IMG/VR virus record: IMGVR_UViG_3300031565_000018
Location: 23 to 64,022 of that record
DNA length: 64,000 nucleotides
Direction: 5' to 3' (one strand)
Source of the DNA: a virus
The notes below the pieces were generated by a model. The model was not told where the DNA came from and searched no databases. It worked only from the letters and a program-made list of their open reading frames with translations. This document shows positions 1 through 64,000 of this stretch, one piece after another. A program made the translations under genes and the position numbers. How positions within the stretch are numbered: position 1 is the stretch's first letter; each line of letters opens with the position of its first letter.

Positions 1-311
1 TTGACCCCGATAAAAGCTCTACCCGCCTCTTCCTCTTCAGGGACAACACCGTAGGGAGAACGTGATGTGTAACCTACCTGCACACCCTTATCCCTAGGGT
101 CTACAGTGACACTGAAGTTACCCTTATCAAACCCGATCCTCCCTGAACGAGGATCAAAGCGCACGGCTCCTGAAGGATCCTCCATTTCGATGGCGCCTCC
201 TTGCAAGAGTCGGAGGGCACGAGCGAGCTCCTCTCCGTACCCTGCACGCATGATCTGATCCGTCGGACCCATAGCGGGATCCAAGGCCTGGCCTGCGTAG
301 CGAATGTCCAT
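1..311 (-). CDS. Hypothetical protein, runs off the left edge (MDIRYAGQALDPAMGPTDQIMRAGYGEELARALRLLQGG...)
   Basis: Hand translation: ATG at 311-309, open frame to base 1. Absent from the ORF track because no stop lies in the window. Confidence 0.7.
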   Translation of the reverse strand, partial: MDIRYAGQALDPAMGPTDQIMRAGYGEELARALRLLQGGAIEMEDPSGAVRFDPRSGRIGFDKGNFSVTVDPRDKGVQVGYTSRSPYGVVPEEEEAGRAFIGV

Positions 312-344
312 TACTTAATTCTCGTTAAGTTAAGTCTACCAACC

Positions 345-596
345 ATGAACAAGCACACCAAAGGAACTCCTTACTCCTTTATTTCCTTACTTCCTTACTT
401 CCTTGCAGCAATGGGTGGCGTTGCACTCACCACCTGGGGAACTGTCGAGATCCAGCGTGAGTTGAACGCACAGGCTCAGCGAGCTTGTAAGAGTGACCAC
501 TATCGCCGACTTGTTACGTTCCGAGGAGCTGCAGGTGACACCAGCTACTGCATCCCTGCCTACTTCACCAACGGTTCTGTTTCTCACCCTGACTGA
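345..596 (+). CDS. Small single-pass membrane protein
   Basis: ATG at 345 within ORF 201..596. Hydrophobic stretch FISLLPYFLAAMGGVALTTWG. Stop overlaps the next start. Confidence 0.6.
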   Translation: MNKHTKGTPYSFISLLPYFLAAMGGVALTTWGTVEIQRELNAQAQRACKSDHYRRLVTFRGAAGDTSYCIPAYFTNGSVSHPD

Positions 597-913
597 TGCT
601 GTCCTCTGCTCTTCTACCTTTCGCTCGACTAAACCCACGAGAGATCAACTGCAACACACTGGTCGTATTTCTGGCTATCGCTGAATCAGGCGAGCAAGGG
701 GTCAAGCAAGCAGACCTGGCTCTGCGTCTCCGGATTGCAAAGTCCAGTGTTTCTAGGAACTGCGGGATTCTTGGACTTAAAACCCAGAAGAACAAAGATG
801 GACTCGGACTGATCAAAGTAGATCCGTGGCCCAAAGACCCACGCATCAATCTCTTGAGTCTCACAGATAAGGGCTACGATCTTTACGAGACCATGACCGC
901 ATACCTCCCCTGA
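596..913 (+). CDS. MarR-like winged helix-turn-helix regulator
   Basis: VKQADLALRLRIAKSSVSRN helix-turn-helix plus DPRINLLSLTDKG wing. Confidence 0.72.
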   Translation: MLSSALLPFARLNPREINCNTLVVFLAIAESGEQGVKQADLALRLRIAKSSVSRNCGILGLKTQKNKDGLGLIKVDPWPKDPRINLLSLTDKGYDLYETMTAYLP

Positions 914-977
914 GGTAAGGGGTTGTACTGTTTGTTTAACTGTACTTGCTTAGTTCTACACACTACGAGGTTCACCA

Positions 978-1379
978 ATGATTTCTAACTCCGCCGAACG
1001 ACGGCAACGCATTAAAGAACAAAGCAAAGAGGTTGCTAATTACATGAACTGCATCGAACCATCGCCTGAACTTGTCCGTAAATGGCAGATCAAGATTGAA
1101 TACTGCAGTAAACGCGCAGACCGCGAAGCTGCTGTAGTCAAGATTTTTCAGCTTGGTGCGGATATGGAGCTGGAGGCGTGCATAAAACTGTTGTCTGATC
1201 TTGGTGGCGATGGTGAAATGATCCGCCGCTATCGCCGCCCCAAGCCGCCGAGCTTGAAGGAGCAGGCGCTGCAGGCAGCACAGCGTTTCTACGCAAATGG
1301 TCACGAAGACTGCAACGACGAAGAGGTAAAGGATGACTTTGACATCATCCGCCGCGCTCTTGAATCCCTGCCCGATTAG
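978..1379 (+). CDS. Hypothetical cyanophage-type protein
   Basis: 133-aa ORF with the RRPKPPSLKEQAL...IRRALESLPD motif I recognise from cyanophage hypothetical proteins. Confidence 0.7.
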   Translation: MISNSAERRQRIKEQSKEVANYMNCIEPSPELVRKWQIKIEYCSKRADREAAVVKIFQLGADMELEACIKLLSDLGGDGEMIRRYRRPKPPSLKEQALQAAQRFYANGHEDCNDEEVKDDFDIIRRALESLPD

Positions 1380-1565
1380 TCAACATCACTAGTTGTTCAA
1401 CATCGCACGCATTAACCCAAGTGCTGTTCGCGTTGATGAACATAAAGCCTACTTTGTGTCCTGTCGTCTAACCTCATTGGCTCGATTAACTTGTAAGGCG
1501 TGCTTACACGTTGCCCGAACGTGTCAAACATTCCGGATTTTCCGGACAGTTCATCTACCCCTCAA

Positions 1566-1889
1566 ATGACTGACATCCTTGACGACTCCTACGAAAGCGA
1601 CCTCACCGAAGAGGAGCACGAACGGCTGATCCTGATGAGTGAGCACGCCATCGCACCACCGCTTTCACCTGCTGCCCAGGCGGTGTTTCACGCCTTCAAC
1701 AGCAAGTTTGATTGGGTGGACGACGGAGTGCCTGGCCCCCAGTTCGAGGCAATCGCCGCCGCCATTCGTGCTGCTGCGGATCAGGTGGTGCCAGTGCCGA
1801 TCGAAGCTCAAACTCCAGAAGAGCACTGGGCACTGCTTGGCGTTAAGAACCGCTTGCTCGCCATCGCTGACGAGCTTAAAACTTGGTAG
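1566..1889 (+). CDS. Hypothetical cyanophage-type protein
   Basis: PLSPAAQAV...IAAAIRAAADQVVP motif; ATG at 1566 preferred. Confidence 0.68.
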   Translation: MTDILDDSYESDLTEEEHERLILMSEHAIAPPLSPAAQAVFHAFNSKFDWVDDGVPGPQFEAIAAAIRAAADQVVPVPIEAQTPEEHWALLGVKNRLLAIADELKTW

Positions 1890-1940
1890 CCGCAGTACAA
1901 TCCACCCGTACACTGTCGTAACACACCTCCTCACAAGAAC

Positions 1941-2249
1941 ATGATCCTCAACATTTCACTCTCCGAAAGGTTTGACGACGAGCTGTCTAAACCTCAGCAC
2001 ATTTCAACAAACATCATGGCAGATCTTAAGCACAGAGACGTCCATGCTTACTTTGAGGTCTTCGTTCGTGTTCTGAAGTTCGCAGGTTTCTACGAAAAAT
2101 CGATCGCAGTTGGTGCAGCAGAGATTGCTTTGAACACTACAGACGAAACTTTGAAATACATTCTCGATGAATACGATCTGCTTAGAGCAGATGAGATTCT
2201 CGGTGAACAACTAACTGAAGAAGAGAGAAGAAGCTTACGAAAAAGTTGA
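1941..2249 (+). CDS. Hypothetical protein
   Basis: 102-aa ORF, co-directional and tightly packed with neighbours. Confidence 0.65.
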   Translation: MILNISLSERFDDELSKPQHISTNIMADLKHRDVHAYFEVFVRVLKFAGFYEKSIAVGAAEIALNTTDETLKYILDEYDLLRADEILGEQLTEEERRSLRKS

Positions 2250-2276
2250 AGAGGTCACGGATAAACTCAGCAACGG

Positions 2277-2810
2277 TTGAAGTTAAAGACTGTGGCAGTT
2301 CTCTGTGATTGGCAGATCAAGGCTCTCTGTAACGGGGGCGCGATAACTCCCTTCGACCCCACGCTGGTGAATCCCGCTTCCTTAGACGTTCGATTGGGTA
2401 CTCACATCTTTGTGGAAGACGAGGAGGTAGGTCTGCATGCCGCTTCGTTAGAAGGACATACACAAGACAACCCTTATTACCTGTACCCCAATGAGTTCAT
2501 GCTCGCAGAGACTATGGAGACTTTTAACATCCCAGAGAATGTGTGCGCTCAGTATGCGTTGAAAAGTTCTCTAGCAAGAGCGGGATTTGAACATCTTCTC
2601 GCTGGTTGGATTGACCCAGGGTTCAGTAATTCTGTACTTACACTCGAGCTGAAGAACGCTCGCAAATACCAACCAATCCCCCTCTGGCCTGGTATGCGTA
2701 TCGGACAGATCATCTTTATGCAGATGGATGAAACTCCTCAAGTTAGCTACAAACAATCTGGTCGCTACAACGGTGACAGAAAGGTAGCTATGTGTAAGGG
2801 GCTTATGTAA
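2277..2810 (+). CDS. dcd: dCTP deaminase
   Basis: NPASLDVRLG, KSSLARAG, AGWIDPGF, TLEL, GMRIGQIIF, Y.GRY motifs of the trimeric dCTP deaminase family. Confidence 0.92.
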   Translation: MKLKTVAVLCDWQIKALCNGGAITPFDPTLVNPASLDVRLGTHIFVEDEEVGLHAASLEGHTQDNPYYLYPNEFMLAETMETFNIPENVCAQYALKSSLARAGFEHLLAGWIDPGFSNSVLTLELKNARKYQPIPLWPGMRIGQIIFMQMDETPQVSYKQSGRYNGDRKVAMCKGLM

Positions 2811-2987
2811 TATCTGGAGAGAACATCACATCGGTTTGTATACGTAACAACAAATGTAAATGTAATCAAACAAGTGCAAACTTGATGAGCATTGTTTAAT
2901 TAGAAAAGTCTTTAATAACTAGAAAGTTGAACATACTATAGCTCCAAGTAAATTTATGTAAAACCAACTCGCCCTATTTAAAAGGGG

Positions 2988-3016
2988 TTGACACCATGAG
3001 CTCTATGCTCTAGATT
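2988..3016 (+). promoter_or_regulatory. Sigma70-type promoter of the early operon
   Basis: TTGACA (2988-2993), 17 nt, TAGATT (3011-3016), preceded by an AT-rich tract. Confidence 0.65.
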
Positions 3017-3023
3017 CATTTAC

Positions 3024-3497
3024 ATGGGTGGCACCGACCCGAACGCGGCGCGTACCATCACATCACACATCATGAGTAAGATCACCGCTGCATCACTGAT
3101 CACTAAAGCCCGCAAAACGGCAGCTGTCTGGAACGAAGCTGACGCAGCTTTATCTGAATGGAACGAGGGCTTCGGGCTAGAGCTCGACTGCCACAGGGAT
3201 CTGCTGAAGAAAGAGTTCACCAAAGCCGATGCCCAAGGTCTCGATTTCAGTTGCTTCCAAGGCGAGCACTCCAGGCTGATCTACCCAGAGCTGGCAACTA
3301 GGATCATCGTCTCGATCCGAAAGGCACCGGCTGGGCATGAAACCATCGAGGAAATGACTGCAGAGATCGACGAGCTCGAGTCGAAGCTCCGTCTCCTCAA
3401 GAAGAAGCGGAAGAACCGCATGGAGGAGATTGAACAAGAAGGAGAGTTCAACTTCCCTACCGAAAACATCACCATCGCTTTCAAGCGCACAAAGTAA
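3024..3497 (+). CDS. Hypothetical protein with C-terminal coiled coil
   Basis: 157-aa ORF directly after the promoter; alternative start near 3072. Confidence 0.72.
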   Translation: MGGTDPNAARTITSHIMSKITAASLITKARKTAAVWNEADAALSEWNEGFGLELDCHRDLLKKEFTKADAQGLDFSCFQGEHSRLIYPELATRIIVSIRKAPAGHETIEEMTAEIDELESKLRLLKKKRKNRMEEIEQEGEFNFPTENITIAFKRTK

Positions 3498-3498
3498 C

Positions 3499-4692
3499 AT
3501 GTCGGATCACATCTACCTGCTTCAAGTCGCAATCAGCGCCAAGGTCCGCCAAAGCACCACCATTCAATTCAAAGACCTGAAGCTCCCTGATTCCGTAGTC
3601 GACGCATTTGAGAAACAGAGAGCAGTCTCTGTACGCCCTGTGCTCTCCAGCAAGCTGAAGGATTACTTATCCGTCCTGCGGACTGAGCAACACAAGCTCT
3701 ACGAAGAGTGCACCATCAATCAAGGCGACACCCATTTCCTCCACGGTGACTCGTTTAACGAAGCGATGGAGCGGATCGGATTCATCCGCAGCAAAGCAAA
3801 AGAGTTCAACAGTCTCCTGAATAATCTCTGGTACCAGGAGTACTCACAGTGGGTGACCACCGTGGACAACTTCTTGGATCCTCTCTTCTCCGAAGAGCCT
3901 GAGGCGCTCAAACTTGCTAAGGAGTTGTACCTTTCTCTTTTCCCTACGAAGAAAGAGTTCGAGAATCCGATCCAGGTGTTCGTGGTTGGTCCTAACCCCG
4001 TGTGTCTGACGGAAGCTCGGCACGCTGACGATCACCCACTGGCTGATCAGATCTTCCACGCGTCTTTGTCGCACACCACTGAGGTGTTGATGGCGGCGAA
4101 GGAAGGGGCAGCTGATCGTGCCTTCATGAAGGCAGCAAAGCTAATCGACGACCTCGATGTCCGGAAGGCAACTAACGTTTCCGAAAGGCAGACAGGGTCG
4201 ACTAAATCTCGTGGCTCCTGGCAGCTTATCGCGCAGGATCTGCAACTGATTAGCAAGCACTGCGAGGGTTTTGATGGGGTGGCCTCTCTTGCCGAGAGGT
4301 TGCTTGAAGTCGGTGTGAACCTTCAGTCGTCAGTACCCAAGATTCGAAACGAGGCCTTCAATCAATTCAGCGAAGTCAAGCGAGCTATCAGACGCGAACT
4401 TGATTCAATCGTGGAGGCGCGTCACTCAACCAAGGGACTCGAAGCACTTCAAAAGTCTCTGTCCCTATCTGGAGAGTACGCCGACCTACTTGCTCAGATC
4501 GAACAGGTCACCACGCGGGCTGAACTGGACGAGCTAAGCAGCTTTGTAGAAGTCGAAAAAGGCATCTACCAACAGCGGGCAAAAGAACTCCAAAAGTCCG
4601 TTAACGCTAAGGCCGAACTTCTAAAAGCTTCTTCAATCTCATTTGAGGACACTGTGAAAGAAGTCGTCTCCATAACTACTCCTGACTTTTAG
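3499..4692 (+). CDS. Helical protein, possibly DUF3150-like, first of the AAA/VWA trio
   Basis: 397-aa ORF from ATG 3499; size, helical pattern and position upstream of MoxR and VWA. Family call tentative. Confidence 0.55.
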   Translation: MSDHIYLLQVAISAKVRQSTTIQFKDLKLPDSVVDAFEKQRAVSVRPVLSSKLKDYLSVLRTEQHKLYEECTINQGDTHFLHGDSFNEAMERIGFIRSKAKEFNSLLNNLWYQEYSQWVTTVDNFLDPLFSEEPEALKLAKELYLSLFPTKKEFENPIQVFVVGPNPVCLTEARHADDHPLADQIFHASLSHTTEVLMAAKEGAADRAFMKAAKLIDDLDVRKATNVSERQTGSTKSRGSWQLIAQDLQLISKHCEGFDGVASLAERLLEVGVNLQSSVPKIRNEAFNQFSEVKRAIRRELDSIVEARHSTKGLEALQKSLSLSGEYADLLAQIEQVTTRAELDELSSFVEVEKGIYQQRAKELQKSVNAKAELLKASSISFEDTVKEVVSITTPDF

Positions 4693-4695
4693 ACC

Positions 4696-4797
4696 ATGAA
4701 ACATCCGCTGAACATCAAACTCCTTCTCTCAAGCAAAGCACTTACCTGCGTTTACAAACGACCCTCGTTGATCAAGCGTCTCTTCAAAATTATCTGA
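4696..4797 (+). CDS. Possible 33-aa basic peptide (MKHPLNIKLLLSSKALTCVYKRPSLIKRLFKII)
   Basis: Fills the gap between two operon genes exactly; hand translation only. Confidence 0.3.
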   Translation: MKHPLNIKLLLSSKALTCVYKRPSLIKRLFKII

Positions 4798-4798
4798 C

Positions 4799-5983
4799 AT
4801 GAACAAAACCCTGTTTGCCAACCTCCAGAACTTCCGCGCTTCTTTAAACGCTTCCTTCTTGGAGCGCAGCGTCGTCATTGACGGCTTACTCGCCAGCCTC
4901 ATCACAAAACAGAATGCTTTCCTTTTCGGTCGACCAGGGACAGGTAAGTCCGAGCTTGTCCGAGCTGTAGCGAAAGGCTTCACTGGCTGCAGTTTCTTCG
5001 GTTATCTCCTCTCTCCCACGACGGATCCATCTGAGTTGTTTGGTCCTGTCGCTGTATCCAAACTCCTCAAGGATGAGTACACGAGAGACGTAGAGGGTTA
5101 CCTACCTACAAGCAATATTGCTTTTCTCGACGAGCTCTTCCGAGGGAGTTCAGCCGTACTCAACTCTCTGTTGACGATCCTCAACGAGCGGACCTTCAAC
5201 AACGGTAAGGATGTAATCGAGACACCTATTCAATCGATCGTCGCCGCCACTAACTCGTTTCCTCAGGAAGAATCTCTTCAGGCATTCTGTGATCGCTTCC
5301 TTTTCAGGCCGACTGTTGAGTCCCTACTTAAGCCTGTATCGAAACGGATTCTTGACCAGTGGACGTTCGGTATTCAGCAACGACCTGCAGTCGAATCAGA
5401 TCTCAAGTTCGAAGACTTGCTACAGCTTCAAAAAGATGTAAATGAGATCAAAGTCGACGAGGAGTTCTTAGATCGTTTCAACCAAGTAATCGATCTCCTA
5501 TCTGCTCGAGGAGTGTCGATTAGTGATCGGCGAAGAGTCCAGATCCTCAGGTTTATGCGTGGTTGGGCTCTTGTGCAGGGTGACGATTGTCTCTACGCGG
5601 AACACCTACATCGACCCTTCCCCCACATCGTCTACCAAAACAAAGAGGACATTCGAGCTATCAAGGAAGTCTTGATGCAGGCGATCCCAACTGCTGAGAA
5701 GCAGATGGAGGACATCAAGAAAGCTCAAAACGCAATCATGACTGAGTACCACGGGGTCTTTACAAAGACATCTAAGTCTTTGAGCGAACTCAGCTCGAAT
5801 GTAGAGAAACTAAAACGACACCATAAAGATCTCTCGACCCTCGCGAATAAGCTCGATGAGATACTCGATGGCGGAAGCTACAGAGTTACCGCAGCTGCAC
5901 GCAGGGAAGCAACAAAAGTATCTCAGCTGATCGAACAGTCCAAACAACTTGTAGCTAAATCAATCTCAGACATCACACCATGA
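4799..5983 (+). CDS. MoxR/RavA-type AAA+ ATPase
   Basis: Walker A GRPGTGKS, Walker B IAFLDELFR, LNSLLTILNERTF, DRF arginine-finger region. Confidence 0.88.
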   Translation: MNKTLFANLQNFRASLNASFLERSVVIDGLLASLITKQNAFLFGRPGTGKSELVRAVAKGFTGCSFFGYLLSPTTDPSELFGPVAVSKLLKDEYTRDVEGYLPTSNIAFLDELFRGSSAVLNSLLTILNERTFNNGKDVIETPIQSIVAATNSFPQEESLQAFCDRFLFRPTVESLLKPVSKRILDQWTFGIQQRPAVESDLKFEDLLQLQKDVNEIKVDEEFLDRFNQVIDLLSARGVSISDRRRVQILRFMRGWALVQGDDCLYAEHLHRPFPHIVYQNKEDIRAIKEVLMQAIPTAEKQMEDIKKAQNAIMTEYHGVFTKTSKSLSELSSNVEKLKRHHKDLSTLANKLDEILDGGSYRVTAAARREATKVSQLIEQSKQLVAKSISDITP

Positions 5984-7530
5984 CTATCGAAAAACAAACC
6001 GAGTTTCTTCGTCTTGTTAACAACGAGCCATTGGTTCTCGCTGTCTCTGCACTGTCAGATTTTCTCTGGGATGACTTCGTAAGAGAGACGAGGCCTTCTG
6101 TCACATACTTAATAAACCAGTACGACTTTGTTCAGCTTTCTCGTTTCGGCAAAGAGCTCTTCGACTATCTGTACAACGGAGAGGTGACCACGCCTCTCAT
6201 CACGTTTGATGCACTAGAGAATTACTTCCGTCAGAAACAAAACGGAGACCCGGTTACTCTCCCTGAGGGTTATAAACCAGAAAACTCTCTCTGGTATGGC
6301 TTATTTGCAGACGTAATTAGCTCACCAGCATGGGAATACATTCTCGGTTTATCTGTGGGAGATCAATTCACCTCAGGTAACAATGCGGTGAATATCCTGA
6401 ATGAAATAAGTGAACTTCTTGAGGACTACATCGAGAGCAACAAGATCGATGTACAACTGATTGCAAGTGGGGGAGACAGACTTAAAAAGCTTCGCGAGGA
6501 GTTCACTCAGGCGAAGGAAAGAGGTGATGATGAGGCTGCAGCGGAGCTGCGGAAACAAGGCAAAGAGCTCGGCGCAGCTATCGAGAAAGCAGTCGACAGT
6601 GTGAAGGCAGAACTACAAACAGAGATATCAAAAGCCATGGAAGGCGTCCGAGAAGACGCGCAGGAGCTGAAAGAAGCGATGGATTCACTTGCGGGTAATC
6701 AAGAGGGTGTCGGTGGCCACGGTGATGATCTAGCGGCAAAAAAGAAACTCGCCAAAAAGCTCGCGCACAACCCGAGCATGAAACAATTCATCCAAAAACT
6801 CGGTGCACTTCGTCGGGCATGGAATGACCGCAAACGCGCCAAACGTGCAGAGTCAAACTACAGCGACATCGTTGGCGCCTCTTTCACAGATGACGTCATT
6901 CACACTTTTCCGTCCGAGTTAGCGCTCGCTGCGACCGAGCAAGGAAAAGCTCTCTTCGCCCTTAAATACTCTCAGAAAACACTCCTCACTAAAAATTACG
7001 AGGCGAAAGTAAAGGACATCTCCAAAGGACCGGTAGTTATGTACGTAGACATCAGTGGATCCATGGCTGGTGCCGCTGAACTATGGAGTAAAGCTATCGC
7101 CTACACAGTCGCAGAGGAGTGCTTGAAAGAGAAGAGAGATGTTCAAATACACCTCTTCGACACCAAGATTCAAAAGACAGTCGACCTAACAGCAGGAGAC
7201 CCCAGTAACGCCGAAGAGCTTCTGAACTTCATCCTCACCTGGGTCACTCACGGGGGCACGTCTTTTGCAGAGGTAATTAACCACGCTCTAACAAAAGCTG
7301 CTATCGATTACAAAACGGACGTACTGATGATCACCGATGGAGATGCTACTGTCCCCGATGCTTTTATCCGCCGTTTAAATAGATTCAAAGAAGATAGAGA
7401 TCTGCAGTGGAACAGCTTCTGTATCGGGACAAAGGCCAAGGCACTCAAGGAGTTCAGTGATAACGTCCAGCTCGTGGACATCCTGAACGACCCGTCCAGT
7501 GCGGGTCTGTTCCAAGATGCTCTACGTTGA
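5980..7530 (+). CDS. ViaA-like von Willebrand A domain protein
   Basis: MIDAS motif DISGSM, GGT and ITDG in the C-terminal domain; ATGA overlap with the AAA gene. Confidence 0.87.
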   Translation: MTIEKQTEFLRLVNNEPLVLAVSALSDFLWDDFVRETRPSVTYLINQYDFVQLSRFGKELFDYLYNGEVTTPLITFDALENYFRQKQNGDPVTLPEGYKPENSLWYGLFADVISSPAWEYILGLSVGDQFTSGNNAVNILNEISELLEDYIESNKIDVQLIASGGDRLKKLREEFTQAKERGDDEAAAELRKQGKELGAAIEKAVDSVKAELQTEISKAMEGVREDAQELKEAMDSLAGNQEGVGGHGDDLAAKKKLAKKLAHNPSMKQFIQKLGALRRAWNDRKRAKRAESNYSDIVGASFTDDVIHTFPSELALAATEQGKALFALKYSQKTLLTKNYEAKVKDISKGPVVMYVDISGSMAGAAELWSKAIAYTVAEECLKEKRDVQIHLFDTKIQKTVDLTAGDPSNAEELLNFILTWVTHGGTSFAEVINHALTKAAIDYKTDVLMITDGDATVPDAFIRRLNRFKEDRDLQWNSFCIGTKAKALKEFSDNVQLVDILNDPSSAGLFQDALR

Positions 7531-7555
7531 AAATTGTTTCTAGGAAGCATTCCCT

Positions 7556-7783
7556 GTGCTCAGCAAACAACAAAAAGACAACAGAGACATACAAGAGATC
7601 ATAGAGTTTTATGAATATGAGATAGCACAGCTTGCACGTGAGGTAAAACTGGGCGACTTATGGCTCGGCGACGATGGCAAACTGCGGATCTGCAATAAGA
7701 TCTTCGGAGGGGAGCGCTTCTGGACGGAAGTTAATAACGATGGAACGCTTAGCGATAAGCCACGAGGTCTCCAGGATCCTTAA
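7556..7783 (+). CDS. Hypothetical protein
   Basis: 75-aa ORF in operon orientation. Confidence 0.55.
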   Translation: MLSKQQKDNRDIQEIIEFYEYEIAQLAREVKLGDLWLGDDGKLRICNKIFGGERFWTEVNNDGTLSDKPRGLQDP

Positions 7784-8186
7784 CGAGTACAACCCATTTA
7801 CCACGAAGTTCGAGCTGGAAAACTGGGTACAGGATCAACTGGAGTGGTGTTACGCAGATCTAAGCTGCCCCAGCCTTGAAACTAGTATTAAATATCAAGG
7901 AGTTTATATAAAATTTTTGCGCGAATTTTACATATTTAACCTAACAAAGTTAACTGAGAGCTCAGAACTAATCGAGTACTCAATACCTTTGAAGACTTTT
8001 ATTGCGGAAAACTATGGAGTTGAGAACCTGACTACCAAGGACTGTGGAGTGCGCTTTGCGAGCTGCGACTTCGAGCTGATGTCCATGCAGCTCACAGAGA
8101 TGATAGTTGATTGGTGTGCGCATGTAGAGCTCGTCAACACCGTCGAAAGGAGCTACCCAAGAAAACAAAACCGAAGAGAACCTTAA
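7740..8186 (+). CDS. Hypothetical protein
   Basis: ATG 7740 within ORF 7674..8186. Confidence 0.65.
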   Translation: MERLAISHEVSRILNEYNPFTTKFELENWVQDQLEWCYADLSCPSLETSIKYQGVYIKFLREFYIFNLTKLTESSELIEYSIPLKTFIAENYGVENLTTKDCGVRFASCDFELMSMQLTEMIVDWCAHVELVNTVERSYPRKQNRREP

Positions 8187-8255
8187 GAAATCAACCCACT
8201 ACTTCCATTTCACGGAAAGGTTTGTAAGCTCAAACGGCATCATTATGCATCTCAC

Positions 8256-9074
8256 ATGAAATTGCTCTTCAAGGTAGGCGAAACCAGCCTCGATAACACC
8301 GAAGCAGACGCCCTAATCAAAGCAGCCGCCAATACCAACGAGGTGGTGATCGATCTCGCAGACCACGTTGACTTCAGCAAGCTTGACGCTTCCAAGCTCT
8401 TTGCCCTCAGTGTCGAGTCAAAGAACCCCAAGCTTGCGTCGCTGGCAGCGAAGGTGGCAATCGAAGGCTTCCCTCAGGCCAGGGAGCGCAAGAAGAGGTC
8501 TCCAATGGTCCGTATCACGCAGCTTCAGCAGGACAAGCGGATCGCCATCAGCAGCGACCAAGCGATCATGGAACTTTGTTCCCAGGACAGCCTCAAGGCA
8601 TTGGGCACTGCAATGATCCTCAACTCTCTGCATAAGTCAGACAAACTGACTCTGAGGCAGATCGCCGTTAGTACGGTCAACGAGCTTGCTTTCCGTGGTG
8701 AGGTTTCTGCAGACTCGTCTTGCTTCCGTGGTTTCGCTAGAGACTCCGATGGCAACCTCAAGCCGATCCTCGTGAAAGCTGGAGAAAGCAAAGCCGAGGC
8801 TTACCACGCGTCACCGGTTTACGTTGCTCTACGCGAAGGGCTGACTCAACTTGGTCAGTGGGGAATGGTCGAGACTCACGAAACAACTGAGTTCGGCTCC
8901 AAAGATCGTCGCTTAAACGGAAACTCCAACCTCCTGCGACGAGTGGTTTATCAGGTCGAATTGACTGAAGAAGGCAAGGCGACAGCTAAGCTCTGGAACG
9001 ACGTTAACGACTTCATCGCACGAGGTTGGTCTAAGCGTGTACGCACCAGAGCTCAGTACTCAGCTGCAGCTTGA
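8256..9074 (+). CDS. Hypothetical protein with probable C-terminal winged helix
   Basis: LTLRQI...LREGLTQLGQWGMVE...YQVELTEEGK pattern; followed by a terminator. Confidence 0.55.
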   Translation: MKLLFKVGETSLDNTEADALIKAAANTNEVVIDLADHVDFSKLDASKLFALSVESKNPKLASLAAKVAIEGFPQARERKKRSPMVRITQLQQDKRIAISSDQAIMELCSQDSLKALGTAMILNSLHKSDKLTLRQIAVSTVNELAFRGEVSADSSCFRGFARDSDGNLKPILVKAGESKAEAYHASPVYVALREGLTQLGQWGMVETHETTEFGSKDRRLNGNSNLLRRVVYQVELTEEGKATAKLWNDVNDFIARGWSKRVRTRAQYSAAA

Positions 9075-9083
9075 AGTCAAAAC

Positions 9084-9111
9084 GGGGTGCTTTAAGCACC
9101 CCTTTCGATTT
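9084..9111 (+). terminator. Intrinsic terminator
   Basis: GGGGTGC-TTTAA-GCACCCC hairpin followed by TTTCGATTT. Confidence 0.7.
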
Positions 9112-9116
9112 ATCTC

Positions 9117-11012
9117 ATGAAGATCTTTCTCGCATCAAACCAAGATCAGTTCGATCAGGCTCTTAAAGAACTTCAAACGATTCCAAAGCTTTGCCTTGAC
9201 TTCGAAACCACGGGGTTAGACGCCCGTATAGCCAAGGCAAGACTGCTTCAGCTCTGCAGCACTGATGACAAGATCGAAGACAGGACTGTCTACGTTCTTG
9301 ATTTCTTTAAGATCCCTTCGACTGAGGGTCTCAAGGAGCTTATTGAATCCAGAGAGATGCTCCTCGGGCACAACCTCAACTTCGATCTCCAGTTTCTGCT
9401 GGCAATGGGGATCGACTTTAAGGGAAAGATTTTTGATACCTTTATCGCGGAAAAGTGCCTCCGCGCTGGCTTTAAGGAGAAGCGGATATCGCCACAGGCA
9501 AAGAAGGCGTACTTCGCAGACGTCTCATGTTCGTTGAAAGCAGTGGTTGAGAGGCGCTTGGAGCTGGAGATCTCGAAGGAGCAGCAGGTAAGCGACTGGA
9601 GCAAAGAGGATCTCGATATTGAACAGATTGAATACGCAGCTAAAGACGTCGACCTACTCCCAGCTATAGCTGCAGACCAGCTGAAGGAACTCGTCGAAGA
9701 ATCCTTAGTCGATGTCTACGGACTGGAGTCGAAATGTATTCGCCCAGTGGCATTAATGTGCCATAGAGGATTTAACGTAGATGTTAGTAAGTTAGTAGCA
9801 CTAAAAGAAACTATTACCGAAGAGCTAAACGAAGTTACTATAGAATTTTGCACTGAGCTTGACCAGGCACTTCCTCCGGGACTGAAACTTCCGCGCAACC
9901 TAGATGGAACACTGGCTATCGGAAAGCGACAGCGAAAGGATTTCAATCCGGGATCTGGTGTGCAGTGCATCAGGTGCTTCGAGGCTCTCGGTGTTGAACT
10001 ACCCATCGCTCCAGCAACAGGCAAACCAACGCTTAATCAAGTCACCTTGTCGGAATTCGACAGTGACGACAAATTTTTGAACCTCTATCGAAAGCGCACA
10101 AAGATCGAGACCAAACTGGAGCACGTCGAAAAACTCCTTTCGAACATCAACCCTGTATCCCAGCGGATACACAGCGGATACAACCAGTACGGAGCTAACT
10201 CAGGACGCTTTACGTCCTCTGGAGCTAAAAAAGTCACAGCGAAAAAGACCAAAGACCACTTCGCTATCAACGCTCAGCAAATCCCACGGGGATCAGAGTT
10301 CAGGGAGTGTTTCGTAGCGACCCCTGGGTACGAGCTGATCATCTGCGACTTCAGTCAGATTGAGCTTCGCTTGGGCGCAGAGCTGATCAATATCCCTCAG
10401 ATGATCAAGGCTTTCCAAGAGGGTCATGACCTTCATACGGTTACAGCAAGCCTGATCTACCAAGTCCCACTCGAGGAGGTCAAAAAACACCAAAGACAAG
10501 ACGGCAAGACGCTCAACTTCGCGCTGCTGTACGGCATGGGCTACCGCAAATACAAAACGTATGCAGCGCAATCAGGGAAAGTGATATCACTATCGGAAGC
10601 TAAGGTCGCTCACTCCGCTTTCCACAGGGCATATCCGCGACTCAAGCAGTGGCACAGGGAACGCGCAGCGCTTGTCGAGGATGGGTGGACTTACGTCAGG
10701 ACTCCAACTGGAAGGCGCAGGTTGCTGAGTTACGACGATGCGATGATGACCGTCAGCGCAAACACCTTGATCCAAGGAGCAGGAGCGGACATCCTCAAGC
10801 TGTCTCTGGCTAAGTTGAACGAACATCTAGGCGAAGATGCGTTCCTTGTAGCATGTGTTCACGATGAAATTGTGTTGGAAACTAAGCAAGATAAAGTAAA
10901 ACAATACAAAGAAATTCTCGAGCGATGCATGCTCGAGGCTGCGGAGACTATCCTCAAAGTCGTGCCCGCAAAAGCGGACGCCAGCACTGGACCTACATGG
11001 GCGGAGAAGTAA
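9117..11012 (+). CDS. polA: DNA polymerase family A with 3'-5' exonuclease domain
   Basis: Exo I DFETTG, Exo II HNLNFD, Exo III YAAKD; motif A DFSQIELR, motif B RQDGKTLNFALLYG (Phe at the 762-equivalent), motif C VHDEIV. Confidence 0.96.
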   Translation: MKIFLASNQDQFDQALKELQTIPKLCLDFETTGLDARIAKARLLQLCSTDDKIEDRTVYVLDFFKIPSTEGLKELIESREMLLGHNLNFDLQFLLAMGIDFKGKIFDTFIAEKCLRAGFKEKRISPQAKKAYFADVSCSLKAVVERRLELEISKEQQVSDWSKEDLDIEQIEYAAKDVDLLPAIAADQLKELVEESLVDVYGLESKCIRPVALMCHRGFNVDVSKLVALKETITEELNEVTIEFCTELDQALPPGLKLPRNLDGTLAIGKRQRKDFNPGSGVQCIRCFEALGVELPIAPATGKPTLNQVTLSEFDSDDKFLNLYRKRTKIETKLEHVEKLLSNINPVSQRIHSGYNQYGANSGRFTSSGAKKVTAKKTKDHFAINAQQIPRGSEFRECFVATPGYELIICDFSQIELRLGAELINIPQMIKAFQEGHDLHTVTASLIYQVPLEEVKKHQRQDGKTLNFALLYGMGYRKYKTYAAQSGKVISLSEAKVAHSAFHRAYPRLKQWHRERAALVEDGWTYVRTPTGRRRLLSYDDAMMTVSANTLIQGAGADILKLSLAKLNEHLGEDAFLVACVHDEIVLETKQDKVKQYKEILERCMLEAAETILKVVPAKADASTGPTWAEK

Positions 11013-11320
11013 TGACCACGGTGACCAAGCGAAAAAAACCTGACCCCAAGTTCAAGTTCAAAGCGGGAGACAGGGTCAAAGAGATTCGTAAGTTCCAGCA
11101 CAACGTCACCAACCCGTTTAATAGAAAAACTGATCGCATTAAGAAGTGCCTTGAGATCGCAGCCAACCAACGTATAGGCACCGTGCTCAGGACTTTTTTA
11201 AAACCAAATCAAAACGGTGCTCGACACGTCTATGTCGAAGTGCTCTGGGACGGATTCAAGACCCCTTCAGAACACTTGCAAATTCGGCTAGCCCCACTCG
11301 ACTCACCGCCAGAAGACTGA
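11012..11320 (+). CDS. Basic hypothetical protein, possible SH3/KOW-like fold
   Basis: ATG 11012 overlaps the polymerase stop; KFKAGDRV...VEVLWDG pattern. Confidence 0.6.
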   Translation: MTTVTKRKKPDPKFKFKAGDRVKEIRKFQHNVTNPFNRKTDRIKKCLEIAANQRIGTVLRTFLKPNQNGARHVYVEVLWDGFKTPSEHLQIRLAPLDSPPED

Positions 11321-11351
11321 TAAGGTCATCGACAGCAGATCAGACCACTTC

Positions 11352-11870
11352 GTGGAAATTACAAAAATTCTAAAAACCACTGATAAAACTATATTTACAG
11401 CCAAAACAGATGAAGGTTATGTGGGCTGTGTAAGAAAAGAAGAGTACGTATGCTTTACCGTAGACGTATATGACTCAGTACTAAAGGCGGCAAACGGAGC
11501 ACGAAGTTTAGAAAAAAAACTCAGGGGTGCTCAGGTAAGCAGCAAACCTGCAAAAGATAAAAAAATTCAAATAACTACCAAAAGTAAAAAAAAGAAAGTA
11601 AGGTGTTCGGAAAAGCTCTACACCCTTGCGGACACCCAAGCGATGCCGCTTCTTAGTTTCCAAGAGGTGTGGGTCATCGTAAGAGGTGAGGAGTACGTAA
11701 GCGACTGCCTAAATAAAGAGAAGAAGAAGCTGGTTTCGTTCACCAGCGAAAGGGAAAGCGCTAAATACTTTGTTGACCACGAGAAAGCAAAAATGACAAT
11801 GCGAGTGCTTAAAGGTGTCGTAGGTCCTGGGTTCGATCTAAAGCGATTCTTTATTCAACTGAAGCCTTAG
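11352..11870 (+). CDS. Lysine-rich hypothetical protein
   Basis: 172-aa ORF. Confidence 0.65.
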   Translation: MEITKILKTTDKTIFTAKTDEGYVGCVRKEEYVCFTVDVYDSVLKAANGARSLEKKLRGAQVSSKPAKDKKIQITTKSKKKKVRCSEKLYTLADTQAMPLLSFQEVWVIVRGEEYVSDCLNKEKKKLVSFTSERESAKYFVDHEKAKMTMRVLKGVVGPGFDLKRFFIQLKP

Positions 11871-11892
11871 ACTGAATAAAAATCTAGGTTTC

Positions 11893-12165
11893 ATGGCTCG
11901 CTTCGCAGGAGATTACTTTGGGTTCGCCTTAACACCTCAGAGCGACAGTGGTTCCGAGCTAATTAAATACTACCCAGAGCTGGCTCAAGTCGGTAAAGCA
12001 AAGAAGAAAACAGCTTTCGAGCAGTTCGAATCAGACCAAACTCGTTACAGCGCCCCGAAAACTCCAGAAGCTTTTGGAGGTTTCCGACAGTTTGAGAAGA
12101 AGGAAGACGCAGAAAGCGCACCACCCTCCTTCGGAGGCATGCCTTCGTACACCGCAAGATATTAA
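11893..12165 (+). CDS. Hypothetical protein starting MARFAG
   Basis: 90-aa ORF with ATG start. Confidence 0.65.
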   Translation: MARFAGDYFGFALTPQSDSGSELIKYYPELAQVGKAKKKTAFEQFESDQTRYSAPKTPEAFGGFRQFEKKEDAESAPPSFGGMPSYTARY

Positions 12166-12214
12166 ATTACGTCGCGGGAATTATCTTATACTGGAGCCAA
12201 AGACAAAGTAGACG

Positions 12215-13288
12215 ATGACCGCTTCTCGCTATAAGGCTCCTAAAGGTTTCCTTGCGGGAAACCGTTTTGGCCTGAACCTCTTTGATCTTTTTAAAGAAGA
12301 TGAAGAAGGCGACGGTTACTCCCTGAGCGGGTTTGAGGGTCTTGCTCCTTCGTTCACCACGCAGAACCTCGAGAAAGGTCGGGGCGGTGTTGTTGGTTAT
12401 AAAACGAGTCCTGCTGCTCCTAAGTTCTCGCGGGTATCCACCTTTTCTTTAACGCCTGAACAAGGCGTTTCGGGAGGGCCTTCCTCGGCGACGGCAACCG
12501 CAACAATCGAAGCCCCTGAGGTCGAGGAAAAACCCGAGGAGTTAGATCTGGGTCCCTTGGCCGCAAAGTACGGTGCCACGGGGCTGTTCGGCCACATGGA
12601 TTACATGAAGGCAAAGGAGCAGGGATATAGCAACGAACAAATTAGTGACTGGATGAGGAAGAATCCTCAACTAGTGCAGAGCACTAATCAACCGGGTGCT
12701 GGCTCCCAGAGCCTCTATGAACAAATTATTCGAGGCAAAGTAGACACCTCGATGGGTCAGACCCGTGAGTGGGCTAATGCTCAGGCAGCTTTCCAACCCC
12801 CCGGTGGGGAGCTCGGTGCTACACAGGCTTTTAGGGAAGCTCGGACCTACGAAAACGCACCTCAAGTCTCCGCGAGGTTTGGTCAAGACCCGACTTATTT
12901 CGGCGCAGAGGACCTGAAAGCCGCACGGATGTCTGGCTACAGCGACACGGGCATCAAGGACTTCTTAGAGGAAAACATCAATCTGCTTCGCGGGCAGAAC
13001 GTTCCCGGAGGCAGCACTGAACTCGGACAACTGACTGCCGAGTTTAAGCAGCCCGAACCGCAGCCTTCGAATGGTGGTGGCGGTGGAAGCTCTGCACCAT
13101 CCATTAGTGCAGGAGCAGGTCAGAGCGCAGAGTACTTCGGCCACGCAGATGTAGAGGCAGCTAAATCGGGCGGTGCTTCTAACGAACAGATTGCTGAATT
13201 CATCAAACAGAATCAGAATCTGTTACGTGGAGGCAACGTCGCTGGTGGCGGTGGTCTCTACGACGAGTACAAGCAGTACATGCGATGA
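12215..13288 (+). CDS. Gly-rich protein with three internal ~33-aa helical repeats; possible internal virion protein
   Basis: LFGHMDYMKAKEQGYSNEQI / YFGAEDLKAARMSGYSDTGI / YFGHADVEAAKSGGASNEQI. Confidence 0.7.
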   Translation: MTASRYKAPKGFLAGNRFGLNLFDLFKEDEEGDGYSLSGFEGLAPSFTTQNLEKGRGGVVGYKTSPAAPKFSRVSTFSLTPEQGVSGGPSSATATATIEAPEVEEKPEELDLGPLAAKYGATGLFGHMDYMKAKEQGYSNEQISDWMRKNPQLVQSTNQPGAGSQSLYEQIIRGKVDTSMGQTREWANAQAAFQPPGGELGATQAFREARTYENAPQVSARFGQDPTYFGAEDLKAARMSGYSDTGIKDFLEENINLLRGQNVPGGSTELGQLTAEFKQPEPQPSNGGGGGSSAPSISAGAGQSAEYFGHADVEAAKSGGASNEQIAEFIKQNQNLLRGGNVAGGGGLYDEYKQYMR

Positions 13289-13419
13289 AACTCATCAAGC
13301 AGGTTAAAGATCGGTTGAGGGTGTGGCGGACGCTGTGTCCTCTCCTCTTTGCTCCTGCTTGGAACGTTAATCTGATGCTAAAACAGGCTGCGGACTGGCA
13401 GCCGAATGACGTTTATTAA
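13285..13419 (+). CDS. Possible 44-aa protein (MKLIKQVKDRLRVWRTLCPLL...)
   Basis: ATGA overlap with the upstream stop; fills the intergenic gap. Confidence 0.35.
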   Translation: MKLIKQVKDRLRVWRTLCPLLFAPAWNVNLMLKQAADWQPNDVY

Positions 13420-13963
13420 GTACTGTCTGATTCTCGAACGAGACAATCAAGAGATAGCACTTGATCTGACAGCAAACGACGGAAGCCACGCTCAGGCTCA
13501 GGCGTCCGATATTGCCAGGGCTTTAAAGGCAGATGCTTTCTCGCTGACCTATGAGGAGATCGCTCCCTGCAAACTCAGCGAGCTATTTAGAAGACTCGCC
13601 TACAGCGATTTCCCCAAGAAAGAATGCTGCCCCTGGACGGGTAGCTACACGAACGGAACGCCTGCCATATACGCACTCAAGAGAAGGTACTACGTGCGCA
13701 GATTAGTACAAGATTACTTAGACATCGGTAAGGATGTGTTTGTGATGAACAGTTGCAAACGGAAGAACTGTGTGAACCCCTTCCACAATTCTTACAAGAA
13801 CATGAAGGCGTCCAAAACCACTGGCGCTGACAAGGATTTAGCCTTAGCCTTCGCTAGCCAAGGCGTCCCTGTCAAAGAGATCGCCAAGGCGCTTAAAGTC
13901 CACACTTCAACGGTATACCGAATCCTCAAACATGAACGTTTTTATTCTTGGACTCAAAGTTAA
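13406..13963 (+). CDS. HNH_3-like Zn-finger domain plus C-terminal HTH; catalytic His apparently lost
   Basis: CCPWTG...VMNSCKRKNCVNPFH followed by VKEIAKALKVHTSTVYRILK. Confidence 0.7.
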   Translation: MTFIKYCLILERDNQEIALDLTANDGSHAQAQASDIARALKADAFSLTYEEIAPCKLSELFRRLAYSDFPKKECCPWTGSYTNGTPAIYALKRRYYVRRLVQDYLDIGKDVFVMNSCKRKNCVNPFHNSYKNMKASKTTGADKDLALAFASQGVPVKEIAKALKVHTSTVYRILKHERFYSWTQS

Positions 13964-14576
13964 AGATGAACCGCTCGAAGATGAAGGCACTGTGAACGTC
14001 AATGCGGTTGCATTGCCCTCGAGTGACAAGAAGACGACCACGAAGATCTCTCTCGTACAGAAAGCAGATCACTATGTGGGAAAGCTTCTGAAGGAACTTA
14101 AAGAAGACGAAACCTTCCTCGCGATCGGACCTACTAAGTCAGACCCCGATGGAATTCTGAAGATGCAGCCGATCCTGATTGTCCGTAAGGACAACTGGGA
14201 TGACTTGCTCGCCGTCAATCTCTTCCTGGCCACTGGTGGTCTCGGACCCAAAGCAGAGGAAACTCAACTAGGGGACGCCACTGTTACCAACAGGTCTATC
14301 GCCTGGCGCGAGGAAGAACAAGAGACTTCTTGGATGAAACTGAGCTGCTGGAACGAACTCTCCGGTCAGCTCGCAGAACTTCCACCCGGAACACCGACTA
14401 TTGCTGTCGGTCGGGTCAGCACCTCGGAGAAAGAGGAGAAGAAGTTCATCAACTACGGAGTAGACAAGATCGTCTACCTGCCACGGACTCAGCGTTCCGC
14501 ACCCAAAAAAGCTGCCGATCCCGAAAAGGGTCGCGTTTCAACTGCCGCTCTCGGTTCTCTGGATTTTTCGCTCTGA
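13932..14576 (+). CDS. ssb: Single-stranded DNA-binding protein, tandem OB folds
   Basis: Second half NRSIAW...TSWMKLSCWNELSGQLAEL..GTPTIAVGRV matches the SSB OB pattern; first half is of similar size. Confidence 0.65.
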   Translation: MNVFILGLKVKDEPLEDEGTVNVNAVALPSSDKKTTTKISLVQKADHYVGKLLKELKEDETFLAIGPTKSDPDGILKMQPILIVRKDNWDDLLAVNLFLATGGLGPKAEETQLGDATVTNRSIAWREEEQETSWMKLSCWNELSGQLAELPPGTPTIAVGRVSTSEKEEKKFINYGVDKIVYLPRTQRSAPKKAADPEKGRVSTAALGSLDFSL

Positions 14577-14582
14577 TTCGTC

Positions 14583-15407
14583 ATGGTTTTTATCGCAGGC
14601 AAATTTTCGGCTGATGAAATTCTCTGCCAAGTACCGCCGCACACGCTCCGCATCGATCTTCAAGCGCGTCGTTGGAAGTCCGACACTGACCCTGACGCGG
14701 CCATCGTGGACAGCAACGACAATGGTATCCCCATCGAGTTTGTCCTACTTGGGTTCACGCCGTTTTTTGGCAACCTTGGCATGCGCTCGCATGAGGAGTT
14801 TATTCGTATTAGTTACATCGGTGTTACACCTTCTCACCGTCTTCTTCCTCCACGCTGCGTTTGCACGAGCATCATTAGTGGTAAGTCGAGCCAGAAGAAC
14901 TTTATTTCGTTCTTCCAGACGCTCTACAACAACCGTATCAATGTTGGTGAGGTGATTACCAGCACCAAGTTTGTGCAAAAATCTTTCACTGAAAGGGACC
15001 CTGTGACAGGTGCTGATGGTGCCAAGATCAATTACAACGCTCTTGAATTCAAAGATCGCCCTGCACAGAGCGACGACGAGAAGAAACTCATTGAAGACAT
15101 CTCGAACTGGCTGGAGTCGGATGGAGGAGAGCTGGTATCAGCTGCACTTCGTTCTCATATCCCCGGTGCGAATCTGGTTGAGCTTCCTCTGGGAGAAGAT
15201 CACGCGGCGCTGAAGGCTTCCTTCATGGAAGCCAACCCGAAGCGTCTTGAAGGAGAGGCTCCTGCTTCTCTCCAGTCTCTCCCTCCCTCAGCAGGCGACC
15301 CCAAGAAAGCCAAGGCAGAGCCTCCCTCTGCAGACAAGAAGAGCGCTCCCAAGGAGCTGACCGACGACCAGAAAGCAGCCCTCAAGGCCGCTGGGTTAGA
15401 GTTCTGA
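14583..15407 (+). CDS. Hypothetical replication/recombination protein with low-complexity C-terminal tail
   Basis: 274-aa ORF after ssb, ending at a terminator. Confidence 0.65.
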   Translation: MVFIAGKFSADEILCQVPPHTLRIDLQARRWKSDTDPDAAIVDSNDNGIPIEFVLLGFTPFFGNLGMRSHEEFIRISYIGVTPSHRLLPPRCVCTSIISGKSSQKNFISFFQTLYNNRINVGEVITSTKFVQKSFTERDPVTGADGAKINYNALEFKDRPAQSDDEKKLIEDISNWLESDGGELVSAALRSHIPGANLVELPLGEDHAALKASFMEANPKRLEGEAPASLQSLPPSAGDPKKAKAEPPSADKKSAPKELTDDQKAALKAAGLEF

Positions 15408-15428
15408 ACTCCTTGCAACCGCACCCAC

Positions 15429-15456
15429 GGGGAGGCGACAGCCTCTCCTTTTTTTT
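15429..15456 (+). terminator. Intrinsic terminator
   Basis: GGGGAGGC-GACA-GCCTCTCC then an 8-nt T tract. Confidence 0.8.
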
Positions 15457-15458
15457 GG

Positions 15459-15695
15459 CTACATGCTGATCAGGTCGCCGAAGCAAGGAAGATCGACATC
15501 ATTCGTGAGGCACCACTTAACGATATTTTCAAGCAAAGCACCCCGAATTAAATAGTTGGCGTAGACTATGCTGAGCGCCTCAGCTGTTTCTTTGGTCTCA
15601 AGTTTAGCTAAAGAGTCCTGAAACCTACGAAGCGCAAAATCTTGCTCAAGAGTCATGTAACTCCTCAGCGTCTCAACCATATCTTTCTCTGCCAT
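15459..15695 (-). CDS. nblA: NblA-like phycobilisome degradation adaptor, copy 1
   Basis: MTLEQDFALRRF...ALSIVY...LIRGALLENIVK aligns without gaps to the NblA pattern LSLEQQFSIRSF...FLVKLY...VREATYQELLK. Confidence 0.75.
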   Translation of the reverse strand: MAEKDMVETLRSYMTLEQDFALRRFQDSLAKLETKETAEALSIVYANYLIRGALLENIVKWCLTNDVDLPCFGDLISM

Positions 15696-16227
15696 GTCCT
15701 TCTATCAAGTCCCTAAATTTGTTTTCGACCCTATCGGGAAGTCGGGTCTCTGTTATGGAAACATTTTACTTCCTTCAGATTTCACAGGAGGCCTCAAAAA
15801 ACAAGTAGAGAAGTACAGTGTCGACAGTGTTACTACAAACGAACACCCTGACAATATTGAAGACCCCGAATGGTGGGAAGCTCAAAGAGGAAGGTTTGAC
15901 TGGGTCATCGCCATTACCCAGGGATTAGGTGATAAGACAAACTGGATACTTGAGTACGGTCTGGACGTGACACGACACGGGGTGATCGTGCTCGATCGGT
16001 TGTCCCTGCTAGAGCCCACGCGGAAGCGAGAGTCGTTTCTTAAAGAAAGTAACCTTGTAAACCTAAAGATTCTCAGTCCTCGTCCGTCATTTCGTGCGGA
16101 TAACAAACAACTAAAAGACTCTGTGACTTCTGCGTGGTTTGTGTTCTTTCCACTAGGAGCAGCACCTACTAATACAACTATTGAATACGAAGTAGGCTGG
16201 CAGCAACCAAAAATCTTAGCCCCGTGA
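15694..16227 (+). CDS. Degenerate DNA amino-methyltransferase homologue
   Basis: FDWVI, LDRLSLLEPT..R, RPSF, DSVTSAWFV match a small phage MTase family; the NPPF position reads ITQG. Confidence 0.62.
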   Translation: MSFYQVPKFVFDPIGKSGLCYGNILLPSDFTGGLKKQVEKYSVDSVTTNEHPDNIEDPEWWEAQRGRFDWVIAITQGLGDKTNWILEYGLDVTRHGVIVLDRLSLLEPTRKRESFLKESNLVNLKILSPRPSFRADNKQLKDSVTSAWFVFFPLGAAPTNTTIEYEVGWQQPKILAP

Positions 16228-16538
16228 GCAAGCAGCTCCTTCACAAGCTTGATCAGATCAGCGAGCTGCTCAAAGAGCAGAACGTAAAGCTGGATAAGAT
16301 CACCGGTCTGATGGCCGGAAACCAGCTACTGACGGAATGTGTTGACTACGAAGGTAAAGCTCGAGGACCTGAAGCGTGTGCGGAGATTGTGCTCGAGGGA
16401 TTCTCAGCAGCACTTTGCTTGATGTCTGAGCTAGATCAGAGAAATCGTGAGTATCAGTATCAAAAGCAGGAGTTCTTCTTGGAGACGGAGGACGACGAGG
16501 AGGAGCCAGGTTCAAACGAAATGACCGGAATTTTCTGA
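16224..16538 (+). CDS. Hypothetical acidic coiled-coil protein
   Basis: 104-aa ORF overlapping the upstream stop. Confidence 0.62.
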   Translation: MSKQLLHKLDQISELLKEQNVKLDKITGLMAGNQLLTECVDYEGKARGPEACAEIVLEGFSAALCLMSELDQRNREYQYQKQEFFLETEDDEEEPGSNEMTGIF

Positions 16539-16549
16539 CTTGTAAAGAA

Positions 16550-17332
16550 GTGTCTGATACTAGAGTAACTGTAAACGGACTACGACATTACGTTTGTAAT
16601 GGTGTACCTAAGCCACTTCCGTCGGTAACGTCGATACTTAGCGCGACGCAATCAGAGGCCACGCGGAAGAAACTTGCTCACTGGAACAAGATGAATCCCG
16701 GTGGGGCTGAACAAGCAGCCGAACGAGGGACCTGGATCCACAACAGTGTGGAGAACTATCTTCGAGGTCTCAGGGTCGTTCCTCCAGAGATGTATCGTCT
16801 CTACTGGGAGGGGATGCCTGAACTCCTAGACAATCTTCTCGAGGGAGGCAGAGTTCTTTGGTCCGAACAACCGTTCAACCAACCAGCCTGGTCAAAGTAC
16901 GTCGGTGACGACGGAGTCGGCAGGATCCACTACTACGACCCCGAAACCGGTCACGGATATGCAGGCTGCTGTGATCTCATCTACATGGATCGAAACGCAG
17001 ACATAATCCTTGCCGACTTTAAAACTAGCAACGGTCCCTACTCAGCTAGATTCCCCAAGAAGGATCAGAATCTCGACGAAAAAACCAAAAGGGCACTCAT
17101 CTCAGGAGTGTTTAAAACGAAGAAGACAAGACTACAGCTGGCCGCTTATAAAGCTGCAGCAGAAGCCTGCTTCGGAATTAAAATTAAAAAGACTCAGATC
17201 ATTGTTACCACGGCGATCAAAGAGTACAACACTCAAATATTCACTTTTAACGAGGAAGATGTAGAGAAAGATGAGGCAAGTTGGTTTGAAGTCGTAAAAC
17301 AGTATTACGACAATCAGAACGCTTTACCTTAG
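16550..17332 (+). CDS. PD-(D/E)xK exonuclease (Cas4/MGME1-like phage exonuclease)
   Basis: LPSVTSIL, ERGTWIH, YAGCCDL, DFKTS, QLAAY motifs. Confidence 0.85.
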   Translation: MSDTRVTVNGLRHYVCNGVPKPLPSVTSILSATQSEATRKKLAHWNKMNPGGAEQAAERGTWIHNSVENYLRGLRVVPPEMYRLYWEGMPELLDNLLEGGRVLWSEQPFNQPAWSKYVGDDGVGRIHYYDPETGHGYAGCCDLIYMDRNADIILADFKTSNGPYSARFPKKDQNLDEKTKRALISGVFKTKKTRLQLAAYKAAAEACFGIKIKKTQIIVTTAIKEYNTQIFTFNEEDVEKDEASWFEVVKQYYDNQNALP

Positions 17333-17409
17333 GGAAGGTTAGTGACAAAATAACTGAACCCAGGGGAAAGGAAGGGCGGGCGCTCCATAATCTTTTTAGG
17401 TTTGCAGCC

Positions 17410-17438
17410 TTGGCTTTTTTGCGCACCAGCGCCATAAT
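17410..17438 (+). promoter_or_regulatory. Possible sigma70 promoter for the primase-helicase
   Basis: TTGGCT, 17 nt, CATAAT. Confidence 0.4.
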
Positions 17439-17450
17439 ACACGTCACTCC

Positions 17451-20231
17451 GTGAGTTCCATGAAGTTCATCTGCTCAGTCAACTCTGTAGTCGCTAAGCA
17501 CGTCGATGCGATTACGGGCAAGATTGAAGCAAAAGGTAACTTCACCGCCTTCAACGAGAACTGGGAAGCTCTGGAGGCTTCCACGGGGGAGCTGGCAGCT
17601 CACTTAAAGCAGAAGAGTGGTCTATGCGCGTGGCACCTTCACGAAGGCAAACGTAAAGCAAATAGAACGGGTGTAATAAAAGCAGGCTTAATTATTGTCG
17701 ATATCGACAATCAAGCAGATCACAAAGATAAGGATGGAAACAAAGTACAAAAACAAGAGCTGACAGTTGAGGAAGCTCTTGAGCTTGATATCTGTAAAAA
17801 GTATCTGACAATCGCTTACTACTCACCTTCTACGTCTGAAGGTTGGCCTCGCTTTCGTTTGGTCTTTGGCTTAGAGAAACCAATAATCGATGCCAATTTT
17901 TATCAGTGGTTCTCAAAGGAGATTTATAAACAGATTCCTGGGTCAGACGTCAGGGCCACTACGATCCCGAACCTTTTCTACGGACCCAAAAAAGAGACTG
18001 ATCTGATCTGCGCTCCAGGTCGATTCATCCCCGCGAAGAAGACCGACGATGCTTTGCGGTTTTTTGCCACGCTTCCCGTAGAAAGCACCGATGAAGGCGA
18101 CGAAGCGGTCGAGATACTTAAAAGTGCTGAGGTTTCTCCACGAGGGATTGACCTCACCGCTCTTGTCTCTCACACCGTCCGCTCAGTCTTGGATGGAGAA
18201 GAGGTTCTTGACCGGAGCTCAACGATGGCTTCTGTCGCCAAGGAGCTAGTCGGTTGGGTGAACTGGCTGAACGAGCACAAGATCGCTGTGCGCGTCTCAC
18301 CCTTGACAACAGCACAGGATGCGTTCTATAACATCTATGAGTACCATCACGATGAAAATGGCAAGTTCTACCGCATCCTCTCTTCGGTAAGAGACACTGC
18401 TTCCCTTCTGCCAGCGATCTCGCTCGCCTCTGAGCTTGGTCCTTTGGCGATCTGGAAGAAAGTAAAGTCGGTAAGCCGGTCGACCTTTGATCGGTACGCC
18501 ACCGACGAAGAGAAGGAGAAACTCGCTTCGGCTCGCAAGAAGCAGATCAACTCGGTGCTCGATGCGTCAATTTTCGAGCTCTCCACCTCTACTCAGGTAG
18601 AGGACACATCAGATCAAATCAAATCAGACCCTACAAAAATGAAGACTCCTAACTCCCCGAAGGAGCTGGTCGACCTCCAAGGAGGTGGTTCTGCAAACCA
18701 GAAGGTCACAGAGAATACTATTGCAGACACACTTATCTCCAATCTCGGAGGTAACCTTCTTTACGACAACACGCTCGATCAGTTCTACAGATACGACCAA
18801 GACCTAGGTGTCTGGTACCTATACGACGAGCAACATACCCGTCTCTATATCACCGACTGCCTGGACATCGTTGTCAAGGCTGGTCTGCTATCGCGCTATA
18901 CGGCAGCCACGGTCTCGAGTATTTACCAGCTTCTCAAGCCAAAACTGCTGAAGTCTGTCCGTAACGGTAGGGAAAGCATCTGGACGACCTCTAAAAATGT
19001 CGTGCCCTTCAGCAACGGAGTGCTTGACCTGAAGACTCTCGAGTTCAAAGAAGGACTTCACAAGGAGCTCTACCTGCGCCACAAGCTCGGTTACGAGTAC
19101 ATAGAGAACTCCTCGTGCCCCAAGTTCCTCACTTGGCTTAAGAAGGCTCTCGACCCAGGACAGGACATCCTGATCCAGGCTTTTTGCCGAGCAATTCTTA
19201 CGGGATATACATCAGGCGAGCGGTTCTTACACCTTGTAGGTCCTGGTGGCACCGGTAAATCCACGATGCAGCAGCTGCTGGTCGCACTTGCAGGTTTCCA
19301 CTCAACCCACACCTCAAGCCTCCAGACCCTTCACGACAACCAGTTCGAGACCTTCAACCTCATCGGTAAAAAGCTGCTCCTGCTTACTGACGAAAGCAAC
19401 TACAACAAACGGATGGACACGCTTAAGAAGCTGACGTCCGCCTCTGACACGCTCCGAGCCGAGCGAAAGTACGGAAAGGAAATCATTAACTTCAAACCTG
19501 AGTGCTTGGTCTGTATCGCCAGTAATGAGCACATCTCGTCGAGTGACTCGACAAGTGGTCTTGAGCGTCGGCGCTTGACGATCGTGATGGACAAGGTTGT
19601 CCCGGCCAGCAGCCGCGTAGAACTAATCAGTGTCCACGACGATCGGATCGAAGGAGAATTTGTTCCGGAGCTCAGCGGTATCGTGAGCTGGGCACTCAAG
19701 ATGACTCATGAGGAAATGCGTGATGTCCTCGCCAATCCCTCCAAGCATGCACCCTCCATCAACAAGACGAATATCGAAGCTCTGGTATTCAACAGTCAAT
19801 TTGCTGCTTGGCTTGCTGACTGCACTCTCTACGCACCAAACTCTGTAACCCCTATCGGTCGAGGTGCTCTCACGCCCAATACCGACGAGAAAGAAAAAGG
19901 TTGGTTTGTGTCCAACGCATATGGTGCTCTCTATCCCAGTTACGTCAATTTCTGCAAGGCGTGTCAGTACAAACCCGCAGCAAAGCCACGGTTTGTTGAG
20001 CGGACTCGTGAGGTGCTTACGAACATGCTCAAGGTGCCCGGTATCGAACTTGTGCTTAATGACGGAATTCCCTCTTTGAAAGGGCTGCGTCTCAAAGCAT
20101 TTGATCTAAACTCCGACAGGGCATCTAAAGGTCCCGAGCGCCTACCCTCACCCGTTGAGTTTGCTCAGGACCCCACAACTACTAAATGGGAACCCGCTTT
20201 CAAAAAACATGACCCAGAGCCTGAATCGTAA
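17451..20231 (+). CDS. Primase-helicase: N-terminal AEP/PrimPol-like domain, D5-like SF3 helicase
   Basis: IVDIDN and YYSPS...PRFRLVF; Walker A GPGGTGKST, Walker B LLTDES, motif C IASN. ATG at 17460 is the alternative start. Confidence 0.9.
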   Translation: MSSMKFICSVNSVVAKHVDAITGKIEAKGNFTAFNENWEALEASTGELAAHLKQKSGLCAWHLHEGKRKANRTGVIKAGLIIVDIDNQADHKDKDGNKVQKQELTVEEALELDICKKYLTIAYYSPSTSEGWPRFRLVFGLEKPIIDANFYQWFSKEIYKQIPGSDVRATTIPNLFYGPKKETDLICAPGRFIPAKKTDDALRFFATLPVESTDEGDEAVEILKSAEVSPRGIDLTALVSHTVRSVLDGEEVLDRSSTMASVAKELVGWVNWLNEHKIAVRVSPLTTAQDAFYNIYEYHHDENGKFYRILSSVRDTASLLPAISLASELGPLAIWKKVKSVSRSTFDRYATDEEKEKLASARKKQINSVLDASIFELSTSTQVEDTSDQIKSDPTKMKTPNSPKELVDLQGGGSANQKVTENTIADTLISNLGGNLLYDNTLDQFYRYDQDLGVWYLYDEQHTRLYITDCLDIVVKAGLLSRYTAATVSSIYQLLKPKLLKSVRNGRESIWTTSKNVVPFSNGVLDLKTLEFKEGLHKELYLRHKLGYEYIENSSCPKFLTWLKKALDPGQDILIQAFCRAILTGYTSGERFLHLVGPGGTGKSTMQQLLVALAGFHSTHTSSLQTLHDNQFETFNLIGKKLLLLTDESNYNKRMDTLKKLTSASDTLRAERKYGKEIINFKPECLVCIASNEHISSSDSTSGLERRRLTIVMDKVVPASSRVELISVHDDRIEGEFVPELSGIVSWALKMTHEEMRDVLANPSKHAPSINKTNIEALVFNSQFAAWLADCTLYAPNSVTPIGRGALTPNTDEKEKGWFVSNAYGALYPSYVNFCKACQYKPAAKPRFVERTREVLTNMLKVPGIELVLNDGIPSLKGLRLKAFDLNSDRASKGPERLPSPVEFAQDPTTTKWEPAFKKHDPEPES

Positions 20232-20784
20232 TTTTCTTCTCGCTTCTCTTGCCACGCTTGGTGTTGGGTGCGCCACTGCGATCAATGCTCCTGACTTCTT
20301 AGGGGCTTCTTTCGCTTTCGGTGGTGGTCTTCTTGGCGGCGCCAGCATCGCCAACGACCGCGCACGCCGCAAAGATACCCAGGCAAGGCAAAGCGAACGA
20401 GTTACGTCAACCTTCTCCGCGCTTTACGAACTGAACAGAGGTGTACTAGATCCTGTACAACTCAGCTTCATGGCGAACATTCCGCTCGAGCAGGCTCACG
20501 GGTTTCTGACCAATGTTGCGGAAAGCACTGGAGGGCAAAAGATTCCGACCAAAACCAACAACGGCGTGCTCTTCGCTTTCCCTCACTCACAGAACGCTCT
20601 AGACGAACTGTCCAAGAACGCTGAGAACTGGGCTAAGGCTCAGAATCAACAGCTTCAGGAGCAACTGGAGCAACAACAAAAAATTCTCCAGATGATGCAG
20701 TTACGTCAGGCCGCTGCTCAACAACAAGCCGCCGTCAACAAGGACCCTGATCCCTGGACAGCAACGGGGCAGCCGGGGCTTTAA
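20209..20784 (+). CDS. Membrane-anchored hypothetical protein with Gln-rich coiled coil
   Basis: ATG 20209; two N-terminal hydrophobic segments. Confidence 0.65.
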   Translation: MTQSLNRNFLLASLATLGVGCATAINAPDFLGASFAFGGGLLGGASIANDRARRKDTQARQSERVTSTFSALYELNRGVLDPVQLSFMANIPLEQAHGFLTNVAESTGGQKIPTKTNNGVLFAFPHSQNALDELSKNAENWAKAQNQQLQEQLEQQQKILQMMQLRQAAAQQQAAVNKDPDPWTATGQPGL

Positions 20785-20789
20785 CAGCC

Positions 20790-20972
20790 CTAGCTGACGT
20801 TGTTGACGGTCAGGATGATTGAGGGAATGTCTGGGTGTGCCGGAACAGCATGCCCACTAGCAGCAAGAACTACAACGTCTAAATCATCAGAGTGCCAGTA
20901 GAGCTCAGCATGCTCGTTGGCATCCATACTCAGAAAGAAGTTCCACGCGGCAACCTGCCTAGAAGATCGATA
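20790..20972 (-). pseudogene. Truncated C-terminal fragment of a virion/fibre domain
   Basis: Open frame ...VAAWNFFLSMDANEHAELYWHSDD...PAHPDIPSIILTVNNVS*; the family-like sequence begins upstream of the only ATG (20927). Confidence 0.5.
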
Positions 20973-20980
20973 TTAAAAAT

Positions 20981-21673
20981 TTACTTCAAAAAGTCCCACC
21001 CTGAGAGAGAACTTTCTTCGGACTCCTTAATTGCAGCAAAAACCACGGGTAAATGGTTTGCGAGGTTGTACCCGATAGCTCGAGCGATCTGACGATGCTC
21101 TAGTTGAGTATCCTCTTTGCCGCGAAGGCCAACGTAGTGGATAAAACTTCTGATGGTACCTGACATATGCAGGCGAGTAGGAGTATATAAAGGGAGTACA
21201 TTTCTGGAACACTCACGAGATACTCCTGCAGCCAACAACTCATTGTAGACCTCCTGTGAGTGGCGATCTAATTCTTTAATCTTGTCCCAATAAATTTCTC
21301 GGAGGTACAGCGGCAGCTGCTCTCCACTGCACTGGCGGTTCGTCTCACCTTGAAAACGAAGGTCGACCTTGTACGGCTCTTCTAGTCTCTCCTCTTCAAG
21401 GGTTTCCCACGGATTGGTGTACCTCTGGGAAAGCTCTTGATATACGAAACTCCGGTGACGCAAGATCTGAGGGCTTATCGCACGCGTCGTGGTAATTCCA
21501 AAGGACGCCGAAGCTTGCTCAAACACAGACCAGTGACCGTGTTTGATGCAGAAGGCGAGGAGACGAGCGTATTCATCTCGATCGGGGTTCTTGGTCGAAA
21601 CCCGAGCGTGACGAGCAATTACTTTTTCTGCTTCAGGAGTAATCCAGTCGAGCTCAGCAGAGTGAAGACCCAT
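20981..21673 (-). CDS. thyX: Flavin-dependent thymidylate synthase
   Basis: ARVS, HWSVFEQ, signature RHRSFVYQELSQRY, ECSRNVLP. Confidence 0.95.
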   Translation of the reverse strand: MGLHSAELDWITPEAEKVIARHARVSTKNPDRDEYARLLAFCIKHGHWSVFEQASASFGITTTRAISPQILRHRSFVYQELSQRYTNPWETLEEERLEEPYKVDLRFQGETNRQCSGEQLPLYLREIYWDKIKELDRHSQEVYNELLAAGVSRECSRNVLPLYTPTRLHMSGTIRSFIHYVGLRGKEDTQLEHRQIARAIGYNLANHLPVVFAAIKESEESSLSGWDFLK

Positions 21674-21711
21674 CGAGGGAGCCAGTAAGCATTAACAATA
21701 CTAGTTTAAGC

Positions 21712-22290
21712 TCAACAGTAAGTAGCAACCAGGGCGATACGACGCTTTCCAACAGCCGGTTGACCAGCAGAATGAAGCCCCTGAAATGAGATAACAACAT
21801 CCTCTCTGGGCAGCGACGTAAGAACAGGAGCTCCCTCTTTACGAATGAATGAGAAAGGAACTTCTTCCTCGTAAACCTTAGTCTCTCCCTCAGAGTTATT
21901 TAAATAAATTAAAATATTCTTGTGTGGAAAAGAATGATCATAATGAGGAATAGAATCTCTACTATCAATCCTATGAATACAGTTAAAATTAAGCCTAAAC
22001 AAACAATTAAGTTCCAAATTATTAAACTCCATTATTTCACGAATAACTAGATCAGTAAGATCTACATAATCACTACTGGCAACTTTAGGGTAAGCGCAAC
22101 CTCCTGGTACAAAGTTAGGACGTTGGATTAGTGTATGTGAATAAATGGGTAAGTTTATATGGCCTGGCACTTCAGGCCCGCACGTAGAGTCGCCGAAGTA
22201 AAACCACGGAAACTCACGGGACAGTACACGCGCTTTAAGCTCTAGGTAATTAGGTGTCTTGGGGTTCTGTAGTTCCTCAAGATAGGCCAC
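21712..22290 (-). CDS. 2OG-Fe(II) oxygenase-like protein
   Basis: HYD...ILIYLNNSEGET...HSAGQP...RRI (HxD...H...R). Confidence 0.75.
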   Translation of the reverse strand: MAYLEELQNPKTPNYLELKARVLSREFPWFYFGDSTCGPEVPGHINLPIYSHTLIQRPNFVPGGCAYPKVASSDYVDLTDLVIREIMEFNNLELNCLFRLNFNCIHRIDSRDSIPHYDHSFPHKNILIYLNNSEGETKVYEEEVPFSFIRKEGAPVLTSLPREDVVISFQGLHSAGQPAVGKRRIALVATYC

Positions 22291-22430
22291 TAGGACTTAG
22301 GAAAAGTTTGTTGGTACCTCAACCTAGCAGTAATCTCACGCGGGTTCGAGACCATACGAACGATATCCGCAGGACCAGCACCCAGACGCATACCTGCCAT
22401 ACGGACAGTATCGGCTTGCGAACTCATCAT
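22290..22430 (-). CDS. 46-aa protein (MMSSQADTVRMAGMRLGAGPADIVRMVSNPREITARLRYQQTFPKS)
   Basis: Hand translation; overlaps both neighbours' start/stop codons. Confidence 0.55.
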   Translation of the reverse strand: MMSSQADTVRMAGMRLGAGPADIVRMVSNPREITARLRYQQTFPKS

Positions 22431-22942
22431 TTCTTTTCTACGACACCAAGTTGAAGAGGAAGGCTGTCAGGCATAGCGTAGTTATTAGGGAGGCCCAAAG
22501 CTCCCTGGTCAGGAGTATTAAGGAAGCTCTGCTGAGGAACCGAAGTCAAGATCTGCATCTGAGCCCGCAGATTGGGGTCCATCGTATTCTGAGTCTTGAC
22601 CAGATAGTCAGCGGTGGAAAGGTCGGCGGCTCGCTCAGGAAGCTTCATCTCCCCACGCTGGTTGTAACCGGCTAACCCAGTGATCTGAGCAGAAGGCATC
22701 ACGTTACCTTCTTCGTAGTTGGTGGGTCCTACGGCTTCACGAGCTCGCTCACCACGATCGGTTTGGTACTGCGACGTGACCCTATTGATATTGTCGAGAG
22801 CGATAGCGCGGTTCAGCTCAATGGTGGCGGGAGTCGACTGGTACATCGAGGGAGACCCGGTCGCCAGCTGCCCGAGGGGCTTAACCCGCTGGGAGGTAGG
22901 TCCTAAACCACCGGGGCGCTGAAGGAAGTTCATGTTTTCCAT
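22427..22942 (-). CDS. Hypothetical low-complexity protein
   Basis: 171-aa ORF in late-strand orientation. Confidence 0.65.
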   Translation of the reverse strand: MENMNFLQRPGGLGPTSQRVKPLGQLATGSPSMYQSTPATIELNRAIALDNINRVTSQYQTDRGERAREAVGPTNYEEGNVMPSAQITGLAGYNQRGEMKLPERAADLSTADYLVKTQNTMDPNLRAQMQILTSVPQQSFLNTPDQGALGLPNNYAMPDSLPLQLGVVEKK

Positions 22943-22951
22943 TGTCTTAGT

Positions 22952-23191
22952 TTAGCTTCGTTTCGGTTGTTTCTCGCGATTAGTTTTTTTAGAAACTACA
23001 CGGAGATTGGACGGAGAATTGTTTTCGGGGTTGTGATCGATGTGATCGACTTCCTTACCGTCTCCTTTCCTTACACGACCGTTCTTCTCCATATACCTAC
23101 GAGCCTTTACCCGAGCAGCTTGTCTTTTCAGCTGCTCAGGTGTGCTTCCGTACTCACGGTATTCTTTGTCGTAGTCTCTTTTATGAGCCAA
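22952..23191 (-). CDS. Small basic HNH-family protein
   Basis: KEVDHIDHNPENNSPSNLRVVSKKTNR. Confidence 0.75.
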   Translation of the reverse strand: MAHKRDYDKEYREYGSTPEQLKRQAARVKARRYMEKNGRVRKGDGKEVDHIDHNPENNSPSNLRVVSKKTNREKQPKRS

Positions 23192-23205
23192 AGGACTGCA
23201 ACTAT

Positions 23206-23442
23206 TTACCCTAGTTTAGCTGTAAAGAGAAAAGTCTCAGAGATATCACAAACCCCTTCGGTAACCAGAAGCCTCGCGGTAGAGGTTAGATCACGTTGAA
23301 AACGCTGAAACAACCCGGTATAGAGACCGTTGTCAGGACGATAAAAATCGTAGAGAGCTTCGAGAAAGTCTGCTTTACGCTGTTCAGCTTGGGTGTCCCA
23401 ATTTGCGAGGATATCCTCCAGATCGAAGTCTCCGACTGACAT
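23206..23442 (-). CDS. Hypothetical protein
   Basis: 78-aa ORF in late-strand orientation. Confidence 0.55.
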   Translation of the reverse strand: MSVGDFDLEDILANWDTQAEQRKADFLEALYDFYRPDNGLYTGLFQRFQRDLTSTARLLVTEGVCDISETFLFTAKLG

Positions 23443-23467
23443 TGAACAGCTAGAAAGGCACTCAAGC

Positions 23468-24709
23468 TTAGCAAGCTCGAATCATCCAACCACTCTTAGG
23501 ACCCTCAACTAACCAACGAGGTCCAAGATTCTTAATGGAGTACTGGAGGTACTCCCCGTCAGTGCTCCCGTAAGAACCCGACACAAGATCTAACTCCCCA
23601 TAGGGGTCGTGGACCCAAAGTTTTGTTCTGTCTGCGTTTACGCCCACGCAGCAAATCCAATGACCCCCTCCGGTGGGTTTCGAAACTGGACCTTTATGGA
23701 GAATCCCAATCGGGACAGGCACACCTTTCTCGAGAAGTTTGAAAACTGCGTCCCAATCACCGTTAGTGACAAATTCGGTTTTTAGTCCGAATCGATCTAG
23801 CGCTTGCACCTGTACTGCAGAGCTTGTAGTGTCGCCTAACTCAAAAACTTCTTGAATATATTCGTCGTCACCTGTGATCGCTCCAGGAATCTGAGAGCTC
23901 AACAGCATGGCACAGCTACTCGAAAAGCAAGTGCGTTGGGAGTCTCTGTAGTTGTCTAATTGGCTGTAATAAGGAACCTCTAATTTGATCTCTTTCTGCT
24001 TGGTTTCTTTCTTCTCCTCAATAACATTCGTGTCGTTGATTATCTTCCAGTGGTCTGGGTAGATCCACCAGGATTTATCTGGTTGTTTTGAGAGAATGAC
24101 CTCTTTGTGTACCTGCCCTGGGTACATACTGATTTTGTCCCACTCCCACGCGCTGTTTTTAGGGATAAAAAGTTTCTCCTCCGCCGTCAAAAGGGAGGAA
24201 TCAATTGGTTTCCTCTTCAGCCAGGTGTCGTGTTTCGACAGAATTGAGTGACCCAAGAGAGGATGTTTATCAGGCTTAGTCAAGAATAGTCTTTTTTCTT
24301 GCTCACGACGCCTGACCAAACCAGGGATAGTTTTATCTCCGCCTTTGACCCAACGACCAAATTCGTCGGCGATCCGTATCTTGTCTGCGCCCTCGTTCAG
24401 CAGACGTAAGAGAGTCGAACCCTCGAATGCTCCGCAACCAACGTTGTACGTAAACGAGACTAGAGCGTCGTACTCATTCTGATTCAGGTGTACTTTTACC
24501 TTACTTTTTACACATTTTTCAAAACGAACTAAATCCTTCAGCAGAAGATCTTCCGCCTCGTCTTCAGTAATTCGTTGATTAGAGATAACGTCGGGACCCG
24601 TGTGTCCGTAACCAATAGTTAAAACACCTACACAGTCGACATAACTCGTTAAACGCAGACCTTCAAAGCGTTTAATCAGGCTTATTCCTTGAGCGCTTAA
24701 CTGAGTCAT
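23468..24709 (-). CDS. Endolysin: GH24 lysozyme fused to a C39-like peptidase
   Basis: LIKRFEGLRL...D.VGVLTIGYGHT...GLVRRR; VPYYSQ...RTCFSSSCAM...GHW...HDPYG. Confidence 0.9.
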   Translation of the reverse strand: MTQLSAQGISLIKRFEGLRLTSYVDCVGVLTIGYGHTGPDVISNQRITEDEAEDLLLKDLVRFEKCVKSKVKVHLNQNEYDALVSFTYNVGCGAFEGSTLLRLLNEGADKIRIADEFGRWVKGGDKTIPGLVRRREQEKRLFLTKPDKHPLLGHSILSKHDTWLKRKPIDSSLLTAEEKLFIPKNSAWEWDKISMYPGQVHKEVILSKQPDKSWWIYPDHWKIINDTNVIEEKKETKQKEIKLEVPYYSQLDNYRDSQRTCFSSSCAMLLSSQIPGAITGDDEYIQEVFELGDTTSSAVQVQALDRFGLKTEFVTNGDWDAVFKLLEKGVPVPIGILHKGPVSKPTGGGHWICCVGVNADRTKLWVHDPYGELDLVSGSYGSTDGEYLQYSIKNLGPRWLVEGPKSGWMIRAC

Positions 24710-25082
24710 GCTGATAACCTTTCCGACTTATTTTTACAACAACTAGGTGAAATATCAACGCCAAAAAAGAAGCTCCGAAACCTGTCGCAACAGCTTCTGA
24801 CCACGCTGAACCAAAATGCGTGGGATGATTAACAAGGTCAGCGAAGGAGGTAAGAACACCGGTCAGAGCTATAGCTCCAAAAGCGCTGATGCGCCTCAAG
24901 AGAAGACAGCATATAGCGTAGGTGATCGCAGTCTTAATACCGATATTGTAAGCAACTACAACATGTTTCCACGTAAGACTATCAAGGTCACCCTGAGTCA
25001 TGGCGACCATACAAGATAACCAAGCCTCCCCGAACTTCTCAGGGAGACTATTTACGGCTCTGCTAATCCTCTGCGATATCAC
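24672..25082 (-). CDS. Polytopic membrane protein, holin candidate
   Basis: 3-4 hydrophobic segments; directly upstream of the endolysin. Confidence 0.55.
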   Translation of the reverse strand: MISQRISRAVNSLPEKFGEAWLSCMVAMTQGDLDSLTWKHVVVAYNIGIKTAITYAICCLLLRRISAFGAIALTGVLTSFADLVNHPTHFGSAWSEAVATGFGASFLALIFHLVVVKISRKGYQHDSVKRSRNKPD

Positions 25083-25474
25083 CCAACGAGCATGGTAAGC
25101 AGGTATTCGGAAGCGCTGCGGTCGGAACGGTGGATATAGAGGGTAGCGGTATCGCTAGAAGAAGCGCTGAAGCCAATGCCACCGCTGGTACGGCGAGTCG
25201 TTTTAGGTGCCGTATAGGTGCCGTCTTCGACGCCGTCAGAACCCACGACGGTAAAACCTGTAATACCAAACGATTCGGCGAGCAGGATAATCGCATTACC
25301 CGTTGCGCCGTAGGTTATCTCAAAAACATCTGAGAGAGGGTATTTGCCGTCACCAGCAAAAGCACGATACGAGTCAATGGTCACATTCAGACCATTGTAA
25401 GTGCGGATCTGACCAAACCGAGTGATACCGGCAGGCGCCGCGCCTAACTCACGGTTGAAAGTAATCTCTGCCAT
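25079..25474 (-). CDS. Hypothetical beta-rich protein, possibly structural
   Basis: 131-aa ORF rich in G, T and S. Confidence 0.65.
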   Translation of the reverse strand: MAEITFNRELGAAPAGITRFGQIRTYNGLNVTIDSYRAFAGDGKYPLSDVFEITYGATGNAIILLAESFGITGFTVVGSDGVEDGTYTAPKTTRRTSGGIGFSASSSDTATLYIHRSDRSASEYLLTMLVG

Positions 25475-25513
25475 GGCTAGAGTCTTATATCACCAATAAT
25501 CAAATTCTAGTTC

Positions 25514-25834
25514 ATGTACAACAAGTTCAATGCTTTTACGTATGAGCTAATTATCTTTCTCTGTAGATTTTACCCACTTAAGAGAAAACCTTTTATCCAA
25601 AAAATACTTGATTACTGCTTAGACGACTGGGCTGCGTTCAGAGCTGAAGTCGCGATGAAAGAAGTTGACGAGCAGGTTCAGAACATACAACGAGAATGGG
25701 AGCAAGAAGAGAAGGAGAAACTCCAGCCAACTTATCTCGAATCAAAACCCGACGGCTCCAAAGCGCAAGCGCTCCTGGGAGGTGAAATAAGGCTCACGTC
25801 GCCCTGGGTGGAGAGCAAACGAAAAGACGTGTAG
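25514..25834 (+). CDS. Hypothetical protein
   Basis: 106-aa ORF. Confidence 0.6.
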   Translation: MYNKFNAFTYELIIFLCRFYPLKRKPFIQKILDYCLDDWAAFRAEVAMKEVDEQVQNIQREWEQEEKEKLQPTYLESKPDGSKAQALLGGEIRLTSPWVESKRKDV

Positions 25835-25863
25835 TATCCCTAAGTTCACCACGAGGGGTTCGC

Positions 25864-26439
25864 GTGACAGATTTCATAGGTAGGTATTATCTAAAAAACC
25901 ATTCAGTATGCGACAAGGCAATAGATTGGTTCGAGCGTAATAAAGACAAGGCAAGCGAGGGAAAAATAATATCGTCTAAAGGAGAGGTGCTAGTAGACGA
26001 TAAAGTTAAATGCTCAGACGATATTAAAGGTTATTTAAACGACTTCTATCAGCTCGGTGATGAGTTTAAAACTTTATTAGATTTCTTATGGGGTAGTGTA
26101 CAAAATTATATTTCTGAATACAGCGAACTGGCTTCCATAAATTTTCATATGCCAGACGTTATTAATTTTCAAAAATACACTCCTCCTTTGGGAGGCTATA
26201 AAATATTTCACTACGAGAGACCAAGCAGAGCAGTAAGTAACCGCTGTTTAGTTTGGATGATTTACTTAAACACTGTTGAAGCTGGAGGAGGTACTGAGTT
26301 TAAATACTACAAGCACACAGAAAAAGCAGAGAAAGGTAAGTTACTTATATGGCCCCCAGATTTTACCCATACACATAGGGGTATCCCATCACCAACAGAG
26401 GTAAAATATATTTTAACTGGGTGGTATGACCTCTATTAA
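25864..26439 (+). CDS. 2OG-Fe(II) oxygenase (cyanophage prolyl-hydroxylase-like)
   Basis: QKY.PP.GGY..FHYE...WMIYLNTV..GGGTEF...HTHRG...KYILTGW. Confidence 0.85.
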   Translation: MTDFIGRYYLKNHSVCDKAIDWFERNKDKASEGKIISSKGEVLVDDKVKCSDDIKGYLNDFYQLGDEFKTLLDFLWGSVQNYISEYSELASINFHMPDVINFQKYTPPLGGYKIFHYERPSRAVSNRCLVWMIYLNTVEAGGGTEFKYYKHTEKAEKGKLLIWPPDFTHTHRGIPSPTEVKYILTGWYDLY

Positions 26440-26442
26440 TAA

Positions 26443-26655
26443 TTATTTTGAGTGTGTTTTTTTATAAGCTCTTGCTTTTCTACCAGCTCTTTTAGCGGTC
26501 TCTGTATTAGCAACGTGAGTATTAACAGGCTTCCCACGGGTAGCTTGCTTTTTCTTCTCATCCGTAGCTCGACGCTCTTCCTTAGACATCGCTGCCCAGG
26601 CGGCCTTAGGGAGATACCGTTCGGTACGCCCTTTTTCGCGTGCTAAGTCAGCCAT
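26443..26655 (-). CDS. Small basic protein (DUF5872-like C-terminal half)
   Basis: RYLPKAAWAAMSKEERRATDEKK; ATG 26655. Confidence 0.6.
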   Translation of the reverse strand: MADLAREKGRTERYLPKAAWAAMSKEERRATDEKKKQATRGKPVNTHVANTETAKRAGRKARAYKKTHSK

Positions 26656-26767
26656 AAAGTTCCTCCTCCTCAAAAGGTTCGAATAAGGGACAAGGCTCCT
26701 CAAATAAAAGAGAGTTTCGCATCTGCTGAATTCTCTCCTGAAGTTCCTCTAGGTCTTCCTCATTCAT
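26648..26767 (-). CDS. 39-aa acidic peptide (MNEEDLEELQERIQQMRNSLLFEEPCPLFEPFEEEELYG)
   Basis: Hand translation; overlaps both flanking genes. Confidence 0.55.
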   Translation of the reverse strand: MNEEDLEELQERIQQMRNSLLFEEPCPLFEPFEEEELYG

Positions 26768-26988
26768 TTATCTTTTTCGTACTCCTCTCTAGTCTGCCAG
26801 TCTTCCTTAGACCACTTAGAGAGCCTATTACTACTCGATTTCTTGCCCTCGTACTTACCTCCCATCTCCTTGTAGTACTTGGTGGCAAGCTGCATGGCTC
26901 GTGCACTATGGCCACCGAGCTTTTTGCGGGCTTTGGCCTTAGCTCGAGCCCACTTTTCAGGGTGTTTTTTCTTCGCGACTTCAGCCAT
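26764..26988 (-). CDS. Small basic protein (DUF5872-like N-terminal half)
   Basis: PEKWARAKAKA...HSARAMQLATKYYKEMGGKY...LSKWSKEDW. Confidence 0.6.
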   Translation of the reverse strand: MAEVAKKKHPEKWARAKAKARKKLGGHSARAMQLATKYYKEMGGKYEGKKSSSNRLSKWSKEDWQTREEYEKDK

Positions 26989-27248
26989 CAGTTTCGCCCC
27001 GAAGTGTCACGCTCTTCCTTACGTCCCATTTTACGTTCGGTTTTGTACTTCCGGGCACGAGTTTTTGCTCGGGTTGCTTTCGACATCTCGCCACGACGCT
27101 TACCTTTTTTAGTTGCCTCAACGGTACCTTCCTTGAGATCACCCGATTTTTGCAGGGACTTAGTCGCAATAGCGTAAGCAGAGGATTTCTCCATACCCGG
27201 ATTATCCTTCATGATGCTTTTGACAGCGTCCTCGAGAATCGCGGGCAT
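26988..27248 (-). CDS. Small basic hypothetical protein
   Basis: K/R-rich 86-aa ORF, AYAIATKSLQKSG. Confidence 0.65.
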   Translation of the reverse strand: MPAILEDAVKSIMKDNPGMEKSSAYAIATKSLQKSGDLKEGTVEATKKGKRRGEMSKATRAKTRARKYKTERKMGRKEERDTSGRN

Positions 27249-27294
27249 AGGATTAGTAATGCTCGTATAATTTTAATAGATCTTCAATAGACCA

Positions 27295-27474
27295 ATGCTC
27301 GAATATCTGCTGAACAACTGGGCAGAGGTGGCGGGTATCGCAGGTGCTCTGCACATCCTCGCTCTGGCTGTCGTCAACCTGACTCCCACGCCGAGAGATG
27401 ATGAAATCTACGGCAAGGTTTACAAGGTGATCGAGATGATCGCCGGGATCGTTAGCAAAACCGCTAAGAAGTGA
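27295..27474 (+). CDS. 59-aa membrane protein with TPTPxDD motif, holin-like
   Basis: Hand translation MLEYLLNNWAEVAGIAGALHILALAVVNLTPTPRDDEIYGKVYKVIEMIAGIVSKTAKK. Confidence 0.65.
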   Translation: MLEYLLNNWAEVAGIAGALHILALAVVNLTPTPRDDEIYGKVYKVIEMIAGIVSKTAKK

Positions 27475-27897
27475 TTACGCAGTCAGCGGTAATAACTGCT
27501 GAGCCCAAGGCGTAGGTACTAAAACGGGAGGAAGAATCTCAGGCTGGTTAACCCAGCGCAGGATTCTATCCTCCCTTTCTAATGACCAAAAATCTTGAGC
27601 TCTGTACCACTCAAACCAAGGTTGTGAACTCTTCTCAAGGTTGCAGGCGCCGCAAGCGGCAATCAAGTTCTCCTTGGTCGTCTTGCCTCCACGCGCCTTA
27701 GGGACAACGTGGTCCAGAGTCGAAGGCTTGGATCTACCGCAGTAGGCGCAGCAGCCCCACTCATCTAGTAGTTGTCGTCGGAACTTCTTACGTGCAGACC
27801 TTTTTTGTAAACATGTGAGATCAAAAATAAGGTCCCGTTCGCTCACAAATGTGAGTGCGGCTGAAATCAGTCTATCAAAAGTATGTCCAGGAAACAA
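27475..27897 (-). CDS. HNH endonuclease (McrA-like, CxxC...CxxC)
   Basis: CAYCG...TLDHVVPKARGG...NLIAACGACNLEKS, catalytic residues intact. Confidence 0.88.
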   Translation of the reverse strand: MFPGHTFDRLISAALTFVSERDLIFDLTCLQKRSARKKFRRQLLDEWGCCAYCGRSKPSTLDHVVPKARGGKTTKENLIAACGACNLEKSSQPWFEWYRAQDFWSLEREDRILRWVNQPEILPPVLVPTPWAQQLLPLTA

Positions 27898-28477
27898 AGG
27901 AATCCCTCGTACCCTTCTTGACAGGTTTCACTTCGTGTTTATATAAAAACGAAGAAGGAAATATAAGTAACTCCCCCTCATCAGTTAAGAACTGTTCATT
28001 ACTTTCTTTAAAATTCATAAAAAACTCACCACCTTCTTCAGCTTTATTCACAAGGCCCACGATGGATAAAACAGGTACACCTCTAGCATTGCCATCAAAC
28101 AGACTTGTAATGTGATCAACATGTGGCTTCATTAATTGACCCTTTTCATACCTATTAAGTCGCACTGCAGATACTGTGGGAGTGTAACTACTCGGAAAAA
28201 TGCTGTAATAAGAGCTTAAACAGTCAAATATAAAGGTTAAAAGTTCTGGATACTCTCCCCAGCAATTTGATATTAGAGGTTCGACGTCATAATTAGACTC
28301 AATTTCGGAAGTACCTTCCCTACCGCTACGAATATAGTAATGCTTATCCCAGGTGCGATAAGAGTCACTAAAAAGACTTCGAGCGTACTCTAATAAACTA
28401 GAAGTCATTCTATACGTTTTAACAAAAGACGATAAGTCTTCAAGAGGCATAGCACCGATTTCGTTTAATGGTATCAT
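27875..28477 (-). CDS. 2OG-Fe(II) oxygenase (prolyl-4-hydroxylase-like)
   Basis: LNRY..GQ.MKPHVD...GGEF...FPS...HEVKPVKKGTR. Confidence 0.87.
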   Translation of the reverse strand: MIPLNEIGAMPLEDLSSFVKTYRMTSSLLEYARSLFSDSYRTWDKHYYIRSGREGTSEIESNYDVEPLISNCWGEYPELLTFIFDCLSSYYSIFPSSYTPTVSAVRLNRYEKGQLMKPHVDHITSLFDGNARGVPVLSIVGLVNKAEEGGEFFMNFKESNEQFLTDEGELLIFPSSFLYKHEVKPVKKGTRDSFVSWTYF

Positions 28478-28498
28478 ACAGCCACTAGAACCAGCGAA

Positions 28499-29110
28499 AT
28501 GAAGAAAGTAGGTATCCTGCCTCTAGAGCTATATAAATTCAAGCTGCCTAAAAAACTTTTTGAGTCAGTAAGAGCTAGGTGCCACGCTATACCTTGGGAT
28601 AATGTCGAAACTCGCGATAAAAAGCCCCATCATGGGAAGTCTTACCCATATGAAGGTGGGTTACACGAAAACGAAGACTGGCTGGACCTTACCAAGTGGG
28701 CACAGAAGAAGGTCGATGCTGTAGTAAAAGATCTTGACTACCGTCAGATGGAACAATTAAAAATTAATCTGATGTGGGCTAATAGAAGTGAATATCTTCA
28801 ATGGCATCATCCTCACACACATCCAAATTCTATCCTGAGCGGGATTATTTACATACAGGGTTTGAGTGGTGCTACGTGGTTTAGCAGGCAGAGCGATTAC
28901 GACATCCAAAACAGATATCATGTGCTGTTACCGGACGATGCACGGATCATCCATAAACAAGAACCAGAAGAAGGCGTTTTACTTATATTCCCATCTACTT
29001 TGTATCACTCAGCAGAAGAGAATATGAGCGCCGTTGATCGAATCACTATTAGTTTTAATACTTTCTTTAAAGGGAAAATAGGAACCCTTTTAACCGAATT
29101 AATTATATAA
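28499..29110 (+). CDS. 2OG-Fe(II) oxygenase (TIGR02466-like)
   Basis: HHPHTHPNSILSGIIY...FPSTLYHS...RITISFN. Confidence 0.85.
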   Translation: MKKVGILPLELYKFKLPKKLFESVRARCHAIPWDNVETRDKKPHHGKSYPYEGGLHENEDWLDLTKWAQKKVDAVVKDLDYRQMEQLKINLMWANRSEYLQWHHPHTHPNSILSGIIYIQGLSGATWFSRQSDYDIQNRYHVLLPDDARIIHKQEPEEGVLLIFPSTLYHSAEENMSAVDRITISFNTFFKGKIGTLLTELII

Positions 29111-29114
29111 AAGC

Positions 29115-29636
29115 TCAGCGCAGACAAATGTAAGGGTAAGCCTTCATGTGCGCAAGGTCGAAATCGGTAGCGTCTGTAGCACCCTGCACATGAGCGATGA
29201 CACCGTCGAAACCCATACTAGTTGAAGTAATAGGTGTAGCGCTAGCGCCCGTGACTCCAAAAACAGGACCACCTGAGCCTGCGAACGTAAAAGGTGCAGA
29301 GCTTCCAGACGGGTGTGCGTGAGAAGCCATGTTGGCCACTTGATACGAGCCAATCTGAACACCGGACGGTGCTACACCAGATAAGGCAATACGCTTAGTG
29401 GAGTCATGCGCTACACCACGGCTATAGTCATGGCCACGGATATAGATATTGCTCAGGTTAGGTAGATGGATGTTGCTCGCATCACTACCGTAGGTGCCTA
29501 CGGGCCAGATTTCGCTCAGTTCAAAGTACGTAGCACGCGGAAACGACTGACCGTTGCAAAGAGCGAACTCGCGACCATCAGCGGTGGTAAAGGTCGTCCC
29601 TAAGTTAACCGACGAAAGATGAATCTGTCCCTTCAT
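29115..29636 (-). CDS. Tail collar domain protein
   Basis: LCNGQSFPRATYFELSEI...YG...LPNL pattern. Confidence 0.72.
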   Translation of the reverse strand: MKGQIHLSSVNLGTTFTTADGREFALCNGQSFPRATYFELSEIWPVGTYGSDASNIHLPNLSNIYIRGHDYSRGVAHDSTKRIALSGVAPSGVQIGSYQVANMASHAHPSGSSAPFTFAGSGGPVFGVTGASATPITSTSMGFDGVIAHVQGATDATDFDLAHMKAYPYICLR

Positions 29637-29654
29637 GGTCTTCAGATTTTGAGT

Positions 29655-30716
29655 TTATTCTACAACCAAGACGTAGACACAGGTTATGTTGTCAGGTCTG
29701 CTTTCTTCATTAGCTCCGATGCTAGAGAGCGAGCTGTCGGGAGGGTTCTGACTTGAAGTAGCACCAGTAGGTCCACCGCTTCTCTGACCTGTGTAATAGA
29801 AACTGGCTGACGTATAGCCGTGAATATGCGAGGCTATATTGTTAGGCAAAAATCCGCTCGGGCCAGCGGAATGTCCAGAAGGAACTTGAATATCGTAGTA
29901 GGGGGCGCTAATAAAGAGTCCCCGCAGATCAGGAGCGTTGAAAGTTGTCGACCCATCTCCCTGGCCAAAAAGATTGCCGACTAACGTATAAAGATGGGAG
30001 TAAGTTGTCCTGCTAAGCTCCTGCCCACTACAGATAATTGTATTAGGAGGAAGCGCAGCAGCTACTTCAGCAACATCCGGGATTAATAACGGGGCGATTA
30101 AACCCACGGGGGATCTGACATCCGCTGTGGCGATAAGGGGGACCATTTCCATGGTCGCCCCTCGATTACCTTCTTTAGTGCCTTGGAGTTTACTGCTAGA
30201 ACCAAAGTTACCGGCACCGTATCCTCCAGGACTTCCTGGGCTAGCGCCGCCGCCAGACCAGCTATTGGGCTGGCTAAAAGTATGTGTATGGTAAGGAAGA
30301 CGGCCCGTCCCCGAGGCGTTTGTAATCGTAAGACTAGCTTCGTAAGGAAAGGGTTTTAAGTGAATATAGGGTTTCTGAAGATTAGGTAAATTGAAAGTAG
30401 TTAAACCATCCCCTGCGCCGTAATTCTCACCGATGGAGTCGAAAAGATCAGAATATGTAGTACGGGAAACCGCTTGCCCACTTGGAATAAGGTACCCACT
30501 GGGAAGAGACTCAAATGCTGCACCAGAAGCAGCAGCGTAAGTGTATTCTCCAATATTATTGAAAATATACACACTAGGGAAGCTAACCTTAGGCCACTCG
30601 CCAAGTCCTCTCTGGCGTGCAATCTCTGAAGGCGCTTGCCACGAACCGGTAGCAGCGCTCGAACTAGGATCGCTCGCTGAAGGATTACCAGTGTATCCGC
30701 CGTACTTCTTGACCAT
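29655..30716 (-). CDS. Tail fibre protein with two tail collar domains
   Basis: GQAVSRTTYSDLF...GAGDGLTTFNLPNL and GQELSRTTYSHLY...GQGDGSTTFNAPDLRG. Confidence 0.85.
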   Translation of the reverse strand: MVKKYGGYTGNPSASDPSSSAATGSWQAPSEIARQRGLGEWPKVSFPSVYIFNNIGEYTYAAASGAAFESLPSGYLIPSGQAVSRTTYSDLFDSIGENYGAGDGLTTFNLPNLQKPYIHLKPFPYEASLTITNASGTGRLPYHTHTFSQPNSWSGGGASPGSPGGYGAGNFGSSSKLQGTKEGNRGATMEMVPLIATADVRSPVGLIAPLLIPDVAEVAAALPPNTIICSGQELSRTTYSHLYTLVGNLFGQGDGSTTFNAPDLRGLFISAPYYDIQVPSGHSAGPSGFLPNNIASHIHGYTSASFYYTGQRSGGPTGATSSQNPPDSSLSSIGANEESRPDNITCVYVLVVE

Positions 30717-31486
30717 CAGAAGAACTTGTAGTTTGTTCCGATGATGAAATTATAGACTAGATCCATACCGGAAAGTACTGAGGAGCCCGAGGGATAGCAG
30801 GGATTATAGATAACTTGACCGGAAGGATCGATCCCGCTATAAACAGCTATACCGTTGGGATAGTCATATATGTGCTGACCCTCCATCGGCTTTCTGTTTA
30901 AAACCCAATCAGATGGTGGGATAAAATACGGAGCCCATTGAGGGTCCAAACCGATAATAAAACCGTAAGTCTCGTAGGTATATTTCCAAAAGTCTTTTTG
31001 CTTCTCAAAAGCGTCAGTAAGATACTCTTTATAAACAGCGTTTCTAGTGATAGGAGGAAGATTAAAAGAAGGAAGGTCGGCGTTAGTTAATAACTTAGAG
31101 GAGTTAAGAAGAACCCAAGCAGCATCTTTGATGTTATTTAAACAGACAAGAAACTCAGGAGTAGCGTCAGTCAGAATAGCGTTGTTAATACTCTCTATAA
31201 CAGACTGAATGTACTGTCGAATACGAGCGTCTTCAAAAATCGGATCAGGTGACGTATCCCCAACGACAACAATAAAAGTTTTAGTGTCGGCGTCCCACGC
31301 AACAGTGTCAGTGCCCGAAACGGAAGGTACCTCAAAAGGACCTTCATATCCGGCAGCGTTTAAGTCCTCCTTAGTACAAGAATAGGTATAACGGGTATTA
31401 CCGTTAGGAAGACGGATCCTTAGTGGAGGATACGAAGGAGTATCCGCACCCGGTGCTAAGAAAAACTGATTTCTAAAATCCGCCAT
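30716..31486 (-). CDS. Hypothetical fibre-associated protein
   Basis: 256-aa ORF within the fibre cluster. Confidence 0.65.
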   Translation of the reverse strand: MADFRNQFFLAPGADTPSYPPLRIRLPNGNTRYTYSCTKEDLNAAGYEGPFEVPSVSGTDTVAWDADTKTFIVVVGDTSPDPIFEDARIRQYIQSVIESINNAILTDATPEFLVCLNNIKDAAWVLLNSSKLLTNADLPSFNLPPITRNAVYKEYLTDAFEKQKDFWKYTYETYGFIIGLDPQWAPYFIPPSDWVLNRKPMEGQHIYDYPNGIAVYSGIDPSGQVIYNPCYPSGSSVLSGMDLVYNFIIGTNYKFF

Positions 31487-31488
31487 TG

Positions 31489-31812
31489 TTACACCACAAC
31501 GTAGGAAATCTGAACATCAACGGTGCCGCTTGTACTCGTAAGCAGATTCAGCTTACGTCCGCTAGGAAGAACGTACTTATTGCCGAGGACGTCGAGGTTG
31601 GAGTCGGCAGGGATAGCAATCGTATAAGCTAGATAACCTTCATCGTTATTAGATGCATCTCTACGGACCACGGTGATGTCCGTGTTGTCAGTACCGTTAG
31701 TATTAGCGGCTAAAATACTAAGAACAATAGTGCTGTCGGAATCGGACGTGACAGCAGTGATCTCCGCCGCATCATCTACGTTCTTAACAACTTGATTATA
31801 GAAAGTTGCCAT
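31489..31812 (-). CDS. Small beta-sandwich virion protein
   Basis: TIVLSILAAN...YLAYTIAIPA...KYVLPSGRKL; family typically found next to fibre genes. Confidence 0.6.
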   Translation of the reverse strand: MATFYNQVVKNVDDAAEITAVTSDSDSTIVLSILAANTNGTDNTDITVVRRDASNNDEGYLAYTIAIPADSNLDVLGNKYVLPSGRKLNLLTSTSGTVDVQISYVVV

Positions 31813-31864
31813 GAACCCTACGTCGGGTGTACTTGATTAAATTTTAGCAGACCAAAAAGCCTAA

Positions 31865-33370
31865 TCAAGCTAGACCCATGATTAAGCCGATAAGTTGATC
31901 CGCATCAACAGGAGGATTGTTAATAATTAGAGTCAAAGCTGCGTTGCCAGATGCAAGAGCTGTGTCTGCATCTTGGATAAGAGCATTCCCTGAAGCTAAC
32001 GCTGTCTCTGCGTTGAGTACCGCAGTTTCAGCGTAACTAATACCTCCAAGACCACTCGCAATCGCCGTGTTGGAAGTACTAATTGCGGCTAAACCACTGA
32101 CAATCGCAGTGTCAGCTGTCGAAATAGCCGCAAGAGCATCGGTTATACCTGCATTACCCGACGCTTGAGCAGTTTCTACAAGTACTAAAGCGGCATTACC
32201 CGAAGCAAGAGCAACAGAGGCAACCTCCAGAGACGCATTACCAGAAGCAATGGGTGCAGGGGTTAACTCAAGCGCAGCGTTACCAGAAGCTTGAGCAGTA
32301 GCCGATAAAGGATACGAAGCCTGACCCGAAGCAATCGCTACGGAGGCGATAGCTTCCCCAGCTAGACCAGAGGCAATCGCCTCGATCGAATTCTCAATCG
32401 AATCGTCAGAAATGACGAAGACGAATGACGTTTTGACTACTGCATCGTCACCACGGTCGATAGCTTCAACCGAATTTGCCAGAGCTAAGTTACCTGAGGC
32501 CTGCGCCTGAATAGCCTGGAACACAGCTGCGTTACCAGAAGCCAAAGCTGTGCTTGCATCAGTAACTGCAGCGCTTCCTGACGCAAAGGCAATACTTGCA
32601 TTAAGTAAGGAGGCATTACCAGAAGCAAGCGCTACGGCACTATCAGCAAGAGCTGCAGCACCCGAAGCAACTGCCACGGCTGCAACGGTGATTCCGGCAG
32701 AACCGGAAGCAATTGCCGCCTGAGAATCAACAATCGCAGCATCACCAGAGGCAATGGTCGACTGGAGATCAAATAGAGCTGCGTTACCGGAGGCTAAAGC
32801 GGAACCTGCGATAAAAGAGGCACCAAAACCTGACGCGGCAGCGATATTTGCGTCGACAAGAGCAGCGTTCCCAGACGACTGAGCGACTGCGGCATCAACA
32901 AGTGCTGCGTTTCCAGATGCGAGTGCGATCTCGTTGAACGGAATGCCCAGATTGCCTGAAGCCTGAGCGATCTCCCCTGATGCAAGTGCGTTATTAGAAG
33001 TAGTTTGCCCAACAAGAGCTTCGGAAATAGCAGCGTTTCCGGAAGCAAGCGAAGTCTGACTCGCAGCAGACGCCGCTAGACCTGATGCAAGAGCAATTTC
33101 CGAGAAGGCTATCGCAGCAGTACCAGAGGCAGTCGCTACATCACCTGTAGCTAGATCAAGACCGTCAAGTCCGATCTTTCCATCAGCTGTATATAAGAGA
33201 CCTGAGGTCCCAGCAACTACAAGCTGTACAAACCCATCGGTACCTAAAGGAACTAGTCCACCACCTAATCCACTTCCAAGGACTAAGTCGCCAACAATAG
33301 GGATTACGTCCTCGTCGGTATGCTCCGTAATGAAGCCACCGGAATAAATTAGGCCGCGACGAGCAGTCAT
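31865..33370 (-). CDS. Ala-rich fibre/stalk protein with 14-aa ASG repeats, paralogue 2
   Basis: Periodic xALASGNAAxxxxx repeats; C-terminal LIGLIMGLA. Confidence 0.8.
   Translation of the reverse strand: MTARRGLIYSGGFITEHTDEDVIPIVGDLVLGSGLGGGLVPLGTDGFVQLVVAGTSGLLYTADGKIGLDGLDLATGDVATASGTAAIAFSEIALASGLAASAASQTSLASGNAAISEALVGQTTSNNALASGEIAQASGNLGIPFNEIALASGNAALVDAAVAQSSGNAALVDANIAAASGFGASFIAGSALASGNAALFDLQSTIASGDAAIVDSQAAIASGSAGITVAAVAVASGAAALADSAVALASGNASLLNASIAFASGSAAVTDASTALASGNAAVFQAIQAQASGNLALANSVEAIDRGDDAVVKTSFVFVISDDSIENSIEAIASGLAGEAIASVAIASGQASYPLSATAQASGNAALELTPAPIASGNASLEVASVALASGNAALVLVETAQASGNAGITDALAAISTADTAIVSGLAAISTSNTAIASGLGGISYAETAVLNAETALASGNALIQDADTALASGNAALTLIINNPPVDADQLIGLIMGLA
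31925..33145 (-). repeat. Degenerate in-frame 42-nt/14-aa tandem repeat
   Basis: ASG recurs mostly every 14 or 7 residues; boundaries approximate. Confidence 0.75.
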
Positions 33371-33371
33371 A

Positions 33372-34883
33372 TCACGAGAGGGCGATGATCAAACCGATGG
33401 CTTCACCGGTCTGAAGCCCAGGGTTAGCTGCGTAAGCCTCAAGTGCTGCGTTTCCGGATGCTTGAGCTTCGGGAACAATGACGAGACCGGCGTTACCCGA
33501 AGCAAGAGCCGTATTACCGACAACGATGGCGGCGTCCCCAGAAGCAAGTGCAGTATTAGCAAGGACTAATGCAGCATTACCAGAAGACTGAGCGACTGCA
33601 GCATCAACAATCGCGGCATCCCCGGAAGCCTGAGCAGTCTGAGCTAACAGAATCCCCGCATTACCCGAAGAAAGAGCAACCAGACCATCGACAATCGCGG
33701 CGTTTCCAGACGCAAGTGCGATGATTGCTAACTCAATACCAGCGTTACCAGAAGCAGCTGCGCCTGCAAGATCGGCAAGCGCCGCATTACCGGAAGCAAA
33801 AGCAGCTGCAGCAGTCGCTAGAGCAGCATTACCGGAGGCTAAAGCGTCAAGAGAAACGACGACTGAAGCGTTACCAGAAGCCTGAGCACTCTGTGAGAAA
33901 CTTAAGGCAGCATTACCAGAGGCAAGCGCCGTGTCTGCCACAGCGAGGGCAGCCGCACCCGAGGCAAGAGCGACGTTCGAGAGAGTTACAGCTGCATTGC
34001 CAGAGGCAAGAGCAGATGCCGAATCGACTAGAGCCGCATTACCGGAAGCAAGAGCGGCCTGAGAGTCAAACAGCGCAGCGTTACCAGAAGCCAGTGCAGC
34101 GACTGAAACTTCAACAGCAGCAATACCAGAAGCAAGAGCTTCTGACGAGTTAGTTAAGGCAGCGTTGCCTGAGGCAAGCGCGTCCACAGAGATCGAGAGA
34201 CTCGCGTTACCGGAACTGAGAGCTGCGACAGCGTCGGTAAGGGCAGCGTTACCCGAGGAAAGTGCAGTATTACTGTCGGCTAATGCAGCGTTGCCAGAGG
34301 CAAGTGCCTCAACAGAAACAACTAGACCAGCATTACCCGAAGCAAGAGCCGTAGAGGCGAGGAGAATCCCAGCGTTTCCGGAAGCTAAGGCGGTTGCACT
34401 GTCGACAAGACCCGCGTTACCCGAGGCAAGCGCTGCAACACCAATAGATAGGGAGGCGTTACCGGAACTTAAAGCCGATTCAGCAACGAGTAAGGCAGCA
34501 TTACCAGAGGCAATCGCAGTCGCAGCCTCTACAAGACCAGCGTTACCAGAAGAAAGAGCTACTGCAGAATCAACTAAAGCTGCATTACCAGAAGCAAGAG
34601 CAGCAGTAGCGTTACTTAAAGCTGCATTACCGGAAGCGAGGGCATCTTCCGAGCGCTTTAAAGCGACACCATCAATAGCTAATTCGTCACCGGCAAAAAT
34701 TAAACCGCTTGCCGAAGCAGTTAAAGCGACATCTAAACGAATGGTGGCATCAGTATTACCGCCACCGACTAGGCCACTACCAGCAGTAAGTTCTCCGCCA
34801 GAAGCAGTGGTGATGATGCTGTCACCAAAAGGGAGCTCAGCTAACGCTCCACTAACTAAAACAACTGGCCTTCTTAAAACCAT
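33372..34883 (-). CDS. Ala-rich fibre/stalk protein with 14-aa ASG repeats, paralogue 1
   Basis: 29 consecutive 14-aa units; C-terminal GEAIGLIIALS. Confidence 0.82.
   Translation of the reverse strand: MVLRRPVVLVSGALAELPFGDSIITTASGGELTAGSGLVGGGNTDATIRLDVALTASASGLIFAGDELAIDGVALKRSEDALASGNAALSNATAALASGNAALVDSAVALSSGNAGLVEAATAIASGNAALLVAESALSSGNASLSIGVAALASGNAGLVDSATALASGNAGILLASTALASGNAGLVVSVEALASGNAALADSNTALSSGNAALTDAVAALSSGNASLSISVDALASGNAALTNSSEALASGIAAVEVSVAALASGNAALFDSQAALASGNAALVDSASALASGNAAVTLSNVALASGAAALAVADTALASGNAALSFSQSAQASGNASVVVSLDALASGNAALATAAAAFASGNAALADLAGAAASGNAGIELAIIALASGNAAIVDGLVALSSGNAGILLAQTAQASGDAAIVDAAVAQSSGNAALVLANTALASGDAAIVVGNTALASGNAGLVIVPEAQASGNAALEAYAANPGLQTGEAIGLIIALS
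33430..34646 (-). repeat. 29 in-frame 42-nt/14-aa tandem repeats (xALASGNAALxxxx)
   Basis: Counted by hand; no break in period; synonymous sites diverged. Confidence 0.9.
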
Positions 34884-34894
34884 GATCTAGTCTC

Positions 34895-35410
34895 CTAGCC
34901 CCCAGTATAAAGAAGAACAGGTGGAGCAATCTCCACACTAAGTTGAGTTGACGTCAAAGCCAAACCAACTGGTGTAGCTGCCGCATAAGCATTCGAGCCA
35001 GAACCTGTAACGGTGCCCGAAGCTGTCTCATAGCGGACAACTTCGCCCTGATATTTAGAAAGGTAGTAGTACTGACCAGGGATTAAAGCTGTTTCTGCAG
35101 TGATATTTCTTGCGCTAAGCGTAACCACGCCGTCTAAATTAATGATTACCGAGCTTCCGTTCGAAGCAGCGGCACTAGCGAAGCCAATCGGTGAGAACTG
35201 AGTTACGTCAGCTCCACTAATTGCTATAGCAGGAACAACAAAGTTTCCGCTTGCCGAAACACATTCACCAGCAACTAAATCTCCACCCGCCGTAAGCGTT
35301 GCTTCAGGAGCTGGATTAGTTACGACACCTTGCCCGTTAGCAAGGTATACAGTTGTACCGTCAGCTTGGTAACTGGTGTAATTTCGGTTGAAAATCGACC
35401 TGTTTGACAC
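34895..35410 (-). CDS. Virion protein, DUF2190/cement-like
   Basis: AGGDLVAGECVS...IGFA..AASNG..V.I.LDG pattern. Confidence 0.5.
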   Translation of the reverse strand: MSNRSIFNRNYTSYQADGTTVYLANGQGVVTNPAPEATLTAGGDLVAGECVSASGNFVVPAIAISGADVTQFSPIGFASAAASNGSSVIINLDGVVTLSARNITAETALIPGQYYYLSKYQGEVVRYETASGTVTGSGSNAYAAATPVGLALTSTQLSVEIAPPVLLYTGG

Positions 35411-35448
35411 CGGTCACAACCCTACGTTGCTTCATATTCTACACCTTA

Positions 35449-35841
35449 TCAAAGAGCTCCACTGACAACATATCTAGGCTCAACTGGTGAAACTTTTAAG
35501 GTTGTCGGACTAATAGCTGTGCCGATCTGAGTTAAATAAGAACCAGAAACTCCGATCTGATTAAACTCAACAATAAAGGTGTCGTAATCAACTGCGTAAG
35601 CTCCACTAGGACTTACGTAGTACCGATGACCAGGATTCAGGCCACTAAAAGCTTGAGCACCAGCGTCAGAGACCACACGGCACAAAGTCCCGGCTGACAC
35701 TGCATCTACAGCGACACCAACAACCGTCGCCGAAGGGATACCCGAGGGATGAGCGGGAATAATTTGACCAGAAGTAGTGGTGCTGATCGTGACCGCATCA
35801 CCAAGAGCGATGGCTTCAGCAGCGATAAACGATAAAAGCAC
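35449..35841 (-). CDS. Virion protein, DUF2190/cement-like paralogue
   Basis: AAEAIALGDAVTI...VGVAVDAVSAG...GL.PG.RYY pattern. Confidence 0.5.
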   Translation of the reverse strand: MLLSFIAAEAIALGDAVTISTTTSGQIIPAHPSGIPSATVVGVAVDAVSAGTLCRVVSDAGAQAFSGLNPGHRYYVSPSGAYAVDYDTFIVEFNQIGVSGSYLTQIGTAISPTTLKVSPVEPRYVVSGAL

Positions 35842-35868
35842 AGCTACTTCCAGTCCTAACTATTAACT

Positions 35869-35988
35869 TTAGCGCCCCTGTCCGCGAGTTTTTTTGCGGC
35901 CATGGTTTTTGAGGCTATTGCGCCCCTGACCCTGTCTAGTCTTTTTGGACTTGGACTCAATTTGTTGAACGTTCTTAGGCTTAGACAT
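35869..35988 (-). CDS. 39-aa basic peptide (MSKPKNVQQIESKSKKTRQGQGRNSLKNHGRKKTRGQGR)
   Basis: Hand translation; KKTRxG..RGQG pattern of small cyanophage proteins. Confidence 0.6.
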   Translation of the reverse strand: MSKPKNVQQIESKSKKTRQGQGRNSLKNHGRKKTRGQGR

Positions 35989-36013
35989 TGAACTCTTAGG
36001 GATCGCTCAGAGG

Positions 36014-37336
36014 TTAGCCGAGACCCATGATCAGGCCAATAGTCTCACCCTCAGAGACACCCGCCGTAATATCTGTCCACTGAGTGCCATTCCAGTAACG
36101 AATAGTACTGGTAGAAGGCTCAGTCCACAGAGTGCCATCAACTGCGCTAACGGGTGCGGTGTCACCGTAGACAGGGGTACGAGATGCGGCGGATTCGTAC
36201 CAGCCACTCGTAGCTGCGTCGTAGATGAACAGAGAGCCCATGAGCGTGTTGAACCACAGGCTGCCATCGAGAGGCGGAGCGTTGAACCCGCCGGTACCAG
36301 AAGGTGGTACTTCGCTCTTGATGGCCAGAGCCTCAGCATTAGCGATGTACCAATCGGGCTCGGCGACGTCGTTGCCCGAGGCATAGATGAACAGACGACC
36401 TTCGTTAGTGTCGAACCAAAGGGAACCAGCGAGGTAGTTGTCTCCAGGTTCACCGGACACCGTAACGACAGCAGCTCCAGCTTCAGCCGTGCTGTTGTAT
36501 GTAACAAAGGAACCGGAGTAACCAACCGTGACGTTGGCGCCGCCGAGCGAACCGACATTAATTTCTCTATAGGTGCCGCTAGTTGAGATAGCAGTACCAG
36601 AGCCGGGAGCTAATTTATTTTCTAAGAAGATCTGCGGACCAGAGTAAGTAACACCGATTCCAGGCAATCCGAGAATGCCAACGTCGACAATTTGATAATC
36701 ACCACTAGAGCTAACAGTTGTACCAGAACCAGCAACAAGTAACTGCTGAGCTTGGCCGGAGATAACGCCTACACCAGCACCGGTATAAGAGAAATCGACG
36801 GAGCCTTGACCGATCAGGTCAGTCGAAACAATCGCGGTATCTCCACTAGCAGTAATGCTGATTCCGTTACCACCAACAAGACCGCTAACAACAGCAACCG
36901 CACCCTCGTTCGAACCGGAGATCGCAATGAGCGTACCGTCATACTCAACAGAGTTGTTCCCTTGGCCAGCAATATTTACATCAAATATCGTGGCGGCTCC
37001 GCTGTAAGTAGGAGTAACGCCGGACCCAGGTAAAGACTGGGTGATCAGGCTGGAAACAATTTCGTAGTTACCGCTCGAAACGATGCTGATACCTGAACCA
37101 GCAACGATATCCGCACCAGCGATAATCCCGCTGGCCGTTAGGTTTAAGTCTTCAAGCGCACGAACTACTCCTTCAAAGTTGTAGGTGTAACCTACGGGAC
37201 ACCGAGAGAAAGAAGCAGTTCCCACGCCACTCAGGGTTGCAATAATTTCGTCAATGACATCAACGATGCCTTTGAACGAGTGTTCGTGTAGCGCACGGTA
37301 GTTACTCCCGTGAACCGGGCAAGGATCAAGAGCCAT
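36014..37336 (-). CDS. Ser-Gly-rich tail fibre-like protein
   Basis: Beta-repeat shaft AGSG(I/T)xIxxSG; GSLWFxT...LFIY modules; C-terminal GETIGLIMGLG. Confidence 0.75.
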   Translation of the reverse strand: MALDPCPVHGSNYRALHEHSFKGIVDVIDEIIATLSGVGTASFSRCPVGYTYNFEGVVRALEDLNLTASGIIAGADIVAGSGISIVSSGNYEIVSSLITQSLPGSGVTPTYSGAATIFDVNIAGQGNNSVEYDGTLIAISGSNEGAVAVVSGLVGGNGISITASGDTAIVSTDLIGQGSVDFSYTGAGVGVISGQAQQLLVAGSGTTVSSSGDYQIVDVGILGLPGIGVTYSGPQIFLENKLAPGSGTAISTSGTYREINVGSLGGANVTVGYSGSFVTYNSTAEAGAAVVTVSGEPGDNYLAGSLWFDTNEGRLFIYASGNDVAEPDWYIANAEALAIKSEVPPSGTGGFNAPPLDGSLWFNTLMGSLFIYDAATSGWYESAASRTPVYGDTAPVSAVDGTLWTEPSTSTIRYWNGTQWTDITAGVSEGETIGLIMGLG

Positions 37337-37412
37337 TGAACAAGTCTAGATCTTACCCTCCTGTAATCTCGATTCTACCCCACCTAAAAACGTATAAGTA
37401 ATCTTCAGATAG

Positions 37413-37559
37413 TTACTTTTTAGTCTTACTACTGACTAATTTTTTGTGGAACGCCAGTTCCTCAGCCAGCTTCCAGGCTGGTATTCCGAGCAAAGAAGAC
37501 TCTCTGCGCAGCTGTTCCCAGGAGATTGTTTCTAAGATCTCGACGTCCGTCTTGGACAC
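37413..37559 (-). CDS. 48-aa protein (MSKTDVEILETISWEQLRRESSLLGIPAWKLAEELAFHKKLVSSKTKK)
   Basis: Hand translation; GTG start; helical composition. Confidence 0.5.
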   Translation of the reverse strand: MSKTDVEILETISWEQLRRESSLLGIPAWKLAEELAFHKKLVSSKTKK

Positions 37560-37933
37560 GATGCTGTTAACAGTTACTAAGAGTATACACAATCATTAAC
37601 CTTGGTCGTCACCACGATTGTTCTCTCGGAACACAATTGAAGAAAAAAACCTGTCAGAGGTCGATTCTCTACGACTTTGTACTGCCCTCGAAAATGTAAC
37701 TTTGTAGTGGGTCGAGTCTTAATTCGAGTCTCATAATCGTATATGTGGTAAATCGTCCAAATCGACTCTTCGGCACACGACCGAATAAAACTTTTAAATA
37801 AGGCGAGACGAGAGCAAACCTGATGAGCATCTCCTTTTAGATAAAGGTAAAATTCTCAGAAAATCCGAACATACCCATCGTTCTGTGCGCTCTGTGATGA
37901 GTATGAGTACCTACGCACATCCCAACGTTCCCC

Positions 37934-37949
37934 GTGCTACAATGAGCAC
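37934..37949 (+). promoter_or_regulatory. Extended -10 promoter inside a palindrome (possible operator)
   Basis: GTGCT-ACAATG-AGCAC contains TG-c-TACAAT, 23 nt before ATG 37967. Confidence 0.5.
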
Positions 37950-37966
37950 ACAGTGCGTTTAAGCGC

Positions 37967-38665
37967 ATGGAAGTTTCAATACGTGCCTTAGCCCTCTTGG
38001 GGCTCCTCGACTTTCCGAAGACACCCCAGGAAGTCCCTGCTGCCATCCCCACAGCGGTTGAGAGGCGTGGGCACTGGCAGGTAGAGCACCACGCTGAGGT
38101 GGCTGCATGGCGCTGCCTTTGTGGACGCTCTGAGCCTCTTGTCGTACCCCAGGAGCTCATGCCTCGCGTCTGCTTCCTAGGCGGCCTCTTTCAAGGTTGT
38201 GAGGTTTGTCGGAACGATCTCAAGCTCGCGACCTCCAAGGCTGGTCTCCTAAGAGCATGGCTCGAGAGGAATCGACCTCTTATCGGAAGTGAACAGCACT
38301 TCGAACTGCCCGACACCTACGTCTGGACCGATCGCGAGGAGGCCAAGAGCATCCGCGTCCTTCGGTTTGTCTACGAAGCCTTCTGGGAGAAAAAGTTAAG
38401 TCCAAGTGACTGTGTGAGCAGGACGTGCTCTCATGCGTTCTGTATAAACCCTCACCACTTATGCGTGACTTCCAACTTCTCCGCCAAAGTGACGGACCAG
38501 ACCAAGAGCTACATACTGCGCCTTACGGAGGAGGGGATCCGGGCGCAAACCATCAAAACGCTATTGCGAGAACAGCACTCCTTAGATCTTTCTCTGAGCA
38601 CGATCCACTCCGTAAGAAGGAGAGGCGGGAAAACCAAAAACTCTGTATGCTCATCGAGGAGCTGA
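37967..38665 (+). CDS. Zn-ribbon plus degenerate HNH_3 plus HTH protein
   Basis: WRCLCG...CEVC; LRFVYE...VSRTCSHAFCINPHHL; C-terminal LSLSTIHSVRR. Confidence 0.62.
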   Translation: MEVSIRALALLGLLDFPKTPQEVPAAIPTAVERRGHWQVEHHAEVAAWRCLCGRSEPLVVPQELMPRVCFLGGLFQGCEVCRNDLKLATSKAGLLRAWLERNRPLIGSEQHFELPDTYVWTDREEAKSIRVLRFVYEAFWEKKLSPSDCVSRTCSHAFCINPHHLCVTSNFSAKVTDQTKSYILRLTEEGIRAQTIKTLLREQHSLDLSLSTIHSVRRRGGKTKNSVCSSRS

Positions 38666-38868
38666 AGTGCTTGCAACCTGCCCATCTGTCAGAGCTTTCT
38701 GAGTCACTTGGGCAGTCGACCACAACCACAAGAACTCAATTAGAAAAACTAAAACGTATTAACCTCGTTGTTAGTACACACTTTGAGCATTACACCCTTT
38801 TCTGTTTAAATGGCGATTTCAACCTATTCTTCTCCCAGCTACTCAGCGCGTTCTACGAACACGCATGA
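38647..38868 (+). CDS. Small winged-helix protein (ArsR-like)
   Basis: ATG 38647; HLSELSESLGQSTTTTRTQLEKLKRINLV. Confidence 0.58.
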   Translation: MLIEELKCLQPAHLSELSESLGQSTTTTRTQLEKLKRINLVVSTHFEHYTLFCLNGDFNLFFSQLLSAFYEHA

Positions 38869-39268
38869 TCAAAAACCCTTTTTGTGGGACAAAGAGTTTG
38901 TAATAGACAACCTCCCGTCCTGGATTTATACCGATAACGAGAGCCCTAAATCGATTAAGGACTGCCAGGCGACTATTAGCTCTCTTGAATTTACGATCCG
39001 GGACATCGACCTCCAGATAGAGGTGCGTGAGCTTGAGCTAAAGACCGGTGACTCTCGCCATCAGAACAGTTTTGACTTCGAGCGATGGCGTGCCCAGGCT
39101 CTTAAGGCCAAGCAAACGCACTTCTATCTCTTAAACGCACATAAGTACTGGTTAATCAAAAAGACACCTCAAGAACATGACATCACACCAAAACTCGCTA
39201 AGCTGATCGAGATCCTTATTGAGGACGCTCCCGACTTCCAGCAAAAACTCAAAGCCCTCTTAGACTGA
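38810..39268 (+). CDS. Hypothetical coiled-coil protein
   Basis: 152-aa ORF; start uncertain. Confidence 0.65.
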   Translation: MAISTYSSPSYSARSTNTHDQKPFLWDKEFVIDNLPSWIYTDNESPKSIKDCQATISSLEFTIRDIDLQIEVRELELKTGDSRHQNSFDFERWRAQALKAKQTHFYLLNAHKYWLIKKTPQEHDITPKLAKLIEILIEDAPDFQQKLKALLD

Positions 39269-39407
39269 TCGCGTCAACGTGTAACAACGACCACGCTGAC
39301 CCCTGAGGGTCCGAGTACCGTTTTTGTCGTTTCCGGCTCGGCGTTAAGTCGCTCTGATTGCCAAGCGCTTGGTGATCAAGGGGAGCCCTCTGCCGTTTTC
39401 TATTTAC

Positions 39408-39734
39408 ATGGACATCAATCTTCGAGAAATCAAGGACATCAGGGACGCACTCAACAGCATCGACGTCTCACTTCAGTTATTAGCTTCTGAAAGAAACAAC
39501 GAACGGAGAACCACGGGGTTTGTCTCCAAAAAAATCATCTGCCAGCGCTTGAACATTCCTGGAATCGCTTTAGACAAACTCATTCATCAAGGTCTGGCGA
39601 CTGGGGGAAAATCCGGCCTTGTAGAGGGAACTCACTTCTGTAAACTCGATCCAGAAGAGCGAAACTCCTCTAAGTTTCTCTACGACGTTCACACGATTAT
39701 CCACTCCGCCTGGTCTAATTTTAAAAATGTCTGA
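39408..39734 (+). CDS. Hypothetical protein with possible excisionase/AlpA-like HTH
   Basis: ATG 39408; FVSKKIICQRLNIP...LVEGTHF. Confidence 0.5.
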   Translation: MDINLREIKDIRDALNSIDVSLQLLASERNNERRTTGFVSKKIICQRLNIPGIALDKLIHQGLATGGKSGLVEGTHFCKLDPEERNSSKFLYDVHTIIHSAWSNFKNV

Positions 39735-40146
39735 TTTATCTAAGAACGCTTCCCGTCTCGTCAAGCATCTTTTCTCCGGTTCTGAGACCGAGAATATGAT
39801 CGCGGCGGGCGTAGTCAGAACCATTCTGTCTGACGTAACTAGGCTCTACTTCGAAAACAAACGAGCGAAGGGGAAAGGGATCTTAGTCTTCAACCCGGAA
39901 GACCCAGAGAACAGTAAGTACATGACTGTTCGGGACTTTGAAGATGATCTATCGGTCGCCCAAGAAGCGATGGACAATCAGACTTCCGAAATGTTTAAAC
40001 GAATAATCAACTTCATCGAAGCGGAACGTGAGAGCGATCTTGCTCTCCTCGCCATGATCCAACCTAACGAGATCTGCCTCCACATCCTGGATCCTATTGA
40101 AGTGAATAAAAAGATCGACGAATATTCGAATGGTCTTATCTTCTAG
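39727..40146 (+). CDS. Hypothetical protein
   Basis: 139-aa ORF overlapping neighbours. Confidence 0.68.
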   Translation: MSDLSKNASRLVKHLFSGSETENMIAAGVVRTILSDVTRLYFENKRAKGKGILVFNPEDPENSKYMTVRDFEDDLSVAQEAMDNQTSEMFKRIINFIEAERESDLALLAMIQPNEICLHILDPIEVNKKIDEYSNGLIF

Positions 40147-40711
40147 AGATTTTGTCTCTCCTCTAGAGCTCATTGCTGTAACCACAGCTTTGTTCGGAGG
40201 AGAGATAGACCTAGATCCAGCCTCGAGTCCTCACGCAAATTCTCTTGTCCAATCGAACAGATTTTTCGATTGGAAAGACAACGGATTAGTTCAACCGTGG
40301 CGAGCTAAGAACGTCTACCTCTACCCGCCAAGGGATATTCTTCTCAAACACGAGCAGCCAAAGAGCAACAAACTCTTTCGTAAGAATCTTGGCTTTAAAA
40401 AGTCGAGTCAGCGGGTATGGCTTGAACTTGCTTACGAAAAATGGATCCGAAAGGAATTTAGCGAAGCGATTATCTTCTTGACCTCAACCGAGGTCGCTTT
40501 ACTGGTTACCCAGAAGTTGAACTTTGATTTTCCTCTCTGCGTACTAAAGGAGAGACCAAAACTATTTGAAGACAACGAAGAACTTAGACCTCTAAAACAG
40601 AGTAAAGTTCTTGGTTTTGTATATTACTTACCGCCAGTAGATAACTACCAAGACAAACTAGAAGAGTTTGTCAGACTTTATAGTAGTCTGGGACGGGTTT
40701 ATGCTCAATAG
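40130..40711 (+). CDS. Degenerate Dam-like (phage N6-adenine) methyltransferase homologue
   Basis: IDLDPAS...DNGL...W...VYLYPPR, with YPPR in place of NPPY. Confidence 0.65.
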   Translation: MVLSSRDFVSPLELIAVTTALFGGEIDLDPASSPHANSLVQSNRFFDWKDNGLVQPWRAKNVYLYPPRDILLKHEQPKSNKLFRKNLGFKKSSQRVWLELAYEKWIRKEFSEAIIFLTSTEVALLVTQKLNFDFPLCVLKERPKLFEDNEELRPLKQSKVLGFVYYLPPVDNYQDKLEEFVRLYSSLGRVYAQ

Positions 40712-40961
40712 GATCTTTAGTATCCCAGTTCTCGTCTGGACCGTAGGTGTCTCGTTCACCAAAACCTAACCCCACGGGTCTTGAAGCTTGAAGACGCTGT
40801 CTTTCTGCTTTTCGAAGACTACGAAGTTTTTCCTTAGGTTCGGTGTTAAAAACTTCTCCGGCAAAACGAAAAGTTTTAGGAGACTTGTCTCCGTGGCGAT
40901 AGCGACGCTCTTGGTGACTTTTAGCCCGCCTTTCGATTGCTAAACGAGGAATCGAAGTCAT
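40671..40961 (-). CDS. Small basic hypothetical protein
   Basis: 96-aa ORF with convergent overlap. Confidence 0.62.
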   Translation of the reverse strand: MTSIPRLAIERRAKSHQERRYRHGDKSPKTFRFAGEVFNTEPKEKLRSLRKAERQRLQASRPVGLGFGERDTYGPDENWDTKDPIEHKPVPDYYKV

Positions 40962-41707
40962 CAGACTTTGTATTCCATCATTCCGCGAACTTCAGGGCTG
41001 TTTGCAAAGAAACTTGCATACTCCTGCACGGCAGTAGGACGTCCGCGTACAAGACTTTGAGTTTCGGGGTCAGCGTAGGAGTAATGCTGACGATATTCGG
41101 GACCTAGAGTCATCACGTCCTTAATTGCGTTGACATCAGTCTGGCTCATGTAGTCCTGAGGACGCTTAGCAATATCCATAAACTGCTGACTATTTAGGAG
41201 GTTAAGATCCGAAGCACGAACATCGCCGATTCGAGTTTTAAGAGTGTCGTATTGACGAGTCAAATCAGGTTGAGTGGCTAAGTCTGCGCGAGCTTGATCC
41301 ATCGCGACAGTCATGTAGTCATCAAAACGCTTGTAATAATCCTGGACCGCATCTTGGGTAGCAACCCCGGTAAGGCCCCGAATCTCGTCAAAAATATCTC
41401 TAATTTGCCCAAGAGTTTCTTGGGCTCGTGTATCTAGTTTTTCAGTTGATTTGCCGATAATTTTTTCGAGTTGCTCAATATCACCACCTCGAGCAATATC
41501 GCCCACAGCTCCTGCTATCCGGGTAACGTTACCCAGATTCGGAAGTAGGGTGTTGGTTACGAAACCACCTAAACCACCTCCACCAGAGGTGGCTGTTCCA
41601 GGGGTTCTCCCGGAAAAGACACTGGAGTAGTCAGGGAAGTCGTTGTAACTTCCATAGTTAACCCCAAGATCAAGATCCGTACCGAAGGGGATGTAGGTTT
41701 CCGCCAT
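40961..41707 (-). CDS. Hypothetical protein, possible internal virion protein
   Basis: 248-aa helical ORF with Gly-rich N-terminal part. Confidence 0.68.
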   Translation of the reverse strand: MAETYIPFGTDLDLGVNYGSYNDFPDYSSVFSGRTPGTATSGGGGLGGFVTNTLLPNLGNVTRIAGAVGDIARGGDIEQLEKIIGKSTEKLDTRAQETLGQIRDIFDEIRGLTGVATQDAVQDYYKRFDDYMTVAMDQARADLATQPDLTRQYDTLKTRIGDVRASDLNLLNSQQFMDIAKRPQDYMSQTDVNAIKDVMTLGPEYRQHYSYADPETQSLVRGRPTAVQEYASFFANSPEVRGMMEYKV

Positions 41708-41737
41708 TACCCGATTCTATTTAACGTAATTATACGA

Positions 41738-42622
41738 CTAGAAGACAGTAGGAATCGTCTTAAACGAGTCCATTGCCTGCCTCATGAGGTTCGACATATT
41801 CGCCTTCTGAGCAAGTTGCTGGCTTTGAATTTGTGCGCCCATGAGCTCTCGCCGACGAGCTTCGTCTTCCGCTCGATTGGTTTTTAAGGTTGATTTGACT
41901 AGTTCAGCAAGCTCTGAATAATCTGCACTATTTTCGAGATCTTCGACGTCAGCTTCATTGCTGTGAGGAACAGCTGGTTGAGTAGGAGAGCTGTAATCAA
42001 TAATGGACTGATCTCCACCAGCAAAATTTCTGAGGATGGAGTTAAGTAATGCTTGCCCTACCGTAGCGTTGAGTTGTTGGCGTGACGAATCAAAGGATCC
42101 TTGTGGGAGTTGCGAACTACTGGTTGTTTGTCCTCCTTCAGGTGAGTAAGAGGCGAGAAGGGTGCCTTCTTGGGCATCTCCAAGTGTTCCCTTAGCTCGC
42201 TGATAGAGAGCGCCGCCAGGACGGAACGAACCGACAGCATTAGCTACGGAAGTACCATTAGCATCTTTTGAATAGATATTTGCGTTTGGATTTCCTCCCA
42301 AAATGGTTGCGTATAGTTTCTGCACACCCATACCAGGGCGATAACCACGGCCAGCCAACCACTTTTCAACGTGGGGTAGCTGCTCACGAATTGTGTAGGA
42401 CCCGATGCGTTTGGGGTTAAGACCAGCCTCTCCACGCTCGGTTGTTCCAAACTGGATAAGTCCGTAGTACTTGCCACCGGCACCGCCCCAGACGTTTGGG
42501 TTAAAACCTGACTCCTTGTGGATAACAGCGCCTAGCTCGTAAGGATCTATTTGAAGGCGCTTAGCCGCCTCATAAACCGCAGCGCGGTCCTCAGGACGAA
42601 GAGTACCGATACGGTCAGCCAT
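41738..42622 (-). CDS. Lytic transglycosylase/lysozyme-fold protein, probably virion-associated
   Basis: AAKRLQIDP..L.AVIHKESGFNP...YGLIQF...YATILGGNP. Confidence 0.78.
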   Translation of the reverse strand: MADRIGTLRPEDRAAVYEAAKRLQIDPYELGAVIHKESGFNPNVWGGAGGKYYGLIQFGTTERGEAGLNPKRIGSYTIREQLPHVEKWLAGRGYRPGMGVQKLYATILGGNPNANIYSKDANGTSVANAVGSFRPGGALYQRAKGTLGDAQEGTLLASYSPEGGQTTSSSQLPQGSFDSSRQQLNATVGQALLNSILRNFAGGDQSIIDYSSPTQPAVPHSNEADVEDLENSADYSELAELVKSTLKTNRAEDEARRRELMGAQIQSQQLAQKANMSNLMRQAMDSFKTIPTVF

Positions 42623-42848
42623 CTACCAATTCGTCGAATACATCAATATTAGTATCAATAACTAAACCGATTTCCTGCATGACGGACTTGTAGGCTCGCT
42701 CCCGACATACAAACCGGTAGATAGTTTTCCAGAGGTACTGATCTCGAGCGTCTCCTTTGAGCTCATGGGCTTTGTTCTTCAACCGAGTCAGAACAAAGTC
42801 GTCTTCAAGAGTCAACCCGACGGTGATCTTGTCAAACTCATCGCCCAT
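42615..42848 (-). CDS. nblA: NblA-like phycobilisome degradation adaptor, copy 2
   Basis: LTLEDDFVLTRL...YLWK...VCRERAYKSVM aligns without gaps to the NblA core. Confidence 0.68.
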   Translation of the reverse strand: MGDEFDKITVGLTLEDDFVLTRLKNKAHELKGDARDQYLWKTIYRFVCRERAYKSVMQEIGLVIDTNIDVFDELVDG

Positions 42849-42902
42849 TTGCTCGAAGGCTTCTAACTTAAGTGTAAGTCAATTAACAAAACACTCTAAA
42901 CC

Positions 42903-43172
42903 TCACCAAGCTTTACAGCTCCAATAGCGTGCTTTTAACTTGCTTCCAGGGTTGTCGCAGTTATGTCGCGCTCTGAAACTCTTGCGACGCTCTGGTATGT
43001 GTTTCTTGATAGTCATATCAGGGTCCCCAAAACGTACAAGGCGAACATCATCACCTTCTTTCGCGGCCACGGCGAACTTCTTGCCTCCGTCTGAGTCTCG
43101 TTTGGGATTGTTGTAACCACTAAAAACCTCGCCAGCAATCCTGATGGACATTGGGTTTAGGTCGATATCCAA
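42903..43172 (-). CDS. Small basic protein, DUF6321-like
   Basis: KKFAV..KEGD.VRLVRFGD...RRKSFRARHNC...ARYWSCKAW; ATG 43151 is the likely start. Confidence 0.68.
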   Translation of the reverse strand: MDIDLNPMSIRIAGEVFSGYNNPKRDSDGGKKFAVAAKEGDDVRLVRFGDPDMTIKKHIPERRKSFRARHNCDNPGSKLKARYWSCKAW

Positions 43173-43284
43173 CTAGTCTAACCCTTAGAATCGAAAGAAA
43201 ATGTAAAGTCATACTGCATCTAATCATTTAACGCAAAATCCTGCTAATGTCTTTGCGTTGACCTCACCAAAGTCTTTAAAGTTG

Positions 43285-43518
43285 ATGGAAGCCGCACGAC
43301 TTCTGACCATCGCGCAAACTGCTGAGCTCCTGAACTGCTCTGCTGGTTTTGTGCGTAAGCGTATTGCTTTGACCGTATCTAACCAGCCCGGTGGTTGGCC
43401 TAAAGGGATCTTCGTTAACCTTCAGCCTAATGGTGCGAAGTCTCTCTATCGCATCAACCAGGACGCTCTTCAGGAGTTCCTTAAAGGCGAATCCGAAGCT
43501 AATAACGAAGCTGAGTGA
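43285..43518 (+). CDS. Excisionase/MerR-like HTH protein
   Basis: LLTIAQTAELLNCSAGFVRKRI. Confidence 0.68.
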   Translation: MEAARLLTIAQTAELLNCSAGFVRKRIALTVSNQPGGWPKGIFVNLQPNGAKSLYRINQDALQEFLKGESEANNEAE

Positions 43519-43563
43519 TCAAGCTAAACTAAAGAGATCTGGTTATACGATCTCTTAATAGCG

Positions 43564-44103
43564 ATGACTTCCTCCAGCGCTTTAGATATGTTCGCAGAAG
43601 CTTTGGAAGCCCCTAAGGCTGAGGTCCTTACCGAGGAAGTCATCATCAAGAAGGAGACCAGCGTAGATAATCTCGTCTATGCCACGGTCTCCTTTTCTTC
43701 GTATCTGTATCAGTTAAACACCCAAGCGCATCTCCTGCACTTAAACGTCGAGTGCCGAGAGTTTCTTGCTCTCCATAAGTTTCTGAAGAAACAGTACGAA
43801 CAACACATCGCGGACTTTGATCTGCTTGCCGAAATTGTCCGGAGCATGGATTATCTGCTGCCGTCTTGTCAGTGCGGGCTTATGGACTCGTACAAGAAAT
43901 TTAAGAGCGTTAAGTCCTATGACGCTCGTGAAGGTCTAATGATCTACACCAAGAACCTAGAAGACGGAGGGATGATGGCAAAGGACTTGACCGAACAAGC
44001 CCGCGCTACCGGTACTCCCGATCTAGAAAACGCCGCTGCAGGTGTCTGCGGAAACCTCTTTAAAGGAGCGTGGATGCTTAAAGCGACTCTGCGTAACGCT
44101 TAA
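43564..44103 (+). CDS. dps: Dps/ferritin-like protein
   Basis: QAHLLHLNV...LALHKFL...DLLAEIVR (ferroxidase H, H, D, E), C-terminal WMLKA. Confidence 0.82.
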   Translation: MTSSSALDMFAEALEAPKAEVLTEEVIIKKETSVDNLVYATVSFSSYLYQLNTQAHLLHLNVECREFLALHKFLKKQYEQHIADFDLLAEIVRSMDYLLPSCQCGLMDSYKKFKSVKSYDAREGLMIYTKNLEDGGMMAKDLTEQARATGTPDLENAAAGVCGNLFKGAWMLKATLRNA

Positions 44104-44744
44104 ACCAAAATCCAACCGCCGTTCGCGGATACGTATAAACCGCTTACGCCAGCGTTGAGATAAACAACGCCTCCGGTATAAGCTGCGGGTAGAGCACCTA
44201 CCACGTTGATTCCAGAAGCTAAGTTAGCTTCGAGAGCACCGGAGGAAGACACAGCTCCGATCGCTCCCGAAGCAGCGAGAGCTCCGGAAGCAATAAGAGC
44301 TCCAATGGCTCCCGAGGCCAGTAGAGCTCCTGACGCACTGACGGCTCCTAAAGAACCTGAAGCGACGATTGCTGAGTTTGCGACAATTGCGCCAGAGGCA
44401 ATCGTGACGTTTGCAGACGCTGCGTTATCTGCAAAAGCTGCACCGACCTTCTGCCAGGACGCTCCGTCCCAGACTTTCATGTAATAAGCCGAGCTTGAGG
44501 AGTCAACCCAGAGCTCACCTACAGAGTTTCCCGTAGATCCCACAGGGCTTGAGTTAGGCGCATTAGTCCCGTAGAAAGTGGGGCCAATCTTCCTAATTGC
44601 ACCAGCAGAATCTTTGAAGTACATCCCTGGTTCGGCGCCACCGAAGCTCAAGGCAGGCTCACCCGTCTGTACCGTCGCTGTATCCGGACGATCGGCAGAA
44701 TTACCAGATCTCTTTAAGAGAAGAATGACAGGTGTAGAAGCCAT
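44100..44744 (-). CDS. Short fibre protein with ASG repeats
   Basis: N-terminal LLKRS...RP...GEPAL fibre-anchor pattern; GELWVD..YMKVWDG; eight ASG/SSG units. Confidence 0.7.
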   Translation of the reverse strand: MASTPVILLLKRSGNSADRPDTATVQTGEPALSFGGAEPGMYFKDSAGAIRKIGPTFYGTNAPNSSPVGSTGNSVGELWVDSSSSAYYMKVWDGASWQKVGAAFADNAASANVTIASGAIVANSAIVASGSLGAVSASGALLASGAIGALIASGALAASGAIGAVSSSGALEANLASGINVVGALPAAYTGGVVYLNAGVSGLYVSANGGWILV

Positions 44745-44747
44745 GAG

Positions 44748-46289
44748 TTAATAAGTGCCTCCGTTGATGTTTGACGGTTGTGTAACAGGCGGGATTAGAG
44801 CACCGTTAGCGTAAGAACCACCATCGAAGATTAAGGCGGAACCGCTCGTAAGCACCCCTGATGCGTAGGTTCCCCCATCGTACTTCTGAAGGGTTGCCGG
44901 ATCGATCGGTTCAAACGGGTTGTACTGATCAAACTGGAACATTTCGAATCCGCTTGCGGACATTGGACTCGAAATACCAGAAACCAACGTGTCAAAGTTC
45001 AGAGTTTTGACCATCGTTGGGTGCATGTCCGCATACATCATGTGGACAGGCACGGTGTTTTGAGAGGGAGAGTACTTTTCCCACCACCGGAGATGCTCTT
45101 GTCTCTTCTCAAACGTTGTCTGTTTTTCTAAGTTCCTCTGGAATTCCTCGCGGTAGCGATCATCCATTGGTTCATCGCTTGGCTGATCGAGCCAAACGTA
45201 AGGGAACATATCCTTACCAAATCGATTTTGTAGATCCCAGAAAGACGCATAGATGTGTTTGCACCAGCGCGGAGCAAAGTAAAGAAGATTCGGATCCGAG
45301 TAAGTAACTGCGCTATCGGTGTAGCTGGGTAAGTTGATTAGCTTCTTGACGTAAAGGAAACCAAAATCTCTTGTAAAACCGGGAAGATCCCTCGAAGGTG
45401 AAGTTCGGTCAGCAAAATAATCAGACCCAGCGTCGTAGCTCCCTGGTTTTAAATCTTGCGGCAGCGTGTAGGGATAGCGCCTCTTAAGGTTGTACTTATA
45501 TAAATTGAAGTCTTCCCGAGCCAGGTAATCCGGGCAGTTACAACCGAAACGCATCTCCGTGGTGAAGTAATCACCGACAGTCGGAAGACCAGCAGGAGCC
45601 TGGAGAGTTTCGTTATTTATGACGGACCAGCTGTTATCCGTATCAATAGAAATAAATATGCTGTTAAAAATTGGAGCGAACGAGGGGACTAAGGGTGTAG
45701 TTCCATTGCCCACGCCGACAACTTTGTAGTTGTTGTACGTGGTTTTCTCGGTGCCATCAGAAGCAAATCGATCAGAGATAACCTCCCCCGTGAAGAAAGA
45801 AATTGGCGGTCCAAAGTTACTGGAAAGTTGAACCGCGTAAACATTGCCTGAAGTCTGCGTTACTGACTGGATCGAGTAACCGAAATCAAGAAAGTTGAAA
45901 GAGTCCCTCGGTCGGATCGCAACCATCCGCATGGCCATATCCTGGCTCATGGATGGGTACATGTAACAGGCACCAGGAAGGGCAGTCCCTATGCCAGCAG
46001 TGCCTGAGATGAAGTATCTAAATGAGTAATTAAGACCTACATACGCTTGGTTAGCGTACATATAGAGCTCATAACCACGCCTCCAACGGGTCCACATGGA
46101 CGCGTAGTTATAGTCAAAAAGGATGCTGAAATCCTTTAAGTTAAAGTCAGGACGGAATTTTTGCTTGAAAGGTAAAGGGCGGTTTAGCTTTGAAGCGTTG
46201 CTAGCGCCCTGAATCTTGTCAAACGCGAAGCTTGACTTTTTTGGCTGGTGTCCCTTCCAGCCAAAGTCGTTTCCGCGCTTGGGTGCCAT
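44748..46289 (-). CDS. Probable virion protein with SWIM-type zinc finger
   Basis: GCNCPDY...WCKHIY; C-terminal (D/N)GGxY repeats. Confidence 0.62.
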   Translation of the reverse strand: MAPKRGNDFGWKGHQPKKSSFAFDKIQGASNASKLNRPLPFKQKFRPDFNLKDFSILFDYNYASMWTRWRRGYELYMYANQAYVGLNYSFRYFISGTAGIGTALPGACYMYPSMSQDMAMRMVAIRPRDSFNFLDFGYSIQSVTQTSGNVYAVQLSSNFGPPISFFTGEVISDRFASDGTEKTTYNNYKVVGVGNGTTPLVPSFAPIFNSIFISIDTDNSWSVINNETLQAPAGLPTVGDYFTTEMRFGCNCPDYLAREDFNLYKYNLKRRYPYTLPQDLKPGSYDAGSDYFADRTSPSRDLPGFTRDFGFLYVKKLINLPSYTDSAVTYSDPNLLYFAPRWCKHIYASFWDLQNRFGKDMFPYVWLDQPSDEPMDDRYREEFQRNLEKQTTFEKRQEHLRWWEKYSPSQNTVPVHMMYADMHPTMVKTLNFDTLVSGISSPMSASGFEMFQFDQYNPFEPIDPATLQKYDGGTYASGVLTSGSALIFDGGSYANGALIPPVTQPSNINGGTY

Positions 46290-46292
46290 GGA

Positions 46293-46850
46293 TCAATAAA
46301 AGCCGCCTTGAGCGAAGATAGTCACTCCAGAAGGACTCAATCCACCGGAGACAGCGGCAGGGCCATCACCGATATAACCGATAGCAAGGATGTAGCCCTT
46401 CTCCAGATAAAGAGCTTCAGACTTACCGATCTCAATAGGACGGATGAGGTTTGTGTCCCCAGTTTGAGGTGTCGGGGCGACTGTGGCAGGGAGCTCAACA
46501 CGCTGAATAAGTCCCTCAGTATCGCCTGAAAGTCCCACTTCGAACTTACCGATCATCATCGATGCGGAAGTTGAAGGGGATGCTTGATTCGGTGCGTAGA
46601 TGTAAACACCGAATGCAGCGCTCCGGACACCACCGTCGTTCGGATACCCTTCGTTGGAAACAATAAAGAGGTCCTCAACCAGAGCACCGTCCTCAGAAGG
46701 CACGTCGCCTACACGAACGAGTTGGATAAGACTTCCAAACTCGGGGCTGCTCGTGCTCGAGATTGTCCCAGTGCCACTGTTGATCTTGGCGCCCCGAATA
46801 AAGGGACGGTCAACCATTAGCGGTTGTTTGTTCGTGCTAGTCGAGGCCAT
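46293..46850 (-). CDS. Hypothetical virion protein
   Basis: 185-aa beta-rich ORF in the structural block. Confidence 0.65.
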   Translation of the reverse strand: MASTSTNKQPLMVDRPFIRGAKINSGTGTISSTSSPEFGSLIQLVRVGDVPSEDGALVEDLFIVSNEGYPNDGGVRSAAFGVYIYAPNQASPSTSASMMIGKFEVGLSGDTEGLIQRVELPATVAPTPQTGDTNLIRPIEIGKSEALYLEKGYILAIGYIGDGPAAVSGGLSPSGVTIFAQGGFY

Positions 46851-46874
46851 TACGTGCTCTAGTTAAAGGTGGTG

Positions 46875-47372
46875 CTACTGAACAGGTGTAGCCTGTTGCA
46901 AAGGGGTAGAGGCCCCACGAAGCTCGTCTTCCTTCTGCTTTTTTTTATACTCCTCAGTCTTGACGATTAAGTCGGCAAGCACCTCTGGGTCAGCAAAAAG
47001 ACTGCTGATAACTTCTTTGTAATCCTCCAATCTCCGGTCTTTTTCTGGAGATCTAGTCTCGTCTTGCTCCATACGCTGCATGAACTCACCGAGTCGGTTG
47101 CCAGCAGACCTGTAACCACCATAAGGTCTTTGGGGGAAACCTTTATAGGCACGGATAGTGTTGTTAATGCCCTCCGCTAAATCAGCGGCGGCTCCAAGGA
47201 AGCTACCGATACCGTTAGTTTCTTTAGGTGGTTCTGCAGACGAAGGAACGCTGAAAATAGCGGCACCAGCAGCTTGACCCGCATCTCCATAGCGGGGAAT
47301 ATCAATACCGAAATCCATACCGGATGTATAAAAGTCCAGTGGATCAAGATTGTACTGACCAGTAATAGACAT
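46875..47372 (-). CDS. Hypothetical protein, possible internal virion protein
   Basis: 165-aa ORF. Confidence 0.65.
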   Translation of the reverse strand: MSITGQYNLDPLDFYTSGMDFGIDIPRYGDAGQAAGAAIFSVPSSAEPPKETNGIGSFLGAAADLAEGINNTIRAYKGFPQRPYGGYRSAGNRLGEFMQRMEQDETRSPEKDRRLEDYKEVISSLFADPEVLADLIVKTEEYKKKQKEDELRGASTPLQQATPVQ

Positions 47373-47402
47373 CGAACCAATCTCCCTACTTAGAGTTTAC
47401 TA

Positions 47403-49175
47403 TCAGCGTCCCATAAGGACACTTTCAAGTAGATCTTGACCCCTTTGTAGCTTTACGCCCTGGATCATCCGAGTTGCGTCCTCAAGGTCAGCTCCTCCCG
47501 CAGTGGGGTTGACGGCTTGAGAACCAACCGCTTCAGCTGCACCAATAGGGTTGGCCATTGTGTTATCGGAACCCATCTGGGTGCCTACCACAGTGGGTGT
47601 ACTAACAGCTTCGGGGGATTGCTGGTTAGCAGCAGGATTAGCGAGAGCACGGCGCTGCATTTCGTAAGCCAGACCAGGGAACTTCTGTGCCCAAATCTCA
47701 AGGTCTGCAGACATCTGCGGGGAGCCGCCAGTCCCGCCGACATACTTCAGAAGTTCACGATTAACTTCCGGTTGAGCGGAATAAGCTGCGCGAGCACGGT
47801 AATAGTCAGCGATGTTCTTATATCGCTCAGGACTCATAGGCTCCATCAGGCGCTCAGCCGCAGCAACCCGTGGATCGGCCTGAGCAAGTTGCTCCCGCCT
47901 TTCACTTGCACGGTCACCGTTGGTTACGACGGGAGCGGGAAGCGTGGGGTCAACGTTGGAGCCACCGGGAGGAACTGCGCCAGGAAAGGTGGGAGGAGCA
48001 ACCGTCGGGTCGATTGGAGGAACTCCAGGAGGTTGAGCGGTCACAGGAGTTTCAAGAGTCGGGCTGGGTTGCGTTTCAGGCTGGCCAGCCATTTGATCGA
48101 CTGCCTCGTTAATACCTTGAGGCATCGAGGGGGCTCTATCGCCGCCTCCAGCCATACGGCTAAGACCAGCAACGCCAAGACCACCAGCGGTCAAACCAAG
48201 ACCAGCCAGAATCGCGGGGTCGACATTTCGGAGAAGACCGAAATCAGCCTTCTGGACGCCAGGAACAGCAGCTGAAAGCATCTCAGGGTCAAGGACGCGA
48301 ACACTGACGTCTTCGGCGGTCTGATTAACAACGCTACCGCCGGGTGAGCGGACCAAAGCACCCGGATCGCCAGGGCGAGTCATGGCAGAGCCACGGGTGG
48401 GAACCATCGGTCCTCCCTGAGCCAAACGAACGGCAGTGGGAAGGTCGTTACCTGCTTCGATAAAGTTAATAACCTTATTTCCGTTAGGACCAGTAATAGC
48501 TTCGACGACTTCAAGCATCGGAGCACCGGTCTTCTGCGCTAAAGGAGCAGAAAGCTCAGCAATTGCACGGAAAGTACCAGGGTCAGCCTGACGCAGCGAC
48601 ATAAGCTCATCGCTCATGCGTTGAACGTTGAACTGAGGTTCAGGAGCGGGAGCACCACTCATTCGAGCGGGACCCTGGACCGCCGTGGTACGGGGGACTT
48701 GACTCAAGCGAGCCTGACGAGCAGCTTCCTCAAGGAAGGAAGGGCTAGCGCCACCCCGCTGAAGACGCATCAAGATCTCAGGGTCAACCCGTCCCATAAG
48801 ACCTGCTTGCTCCGCTTCGGTGGCAATGCCGCGCATCCGAGAAGCAGAAGATTCAGCAGGAAGAGCACGCTGCTCAGAACGAATAACATCCGTAACGTCT
48901 TCACCCGCAGATTTTGCGGGGGAATAAGCCCGTGCTCCTCCTCCGGGTTGACGGAGATCAAGACGAAGTTGACTACCCTGAAGAGGTTCAGGGGCACGAG
49001 AAGGACGGATTTGCTCAATAGCTTCCTTTACTTCTCGTGCTTGCTGAGGCGTAATTCCTTTACCGCCAAGAGCACGCTGAATAAGATCAAGAGTATCGTC
49101 CGCACTTGACTTGGCACCCCTTGCAAAGTCGGAAAGACCTTGGACAATATTTAAAAACCCTTCGGGAGACGCCAC
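47403..49175 (-). CDS. Large Pro/Ala/Gly-rich protein, possible ejection/internal protein
   Basis: 590-aa, low complexity, one hydrophobic segment ILAGLGLTAGGLGVAGL. Confidence 0.65.
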   Translation of the reverse strand: MASPEGFLNIVQGLSDFARGAKSSADDTLDLIQRALGGKGITPQQAREVKEAIEQIRPSRAPEPLQGSQLRLDLRQPGGGARAYSPAKSAGEDVTDVIRSEQRALPAESSASRMRGIATEAEQAGLMGRVDPEILMRLQRGGASPSFLEEAARQARLSQVPRTTAVQGPARMSGAPAPEPQFNVQRMSDELMSLRQADPGTFRAIAELSAPLAQKTGAPMLEVVEAITGPNGNKVINFIEAGNDLPTAVRLAQGGPMVPTRGSAMTRPGDPGALVRSPGGSVVNQTAEDVSVRVLDPEMLSAAVPGVQKADFGLLRNVDPAILAGLGLTAGGLGVAGLSRMAGGGDRAPSMPQGINEAVDQMAGQPETQPSPTLETPVTAQPPGVPPIDPTVAPPTFPGAVPPGGSNVDPTLPAPVVTNGDRASERREQLAQADPRVAAAERLMEPMSPERYKNIADYYRARAAYSAQPEVNRELLKYVGGTGGSPQMSADLEIWAQKFPGLAYEMQRRALANPAANQQSPEAVSTPTVVGTQMGSDNTMANPIGAAEAVGSQAVNPTAGGADLEDATRMIQGVKLQRGQDLLESVLMGR

Positions 49176-49203
49176 AGGGATACAGAGCTAGCTGTATATG
49201 AGT

Positions 49204-49824
49204 TTAGCGCCAATTAGCGTAAAAATAGAGTCGATCAGAACGAGAGACATCCGGAGGACCCGGAATAGCTTGAATAAACTCTCCGCCGCTTCTCTCAAAA
49301 CGGTAGCGAGAGGCCACGGGATCTCGATAGTTAGCCACATAGAGCATCTGTGCCAAGCGATCACACTCGTAGAGATAGTTCTCGCGCCAGATACGCGCAG
49401 TCTCACGTTTATCTTGAATATTGATCGAGCGGCTGACGTCGCCAAGAATCGTTTCCTGGCGGCTAGTTGCGCGACCTGTTGCTAATTCAGTCAGACGCTC
49501 AGCGTCTTCGCAACGTTCGACCTGTTGAACAATTTTGTCGTAATAAAACTCACTCGGAATGCTGTTGCAAGCCTCAAGAAGTCTTGCGTAATCGCCAGCC
49601 GGGACTGTGGCGATGTTATACGCTAAATGGTACGCAACACGACTGAAATTAAAGTCATCAAGCGCATAACCAAAGACCTGCGCCGGATTTCGCGTCAGCT
49701 GATTAACAGCTGAGTAGATAATTTCTCGCTTAGACGCGTCAGTGGTCGTGGCGTTAAATACAACGCCTTGTTGAGCTAAATAACTCTGAATCTGTTCAAG
49801 TTCGTTCGGAGTTAATTGCGCCAC
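49204..49824 (-). CDS. Putative head-tail adaptor/neck protein
   Basis: 206-aa helical ORF downstream of capsid genes; function inferred from position. Confidence 0.45.
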   Translation of the reverse strand: MAQLTPNELEQIQSYLAQQGVVFNATTTDASKREIIYSAVNQLTRNPAQVFGYALDDFNFSRVAYHLAYNIATVPAGDYARLLEACNSIPSEFYYDKIVQQVERCEDAERLTELATGRATSRQETILGDVSRSINIQDKRETARIWRENYLYECDRLAQMLYVANYRDPVASRYRFERSGGEFIQAIPGPPDVSRSDRLYFYANWR

Positions 49825-49846
49825 GACCTAAAGACACCTATTTCTT

Positions 49847-50305
49847 TTATTCTACGTACACCGAACCCGTAGCAAACACTTCTTGCCAATCAACTCGTTT
49901 GATTGATTCAAGCTGCTCGAGCTTGCTGAAGCGTTCGCCAGGCAGCGACTGTCTTAATTCGACGATTTCTTTAGCTGTTTTTAGGCCGACGCCAGGGAGA
50001 CACTGAGTCAGACCCTCAGGAGTCAGATTATTTAAGTTAATTCGATCGTCGACAGGAGGGAGGGGCTTCACAACCTTGGGAGCTTCCTCTGAGCTCTGGA
50101 CTCTCTTGCGGCCACGGCGTGTACTCAACGAGTTTGCACCGGGTTGAGGCTCTTTATCTTCTTTGAAGTCTTCAACTTGGTCTTTATGTGCAAAAAACAC
50201 CTTGCCTGAGGTGCTAGACCGCACCATCAAGAACTCACCTTCATCATGGGTGGAAATCACGTCAACCTTGATTCCACTGGGCTTGTAAAGATGTGCAGCC
50301 ATCAT
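49847..50305 (-). CDS. Helix-hairpin-helix (ComEA-like) DNA-binding protein
   Basis: RINLNNLTPEGL...LPGVGLKTAKEIVELR...FSKLEQLESI. Confidence 0.85.
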   Translation of the reverse strand: MMAAHLYKPSGIKVDVISTHDEGEFLMVRSSTSGKVFFAHKDQVEDFKEDKEPQPGANSLSTRRGRKRVQSSEEAPKVVKPLPPVDDRINLNNLTPEGLTQCLPGVGLKTAKEIVELRQSLPGERFSKLEQLESIKRVDWQEVFATGSVYVE

Positions 50306-50372
50306 CTGAGGCAGTATGTAGGCAGTACTTTAGTTCAAACTTAGGTAAAATAAACACACTAGTCGTAGAAAG

Positions 50373-50846
50373 ATGCCTAAACCGCGTTTCGCAGGTGCAA
50401 GATTAGGTTTTCTCAAGGCACTCCCAGTTGTAGGTGATGTAATTGCCGTTGCTTCAGAGTTAGCTAACCCCGAAGCAAGCCCTGCGCAGCGTGTTGTTAA
50501 TGCAGGTATTGTCGGTGGAGGTGGTTTATTCTTGAGTGCGGCTACCGCAGGCCTAGATTTTATTCCTCAAGCAGTTGACTTCGCAAATGACCTTACGGGT
50601 GGCCCAAAAGGACCAGAAAAATTAAGGCAAATGCAGGCATGCGCTACAGTTACAAACCCCGATAAGCATTTACGAGCACTTTCGACAAAATTAGGACCAG
50701 ATAAGTACAACAACTTTTATGGAACTGACTTCGCACGGGCGGCTGATCAATGTGGACAGAGTATGATCCCCCCTCAGTACAAAACTGAAGAGGAGAAAAT
50801 CAAGTACCTCCAATATCTTGGCTCCGGAATGGGTCGTATGTTCTAA
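50373..50846 (+). CDS. Hypothetical protein starting MPKPRFAG
   Basis: 157-aa ORF on the opposite strand, with its own -10-like box. Confidence 0.65.
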   Translation: MPKPRFAGARLGFLKALPVVGDVIAVASELANPEASPAQRVVNAGIVGGGGLFLSAATAGLDFIPQAVDFANDLTGGPKGPEKLRQMQACATVTNPDKHLRALSTKLGPDKYNNFYGTDFARAADQCGQSMIPPQYKTEEEKIKYLQYLGSGMGRMF

Positions 50847-51106
50847 CTTTCGAAACAATTGTCGATATCTTTAGTTAACTGACCTAAGAACTCAGCCCTT
50901 TTCTCCCAGGTGTCCCCTCCCACCTGGCCTTTTTTTGGGTTGATACACTCTGGATCGTTGACCTTGTTGCAAACAAGACCCGCAAGGTCTAATTCGTTGC
51001 CTTTGCAACCAGTTCGCCAGTGGTGAACGCCGTTTAACCACAGAGCGCCACATTCTTTGCACTCTTTACGATCTAGTTTTAGATCAGAAAACTCCCGATC
51101 GTCCAT
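50843..51106 (-). CDS. Cys-rich cyanophage hypothetical protein
   Basis: CKECGALWLNGVHHW.TG...DLAGLVCN...CINP. Confidence 0.65.
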   Translation of the reverse strand: MDDREFSDLKLDRKECKECGALWLNGVHHWRTGCKGNELDLAGLVCNKVNDPECINPKKGQVGGDTWEKRAEFLGQLTKDIDNCFES

Positions 51107-51197
51107 ATTACACAGTCAATATGGTACACATAAAGAACTCTAGGCTTGGAATATCTTAAATAAGCCGAAGATATCGTTAAAAAGGTCATACCAAGAC

Positions 51198-51223
51198 AAA
51201 AAAAACCCCTCCCGAAGGAGGGG
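51198..51223 (-). terminator. Intrinsic terminator ending the capsid operon
   Basis: Minus strand CCCCTCC-TTCG-GGAGGGG then T tract. Confidence 0.88.
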
Positions 51224-51249
51224 CTCCGTGGTTTCGCGAGGAAACTCTA

Positions 51250-52128
51250 TCAGGAAGGAGAGGTCGAGGTGTAGATCTGCGACTCGACGACACCATCGGG
51301 CTGCAGAGCCAGATCCTGACGCTCGGGGGGCTCGTCGGCAACGATCCAGCAGACTTCGCAGATTGCGAGAGCCTTGTCCTTGCCGGACAGCTTGCCAGCA
51401 CCAGCGCGGGGATCGTAGATACCCGAACCTTGAGCCAGACCGGAGGCAGAGGCGCCACCCAGGTCGGTGGTGGTGAACAGCTTCCACTGAGTCTCGGAAC
51501 CCAGAGCAGCGAGGCTGCTGGAGTCGATGATGTTGGTGGAAGCAGTGCTGCCGTTAGCAATGCGGCTGGAGGAGCCGGTGATCGAAGCACCGAACTGACC
51601 AGACACCACAGTGCCGTCGTCAAGCAGACCTTGACCCACAGCGGGGATCAGGGTCAGCTGAGGGGTGGCAGAACCACCGGCAACGCCGGAGCTCACAATG
51701 TCGCCGCCATCAACGCGCAGGGAAGCGCGATAGACGTAAGCGCCAGCGGGAGCTTTGATGCCATCGGTGATATCAGCCCGGACATCCTTATGGAAGTCGG
51801 GAGAAGGAACGATGACTTCGGCGTTCAGGAAGGGCTGTTCGGCGCTGTTCTGACCCGAGCCATAAGGACGGGTGTAGTAGGACAGCTGGTTGGTAGAACC
51901 CAGATCCTGATAGCTCAGGTCCACGTAACCAACGGCCTGCTGAGCGATCCAACCGGGGCGGAAGACCACGCCGACAGGACCACCAACGGGCTGGTTGGTG
52001 TAGCTGGTTTGAACGCCGTTTGCGTTCTCGAACTGAACGGTCTTTTCTTCGTGCCAGTAACGAAGAACGTTCGTGTAGTTGCCAGGATAAATCTTGGCAA
52101 CGTGTAACTGGTTAGAGTTGATCGCCAT
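51250..52128 (-). CDS. Capsid-associated (decoration/minor capsid) protein
   Basis: Directly after the MCP in the same transcript; strong C-ending codon bias. Confidence 0.55.
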   Translation of the reverse strand: MAINSNQLHVAKIYPGNYTNVLRYWHEEKTVQFENANGVQTSYTNQPVGGPVGVVFRPGWIAQQAVGYVDLSYQDLGSTNQLSYYTRPYGSGQNSAEQPFLNAEVIVPSPDFHKDVRADITDGIKAPAGAYVYRASLRVDGGDIVSSGVAGGSATPQLTLIPAVGQGLLDDGTVVSGQFGASITGSSSRIANGSTASTNIIDSSSLAALGSETQWKLFTTTDLGGASASGLAQGSGIYDPRAGAGKLSGKDKALAICEVCWIVADEPPERQDLALQPDGVVESQIYTSTSPS

Positions 52129-52142
52129 TGTTAGTTACCTCC

Positions 52143-53258
52143 TTAAGCGTCGAAAGAGTAACCAACGGTGACGAAGTCAGCGTTCAGGAGTTCGAAACCT
52201 GCGTACAGGCTCCAAATCATCATGATGAAGCGGCTGAAATCGTCGTTGTTGTTGAGGAGCACCTGGGCATTGTTGCCACCGATGCCAACGCCAACGGCCT
52301 GGGGACCAAAGAAGATACCGACAGCTGCGTTGTAATCAGCGGCGGTAGCAGCGATGGTCGCGTTCTGGGTTTGGGTAGGCATGTTGGTCGATTCGAAGAA
52401 TCGCACGCCTTCAAACACGAAGCCGGTGGGCATGATGGGCTCGCCAGCCACGAAGGTGGCTTGACCGAAGCCCTGACCCATGTACAGCGCAGCGTTGGGC
52501 TGCATGCCGGACATGAGGGGGTTGATCTGACCGTTGCCAGGGTAACGAGCAACTTCGCGGAAGTCGCTGTTCTGACGCAGGTGCATCAGGAAGGTGGGAT
52601 CGCAAACGCAGCGATAGAAACCATCCTGGAAGGTGGGGGTGTTCCGCTTACGCAGGGACTTGACCACGCGGAGGAGGTCGTCCTTGACGTCGAACTTAGC
52701 TTGCTCGGCGTTGGTGTAAGTCAGAGCACCGGTAGCCAGATCGCCGGGGAAGTAGTAACCACCCTGGGAATCAGTGGCTTGACCCTTGGAGACAGCTTTC
52801 AGGAGTTCGTTGATGAACACCCGATCACGCCACCGACGGTAGTCATCCAGCAGAGTCAGGCTGCCGATGGACTGGTGGAAGGTGGTGAGGTTGCCGGTGT
52901 CCAGCAGAAGACGCTGGGCGGTGATCAGAGTCTCGCGAGCAATCTTAAAGGTGCTCGGCTGAGTCGGATCGGACGGGTCGGCAGGTCCGGTGTACTCCTT
53001 AAGAGTAACCAGAACCTTGTCTTTCACGATATTGCGGCTGTTTGCAGTACCGATGGTCTGCTCAGCAGTGCGCTCGCGAGATTCTTTGGAGCCGGGGTTA
53101 CCGAAGAAGCGGTAACGATCCAGTTGTACAGTCTGGCCGGGTTGCTTCGAGAAATCGTGAACAACCACAGGCTCCGCAGCCATCTCAACGATGTATGCGG
53201 GGTGCGGACGGTACAGTTCAGCACCAAGAATCTTCGGAAAATCATTATCGATAAACAT
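52143..53258 (-). CDS. Major capsid protein
   Basis: 371 aa; DFSKQPGQTVQL, EYTGP, VCDP, FEGVRFFES patterns typical of HK97-fold N4-gp56-like MCPs; strongest codon bias in the window; position. Confidence 0.82.
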   Translation of the reverse strand: MFIDNDFPKILGAELYRPHPAYIVEMAAEPVVVHDFSKQPGQTVQLDRYRFFGNPGSKESRERTAEQTIGTANSRNIVKDKVLVTLKEYTGPADPSDPTQPSTFKIARETLITAQRLLLDTGNLTTFHQSIGSLTLLDDYRRWRDRVFINELLKAVSKGQATDSQGGYYFPGDLATGALTYTNAEQAKFDVKDDLLRVVKSLRKRNTPTFQDGFYRCVCDPTFLMHLRQNSDFREVARYPGNGQINPLMSGMQPNAALYMGQGFGQATFVAGEPIMPTGFVFEGVRFFESTNMPTQTQNATIAATAADYNAAVGIFFGPQAVGVGIGGNNAQVLLNNNDDFSRFIMMIWSLYAGFELLNADFVTVGYSFDA

Positions 53259-53342
53259 CGATATGACTCGGAAGAAACTACAAGATAAATATTAACCGGT
53301 CTAAGTACACATACTACTCTTAAACAGTTGCATACTTAGCGT

Positions 53343-54158
53343 TTAGACACTTTTTTGGTTTGAACTATTAACTCCAGGGCTAAAGGTGCGCACCATGTTC
53401 CTGACCCCCTCGCCCAGGACACCGTATACAGAACCATAGTTCGGAACATATCGCGTGGACTTACCTCTGTAAGAGCTTCTTGTAACCGTGCTCATAGAGC
53501 CCGGCACATCGCTTCGAACTGACTCAACGTAGGTCTTGCAATAAGCGGGGTAGTTGTATTGCCATGCGGCTCTAGACCCCGAAGTATCGTTCGTCGGGTT
53601 AGTGAGCATGGGGGTCTTAACACGCTCGTAAGACCCCGGTCCTCCTGTGATACCTCCAGTACTAGATGTGTTATCTGAAGGTGTCTGAAAAGGTGCGTAA
53701 TTTTGGTTGTCCGGCACACTGCCGCCGAACCAAGTGTACGCACCAAAATTTCTCAGACCTGGCTGTGGGCCTAGAGCAGTCTGAACTGTACGACCGGCAA
53801 CGCTATACAAACCTTGCGCTCTAAAACCGTCGTAGACAGTGAGGAGACCTGACGCAGCCGCATAAGAGTTGTTGTAATCAGTCCAATAACCAGATACAGC
53901 AGGAGGGACAAAGCGCCATTCAGTATTTAAAAACCCACTGATATTTGGGGGACCTACAGGAATATTTCCGAAATCTGCCCCCTCGTCGTTTACCCCATAC
54001 CAAGTCTGTTTGAGCCCACTCGGCGTTACGTAACCACTCGACACAACTACATAGGTATCCCTGACATCCAAGTTGTCAGCCGTCCTCTGGGGACCTGACT
54101 GAATACGGTGATACAGGTTTTTATCGTATTTCCAGTTTGTTTGAGGCGTGTAACTCAT
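53343..54158 (-). CDS. Hypothetical Tyr/Gly/Ser-rich virion protein
   Basis: 271-aa ORF upstream of the MCP. Confidence 0.65.
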   Translation of the reverse strand: MSYTPQTNWKYDKNLYHRIQSGPQRTADNLDVRDTYVVVSSGYVTPSGLKQTWYGVNDEGADFGNIPVGPPNISGFLNTEWRFVPPAVSGYWTDYNNSYAAASGLLTVYDGFRAQGLYSVAGRTVQTALGPQPGLRNFGAYTWFGGSVPDNQNYAPFQTPSDNTSSTGGITGGPGSYERVKTPMLTNPTNDTSGSRAAWQYNYPAYCKTYVESVRSDVPGSMSTVTRSSYRGKSTRYVPNYGSVYGVLGEGVRNMVRTFSPGVNSSNQKSV

Positions 54159-54219
54159 GGGTCGGCCCTTTTTAAATACATTTTACTTGGTCTAAAATTT
54201 ATACAGATATAAAAAGTAG

Positions 54220-54582
54220 ATGCAGCTACCAGCTGAAGAGACTGTGTCTTACTTTCTGGCAGACCCAGAGATGGCAGCAGCCTCGTTTTCAGGCTCTGTC
54301 ACAGATGTCCTAGTGCACCCTCAAAAATTCAAAAAATTTCTTCCTTACTTAATTAAAACCGTCTTGGCTGGGTACTTACTCGCTACCTATGTAAGTCCCG
54401 CTATAGTTGAAAAATTCAAGCTGACACAAAAAGAGGCCTTAGCGGCCTCCTTCGTGGTTGGTTATGCAGGTATTCGAATTCTTAACCATCTGGAGAGAGT
54501 CGCAGAAGAAGAACTCAAAAAAAGAATGGGTTCTAGAGCTCAGTCAATGACCAAGGATTCATCAAACGAGTCGGAAGACTGA
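54220..54582 (+). CDS. Membrane protein, holin-like
   Basis: TVLAGYLLATYVSPAI and ASFVVGYAGIRIL hydrophobic helices; charged C-terminus. Confidence 0.58.
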   Translation: MQLPAEETVSYFLADPEMAAASFSGSVTDVLVHPQKFKKFLPYLIKTVLAGYLLATYVSPAIVEKFKLTQKEALAASFVVGYAGIRILNHLERVAEEELKKRMGSRAQSMTKDSSNESED

Positions 54583-54680
54583 GGCTCCTGGGTAGGTTGC
54601 TGAGCAGGCTGCTCGGAGGTAGCTGCGGGCTTAGGTGCCTCAACAGGATTTTTACGACGAATGTCGCCTAAAGCACGCAT
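54540..54680 (-). CDS. 46-aa Pro/Gln-rich peptide (MRALGDIRRKNPVEAPKPAATSEQ...)
   Basis: Hand translation; ATG after a terminator; convergent overlap with 54220..54582. Confidence 0.45.
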   Translation of the reverse strand: MRALGDIRRKNPVEAPKPAATSEQPAQQPTQEPQSSDSFDESLVID

Positions 54681-54714
54681 GGTGTTTCTCTGGTTCTTTT
54701 AAAAGATTAGCAAG

Positions 54715-54740
54715 AAAAAACCCCTCCTTTTCAGGAGAGG
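54715..54740 (-). terminator. Intrinsic terminator after the scaffold gene
   Basis: Minus strand CCTCTCCT-GAAA-AGGAGGGG then TTTTTT. Confidence 0.8.
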
Positions 54741-54762
54741 CTGATCACCTAGTTTTTCTGAA

Positions 54763-55692
54763 TCAAGCGGCGTCCATGAACAGAAGCTTGCTACGCAGAG
54801 CTTCGGGCTGCATACCGCTGAGATAACGCCAGGCGTTCTCAGGGCTGCGGTTCATGACATCGCTGAATTGCTCCCACTGGTGTTGAGGAGCTGCACCCTG
54901 CTGCTGACCACCAACGTTGGCGGGAGGGGCAGGCATGTCGTACTGCGGCTTATAAGCCGCAGGAGCTTGCTGAGCCACAGGTGCTTCATCGATATCGACG
55001 GGAACGACTTCGGTGAAGAAACGATCGGTGTAATTAGCGAGATGATCCGGGCTAGTCAGGATCGTCTGCATGGCGTTGTGACGCTCAGTCAGATTGTCAA
55101 ACTCGCCAGCCTGATTGATCAGAAGATCTTCCAGTGCGCAAGCGTACTGGTTCAGGATGCCAGGAGCCTCAATACCGAAGTGGTTAACGACGGCTTGAGT
55201 TGCGTCGCTGAGACCGTTGGCGCCGTTCGTCTGGGCCGTAGAAGCCTGAGAGGAAAGCGGGGTCTGTGAGGCGTTGGTAGACGAGGTCTGCGCTACCTGC
55301 TGTTCCTGGTAAGCCCAGGGCTGGGCCTGTAAATTCTGACTGTTCTGTTGAGTAGCCAGCTGAGGTGCCGCCTGGGAGAGCGACTGTGGTGCCTGGCTGA
55401 GGGATTGCGAGTTGACCTGGGACAGGACCCGCTCCAGGGAACCCATCGCTGCTTCCCAAGGATTGCTCGGGGAGGAGCTGGACGTTAACTGGCTGAACTG
55501 GTTGCTGGAAGAAGGGACCGTAGCCGGTGCCACCTGCGACGGCGGTTGGGCTGTAGGTACCGAAGCTACCGCCGGGGTAGCTGTTTGCGCCACCCACTGC
55601 GGGTAGGCGGTTGAGCCCTGGTCCGAGGTTGCCGCCGGGGCTGCCGCCGGGGAGACCGGGCTCGGGGTCGAAGCTTGGATCTGCTGGCTCAT
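54763..55692 (-). CDS. Putative capsid scaffolding protein
   Basis: Q/A/P/S-rich with helical C-terminus, between portal and MCP. Confidence 0.6.
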   Translation of the reverse strand: MSQQIQASTPSPVSPAAAPAATSDQGSTAYPQWVAQTATPAVASVPTAQPPSQVAPATVPSSSNQFSQLTSSSSPSNPWEAAMGSLERVLSQVNSQSLSQAPQSLSQAAPQLATQQNSQNLQAQPWAYQEQQVAQTSSTNASQTPLSSQASTAQTNGANGLSDATQAVVNHFGIEAPGILNQYACALEDLLINQAGEFDNLTERHNAMQTILTSPDHLANYTDRFFTEVVPVDIDEAPVAQQAPAAYKPQYDMPAPPANVGGQQQGAAPQHQWEQFSDVMNRSPENAWRYLSGMQPEALRSKLLFMDAA

Positions 55693-57424
55693 AGCTACCC
55701 GAGTAGGTTAATTCTTCCGCTAGGTGATCGAATGTCCTGTAAAGGAGCGGAGTGATATTCAGTCTAGGATCAGCCGCAAGCGGTTGGTTAGGCGCAAGCG
55801 GATGTGGAGACTGCAACATCTGGGATAATAATACCAGAAATTGTTGCATTGCAGATTGAGTCTGTTGCACCATGCGGAAGGGGAAACCCTTCAACATTTC
55901 AGCTCTTTCAGAGTCAGTTTTTTCGGGGAAAAGGAACTTCAGAGCTTCGACGCTGTGTACACCTAACTCCTGCAGGTTCCTGACCACGACTGACTTCTGC
56001 TGCACGTCATATGCAGTGTCCTCGTAAACATCTCCCTGATATCGGTAATCAACTTCTCGATCACCATCCTCAGGAAGACCCACCACGCCTAGTGGTACTT
56101 TGTTTTCCGCGAGAGCTTGTTTCATAACCGCATCGAGTTTTTGCTCGAAGCGCATTACGGCTCTTTGATACTTCTCGGTTGCTTCTTGATCCGCGTCATT
56201 AGCGGGCGGTTTGGGTTCTTTAAGCCCACTAGCCAGCAAAAATGACTCACGGAAGATAGTCTCCTGGTGATAAATCATCATCTCCAGAAGACGGCAGAAA
56301 CCGTAGATAAGGAAACTCTTATTTTTACGAAGTGCGGTCGCTTGGGCACGACCCATCAGACCTTTGATCTCAGTTGCCGTGGCACCCGCCGAAATAGAGA
56401 TCTCGTCAACACCGCCAAGAGCTGTACGAATTTCTTCTCGCAAAAGCAACGTGTAACGGTTCATATCACCGTTAACCGGGTCTGGCGTCATGTAACCGAC
56501 GCGATCAGACGCCTCAACGTTGGCGATGATCCGAGGAACTCGGAGACCACCGCCCATAGCAGTGCCAAAAGGCTCGCTTACTCGAGTAGAGGGCGAGTCC
56601 ATGCCCGCAAAACCACTCTGACTGCTGATGGTCGGGCGGAAATTGCTCTGGCTATCACCTGCTTCGACCAGATCGCTACGAGGACGAGAGCTGATGAGCG
56701 TGGGGTTACCGAAAAACTCGATATTTTTGGCGATATTGCGAGTCAGTTGGTCATGAAGCACGATCTGCTCCATGAAGGGGTCGAATTCACCCTCACCTTC
56801 CGTCCCACTTGCGCTGGGTTTGTTTAAAACCTCCACAGCGGGGATAAACCCAAGCGTATTGGGGCGATTTTTGGCTGGAGTTAGAACAGAACCCGGTTCT
56901 AAGTCGAAACTAAGCTCTGTATCAGTCTCAATCTCACTAATTGTTTCGGCAGTAATAGAAAGTCGGACGTATCGCTTGTTTTGACCGGACGTAGTGCTCG
57001 GTAAACCAAGGCTACCCGCCTTAACCTTGTAGCTATAGATAATGATGACTTCTTCGACCTCACCATTCAGGTCGTGATAGACCCGGTACTGGTTCTTGTT
57101 GAAGAAATAGATTTGATATTTGAGTTTTGCGTCTGGCCGAAAGTAAAAAAGACCGCAACCGTCGATTAAAAAGTTCCGAATAATCGCTGGAAAGCGAATA
57201 TCGATCTTATTGAGGGTAATTACATCGTCGAGAAACCTAGTTCGACTCTTATAGGTGTCTTGATCGCAGTAAAAAGTCAGACCCTTCTTGATCATCAAGA
57301 GGACCATCTGCTGAATATGACTCAGCACAACCATCGTGGACGATTGGCTGCTTCGATCCTGAGTGCGAGCCGCCTCAAGAATCTCTGAAAACCTATTTCG
57401 AGTATCTGCGGAGGCGGTCGACAT
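55184..57424 (-). CDS. Portal protein with long Gly/Pro-rich C-terminal extension
   Basis: Size and position between terminase and scaffold/MCP; GFIPAVEV.N...EGEF pattern of portals. Confidence 0.75.
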   Translation of the reverse strand: MSTASADTRNRFSEILEAARTQDRSSQSSTMVVLSHIQQMVLLMIKKGLTFYCDQDTYKSRTRFLDDVITLNKIDIRFPAIIRNFLIDGCGLFYFRPDAKLKYQIYFFNKNQYRVYHDLNGEVEEVIIIYSYKVKAGSLGLPSTTSGQNKRYVRLSITAETISEIETDTELSFDLEPGSVLTPAKNRPNTLGFIPAVEVLNKPSASGTEGEGEFDPFMEQIVLHDQLTRNIAKNIEFFGNPTLISSRPRSDLVEAGDSQSNFRPTISSQSGFAGMDSPSTRVSEPFGTAMGGGLRVPRIIANVEASDRVGYMTPDPVNGDMNRYTLLLREEIRTALGGVDEISISAGATATEIKGLMGRAQATALRKNKSFLIYGFCRLLEMMIYHQETIFRESFLLASGLKEPKPPANDADQEATEKYQRAVMRFEQKLDAVMKQALAENKVPLGVVGLPEDGDREVDYRYQGDVYEDTAYDVQQKSVVVRNLQELGVHSVEALKFLFPEKTDSERAEMLKGFPFRMVQQTQSAMQQFLVLLSQMLQSPHPLAPNQPLAADPRLNITPLLYRTFDHLAEELTYSGSYEPADPSFDPEPGLPGGSPGGNLGPGLNRLPAVGGANSYPGGSFGTYSPTAVAGGTGYGPFFQQPVQPVNVQLLPEQSLGSSDGFPGAGPVPGQLAIPQPGTTVALPGGTSAGYSTEQSEFTGPALGLPGTAGSADLVYQRLTDPAFLSGFYGPDERRQRSQRRNSSRR

Positions 57425-57457
57425 TCATTTATTAGATAAGTGGACCCTTAGTCGGGA

Positions 57458-57616
57458 TCATTTTTTAGAACTCATCGCCTTAGCTTTGCGTGCCTTAGCG
57501 AGCGCGTCCTTACGCTTCTGATTTTTACCTTTAAGCTCTTCCCCGCTAGGAGCTTTTTCTTCCTCACGCTTCTCTTCGAAACGCTTGAGGAGTTCGGGAG
57601 GCATCTTATCAGCCAT
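57458..57616 (-). CDS. 52-aa charged peptide (MADKMPPELLKRFEEKREEEK...)
   Basis: Hand translation; fills the gap before the portal. Confidence 0.55.
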   Translation of the reverse strand: MADKMPPELLKRFEEKREEEKAPSGEELKGKNQKRKDALAKARKAKAMSSKK

Positions 57617-58421
57617 CGGGAAGAAGATACTTTTTCACTCTGTCCAGTTTAACCGCTTCTTCGGGCAAATCCTCGATGGGGTACCTAGTTAATAGATGAT
57701 CTTCTCGGCCAAGCATGTCCGTGGCACCTTCTTGAGGCACAAAATTAGCACACAAAGCCTGTACCTCAGGACGATCCCAGATGTAATGCTCTGCAATAGA
57801 GCTCAACTTACGTGCTCGTTGCCCTGGAGTACCCATCCAGCTGAAGTGCCAACCCGCATCGCGCAAACCGATAAATTTACGATTCGGTTGCTCACGAATA
57901 CGGGTTAAAGACCCGTGGTCTTTGAGTGTGCCAACAGTACACGCGGTCGCACATCGCCATTCGAACAACTCCCCTTCAGGCGAGAACAGCTGAAGGTCAG
58001 CACGTCCATAGTGCATAGACATATTCAGACCGAAGATCTTGGAGGGGTTCTCTGAAAGAGCACTCTTTAGATCGTCAAAACAGTCCCAGTTAGGCAGCTC
58101 ATCGCAGTCAGAACAAATAAAGACTGCATCTTCCGGTAGGAAAAAGAGTGCCTTAGCCAGTGCGTCCCTCTGACCACGCTCTCTAACCCAAGGATCAGGA
58201 GCTTCCTCCTGAGATGGGAGTTTTACCTCAAGGACTTGGATGATATCAGAGGGTAGTTTGAGCTCTGAAATTGTGTCCTTGAGAGTAAAAGGCTTAGGGT
58301 CACCTCTATGAGTTCTATCACCCTCGGCGATAATGAAACCGTCAACGTGGTCCTTGAGGGCATTTATGCGGAGCTCAAGTAACTCTTTCTCGTTGAAGTA
58401 GGTGAAGGTGTCAACAAGCAT
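57609..58421 (-). CDS. GT17-like glycosyltransferase (MGAT3-like), paralogue B
   Basis: DTFTYFNEKELLELR...E.DRTH.G..KP...ERGQRD...SDCDE...GWHFSW. Confidence 0.82.
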   Translation of the reverse strand: MLVDTFTYFNEKELLELRINALKDHVDGFIIAEGDRTHRGDPKPFTLKDTISELKLPSDIIQVLEVKLPSQEEAPDPWVRERGQRDALAKALFFLPEDAVFICSDCDELPNWDCFDDLKSALSENPSKIFGLNMSMHYGRADLQLFSPEGELFEWRCATACTVGTLKDHGSLTRIREQPNRKFIGLRDAGWHFSWMGTPGQRARKLSSIAEHYIWDRPEVQALCANFVPQEGATDMLGREDHLLTRYPIEDLPEEAVKLDRVKKYLLPDG

Positions 58422-59227
58422 CAGGCAGGAAGCAGGAACTTGTTTACGCGGGGGAGCGTGAATATGCCCTCAGGAAGTTTGTCGAGAGGAAAACTTTCAA
58501 TAATGTGATCCTCTCTGCCGAGCATGTCTACGCCACCGGGCGTCGCTGAAAACTCAGCACATTTTTCCTCAACGTCAGAGGTGTCAGTTTCCCAGTGGGC
58601 GTAGGACTTCAACTTAGCCAGTCGGCGGTCTTTGTCCCCCATCCAGCTGAGGTGCCAACCAGCATCAAGTTCCCCGAAAGTCACATAGTCAGTCTCAGCT
58701 CGCATAGATGAGAGCGTGCTGTGAGCTTTAAGAGTATTTACTGTCGCAGCAAAGGCGTTACGCCAGTTGAAGGGAGAACCGTCGGGAGTGACTAACTGGC
58801 GATCAGCACGTCCGTAGTGCATCGACATGCTTAGCTTTACAACCTTGCCAGGGTTTTCCTCAACAGTCGAAACAAGATCGTTTAATTTATCCGGATTGGC
58901 TATCTCATCAAGATCCGAACAGATAAAGACGGCGTCATCAGGGACCATATGCAGTCCCACACTTGCTGCATCCCGCTGACCCCGCTCTCGTAGCCACGGG
59001 TCTGGAGCTTCTTCCTTGGAGGGAAGCTCTACGTGTAGGACTTGAATATTATCGTCTGGAATACCGAGTTCTTTAAGAGTCTCCAAGCAAGTAAACGGTT
59101 TCTCTTCACCTCTGTGCGTTCTATTCGCTTCGGTAATAAGGAAACCGTCAACGTGCTTCTCTAGAGTGCGGATACGCAGCTCAAGAAGCTCCTTCTCGTT
59201 GAAGTAGGTGAAGACGTCTAAAAGCAC
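58421..59227 (-). CDS. GT17-like glycosyltransferase (MGAT3-like), paralogue A
   Basis: DVFTYFNEKELLELR...EANRTH...ERGQRD...SDLDEI...GWHLSW. Confidence 0.82.
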   Translation of the reverse strand: MLLDVFTYFNEKELLELRIRTLEKHVDGFLITEANRTHRGEEKPFTCLETLKELGIPDDNIQVLHVELPSKEEAPDPWLRERGQRDAASVGLHMVPDDAVFICSDLDEIANPDKLNDLVSTVEENPGKVVKLSMSMHYGRADRQLVTPDGSPFNWRNAFAATVNTLKAHSTLSSMRAETDYVTFGELDAGWHLSWMGDKDRRLAKLKSYAHWETDTSDVEEKCAEFSATPGGVDMLGREDHIIESFPLDKLPEGIFTLPRVNKFLLPA

Positions 59228-59259
59228 GCTGGCAGCATCAAGACTGCCAACATACTAGT

Positions 59260-59553
59260 TCAACCTGCTTCAGTTAAGTACTTTCCTGCTCGACGTTTAG
59301 CCCTGGACATAATTTCTCTGTCTTGCTCAAGGGCGTCAACGGGACCCTCGACACCATCGCCGTAAGTAACAGTCGGAGTAGAGGGTGCTTGAGGAGTGGG
59401 TTGCCCGATCAGTTCAGAATCTTCGTCAGCCGACATCTGAGCGAAAGCCGAGTCAGCAGTTTGATTAGCCCGACGCTGTTGGTCAGCTGCAAAAACTTGA
59501 TCCTGGTAGGCCTTAGAGAAGTTAAAGGCGTAGGGAACAAATTGATTAGCCAT
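59260..59553 (-). CDS. Hypothetical protein
   Basis: 97-aa ORF. Confidence 0.62.
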   Translation of the reverse strand: MANQFVPYAFNFSKAYQDQVFAADQQRRANQTADSAFAQMSADEDSELIGQPTPQAPSTPTVTYGDGVEGPVDALEQDREIMSRAKRRAGKYLTEAG

Positions 59554-59825
59554 CAGTAAAGCACCTTGACACTGTCGACATTGCCGCCGCTAATAGCTGT
59601 GGCTGCGAAGGGAAGTACCTTGTTTGCACCAACCTCAGCAAGAATCCACTGGCCTGGAGCGTCGTTCAACTCGATGTAAAAGGTGTCGGTAGCGTCCCCT
59701 TCGATATATAAACCACGGCAGGTACTAAACCGCTTCTCCCCGTCAGCAGGTGCCCAGGCAAAACCGCTCGCATACGGCAGACTGGCCTGCTGAGGAAAGA
59801 CAGAACCAAAAGCGCGGATATCCAT
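59553..59825 (-). CDS. Small beta-rich protein, possibly virion
   Basis: CRGLYIEG...LPFAATAI pattern. Confidence 0.6.
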   Translation of the reverse strand: MDIRAFGSVFPQQASLPYASGFAWAPADGEKRFSTCRGLYIEGDATDTFYIELNDAPGQWILAEVGANKVLPFAATAISGGNVDSVKVLY

Positions 59826-59848
59826 AAGTAAGAAGCCTCAGTAATAGT

Positions 59849-60070
59849 TTAACCTTCTTGCTCAGCAATTTCGATGAGCTTGTTTATATACCATGCACAC
59901 TTTTTGAGATCCTCAACACCGTTCTTGTGCTCGGTGCGCCATAGATACTTAATCGCCGAACCTCGGCAAAACCCTTTAAACCCTTCAGGTCCAAGAGACG
60001 CCCTCAGAGCATCGATGCATTCGATCTCACCTTGATTGTAATGAGACGGATGAGAGACACGATCGCTCAT
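59849..60070 (-). CDS. DUF3310 (SaV / T7 gp1.7-like) protein
   Basis: VSHPSHY.QG.IECID...FCRGSAIKYLWR..HKNGVEDLKK. Confidence 0.88.
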   Translation of the reverse strand: MSDRVSHPSHYNQGEIECIDALRASLGPEGFKGFCRGSAIKYLWRTEHKNGVEDLKKCAWYINKLIEIAEQEG

Positions 60071-60984
60071 ACAACGAACATCTCAGAAATATCCATGAGG
60101 GTACCATCCTCATCAGCTAGAAGCGTGCTGTACTTTTTATCTAAATGCTCCACTAGGCCACAGGGGGCGATGACAACCTTATCTTTGTCTCTCACAACTG
60201 GCACCACTCGACGATGTTCCTGCCCTTGCCTAAGTCCCTCAAAGGCAAGTCCCATAGAACTTCTGTCGGCAATCGGCCAACAACGGTGACGAGTCAGTTC
60301 GAAACTTCTGGCTGAGTCACAGCTCTGCGAATAGATATAAGTCTCCGCCATCTTCTGATCCAGGACCATTAGACCCATGTAGGGGTTACCCAGAGAGACA
60401 AAACCCAGGAGATTCAGCGTGGGCGTCAGATACGCCTGCACTTGATAAGGTCGATCACCCCAAACATCTGGCGTAGGTCCCGTCAAACGCCATTTTCTGT
60501 AGTTATCAAACGGAACGCATTTATGGTCGTACCGCTCATAACGGCAGAAACCTGGCTCAAGATTTAACGGCTTAAGGAACTGACGGTAAGTTAACCAATA
60601 GATATAGTGCTCACTGGTGAACACCATGTCATTTTCGCTGTAGACATAGATGTCATAAGACTTGGTTTCAACAGCCAACTTCAGTGTCGGTTTGTGTGAC
60701 CAGCAAAGAGCAAACCCCTGATACTCAGGACCCGCAACCAGAACACACAGACTCAGTGTCTCGAGGTTCGGTTCAAGAACCGCTAAGAGGGTCTCCTTAT
60801 CCTGTTTGTGCTCATGATCGATATAGATAAAAACATCCTTTTGAGCAGCAGGGATCTCCTCATAACCCCTCAAGACCTCTAAGAGCTGATCGACACGTGA
60901 AAGTGGGTCGTGAGCGGTGATGTTGAACATCACCCTGTAAGTGTTCATTACAGCTGCGTCGTAACGCCAGGATTCCACGATCAT
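60067..60984 (-). CDS. Probable GT-A fold glycosyltransferase
   Basis: YDIYVYSENDM resembles a DxD-type motif; lies in the GT cluster. Tentative. Confidence 0.45.
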   Translation of the reverse strand: MIVESWRYDAAVMNTYRVMFNITAHDPLSRVDQLLEVLRGYEEIPAAQKDVFIYIDHEHKQDKETLLAVLEPNLETLSLCVLVAGPEYQGFALCWSHKPTLKLAVETKSYDIYVYSENDMVFTSEHYIYWLTYRQFLKPLNLEPGFCRYERYDHKCVPFDNYRKWRLTGPTPDVWGDRPYQVQAYLTPTLNLLGFVSLGNPYMGLMVLDQKMAETYIYSQSCDSARSFELTRHRCWPIADRSSMGLAFEGLRQGQEHRRVVPVVRDKDKVVIAPCGLVEHLDKKYSTLLADEDGTLMDISEMFVV

Positions 60985-60987
60985 TGA

Positions 60988-62511
60988 TCAGTACTCCGTG
61001 TGGTAGTTACCACGGCGCTGCAGGAAACACACGAGGTGTGTATAAGCGTCAAGCAAGTCGTCGTGAGAGGTGGCACCGATGTTAATAATCTGATCAAAGA
61101 GCTGATCAAATCTTCGAAACCGGTTGAAGACCACCTTCTTGTTCTCCAGAAGCCCAAGGGTACCCCTGAACCGAGCGATCTTGTCTCCTCTGAAGCCTTT
61201 CACTTCATGAATGTGAAGATTCCCAAGGCCCCACTCGTTCAACATCACTCGTTTTAGATCTGCTGCAAGCGATGCTTGGTAAGCCACGGACTCAACCACA
61301 AGGCTGCAGGTGGAATACGTAGGGAAGTACTGCCCTTCAGTGTTTTCTTGAAGAATCCCCCACTCAATAAGCATCTTGCACAAAAGATCGATCTTCTCAA
61401 GGTTCCCAATCGATCGAACCTGATGGGCATCAATGATGTAGTACTGATCTTTGACTCTCCCTCCAAGAACAAAAGCGGTGTAATCAGAGGTTTCGTTCTT
61501 ACTCGCTGAGAGGTCGATTCCGACAGCAAGAGAATCAAACTCCGTAACAACATCTCCCTTCACCAGGAGATCTGGCGAAAGGATCAGATCCGAAGTCATC
61601 ACTGGTTGCTGCTGGTACTGGAAGGCGAATGCCACGGGGTCCAGCTCCTTCTGCCCGAGCAAGTACTCAACACTCCACTGCTCAGGCCAATAACTCACAG
61701 CCTCACCAGCGTTGTCATATGTAAGTGCTTCCTGCTGAACCTGCTTCCAGCCCTTCTCAGGCACGAACATCGTTTTATGGATGTCGAGGGGGTGGAATCG
61801 AGTACCTAGGCAGATAGCTCGACCACCTTCAAAAATAATCGGAGCGATAACCGAGCTCCAATTACCGTTCATCTCCTCCCTAATCGAAGGGTTTTTAATG
61901 TCAGTGCTCGATTTAATAGGGTCATCCACGATGACCAAGTGGGCACGTTTCGACGTGATCGAGCCTCGAAGACCTGTTGCTCGGAGGGTAAATTCTTCAT
62001 CGCCCACTCGGCTGATGCCTGCGTAGTCGAAATCGATCGACCAACCAATATCCGACTGCATGCCAGCACGCAGTTGAACCTTTGGGAAGATTTTCTTAAA
62101 TGTTGCAGAGTCGATGATCTGCTTAATAATTCGACTCTTCGGAATTGCTGTAGCGATGTTGTATGAGCAGTAAATGATCTGGAGCGGAAGGCCAGCAGTT
62201 GTATGCCTACCGATAATCCAGGCAGTGAACATATTAAGCACCGTGGACTTTGCAGAGCCTCGTGGAGCAAGGATGTCCAGATTGGAGCCTGCAATATCTA
62301 GTAAGTATCTATTGCTCTCACCTGTAATCAAATGCTTGTGCCACTCCAGCATATGAGCTGCAGGAGCTTTATCCATAATGGTACAGAACGTATGGAAGTC
62401 CTGTGATGCTCTAGTAAATATAGTATCTAACTCAGGTGCATCTGACTCAACAGCCTTAATAGCTCTAAGTTTTAGAGCACGTCGATACGCAAAACTCTCT
62501 CTACTCGGCAT
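60988..62511 (-). CDS. terL: Terminase large subunit
   Basis: Walker A APRGSAKST, Walker B LVIVDD, GTRFH, nuclease GIDLS...DYTA...HDDLLDA. Confidence 0.93.
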   Translation of the reverse strand: MPSRESFAYRRALKLRAIKAVESDAPELDTIFTRASQDFHTFCTIMDKAPAAHMLEWHKHLITGESNRYLLDIAGSNLDILAPRGSAKSTVLNMFTAWIIGRHTTAGLPLQIIYCSYNIATAIPKSRIIKQIIDSATFKKIFPKVQLRAGMQSDIGWSIDFDYAGISRVGDEEFTLRATGLRGSITSKRAHLVIVDDPIKSSTDIKNPSIREEMNGNWSSVIAPIIFEGGRAICLGTRFHPLDIHKTMFVPEKGWKQVQQEALTYDNAGEAVSYWPEQWSVEYLLGQKELDPVAFAFQYQQQPVMTSDLILSPDLLVKGDVVTEFDSLAVGIDLSASKNETSDYTAFVLGGRVKDQYYIIDAHQVRSIGNLEKIDLLCKMLIEWGILQENTEGQYFPTYSTCSLVVESVAYQASLAADLKRVMLNEWGLGNLHIHEVKGFRGDKIARFRGTLGLLENKKVVFNRFRRFDQLFDQIINIGATSHDDLLDAYTHLVCFLQRRGNYHTEY

Positions 62512-62560
62512 GTTCTTTAAAAAACTGTCTGTATACTGTCAGAAAGATTTTAACCCTGGC

Positions 62561-63733
62561 ATGGCCAAAATTCTTTGGTACGGAGATATCCTTTCGAACA
62601 CTGGCTTTGCTCGTGTAACACACAGTATTCTTGAGCACCTCGCGAAGGATAACGAGATTGTCGCTTTTGGAATTAACTACACCGGAGATCCTCACGACCT
62701 TCCTTTTAAGGTCTACCCAGCCTCTGCGCTGAACCCCAGCGATCGTTTCGGTATTCATCGTCTGCCTCTTGTCGTGCAACAAGAGAATCCAGATTTCGTC
62801 ATCTGCCTGAACGACATCTGGATGGTGAATCAGGTGTGGGAGAGAATTCACCTCCTGAAGTCATCGATGAAGTTCAAGTTCATCGCTTACTTCCCCATCG
62901 ATAGCGAGTGGTACATCGAAAACCACATGCGGTTTATCAAGGACTGGGATTTCGCGATCACATTCTCGATCGAGCAAGCTCAGCGAATTATAAAACATGG
63001 GGTCAAACCCAAGATGCTCGGGGTTATTCCCCATGGCTTAGACACTGGTAAGTTCCACGCTCTCGATAGAGATGAGTGCCGGAAGAAACTCAGTCTCCCT
63101 CTCGATAAATTTATTGTCCTTAACGCCAACAGGAACCAACCTCGCAAGAACATCGACCTAACGATCAAAACCTTCGTTAAGTTCGCAAAAGATAAACCTG
63201 ATGCTTCGCTCTACCTGCATATGAGCGAGAAAGATCTCGGTTGGGATGTACGAGCCATCTTTAACACCGAAATGAAGCGTGCTGGTCTCGACCCAGACCA
63301 ACGGTTAATCATGACCGCAAACAATATTGATTACACAAACGCCCCACCCGACGAGCTACTAAACATCATCTATAACGCTTGCGACGTGGGGCTTAACACC
63401 TGTAACGGTGAAGGCTGGGGGCTCGTGCCTTTCGAGCACGCGATTTGCAAAAAGCCTCAAGTCATGCCGAACCACACGTCATGCTCTGACGTCTGGAAGG
63501 GCAAAGCTCTACTGGCCGATGTCGCTGCCTGGATCTATGACAAGGATTTAGGGGTTGAACGTGGGATCGTCGACGTAGATGACGCGGCAGAAAAACTCTC
63601 GACGTTGTACGAGGACAAAGAGTTTTATAAGAAAGTAGCCGACGATTGTTTTGAGGTGACTCAGAACCCCTCTTACCGTTGGGACAAGATCGCTGAAGGT
63701 TTCGAAAAGGCCATGCAGGAGCTGTCCAAATGA
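62561..63733 (+). CDS. GT4 (GT-B fold) glycosyltransferase
   Basis: ATG 62561; TGFARV, IPHGLD, NRNQPRK, EGWGLVPFE (EX7E motif). Confidence 0.88.
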   Translation: MAKILWYGDILSNTGFARVTHSILEHLAKDNEIVAFGINYTGDPHDLPFKVYPASALNPSDRFGIHRLPLVVQQENPDFVICLNDIWMVNQVWERIHLLKSSMKFKFIAYFPIDSEWYIENHMRFIKDWDFAITFSIEQAQRIIKHGVKPKMLGVIPHGLDTGKFHALDRDECRKKLSLPLDKFIVLNANRNQPRKNIDLTIKTFVKFAKDKPDASLYLHMSEKDLGWDVRAIFNTEMKRAGLDPDQRLIMTANNIDYTNAPPDELLNIIYNACDVGLNTCNGEGWGLVPFEHAICKKPQVMPNHTSCSDVWKGKALLADVAAWIYDKDLGVERGIVDVDDAAEKLSTLYEDKEFYKKVADDCFEVTQNPSYRWDKIAEGFEKAMQELSK

Positions 63734-64000
63734 GCGTTCAGTTCCACCGCTACCGTAATTACCACGCGCAGACTGTGGTTAAAGCGAGACTACGCAGCTC
63801 TGTAGGTTACCCATCTGTCTTTCAACAGGCTGAGGACATTGGAGGTACGTTTACTCGAATTACCAAAGGGTTGCCTGAGGGGAGCGTTGCTAACTTCAGC
63901 CCCAGCTTGATCAAGCATCGAGGATCATCTCTTATTGCTTGGCGCTCGCAGCCGGAACCTTTCTGTTTCCGGCACGATATGAAGTATTTCTACTACAACA
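63730..64000 (+). CDS. Partial ORF, possibly a beta-propeller glycoside hydrolase/phosphorylase (GH130-like)
   Basis: ATGA overlap with GT4; NFSPSLI...LIAWR pattern; truncated at the window edge. Confidence 0.4.
   Translation, partial: MSVQFHRYRNYHAQTVVKARLRSSVGYPSVFQQAEDIGGTFTRITKGLPEGSVANFSPSLIKHRGSSLIAWRSQPEPFCFRHDMKYFYYN

Follow-up and report, generated by a model that had tools for sequence, protein, structure and literature searches.

Known glycosylation systems and repetitive adhesins

O-glycosylation of virions has been reported in the mycobacteriophages Corndog (gp35-38), Che8 (gp110) and Myrna (Freeman et al. 2023, as summarized in PMC12363180). According to that summary, the targets in mycobacteriophages are capsid and tail-tube proteins (PMC12363180). 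A virus-encoded glycosyltransferase of another kind, B736L of chlorovirus NY-2A, binds GDP-mannose but has no known acceptor, and mannose is missing from the capsid glycan of NY-2A (PMC9614988). The four Corndog genes are located within the head operon, directly upstream of the gene of the major head protein. In eukaryotes, the Ser-Gly (SG) sites of proteoglycans are xylosylated in the Golgi, which requires a GT14 xylosyltransferase and acidic residues flanking the acceptor. The YadA-like head of trimeric autotransporter adhesins is a left-handed parallel beta-roll with a 14-residue repeat period and the motif NSVAIG.

The DNA considered here (hereafter the window) is a 64,000-nt stretch, positions 23 to 64,022, of IMGVR_UViG_3300031565_000018, an uncultured cyanophage of the S-EIV1-like clade. 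It carries both SG-rich fibre repeats and a cluster of sugar enzymes (Table 1); each of them is real, and the connection between both is a proposal of the preliminary description of this DNA. Our own joint explanation, to which we give a probability of about 0.45, is that the SG excess reflects a repeat of the fibre shaft and that the enzymes build a glycan whose likeliest target is a virion protein.

Table 1. Features of the window (z: SG enrichment relative to shuffled proteins)
Feature	Position	Strand	Evidence
Tail-collar-domain fibre (353 aa) and collar-like 173-aa protein	29115..30716	-	PF07484, E 1e-31; 9 SG in 29655..30716; SG not significantly raised (z 1.6 and 1.3)
Fibre B, 501 aa	31865..33370	-	paralogue of fibre A; 29 SG vs 4 GS, z 9.8
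Fibre A, 503 aa	33372..34883	-	29 uninterrupted 14-aa units; 33 SG vs 1 GS, z 10.8
Two small proteins, 171 and 130 aa	34895..35841	-	directly upstream of fibres; weakly cement/decoration-like; 6 SG, z 4.1 in 35449..35841
Gly/Ser-rich fibre-like protein, 440 aa	36014..37336	-	20 SG, 12 GS, z 5.1
Minor-tail-protein-like, 214 aa	44100..44744	-	phrog_356, E 4e-16; run of 7-residue ASGAxxx units; 10 SG, z 3.2
Major capsid protein	52143..53258	-	1 SG, z -0.4; no Ser/Thr-rich tail
Terminator-like hairpin	54719..54742	-	GC-rich stem then T run
Portal protein	55184..57424	-	phrog_20475, E 2e-162; directly downstream of GT17 pair; z 0.3
GT17-like a, 270 aa	57609..58421	-	PF04724, E 3e-16
GT17-like b, 268 aa	58421..59227	-	PF04724, E 8e-16; tandem paralogue of a, 56% identity
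GT-A-fold glycosyltransferase (p305), 305 aa	60067..60984	-	AlphaFold model, pLDDT 90.9
Large terminase subunit (TerL)	60988..62511	-	Terminase_6C; 53% identity to S-EIV1 terminase; amid enzyme set
GT4 (GT-B), 451 aa as listed	62378..63733	+	PF00534, 34.5 bits vs cut-off 26.4
GH130-like gene start, 361 aa	63730..64000	+	PF04041, 15.6 bits, below cut-off of 26

A 14-residue repeat is the source of the Ser-Gly excess

The SG counts of the preliminary description, recounted in the translations, are exact for all five genes it listed; fibre B was absent from that list. Enrichment was expressed as z from composition-preserving shuffles of each protein. The two adjacent repeat fibres stand apart, with 33 and 29 SG against about 7 expected in each. 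SG greatly exceeds both GS, which is not raised in them, and the shuffles, whereas 38 pooled non-structural genes have no excess (37 SG vs 45 expected). The over-use of SG attributed to virion proteins thus holds for the two repeat fibres and for four more genes, the three with z of 3.2 to 5.1 in Table 1 and 30716..31486 (z 4.2), but not for the collar fibre 29655..30716. The milder excess in other tail proteins is the richness in Gly and Ser that fibre proteins ordinarily have. As a control, J, H and E, three structural proteins of lambda, attain a z of only about 2. No SG excess over shuffles was found in the major capsid protein or the portal.

The excess derives from a 14-residue unit, ALASGNAALxxxxx, which recurs with perfect periodicity. 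In fibre A, successive SG are exactly 14 residues apart 28 times consecutively and, among 714 units from 121 homologues, the spacings fall on multiples of 7, namely 14 (527 cases), 28 (48) and 21 (40) residues. Four orthologues of 503 aa, sharing 65-74% identity, provide 29 x 4 repeat instances, in which Ser4 is invariant, as previously described, but so is Gly5 (116/116 each). The Leu is less strictly kept; across the four fibres, 83% of repeats conserve Ala1 fully and 72% conserve Asn6, against 0-21% for positions 10-14. The repeat Ser is encoded by all six codons (TCN and AGY) and the codon for the same repeat residue is identical in only 39% of comparisons; therefore, selection acts on the protein. 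The Ser is never replaced by Thr, Ala or Asn, which is stricter than most structural repeats require. This strictness may leave room for a functional site.

The fibres form a modular family. A conserved domain for attachment to the virion, at the N-terminus, is followed by a shaft in which the unit occurs 2 to about 30 times and, at the C-terminus, by a receptor-binding domain or else a short hydrophobic tag. Fibre A begins with the attachment domain M..RRP.V.VSG...ELP.GD...AGSGL.GGG and ends with the tag ...IGLIIALS; fibre B has the same repeat in a more degenerate series and the same kind of tag. The 36014..37336 protein shares the fibre A tag and has beta-type motifs (AGSG....SSG.Y.I), with SG and GS both raised. 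The two small proteins upstream of the fibres match Phage_cement_2 at 18.6 bits, below cut-off, and have weak pairwise similarities, including one to the base of the phi29 head fibre.

The hydropathy spectrum of the fibre has a strong period of 7, a weak one of 3.5 and a moderate one of 2.0-2.33. In its AlphaFold model (mean pLDDT 60), identical repeats are helical in one half and form strands in the other. The best fold matches of this low-confidence model are all left-handed beta-rolls or beta-helices (TM-scores 0.19-0.25), among them the YadA-like heads of BpaC, UspA1 and BoaA, the ryegrass ice-binding protein and LpxD. One fibre homologue matches the ryegrass antifreeze beta-roll PF21300 (32 bits vs cut-off 30), and the Pfam scan gave no Hep_Hag match to the fibres of the window. 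A beta-roll resembling YadA heads or the antifreeze protein is slightly favoured over a helical supercoil rich in Ala. Ser-Gly is the most constrained point of the unit and would form a tight turn or a contact in a very regular 7/14-residue fold, and structure alone probably accounts for its conservation.

A clade-wide set of sugar enzymes within the packaging operon

The enzymes previously listed are retained for the two GT17 and the GT4, through Pfam, and for the GT-A, through a confident model, the GH130-like assignment being weakly supported by a match below cut-off. Both GT17 genes score above cut-off and their reading frames overlap by one base; most clade members have a single copy. The motifs D105-x-D107-E108 and GWHxS are invariant in 26 sequences. 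GT17 a has no N-terminal membrane anchor, its Pfam alignment starting at profile position 76 of 348. The p305 protein has no Pfam match; its model adopts a GT-A fold (Z 11-12; Foldseek E 1e-6 to GT-A enzymes), and Glu117 and Asp119 of its motif TENDM are invariant. The GT4 gene is transcribed divergently from TerL, and the only solved relative found for its product is B736L (3OY2, E 2e-24 over 364 residues); since the acceptor of B736L is unknown and the NY-2A capsid glycan is mannose-free, this homology identifies no target. The GH130-like gene, which shares 4 nt with the GT4 gene at the GT4 stop, continues to about window position 64815 (~815 nt beyond the window); it falls in Atlas clusters with PF04041 in 13-37% of members. 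Judged from alignments, none of the enzymes has a membrane anchor, and they appear to be soluble.

Among 80 portal relatives (metagenomic contigs of the S-EIV1-like cyanophage clade, 79-97% identity), the order GT4 / TerL / GT-A / GT17 / portal recurs in virtually every contig reaching far enough; it is also that of 9/9 near-complete genomes and of one more divergent contig. From TerL to portal, there is no convincing minus-strand terminator, the hairpin of Table 1 being the first one downstream of TerL, the glycosyltransferases and the portal; the enzymes appear to be co-transcribed with terminase and portal. The multi-enzyme glycan cluster earlier noticed around terminase and portal is confirmed, clade-wide and inside the packaging/head operon. 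Its GT17 has homologues of about 25% identity in cyanomyoviruses (S-H68, S-B05, S-B43 and others). In the unrelated Gordonia phage GMA2, a borderline GT17-like gene is found between TerL and portal.

Every placeable contig with the SG-repeat fibre family belongs to this same clade, to which the family is, on present sequences, confined, and the clade always carries the enzymes. As both are clade-wide, their co-occurrence is a single phylogenetic contrast and not independent evidence. S-EIV1 has a capsid protein 69% identical to that of the window, yet it lacks GT17, GT-A and GH130-like genes and keeps only a GT4 homologue; therefore, the shared head structure does not require the cluster. The SG-repeat family is also absent from S-EIV1, whose fibres are still SG/TG-rich (25 SG vs 6 GS in one protein).

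Possible targets of the enzymes

The preliminary description took the Ser of the ALASGNAAL units and other tail SG as O-glycosylation acceptors, which would make the fibres mucin-like and sugar-coated. We regard this as improbable. The invariance of Ser4 and Gly5, stricter than that of the hydrophobic Leu, and the selection on the protein agree with it, but conservation also covers Gly, Asn and the neighbouring Ala and Leu, as expected for a structural unit with a 7/14-residue repeat. Likewise, the enzymes belong to a late operon, and fibres and enzymes are found together in the 9/9 near-complete genomes while S-EIV1 has neither the fibres nor the full enzyme set; but this is the single contrast mentioned above, genomes with 4 and with 43 motif matches carry the same enzyme set, and the S-EIV1 fibres are SG/TG-rich without GT17, GT-A or GH130-like genes. 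The fold matches of p305 include enzymes that glycosylate proteins directly (ColGalT1, LH3, ppGalNAc-Ts and XylT1), but these score no better than polysaccharide or teichoic-acid enzymes, and XylT1 is one of hundreds of generic GT-A matches, at 10% identity. Pfam scans of the four in-window enzyme genes found no GT14-type family (the GH130-like gene having only its weak GH130 match), the repeats have only 0.28 Asp/Glu within 4 positions of SG, and capsid protein and portal have no SG excess.

Taken together, the enzymes would make a short glycan, perhaps with mannose and GlcNAc, in the late phase of infection. Its likeliest target would be a virion protein that receives it in the cytoplasm, prior to assembly or in the course of it, as in Corndog; that the cluster glycosylates some virion protein is a tentative reading, at a little under even odds. 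Alternatively, and with a clearly smaller chance, the cluster may remodel a surface glycan of the cyanobacterial host late in infection (LPS O-antigen, exopolysaccharide, S-layer or pilin glycan), the fibres being unrelated; receptor masking could then save progeny from debris or already infected cells. GT4 and GT2-like enzymes typically serve to assemble polysaccharides, other GT17-like genes adjoin sugar O-methyltransferases in short metagenomic contigs, and the cyanomyovirus GT17 homologues are located in dTDP-rhamnose (deoxysugar)/GT11/GT25 islands, which the cyanophage literature interprets as modifying the cell surface (PMC12801897). Against this, the set is a fixed syntenic core of the packaging operon in the whole clade, and the enzyme alignments reveal no membrane anchor. 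In phages, surface-modification islands usually belong to the variable, accessory part of the genome. Pfam and PHROG scans of the window, where many ORFs were unmatched or unscanned, found no flippase, polymerase, lipid-carrier transferase or nucleotide-sugar synthesis gene.

DNA is a classical substrate of phage glycosyltransferases, and glycosylation of hypermodified bases against restriction, as in T-even phages, would fit the proximity of the enzyme genes to packaging genes. We consider it very improbable here, as no hydroxymethylase or base-hypermodification gene was seen, the nucleotide genes found being those of an ordinary ThyX, a family A DNA polymerase and a D5-type primase-helicase, and as a set of four to five enzymes exceeds the need of known DNA sugar modifications. 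GT17, B736L-like GT4 and GH130-like enzymes are not known as families of DNA glucosyltransferases. DNA has nevertheless been raised as a possible target of cyanophage enzymes (PMC12801897).

Comparison with known systems

The fibres of the window have the Ser-Gly dipeptide in common with proteoglycans O-xylosylated by XylT1/2 (GT14), but proteoglycan acceptors are acidic whereas the context of the repeat SG is not. YadA heads and the ryegrass ice-binding beta-roll share with them a period of 14 (or 7 + 7) and Ala/Ser/Gly/Asn-rich repeats with invariant small residues, all being adhesin or fibre proteins; the YadA motif NSVAIG nevertheless differs from the consensus ALASGNAAL, and Hep_Hag does not match. 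The GT4, like NY-2A B736L and PBCV-1 A546L (3OY2, 3OY7), is a virus-encoded, apparently soluble GT-B, although chloroviruses have algal hosts, unlike this cyanophage.

Cassettes of the Corndog type differ from the window by their enzyme families (GT17, B736L-like GT4 and GH130-like in the window, with no BLASTP similarity to Corndog enzymes), by their host (an actinobacterium, versus a presumed cyanobacterium) and by their reported targets, which are capsid and tail-tube proteins and not fibre repeats; glycosylation is proven in Corndog and a prediction for the window. Both have several phage glycosyltransferases in a head-morphogenesis operon, with the genes for terminase, portal and capsid close by, and both are conserved within their phage lineage. 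Because Corndog has this same layout and the multi-enzyme cluster of the window is clade-wide in the packaging/head operon, a virion-directed glycan is a reasonable leading hypothesis for these cyanophages.

Genomic setting

The source record is a linear IMG/VR virus of 66,477 bp with an estimated completeness of 82% (CheckV), and the window covers its positions 23–64022. The portal has Synechococcus phage S-EIV1 as its sole protein match (47% identity in the best segment) and 455 relatives in IMG/VR, the best 80 of these 455 showing 79–97% identity. These portal matches place the window in a large clade of uncultured relatives of S-EIV1. No megablast match to the 14 kb structural stretch (44000–58000) was found among 50,697 phage records. 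Phages of the S-EIV1 type form a cyanophage lineage that is abundant in oceans and lakes and has hardly been cultured, and the genus-level group including S-EIV1 represents about 3% of marine cyanophage reads (Nishimura et al., PMC5332604). The lysis protein combines a phage lysozyme domain with a C39-like papain-type peptidase domain, a fusion also found in one relative. A ferritin/Dps-like gene lies within the tail module and is also present in S-EIV1 (47% identity) and relatives.

Features of the window discussed in the text
Feature	Position	Remarks
Family A polymerase, D5-type primase-helicase and ThyX (replication genes); endolysin	left half of window	
Morphogenesis module	right half of window	minus strand
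Lysis protein	23468–24709	413 aa
Protein with weaker SG excess	30716–31486	
Fibre B	31865–33370	minus strand; 501 aa
Fibre A	33372–34883	minus strand; 503 aa
Two small proteins	34895–35410; 35449–35841	weak likeness to capsid cement proteins
SG-rich protein	36014–37336	beta-type AGSG...SSG.Y.I motifs; GS raised too
Ferritin/Dps-like gene	43564–44103	opposite strand
Minor tail protein	44100–44744	phrog_356; run of 7-residue ASGAxxx units
Capsid protein	52143–53258	
Terminator	54742–54719	minus strand
Portal	55184–57424	minus strand
GT17 pair	57609–58421; 58421–59227	
GT-A protein	60067–60984	
TerL	60988–62511	
GT4	62378–63733	
GH130-like gene	63730 onward	

Ser-Gly over-use and the 14-residue repeat

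The preliminary description had reported an over-use of Ser-Gly (SG) in fibre and virion proteins, and every one of its counts proved exact on recount. When each protein was compared with 5000 composition-preserving shuffles, fibres A and B were found to carry 33 and 29 SG for about 7 expected (z 10.8 and 9.8), with just 1 and 4 GS, respectively. The excess is weaker in the SG-rich protein (z 5.1), in the product of 30716–31486 (z 4.2), in the small protein 35449–35841 (z 4.1) and in the minor tail protein (z 3.2), and is not significant by the same shuffles in the collar fibre, the capsid protein, the portal and most other structural proteins. Proteins J, H and E of phage lambda, used as a yardstick, give z values of about 2. 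The 38 pooled non-structural genes contain 37 SG for 45 expected. The z values across genes therefore confine the strong signal to two genes, the remainder being modest.

In fibre A, 28 consecutive SG spacings of exactly 14 residues delimit 29 units with the consensus A-L-A-S-G-N-A-A/G-L/I followed by five variable residues, and fibre B carries a more degenerate series of the same repeat. All six Ser codons are used for the repeat Ser, nucleotide identity between units is 58% and the same core residue is encoded by the same codon in just 39% of comparisons, which indicates that the motif is kept by selection at the protein level and not by DNA homogenisation. In a gap-free alignment of four orthologous fibres of 503 aa each (65–74% identity), Ser4 and Gly5 are unchanged in 116/116 repeat instances; full conservation is seen for Ala1 in 83% of the repeats, for Asn6 in 72%, for Leu2 in 62% and for positions 10–14 in 0–21%. 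Thus, the Ser is invariant as proposed, but the idea that its neighbours vary has to be corrected, since the Gly is equally invariant and the nine-residue core is conserved overall. A matrix scan detected 714 units in 121 homologous proteins, with spacings of 14 (527), 28 (48) and 21 (40) residues, each of them a multiple of seven; this matrix derives from the window's own repeats and biases the Ser and Gly frequencies of the scan, a bias from which the four-ortholog alignment is free.

Fibre architecture

The fibre family is modular. A conserved N-terminal domain of about 70 residues (M..RRP.V.VSG...ELP.GD...AGSGL.GGG) is followed by a repeat shaft of 2 to about 30 units and by a variable end, which can be a large beta-rich domain, a Laminin_G_3 domain or a short hydrophobic tag (...IGLIIALS). 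Orthologs with identical ends exist in 209-aa and 503-aa forms, a clear shaft-length polymorphism. With its range of 2 to about 30 units, this polymorphism makes the shaft well suited to structural studies of the tuning of phage fibre length. The same hydrophobic C-terminal tag (...IGLI[I/M][A/G]L[S/A/G]) terminates fibre A, fibre B and the SG-rich protein despite their different shafts, as well as orthologs in related genomes, including short forms of 207–209 aa. This common tag suggests a shared docking partner.

The repeat fibres of the window match no Pfam or PHROG family, searches by sequence or profile gave no meaningful solved homolog, and a tblastn search of 50,697 phage records with the fibre yielded one marginal match in a faecal phage, the low-complexity filter possibly hiding others. 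The ALASGNAAL shaft is an undescribed and very regular repeat. The two small genes located directly upstream of the repeat fibres (34895–35841) are cement- or decoration-like (Phage_cement_2, a weak 18.6 bits) and show a weak pairwise similarity to the phi29 head fibre base (E 0.004). As such cement-like genes adjoin them, the repeat fibres might be head fibres instead of tail fibres.

Possible folds of the shaft

The AlphaFold monomer of the fibre, built on a 29-sequence alignment, has a pLDDT of 60. It contains one long helix (residues 72–201, pLDDT about 75) and then stacked 5-residue strands joined by 2-residue turns (207–475); the same repeat sequence is thus modelled in two ways and the model serves as a lead only. 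A canonical helical coiled coil would agree with the spacing in sevens, with the Ala content of 32% and with the fact that pLDDT is higher where the model is helical; it was not adopted here, because the hydropathy power at period 3.5 is weak, at 9.6 as compared with 292 for period 7 and 96 for period 2.0. A left-handed beta-roll of the YadA-like or antifreeze-like type is consistent with the period of 14 and with a hydropathy signal that is strong at 7, present at 2.0–2.33 and weak at 3.5. The ryegrass antifreeze beta-roll profile PF21300 is matched above its cut-off by one homolog, but not by the window protein. The closest PDB folds to the fibre model are those of YadA-like adhesin heads (7o23, E 5e-3; 3pr7; 3s6l), of the ryegrass protein 3ult and of left-handed beta-helices; as these matches are weak (TM 0.19–0.25) and come from the pLDDT-60 model, the beta-roll is a tentative reading. 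The helix-turn-helix stem of the phi29 head fibre was also considered as a model of the shaft and discarded, as it shows no sequence resemblance. Either way, the 14-residue unit is a rigid structural repeat, and we infer, as the economical explanation, that Ser-Gly(-Asn) lies in a turn or in tight packing.

Enzymes of the cluster

Both GT17 proteins match PF04724 (59.7 and 58.5 bits, cut-off 26, E about 1e-16), as do, above the cut-off, their orthologs from four other clade genomes. They share 56% identity and start directly with the catalytic domain, and therefore appear soluble. Their SDCDE motif (D105, D107, E108), of the DxD type by which GT-A enzymes hold metal and nucleotide sugar, is invariant in 26 aligned sequences, including distant homologs from Gordonia phage GMA2 and S-H68, and the same is true of GWHxS. 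The characterised eukaryotic GT17 enzyme transfers GlcNAc in beta-1,4 linkage to a beta-mannoside; a sequence search of the PDB found no GT17 structure. The tandem pair is not universal: a Pfam search of four complete relatives (loci L012, L028, L057 and L069) detected just one GT17 in each, and in eight near-complete genomes one gene is the counterpart of both window paralogs. Most members have one copy, and the duplication is restricted to a subclade.

The model of the GT-A protein is confident (pLDDT 90.9) and has a Rossmann-like GT-A fold. The top 50 of its 349 PDB fold matches at E ≤ 0.001 are nearly all GT-A enzymes, and Z values of 10.5–11.7 over about 200 residues are obtained with a broad GT-A range, with no specific nearest relative. 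E117 and D119, which form an acidic DxD-like motif, are invariant. As the protein has no Pfam match, no CAZy family was assigned.

The GT4 protein matches PF00534 (34.5 bits, cut-off 26.4). Its only solved sequence relative is the GT-B enzyme B736L of chlorovirus NY-2A (3OY2; E 2e-24 over residues 75–438), which binds GDP-mannose and has no known acceptor (PMC9614988). As listed, the divergent frames of TerL and GT4 overlap by 134 nt at their 5' ends (62378–62511); since the GT4 homolog from S-EIV1 aligns from GT4 residue 64 onward, the true start of GT4 is probably downstream. A 4-nt overlap with the GT4 stop codon marks the start of the next gene, which extends beyond the window. This gene scores 15.6 bits with PF04041 (below the cut-off of 26; E 0.008) and a PDB sequence search gave no match, and it is therefore called GH130-like and not a GH130 member; 13–37% of the members of its Atlas neighbours carry PF04041, which is a lead only.

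Conservation and operon context

In a tblastn survey of 80 portal loci, the GT17, GT-A, TerL, GT4 and portal genes occur in the same order wherever the contig is long enough. The GT17, GT-A, GT4 and GH130-like genes are found in 9/9 near-complete genomes with 42–79% identity, the capsid proteins of these nine genomes being 91–98% identical. One more divergent contig has the order GT4, 507-aa gene, 290-aa gene, small genes, GT17, GT17. No convincing terminator was detected on the minus strand from TerL to the portal, and a strong one follows the portal. Owing to this kept order and to the lack of an earlier terminator, the enzymes seem to belong to the late packaging operon.

The 'glycosyl transferase group I' gene of S-EIV1 (KJ410740, locus L119; 8075–9343) encodes a protein with 40% identity to GT4 and adjoins the primase, not the terminase. 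A B736L-like GT4 thus appears common to S-EIV1 and this clade, the rest of the cluster being found in this clade only. Among the GT17-like genes of 5118 representative clusters, some adjoin methyltransferases and one repeats the TerL arrangement, the contigs being mostly too short to tell.

Are the fibre Ser-Gly sites linked to the enzymes?

The central proposal of the preliminary description was that SG sites are O-glycan acceptors of the phage glycosyltransferases, on the precedent of proteoglycan Ser-Gly. This precedent did not hold: Pfam scans of the enzyme genes found no GT14-type family, and the acidic context of a xylosylation acceptor is missing, with 0.28 acidic residues within 4 positions of SG. 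The one argument in favour of SG as acceptor is co-occurrence within one clade. Fibres and enzymes do occur together, but both are clade-wide and their co-occurrence does not discriminate, as every long record with the fibre family has the portal or the gene order of the clade, whose genomes all carry the enzymes. Between clade genomes the motif count ranges from 4 to 43 with an unchanged enzyme set. S-EIV1 provides the only contrast, since it lacks ASGNAAL fibres as well as the GT17, GT-A and GH130-like genes, its GT4 homolog alone being present; this would fit the acceptor hypothesis and, being one phylogenetic contrast, carries almost no weight. Furthermore, fibre-like proteins of S-EIV1 are TG/SG-rich though these three enzyme types are absent there, one of them having 25 SG for 6 GS in a VTGTTANFTSG-type repeat.

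It therefore seems improbable that the Ser-Gly of the fibres is a glycan acceptor. Equally doubtful are mucin-like fibres, in which the phage GT17, GT-A, GT4 and GH130-like enzymes would put a mannose/GlcNAc-containing glycan on the Ser of every unit, at up to about 30 sites per chain. If true, an abundant aquatic cyanophage lineage would bear sugar-coated adhesive or shielding fibres; its virion would be the first glycosylated one among cyanophages, and its GT17 the first outside eukaryotes to glycosylate proteins. What the present check contributes is mainly negative: the link between fibres and enzymes, attractive as it is, is not evidence-based at present. Of the interpretation initially offered, the existence of the glycan cluster is confirmed and its action on a virion target is plausible, but for SG a structural explanation is simpler than an acceptor role. 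Two separate and moderately interesting features stand: an undescribed fibre-shaft repeat and a clade-wide glycan module of the late operon with unusual enzyme families.

Putative targets of the cluster and comparison with known systems

By analogy with the gene layout of phage Corndog, the cluster may glycosylate a virion protein, the likeliest of the readings considered but a tentative one, to which we give a rough probability of 0.4–0.45. To our knowledge, virion glycosylation is proven so far only in a few actinobacteriophages and in giant algal viruses. Against this reading, the very similar capsid of S-EIV1 is assembled in the absence of the cluster. Ser/Thr-rich capsid tails are candidate acceptors in mycobacteriophages; a clade-specific tail of this kind was sought as acceptor, and none appears in the alignment with the S-EIV1 capsid protein. 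The enzymes could instead remodel a host glycan, which is rather unlikely; distant GT17 homologs of T4-like cyanophages lie in deoxysugar/GT11/GT25 islands, and islands of this type have been read as host-surface modification (PMC12801897). Glycosylation of the phage DNA is very improbable, because a scan of the window genes revealed no base-hypermodification genes.

Virion glycosylation can be compared with the Corndog/Che8 type, in which, like here, phage glycosyltransferases are encoded inside the late structural operon. The head operon of Corndog carries a methyltransferase and three glycosyltransferases (gp35–38) just before the capsid gene, and glycosylation of its virion has been reported (PMC12363180). 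The best BLASTP match between Corndog gp36–38 and the window enzymes has an E of 0.018 over 38 residues, so that the resemblance is one of layout, not of descent. The unrelated actinobacteriophage GMA2 (NC_070761, locus L122) likewise carries, between its large terminase and portal genes, an unannotated 267-aa gene (3971–4774) that is borderline GT17-like (24.8 bits, just below the cut-off) and has the DxD and GWHxS motifs. If the cluster acts on the virion, this fixed packaging-operon module of four to five enzymes would give prokaryotic-virus GT17 and B736L-type enzymes their first functional context and would be the cyanophage counterpart of proven virion glycosylation.

Follow-up and report, generated by a model that had tools for sequence, protein, structure and literature searches.

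A long and old out-of-frame overlap between the portal gene and a scaffold-like gene in S-EIV1-like phages

In the window, that is, the whole 64,000-nt stretch of DNA that was analysed, the end of a portal gene and the beginning of the next gene were found to share 509 nt in two different reading frames. Based on the conservation of both frames in relatives, the substitution pattern and the resampling of codons, we concluded, with a probability of about 0.88, that this is a genuine and ancient overprinted gene pair in which the overlap is functional coding sequence for both products. Such an overlap is unusually long and old for a tailed phage.

Gene layout and the double-coded stretch

The portal-like ORF ran from 57424 to 55184 on the minus strand (746 aa), and the next ORF, located in the scaffold position, ran from 55692 to 54763 on the same strand (309 aa). 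Since 57424-55692 equals 1732, or 3x577+1, the scaffold-like ORF is offset by +1 from the portal frame, and both ORFs occupy 55184-55692. The initial annotation had described a 509-nt overlap in the +1 frame, and its coordinates were borne out; all four motif islands that it had named in the two frames were also present and were kept in relatives. The features of the locus were as follows.

55184..57424, minus strand: portal gene, composed of a core (residues ~1-577) and a Gly/Pro-rich tail (578-746); assigned by PHROG, Foldseek and the position relative to TerL
54763..55692, minus strand: scaffold-position gene, 309 aa, between the portal and MCP genes; kept in relatives and modelled by AF2
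55184..55692, minus strand: 509 nt coded in both frames, forming a GC island
55690..55692, minus strand: ATG of the scaffold-like gene, inside portal codons (..AGC TAT GAG..), at the C-terminal end of the core
55187..55225, minus strand: basic portal C-terminus, with Arg at 7 of 13 positions; variable in sequence, basic in most relatives
54719..54742, minus strand: terminator-like hairpin with a T-run, 21 nt 3' of the scaffold-like stop codon

The window is the bulk of a contig of 66,477 bp from an uncultured S-EIV1-like cyanophage.

On the minus strand, the gene for the large terminase (TerL, 60988-62511) was located upstream, followed by the portal, the scaffold-like gene and the MCP gene (52143-53258, phrog_1357). 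Hence, the portal gene lay within the packaging and head module, downstream of the large terminase, and the same TerL/portal order was found in S-EIVl. The portal protein matched phrog_20475 with an E of 2e-162 and, weakly, the 'portal protein' family phrog_64 (E 1.5e-6, residues 62-244). A Foldseek search with the portal model (mean pLDDT 40) returned nearly exclusively phage portals among the top ~40 matches (E 4e-6, probability 1.0, TM-scores 0.14-0.28), and the best matches of this low-confidence model included T7 gp8 and the portals of T7-like cyanophages; they were taken as a lead in agreement with a portal. No match to the portal profile was obtained in a sequence search of PDB. The Pfam search assigned no family to either the portal or the scaffold-like protein; Head-tail_con was matched by 3 of 35 members of the portal family, with the best E of 0.086 being below the cut-off.

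The scaffold-like protein showed no match in Pfam, PHROG or PDB, and to no known scaffold family, and the Atlas search returned unnamed viral clusters only. It was encoded between the portal and an MCP that, judged from its length (371 aa) only, is without a delta domain. In the AF2 model (overall pLDDT 45), the N-half was largely disordered and the C-half was helical, with helices at residues 180-213 and 269-306, where the pLDDT reached ~80 at the C-terminal end. The C-half was acidic (pI 4.3). Given the gene order, the acidic helical C-half and the lack of any other candidate, the protein is most likely a scaffolding protein.

The boundaries of the overlap were found to lie at particular places in both genes. 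The scaffold-like start was located within a few codons of the conserved motif that ends the portal core in those clades where the start was examined, and the portal stop (55184-55186) was located 2 bases before the first residue of the conserved C-terminal domain of the scaffold-like protein (55182) in the window. Judged from the sequences, the ends of the overlap coincide with the domain boundaries of both proteins. The overlapped halves were predicted by AF2 to be disordered except for short helices, namely residues 78-94 of the scaffold-like protein, near the NPWE motif, and residues 715-728 in the low-confidence model of the portal. The portal tail was rich in Gly (18%) and Pro (14%), and the N-half of the scaffold-like protein in Ser (19%), Gln (17%) and Ala (17%). 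The GC content of the dual-coded stretch was 61-63% versus ~48% in the flanks. A promoter scan revealed no minus-strand site in the region.

The codon usage had been described in the initial annotation as atypical in the scaffold frame, with CCG among the deviating codons, and as phage-preferred in the portal frame. The former part held for CCG, which encoded 11 of 17 Pro residues versus 17% genome-wide, while the latter did not: CCA (12 of 24) and GGC (16 of 31) were the frequent codons of the portal frame, although CCT and GGT are the ones preferred genome-wide. Both frames deviated from the genome usage about equally (z -1.4 and -1.6), therefore codon usage cannot show which of the frames is older.

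Conservation of the two frames in relatives

Further, the presence of the double ORF was investigated in relatives, as had been suggested in the initial annotation. S-EIVl was the only cultured relative. It was found by tblastn, with a portal identity of 47%, when a blastn DNA search of the phage collection gave no match. The layout of S-EIVl was the same: the portal was 767 aa long, the +1 ORF 325 aa, and they overlapped by 554 nt. The complete loci of the relatives were distributed as follows.

Window's clade (IMG/VR): both ORFs open in 77/77 complete loci, overlap of 488-515 nt
S-EIVl clade (IMG/VR): both ORFs open in 79/79 complete loci, overlap of 554-641 nt
Third clade, L163 and L238 (IMG/VR; portal core 36-42% identical): both ORFs open in 2/2, overlap of 500 nt
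Genome assemblies (portal cores 26-51% identical to that of the window): both ORFs open in 12/12 complete loci, overlap of 353-683 nt by the first ATG in 11 loci

When the distinct portal sequences of the window's and S-EIVl clades were counted, the +1 ORF was kept in all 173 of 173, the overlap being 488-692 nt, and the double ORF was found in all further loci of the S-EIVl clade. The frame was always +1 in these two clades, and the differences in length were always multiples of 3. The +1 product of the third clade was homologous to the scaffold-like family (hhalign probability of 98.9%). The 12 assembly loci were cyanobacterial and MAG ones, and included those of Nodosilinea nodulosa PCC 7104, Leptolyngbya, Chroococcidiopsis and Aetokthonos. 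In every one of them the +1 ORF opened at the C-terminal end of the core and ran past the portal stop. Two loci were without an ATG at the usual place, although the +1 frame was open from the end of the core: in L242, only 134 nt separated the first ATG from the portal stop, and the overlap counted from the first ATG was 368 nt in L247. The scaffold HMM was matched by 10 of the 12 assembly loci (E from 1e-17 to 1e-51), and the +1 ORFs of L250 and L251 had no detectable relation to the scaffold profile. These two ORFs were weakly related to each other.

A search with the portal core against 1.8 billion representative proteins recovered 263 homologues. Most of them were 690-840 aa in length, and thus carry tails, and a distant group of 560-625 aa had a short tail or none. 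The tails of homologues at ~28-40% identity contained a motif of the IPxPG[ST]T type and a ..DL..hydrophobic block, and their ends were usually basic. At a locus with a short-tail portal (L236), the +1 ORF overlapped the portal by at most 167 nt and had no detectable homology to the scaffold family. Single-protein scans of viral contigs with the distant portals P0070, P0057, P0045 and P0023 gave no match. The comparison of loci indicates that the overlap arose before at least three clades separated from each other, and probably before the whole family of tailed portals diverged.

Selection on both frames

The substitution rates were estimated as Fitch changes per site using the trees built from the non-overlapping parts of the genes. 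The rates at codon positions 1/2/3 were as follows.

Portal core, portal frame: 2.2/0.9/11.4 in the window's clade and 2.24/0.99/10.95 in the S-EIVl clade
Scaffold-like gene outside the overlap, scaffold frame: 3.2/2.3/11.5 in the window's clade and 2.20/1.36/9.21 in the S-EIVl clade
Overlap, portal frame: 3.6/1.7/4.3 in the window's clade and 4.81/1.94/2.79 in the S-EIVl clade

Position 1 of the portal frame is position 3 of the scaffold frame, hence the scaffold frame had a third-position rate within the overlap of 3.6 (window's clade) or ~4.8 (S-EIVl clade, where the alignments in the portal and scaffold frames gave 4.81 and 4.86, respectively). Thus, the silent position of either frame was 2-4 times slower within the overlap, where it is a replacement position of the other frame. 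Portal-synonymous sites were suppressed ~2.7-4-fold and scaffold-synonymous sites evolved 2-3 times slower in the overlap than outside it, these ratios being approximate since parsimony counts saturate at fast sites. The p values of the Mann-Whitney test were 1e-39 and 9e-31 for the window's clade, and ranged from 1e-13 to 1e-55 across both clades. The suppression was also observed at 4-fold degenerate codons whose amino acid was conserved. A lower overall divergence of the region was ruled out as the cause, because the first positions of the portal frame evolved more rapidly within the overlap than they did in the core. Synonymous change was therefore suppressed in each frame relative to its own non-overlapping part in two clades, with the third-position rates falling from ~11 to 2.8-4.9, so that the synonymous constraint anticipated in the initial annotation was recovered in two independent clades.

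The double ORF was also assessed by resampling, in which one protein was kept fixed and the synonymous codons were redrawn from the phage's own usage. With the scaffold-like protein fixed, the portal frame remained open in 0 of 3000 draws for the window (mean of 8.1 stops) and in 1 of 3000 draws for S-EIVl, with 6.6-8.1 portal-frame stops expected. When the portal tail was kept instead, 4-5% of draws (4% for the window) left the scaffold frame open. Hence, both frames were kept open in diverged relatives beyond what the composition would give, and this sequence comparison excludes chance as the source of the double ORF.

The constraint was not uniform along the overlap. As read from windows of eight codons, it alternated between the frames, segment by segment, and the mosaic was located at homologous places in the window's and S-EIVl clades. 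The first ~16 codons of the overlap were near-invariant at all three positions. The following segments were distinguished.

55582..55623, minus strand: AYPQWV block, held by the scaffold frame; portal frame free, scaffold third-position rate of 4.1-6.3 versus second-position rate of 0.3-1.3
55481..55525, minus strand: GYGPFFQQP.. block, held by the portal frame; portal third-position rate of 5.9-8.3 versus first-position rate of 0.25-1.75
55414..55467, minus strand: NPWE with a predicted helix, covering residues 76-93 of the scaffold-like protein and held by the scaffold frame; portal first-position rate of 5.4-7.1 versus third-position rate of 0-1.7
55373..55405, minus strand: IPxPG[ST]T motif (IPQPGTTV), held by the portal frame; third-position rate of 7.5 versus first-position rate of 2.4; motif also seen in the portal tails of homologues with as little as ~28-32% identity
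55235..55357, minus strand: C-terminal block GYSTEQ.. GSADL .. FLSGFYG, held mostly by the portal frame, from alignments and rates
55306-55323, minus strand: QPWAYQ island of the scaffold frame within the portal-held block

At the NPWE site, the Q-S-L-G of the portal frame appears to be largely dictated by the scaffold codons, as a 'shadow' of the other frame.

We considered whether only the scaffold frame matters, with the portal tail being a tolerated and functionless run-on. The predicted disorder and the Gly/Pro-rich composition of the tail would agree with this, as would the low number of stops in a GC-rich stretch, in which some loci also had an open frame +2 of 112-137 codons. However, no more than 1 of 3000 resamplings left the portal frame open despite the stops expected, the portal-constrained segments had third-position rates of 7-8 versus first-position rates of 0.25-2.6, scaffold-synonymous sites were slowed within the overlap, and the IPxPG[ST]T and ..DL..hydrophobic motifs recurred in homologues at 28-40% identity. 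A run-on tail is thus very improbable.

The reverse proposal, that only the portal frame matters, that the scaffold-like protein starts near or after the portal stop and that the upstream +1 ORF is a by-product, was considered still harder to accept. It would be in line with the GenBank record of S-EIVl, in which the scaffold-like product comprises the last 134 codons only and its start is placed after the portal stop, and with the 4-5% of resamplings in which the +1 frame was open by chance given the portal tail. Against it, the scaffold-held segments had scaffold second-position rates of 0-1.7 versus third-position rates of 5-8, the NPW and helix of the scaffold-like frame were kept across three clades, and the portal-synonymous sites were suppressed. 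The start codon itself also argued against a downstream start. No in-frame ATG, GTG or TTG was found in the window near the portal stop, where GenBank begins the S-EIVl gene, hence the scaffold-like protein cannot start downstream in the window. After M82, the next Met was located at about residue 217, within the conserved domain. M1 was the sole invariant Met of the N-half (34/34 sequences, two clades).

Taken together, the suppressed third positions, the mosaic, the family-wide double ORF and the invariant ATG indicate that both frames are under purifying selection. The proposal of the initial annotation that both disordered regions are selected and that the evolution of portal and scaffold is coupled was upheld by these data.

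Initiation, proposed roles and comparison with known systems

The 14 nt through the scaffold-like ATG were nearly invariant in the window's clade, with a weak GGGT motif resembling Shine-Dalgarno. An invariant AAGGAG was found seven bases upstream of the equivalent ATG in the S-EIVl clade, where it likewise stands against a start after the portal stop, and AAGGAA was found upstream of the scaffold-like start in L163. The initial annotation had raised a possible coupling of stoichiometry; this conserved initiation region of the scaffold-like gene points to independent initiation.

Some phage structural genes are known to yield frameshift products, such as lambda G/GT and T7 10A/10B. The frame relation found here would permit fusions, with a +1 shift joining the portal core to the scaffold domain and a -1 shift from the scaffold frame joining the scaffold N-terminus to the portal tail. 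However, no X_XXY_YYZ heptamer was conserved in either frame in the window's clade, in agreement with the initial annotation, which had reported no slippery site, and no homopolymer run of >=5 was found. In addition, a frameshift needs a short overlap only, not ~500 nt constrained in both frames, and the scaffold-like gene has kept a start codon and Shine-Dalgarno motif of its own. We therefore regarded a programmed frameshift fusion as highly doubtful, on a par with the start after the portal stop.

A constrained stretch was also observed upstream of the scaffold-like ATG, within the single-coded part of the portal.

55693..55864 (approx.), minus strand: portal-core stretch with suppressed synonymous change, from eight-codon rates

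All core windows with a third-position rate of <5.5 were located within the last 170-250 nt before the scaffold-like ATG in both clades, when the mean of the core was ~11. The other frames of this stretch all contained stops. The RNA of the stretch was not unusually stable (fold z of -1.6 and -1.4), and no Rfam match was obtained for either the overlap or the upstream stretch. It is a reasonable guess that the upstream stretch is an internal promoter, a leader or another expression element of the scaffold-like gene.

The ~170 nt constrained without a second ORF could suggest that the low synonymous rates of the overlap, too, reflect a nucleotide-level element, such as RNA structure, a packaging signal or regulatory DNA. 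This explanation was judged the least probable of all, since three-base periodicity was present in the overlap and the rates of first and third positions switched exactly at the protein motifs. Moreover, the RNA of the overlap folded no better than its shuffles (z of -0.83), Rfam gave no match, and the protein motifs of both frames outlasted the divergence of DNA between the clades.

For the preferred reading, in which both frames are functional coding sequence, the following sequence of events was proposed. Ribosomes starting at the portal ATG would read to 55184 and produce a folded core of ~577 aa with a flexible tail of ~170 aa, the latter being Gly/Pro-rich with some short conserved motifs and a basic terminal cluster. 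A second set of ribosomes would start at the invariant ATG at 55692, inside the portal ORF where the core ends. The +1 reading of the same 509 nt would give a flexible N-half rich in Ser, Gln, Ala and Pro, with YPQWV, NPWE followed by a short helix, and QPWAYQ, and the conserved helical C-terminal domain would begin where the portal ORF stops. Both products would thus be made in infected cells. The portal C-termini of T7 and P22 point into the capsid interior and, by analogy, the portal tail may be directed there as well. The overlap has persisted since before the divergence to 26-38% portal identity, probably because it is limited to regions tolerant of change.

A more speculative and rather unlikely extension is that the portal tail works jointly with the scaffold N-terminus in procapsid nucleation or scaffold release, with the motifs and the basic end of the tail engaging the scaffold or DNA in the shell, and with the upstream stretch setting a high scaffold-to-portal ratio. 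If true, it would be a family-wide conserved module in which the stoichiometry and two interacting disordered regions are encoded in one piece of DNA.

Long out-of-frame overlaps are textbook cases in tiny viruses and rare in tailed dsDNA phages. The lambda Rz/Rz1 and T7 18.5/18.7 pairs are likewise on the same strand and in the +1 frame, with both products functional in one process. However, Rz1 of ~60 codons is wholly embedded, whereas here two large morphogenesis genes, of which only the flexible regions overlap, have ~170 codons in common from end to start, and as many as ~230 in relatives. A scaffold-type protein made from an internal start in an upstream head-assembly gene is also found in lambda C/Nu3, P2 gpO and Mu I/Z, but those are nested in-frame, with one sequence serving both, whereas the present pair uses different frames and gives two unrelated polypeptides. 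The order of portal, scaffold-position gene and capsid is that of T7 genes 8-9-10, although T7 genes 8 and 9 are not known to share such an overlap and the scaffold-like protein has no detectable similarity to gp9. The phiX174 A/B/K and D/E overlaps and the MS2 lysis gene are likewise long and out-of-frame, with suppressed synonymous change and disordered products. Their genomes are tiny and overlaps in them are common, whereas the pair described here is that of a portal and a scaffold in a tailed phage of ~66-80 kb. No description of an out-of-frame portal/scaffold overlap, nor of such a feature in S-EIV1-like phages, was found in the literature searches, which did return reviews of overprinted genes (PMC2992710).

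Two essential head-assembly genes thus share 0.5-0.7 kb across lineages with portal cores 26-50% identical. The locus can be regarded as a natural experiment, in which two disordered protein regions are written in one DNA sequence with the constraint alternating between the frames, and it draws attention to the short conserved motifs of the portal tail and to an embedded element that may control expression of the scaffold-like gene. The lineage is a common one, as the S-EIV1-like group accounts for ~3% of marine cyanophage reads (PMC5332604). The scaffold-like gene of S-EIVl is truncated in GenBank (134 aa), and gene callers will err likewise in hundreds of metagenomic relatives.

Synonymous constraint upstream of the scaffold start

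In both clades, strong synonymous-site conservation within the portal core was confined to the 170-250 nt located directly 5' of the scaffold ATG. The constrained stretch was delimited as follows:
Window 55693-55864, minus strand, synonymous-site conservation in the portal core
S-EIVl clade, alignment columns 1488-1750, the corresponding stretch

The conservation was not explained by a second ORF, by a match to Rfam or by an RNA fold of unusual stability. Lying inside the portal gene, this stretch may act as an expression element of the scaffold gene.

Scaffold starts and the third frame in relatives

The scaffold-position gene of S-EIVl (L001, KJ410740.1) is given in GenBank as a 134-aa product starting at 7324 (AHV82225.1). 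The conserved ORF at this position was found to be longer:
L001 6748-7725, 325 aa, start 6748, invariant AAGGAG upstream

Since this ORF is conserved from 6748 and preceded by the invariant AAGGAG, the sequence comparison indicates that the S-EIVl record most likely truncates the gene. In two other relatives, L242 (around 4200) and L247 (around 4230), the usual scaffold start was without an ATG, and the +1 frame was open from there; a non-ATG start or an assembly error may be responsible. The +2 frame was also open for 112-137 codons within the overlap of some relatives (L008, L009, L012, L040 and others), these open stretches being without an ATG. The open +2 frame was most likely a by-product of GC-rich dual-coded DNA.

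Cyanobacterial and other assemblies carrying related modules

Portal/scaffold modules related to the pair in the window were found within cyanobacterial genome assemblies (L239, L244, L250 and L251), including:
L239, NZ_JH976538.1, Nodosilinea nodulosa PCC 7104, 737-745 kb of a 793-kb assembly scaffold
L251, Aetokthonos hydrillicola CCALA 1050, portal/scaffold module in the assembly

The location of these modules inside cyanobacterial assemblies, with L239 lying deep in a large assembly scaffold, suggests that S-EIV1-like phages reside in filamentous cyanobacteria as prophages or as integrated remnants. Portals about 45-51% identical were also recorded on phage contigs that had been placed in MAGs of archaea and of heterotrophic bacteria, labelled Methanobacteriota archaeon (L240, L242, L243, L245) or assigned to various bacteria (L241, L247-L249). 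Such placement was most likely a binning artefact and not a sign of host range.

Region between the scaffold-position gene and the capsid gene

Three features were located in this part of the window:
54719-54742, minus strand, terminator-like hairpin 3' of the scaffold stop
54220-54582, plus strand, convergent gene that matches holin families weakly (phrog_2359, E 7e-6)
53343-54158, minus strand, 271-aa ORF flanked by the scaffold-position and major capsid protein genes

The hairpin faces the convergent plus-strand gene, which interrupts a head module otherwise encoded on the minus strand. The PHROG comparison gave no match for the 271-aa ORF, and at its position S-EIVl carries a different, Gly/Ala-rich ORF of 158 aa.
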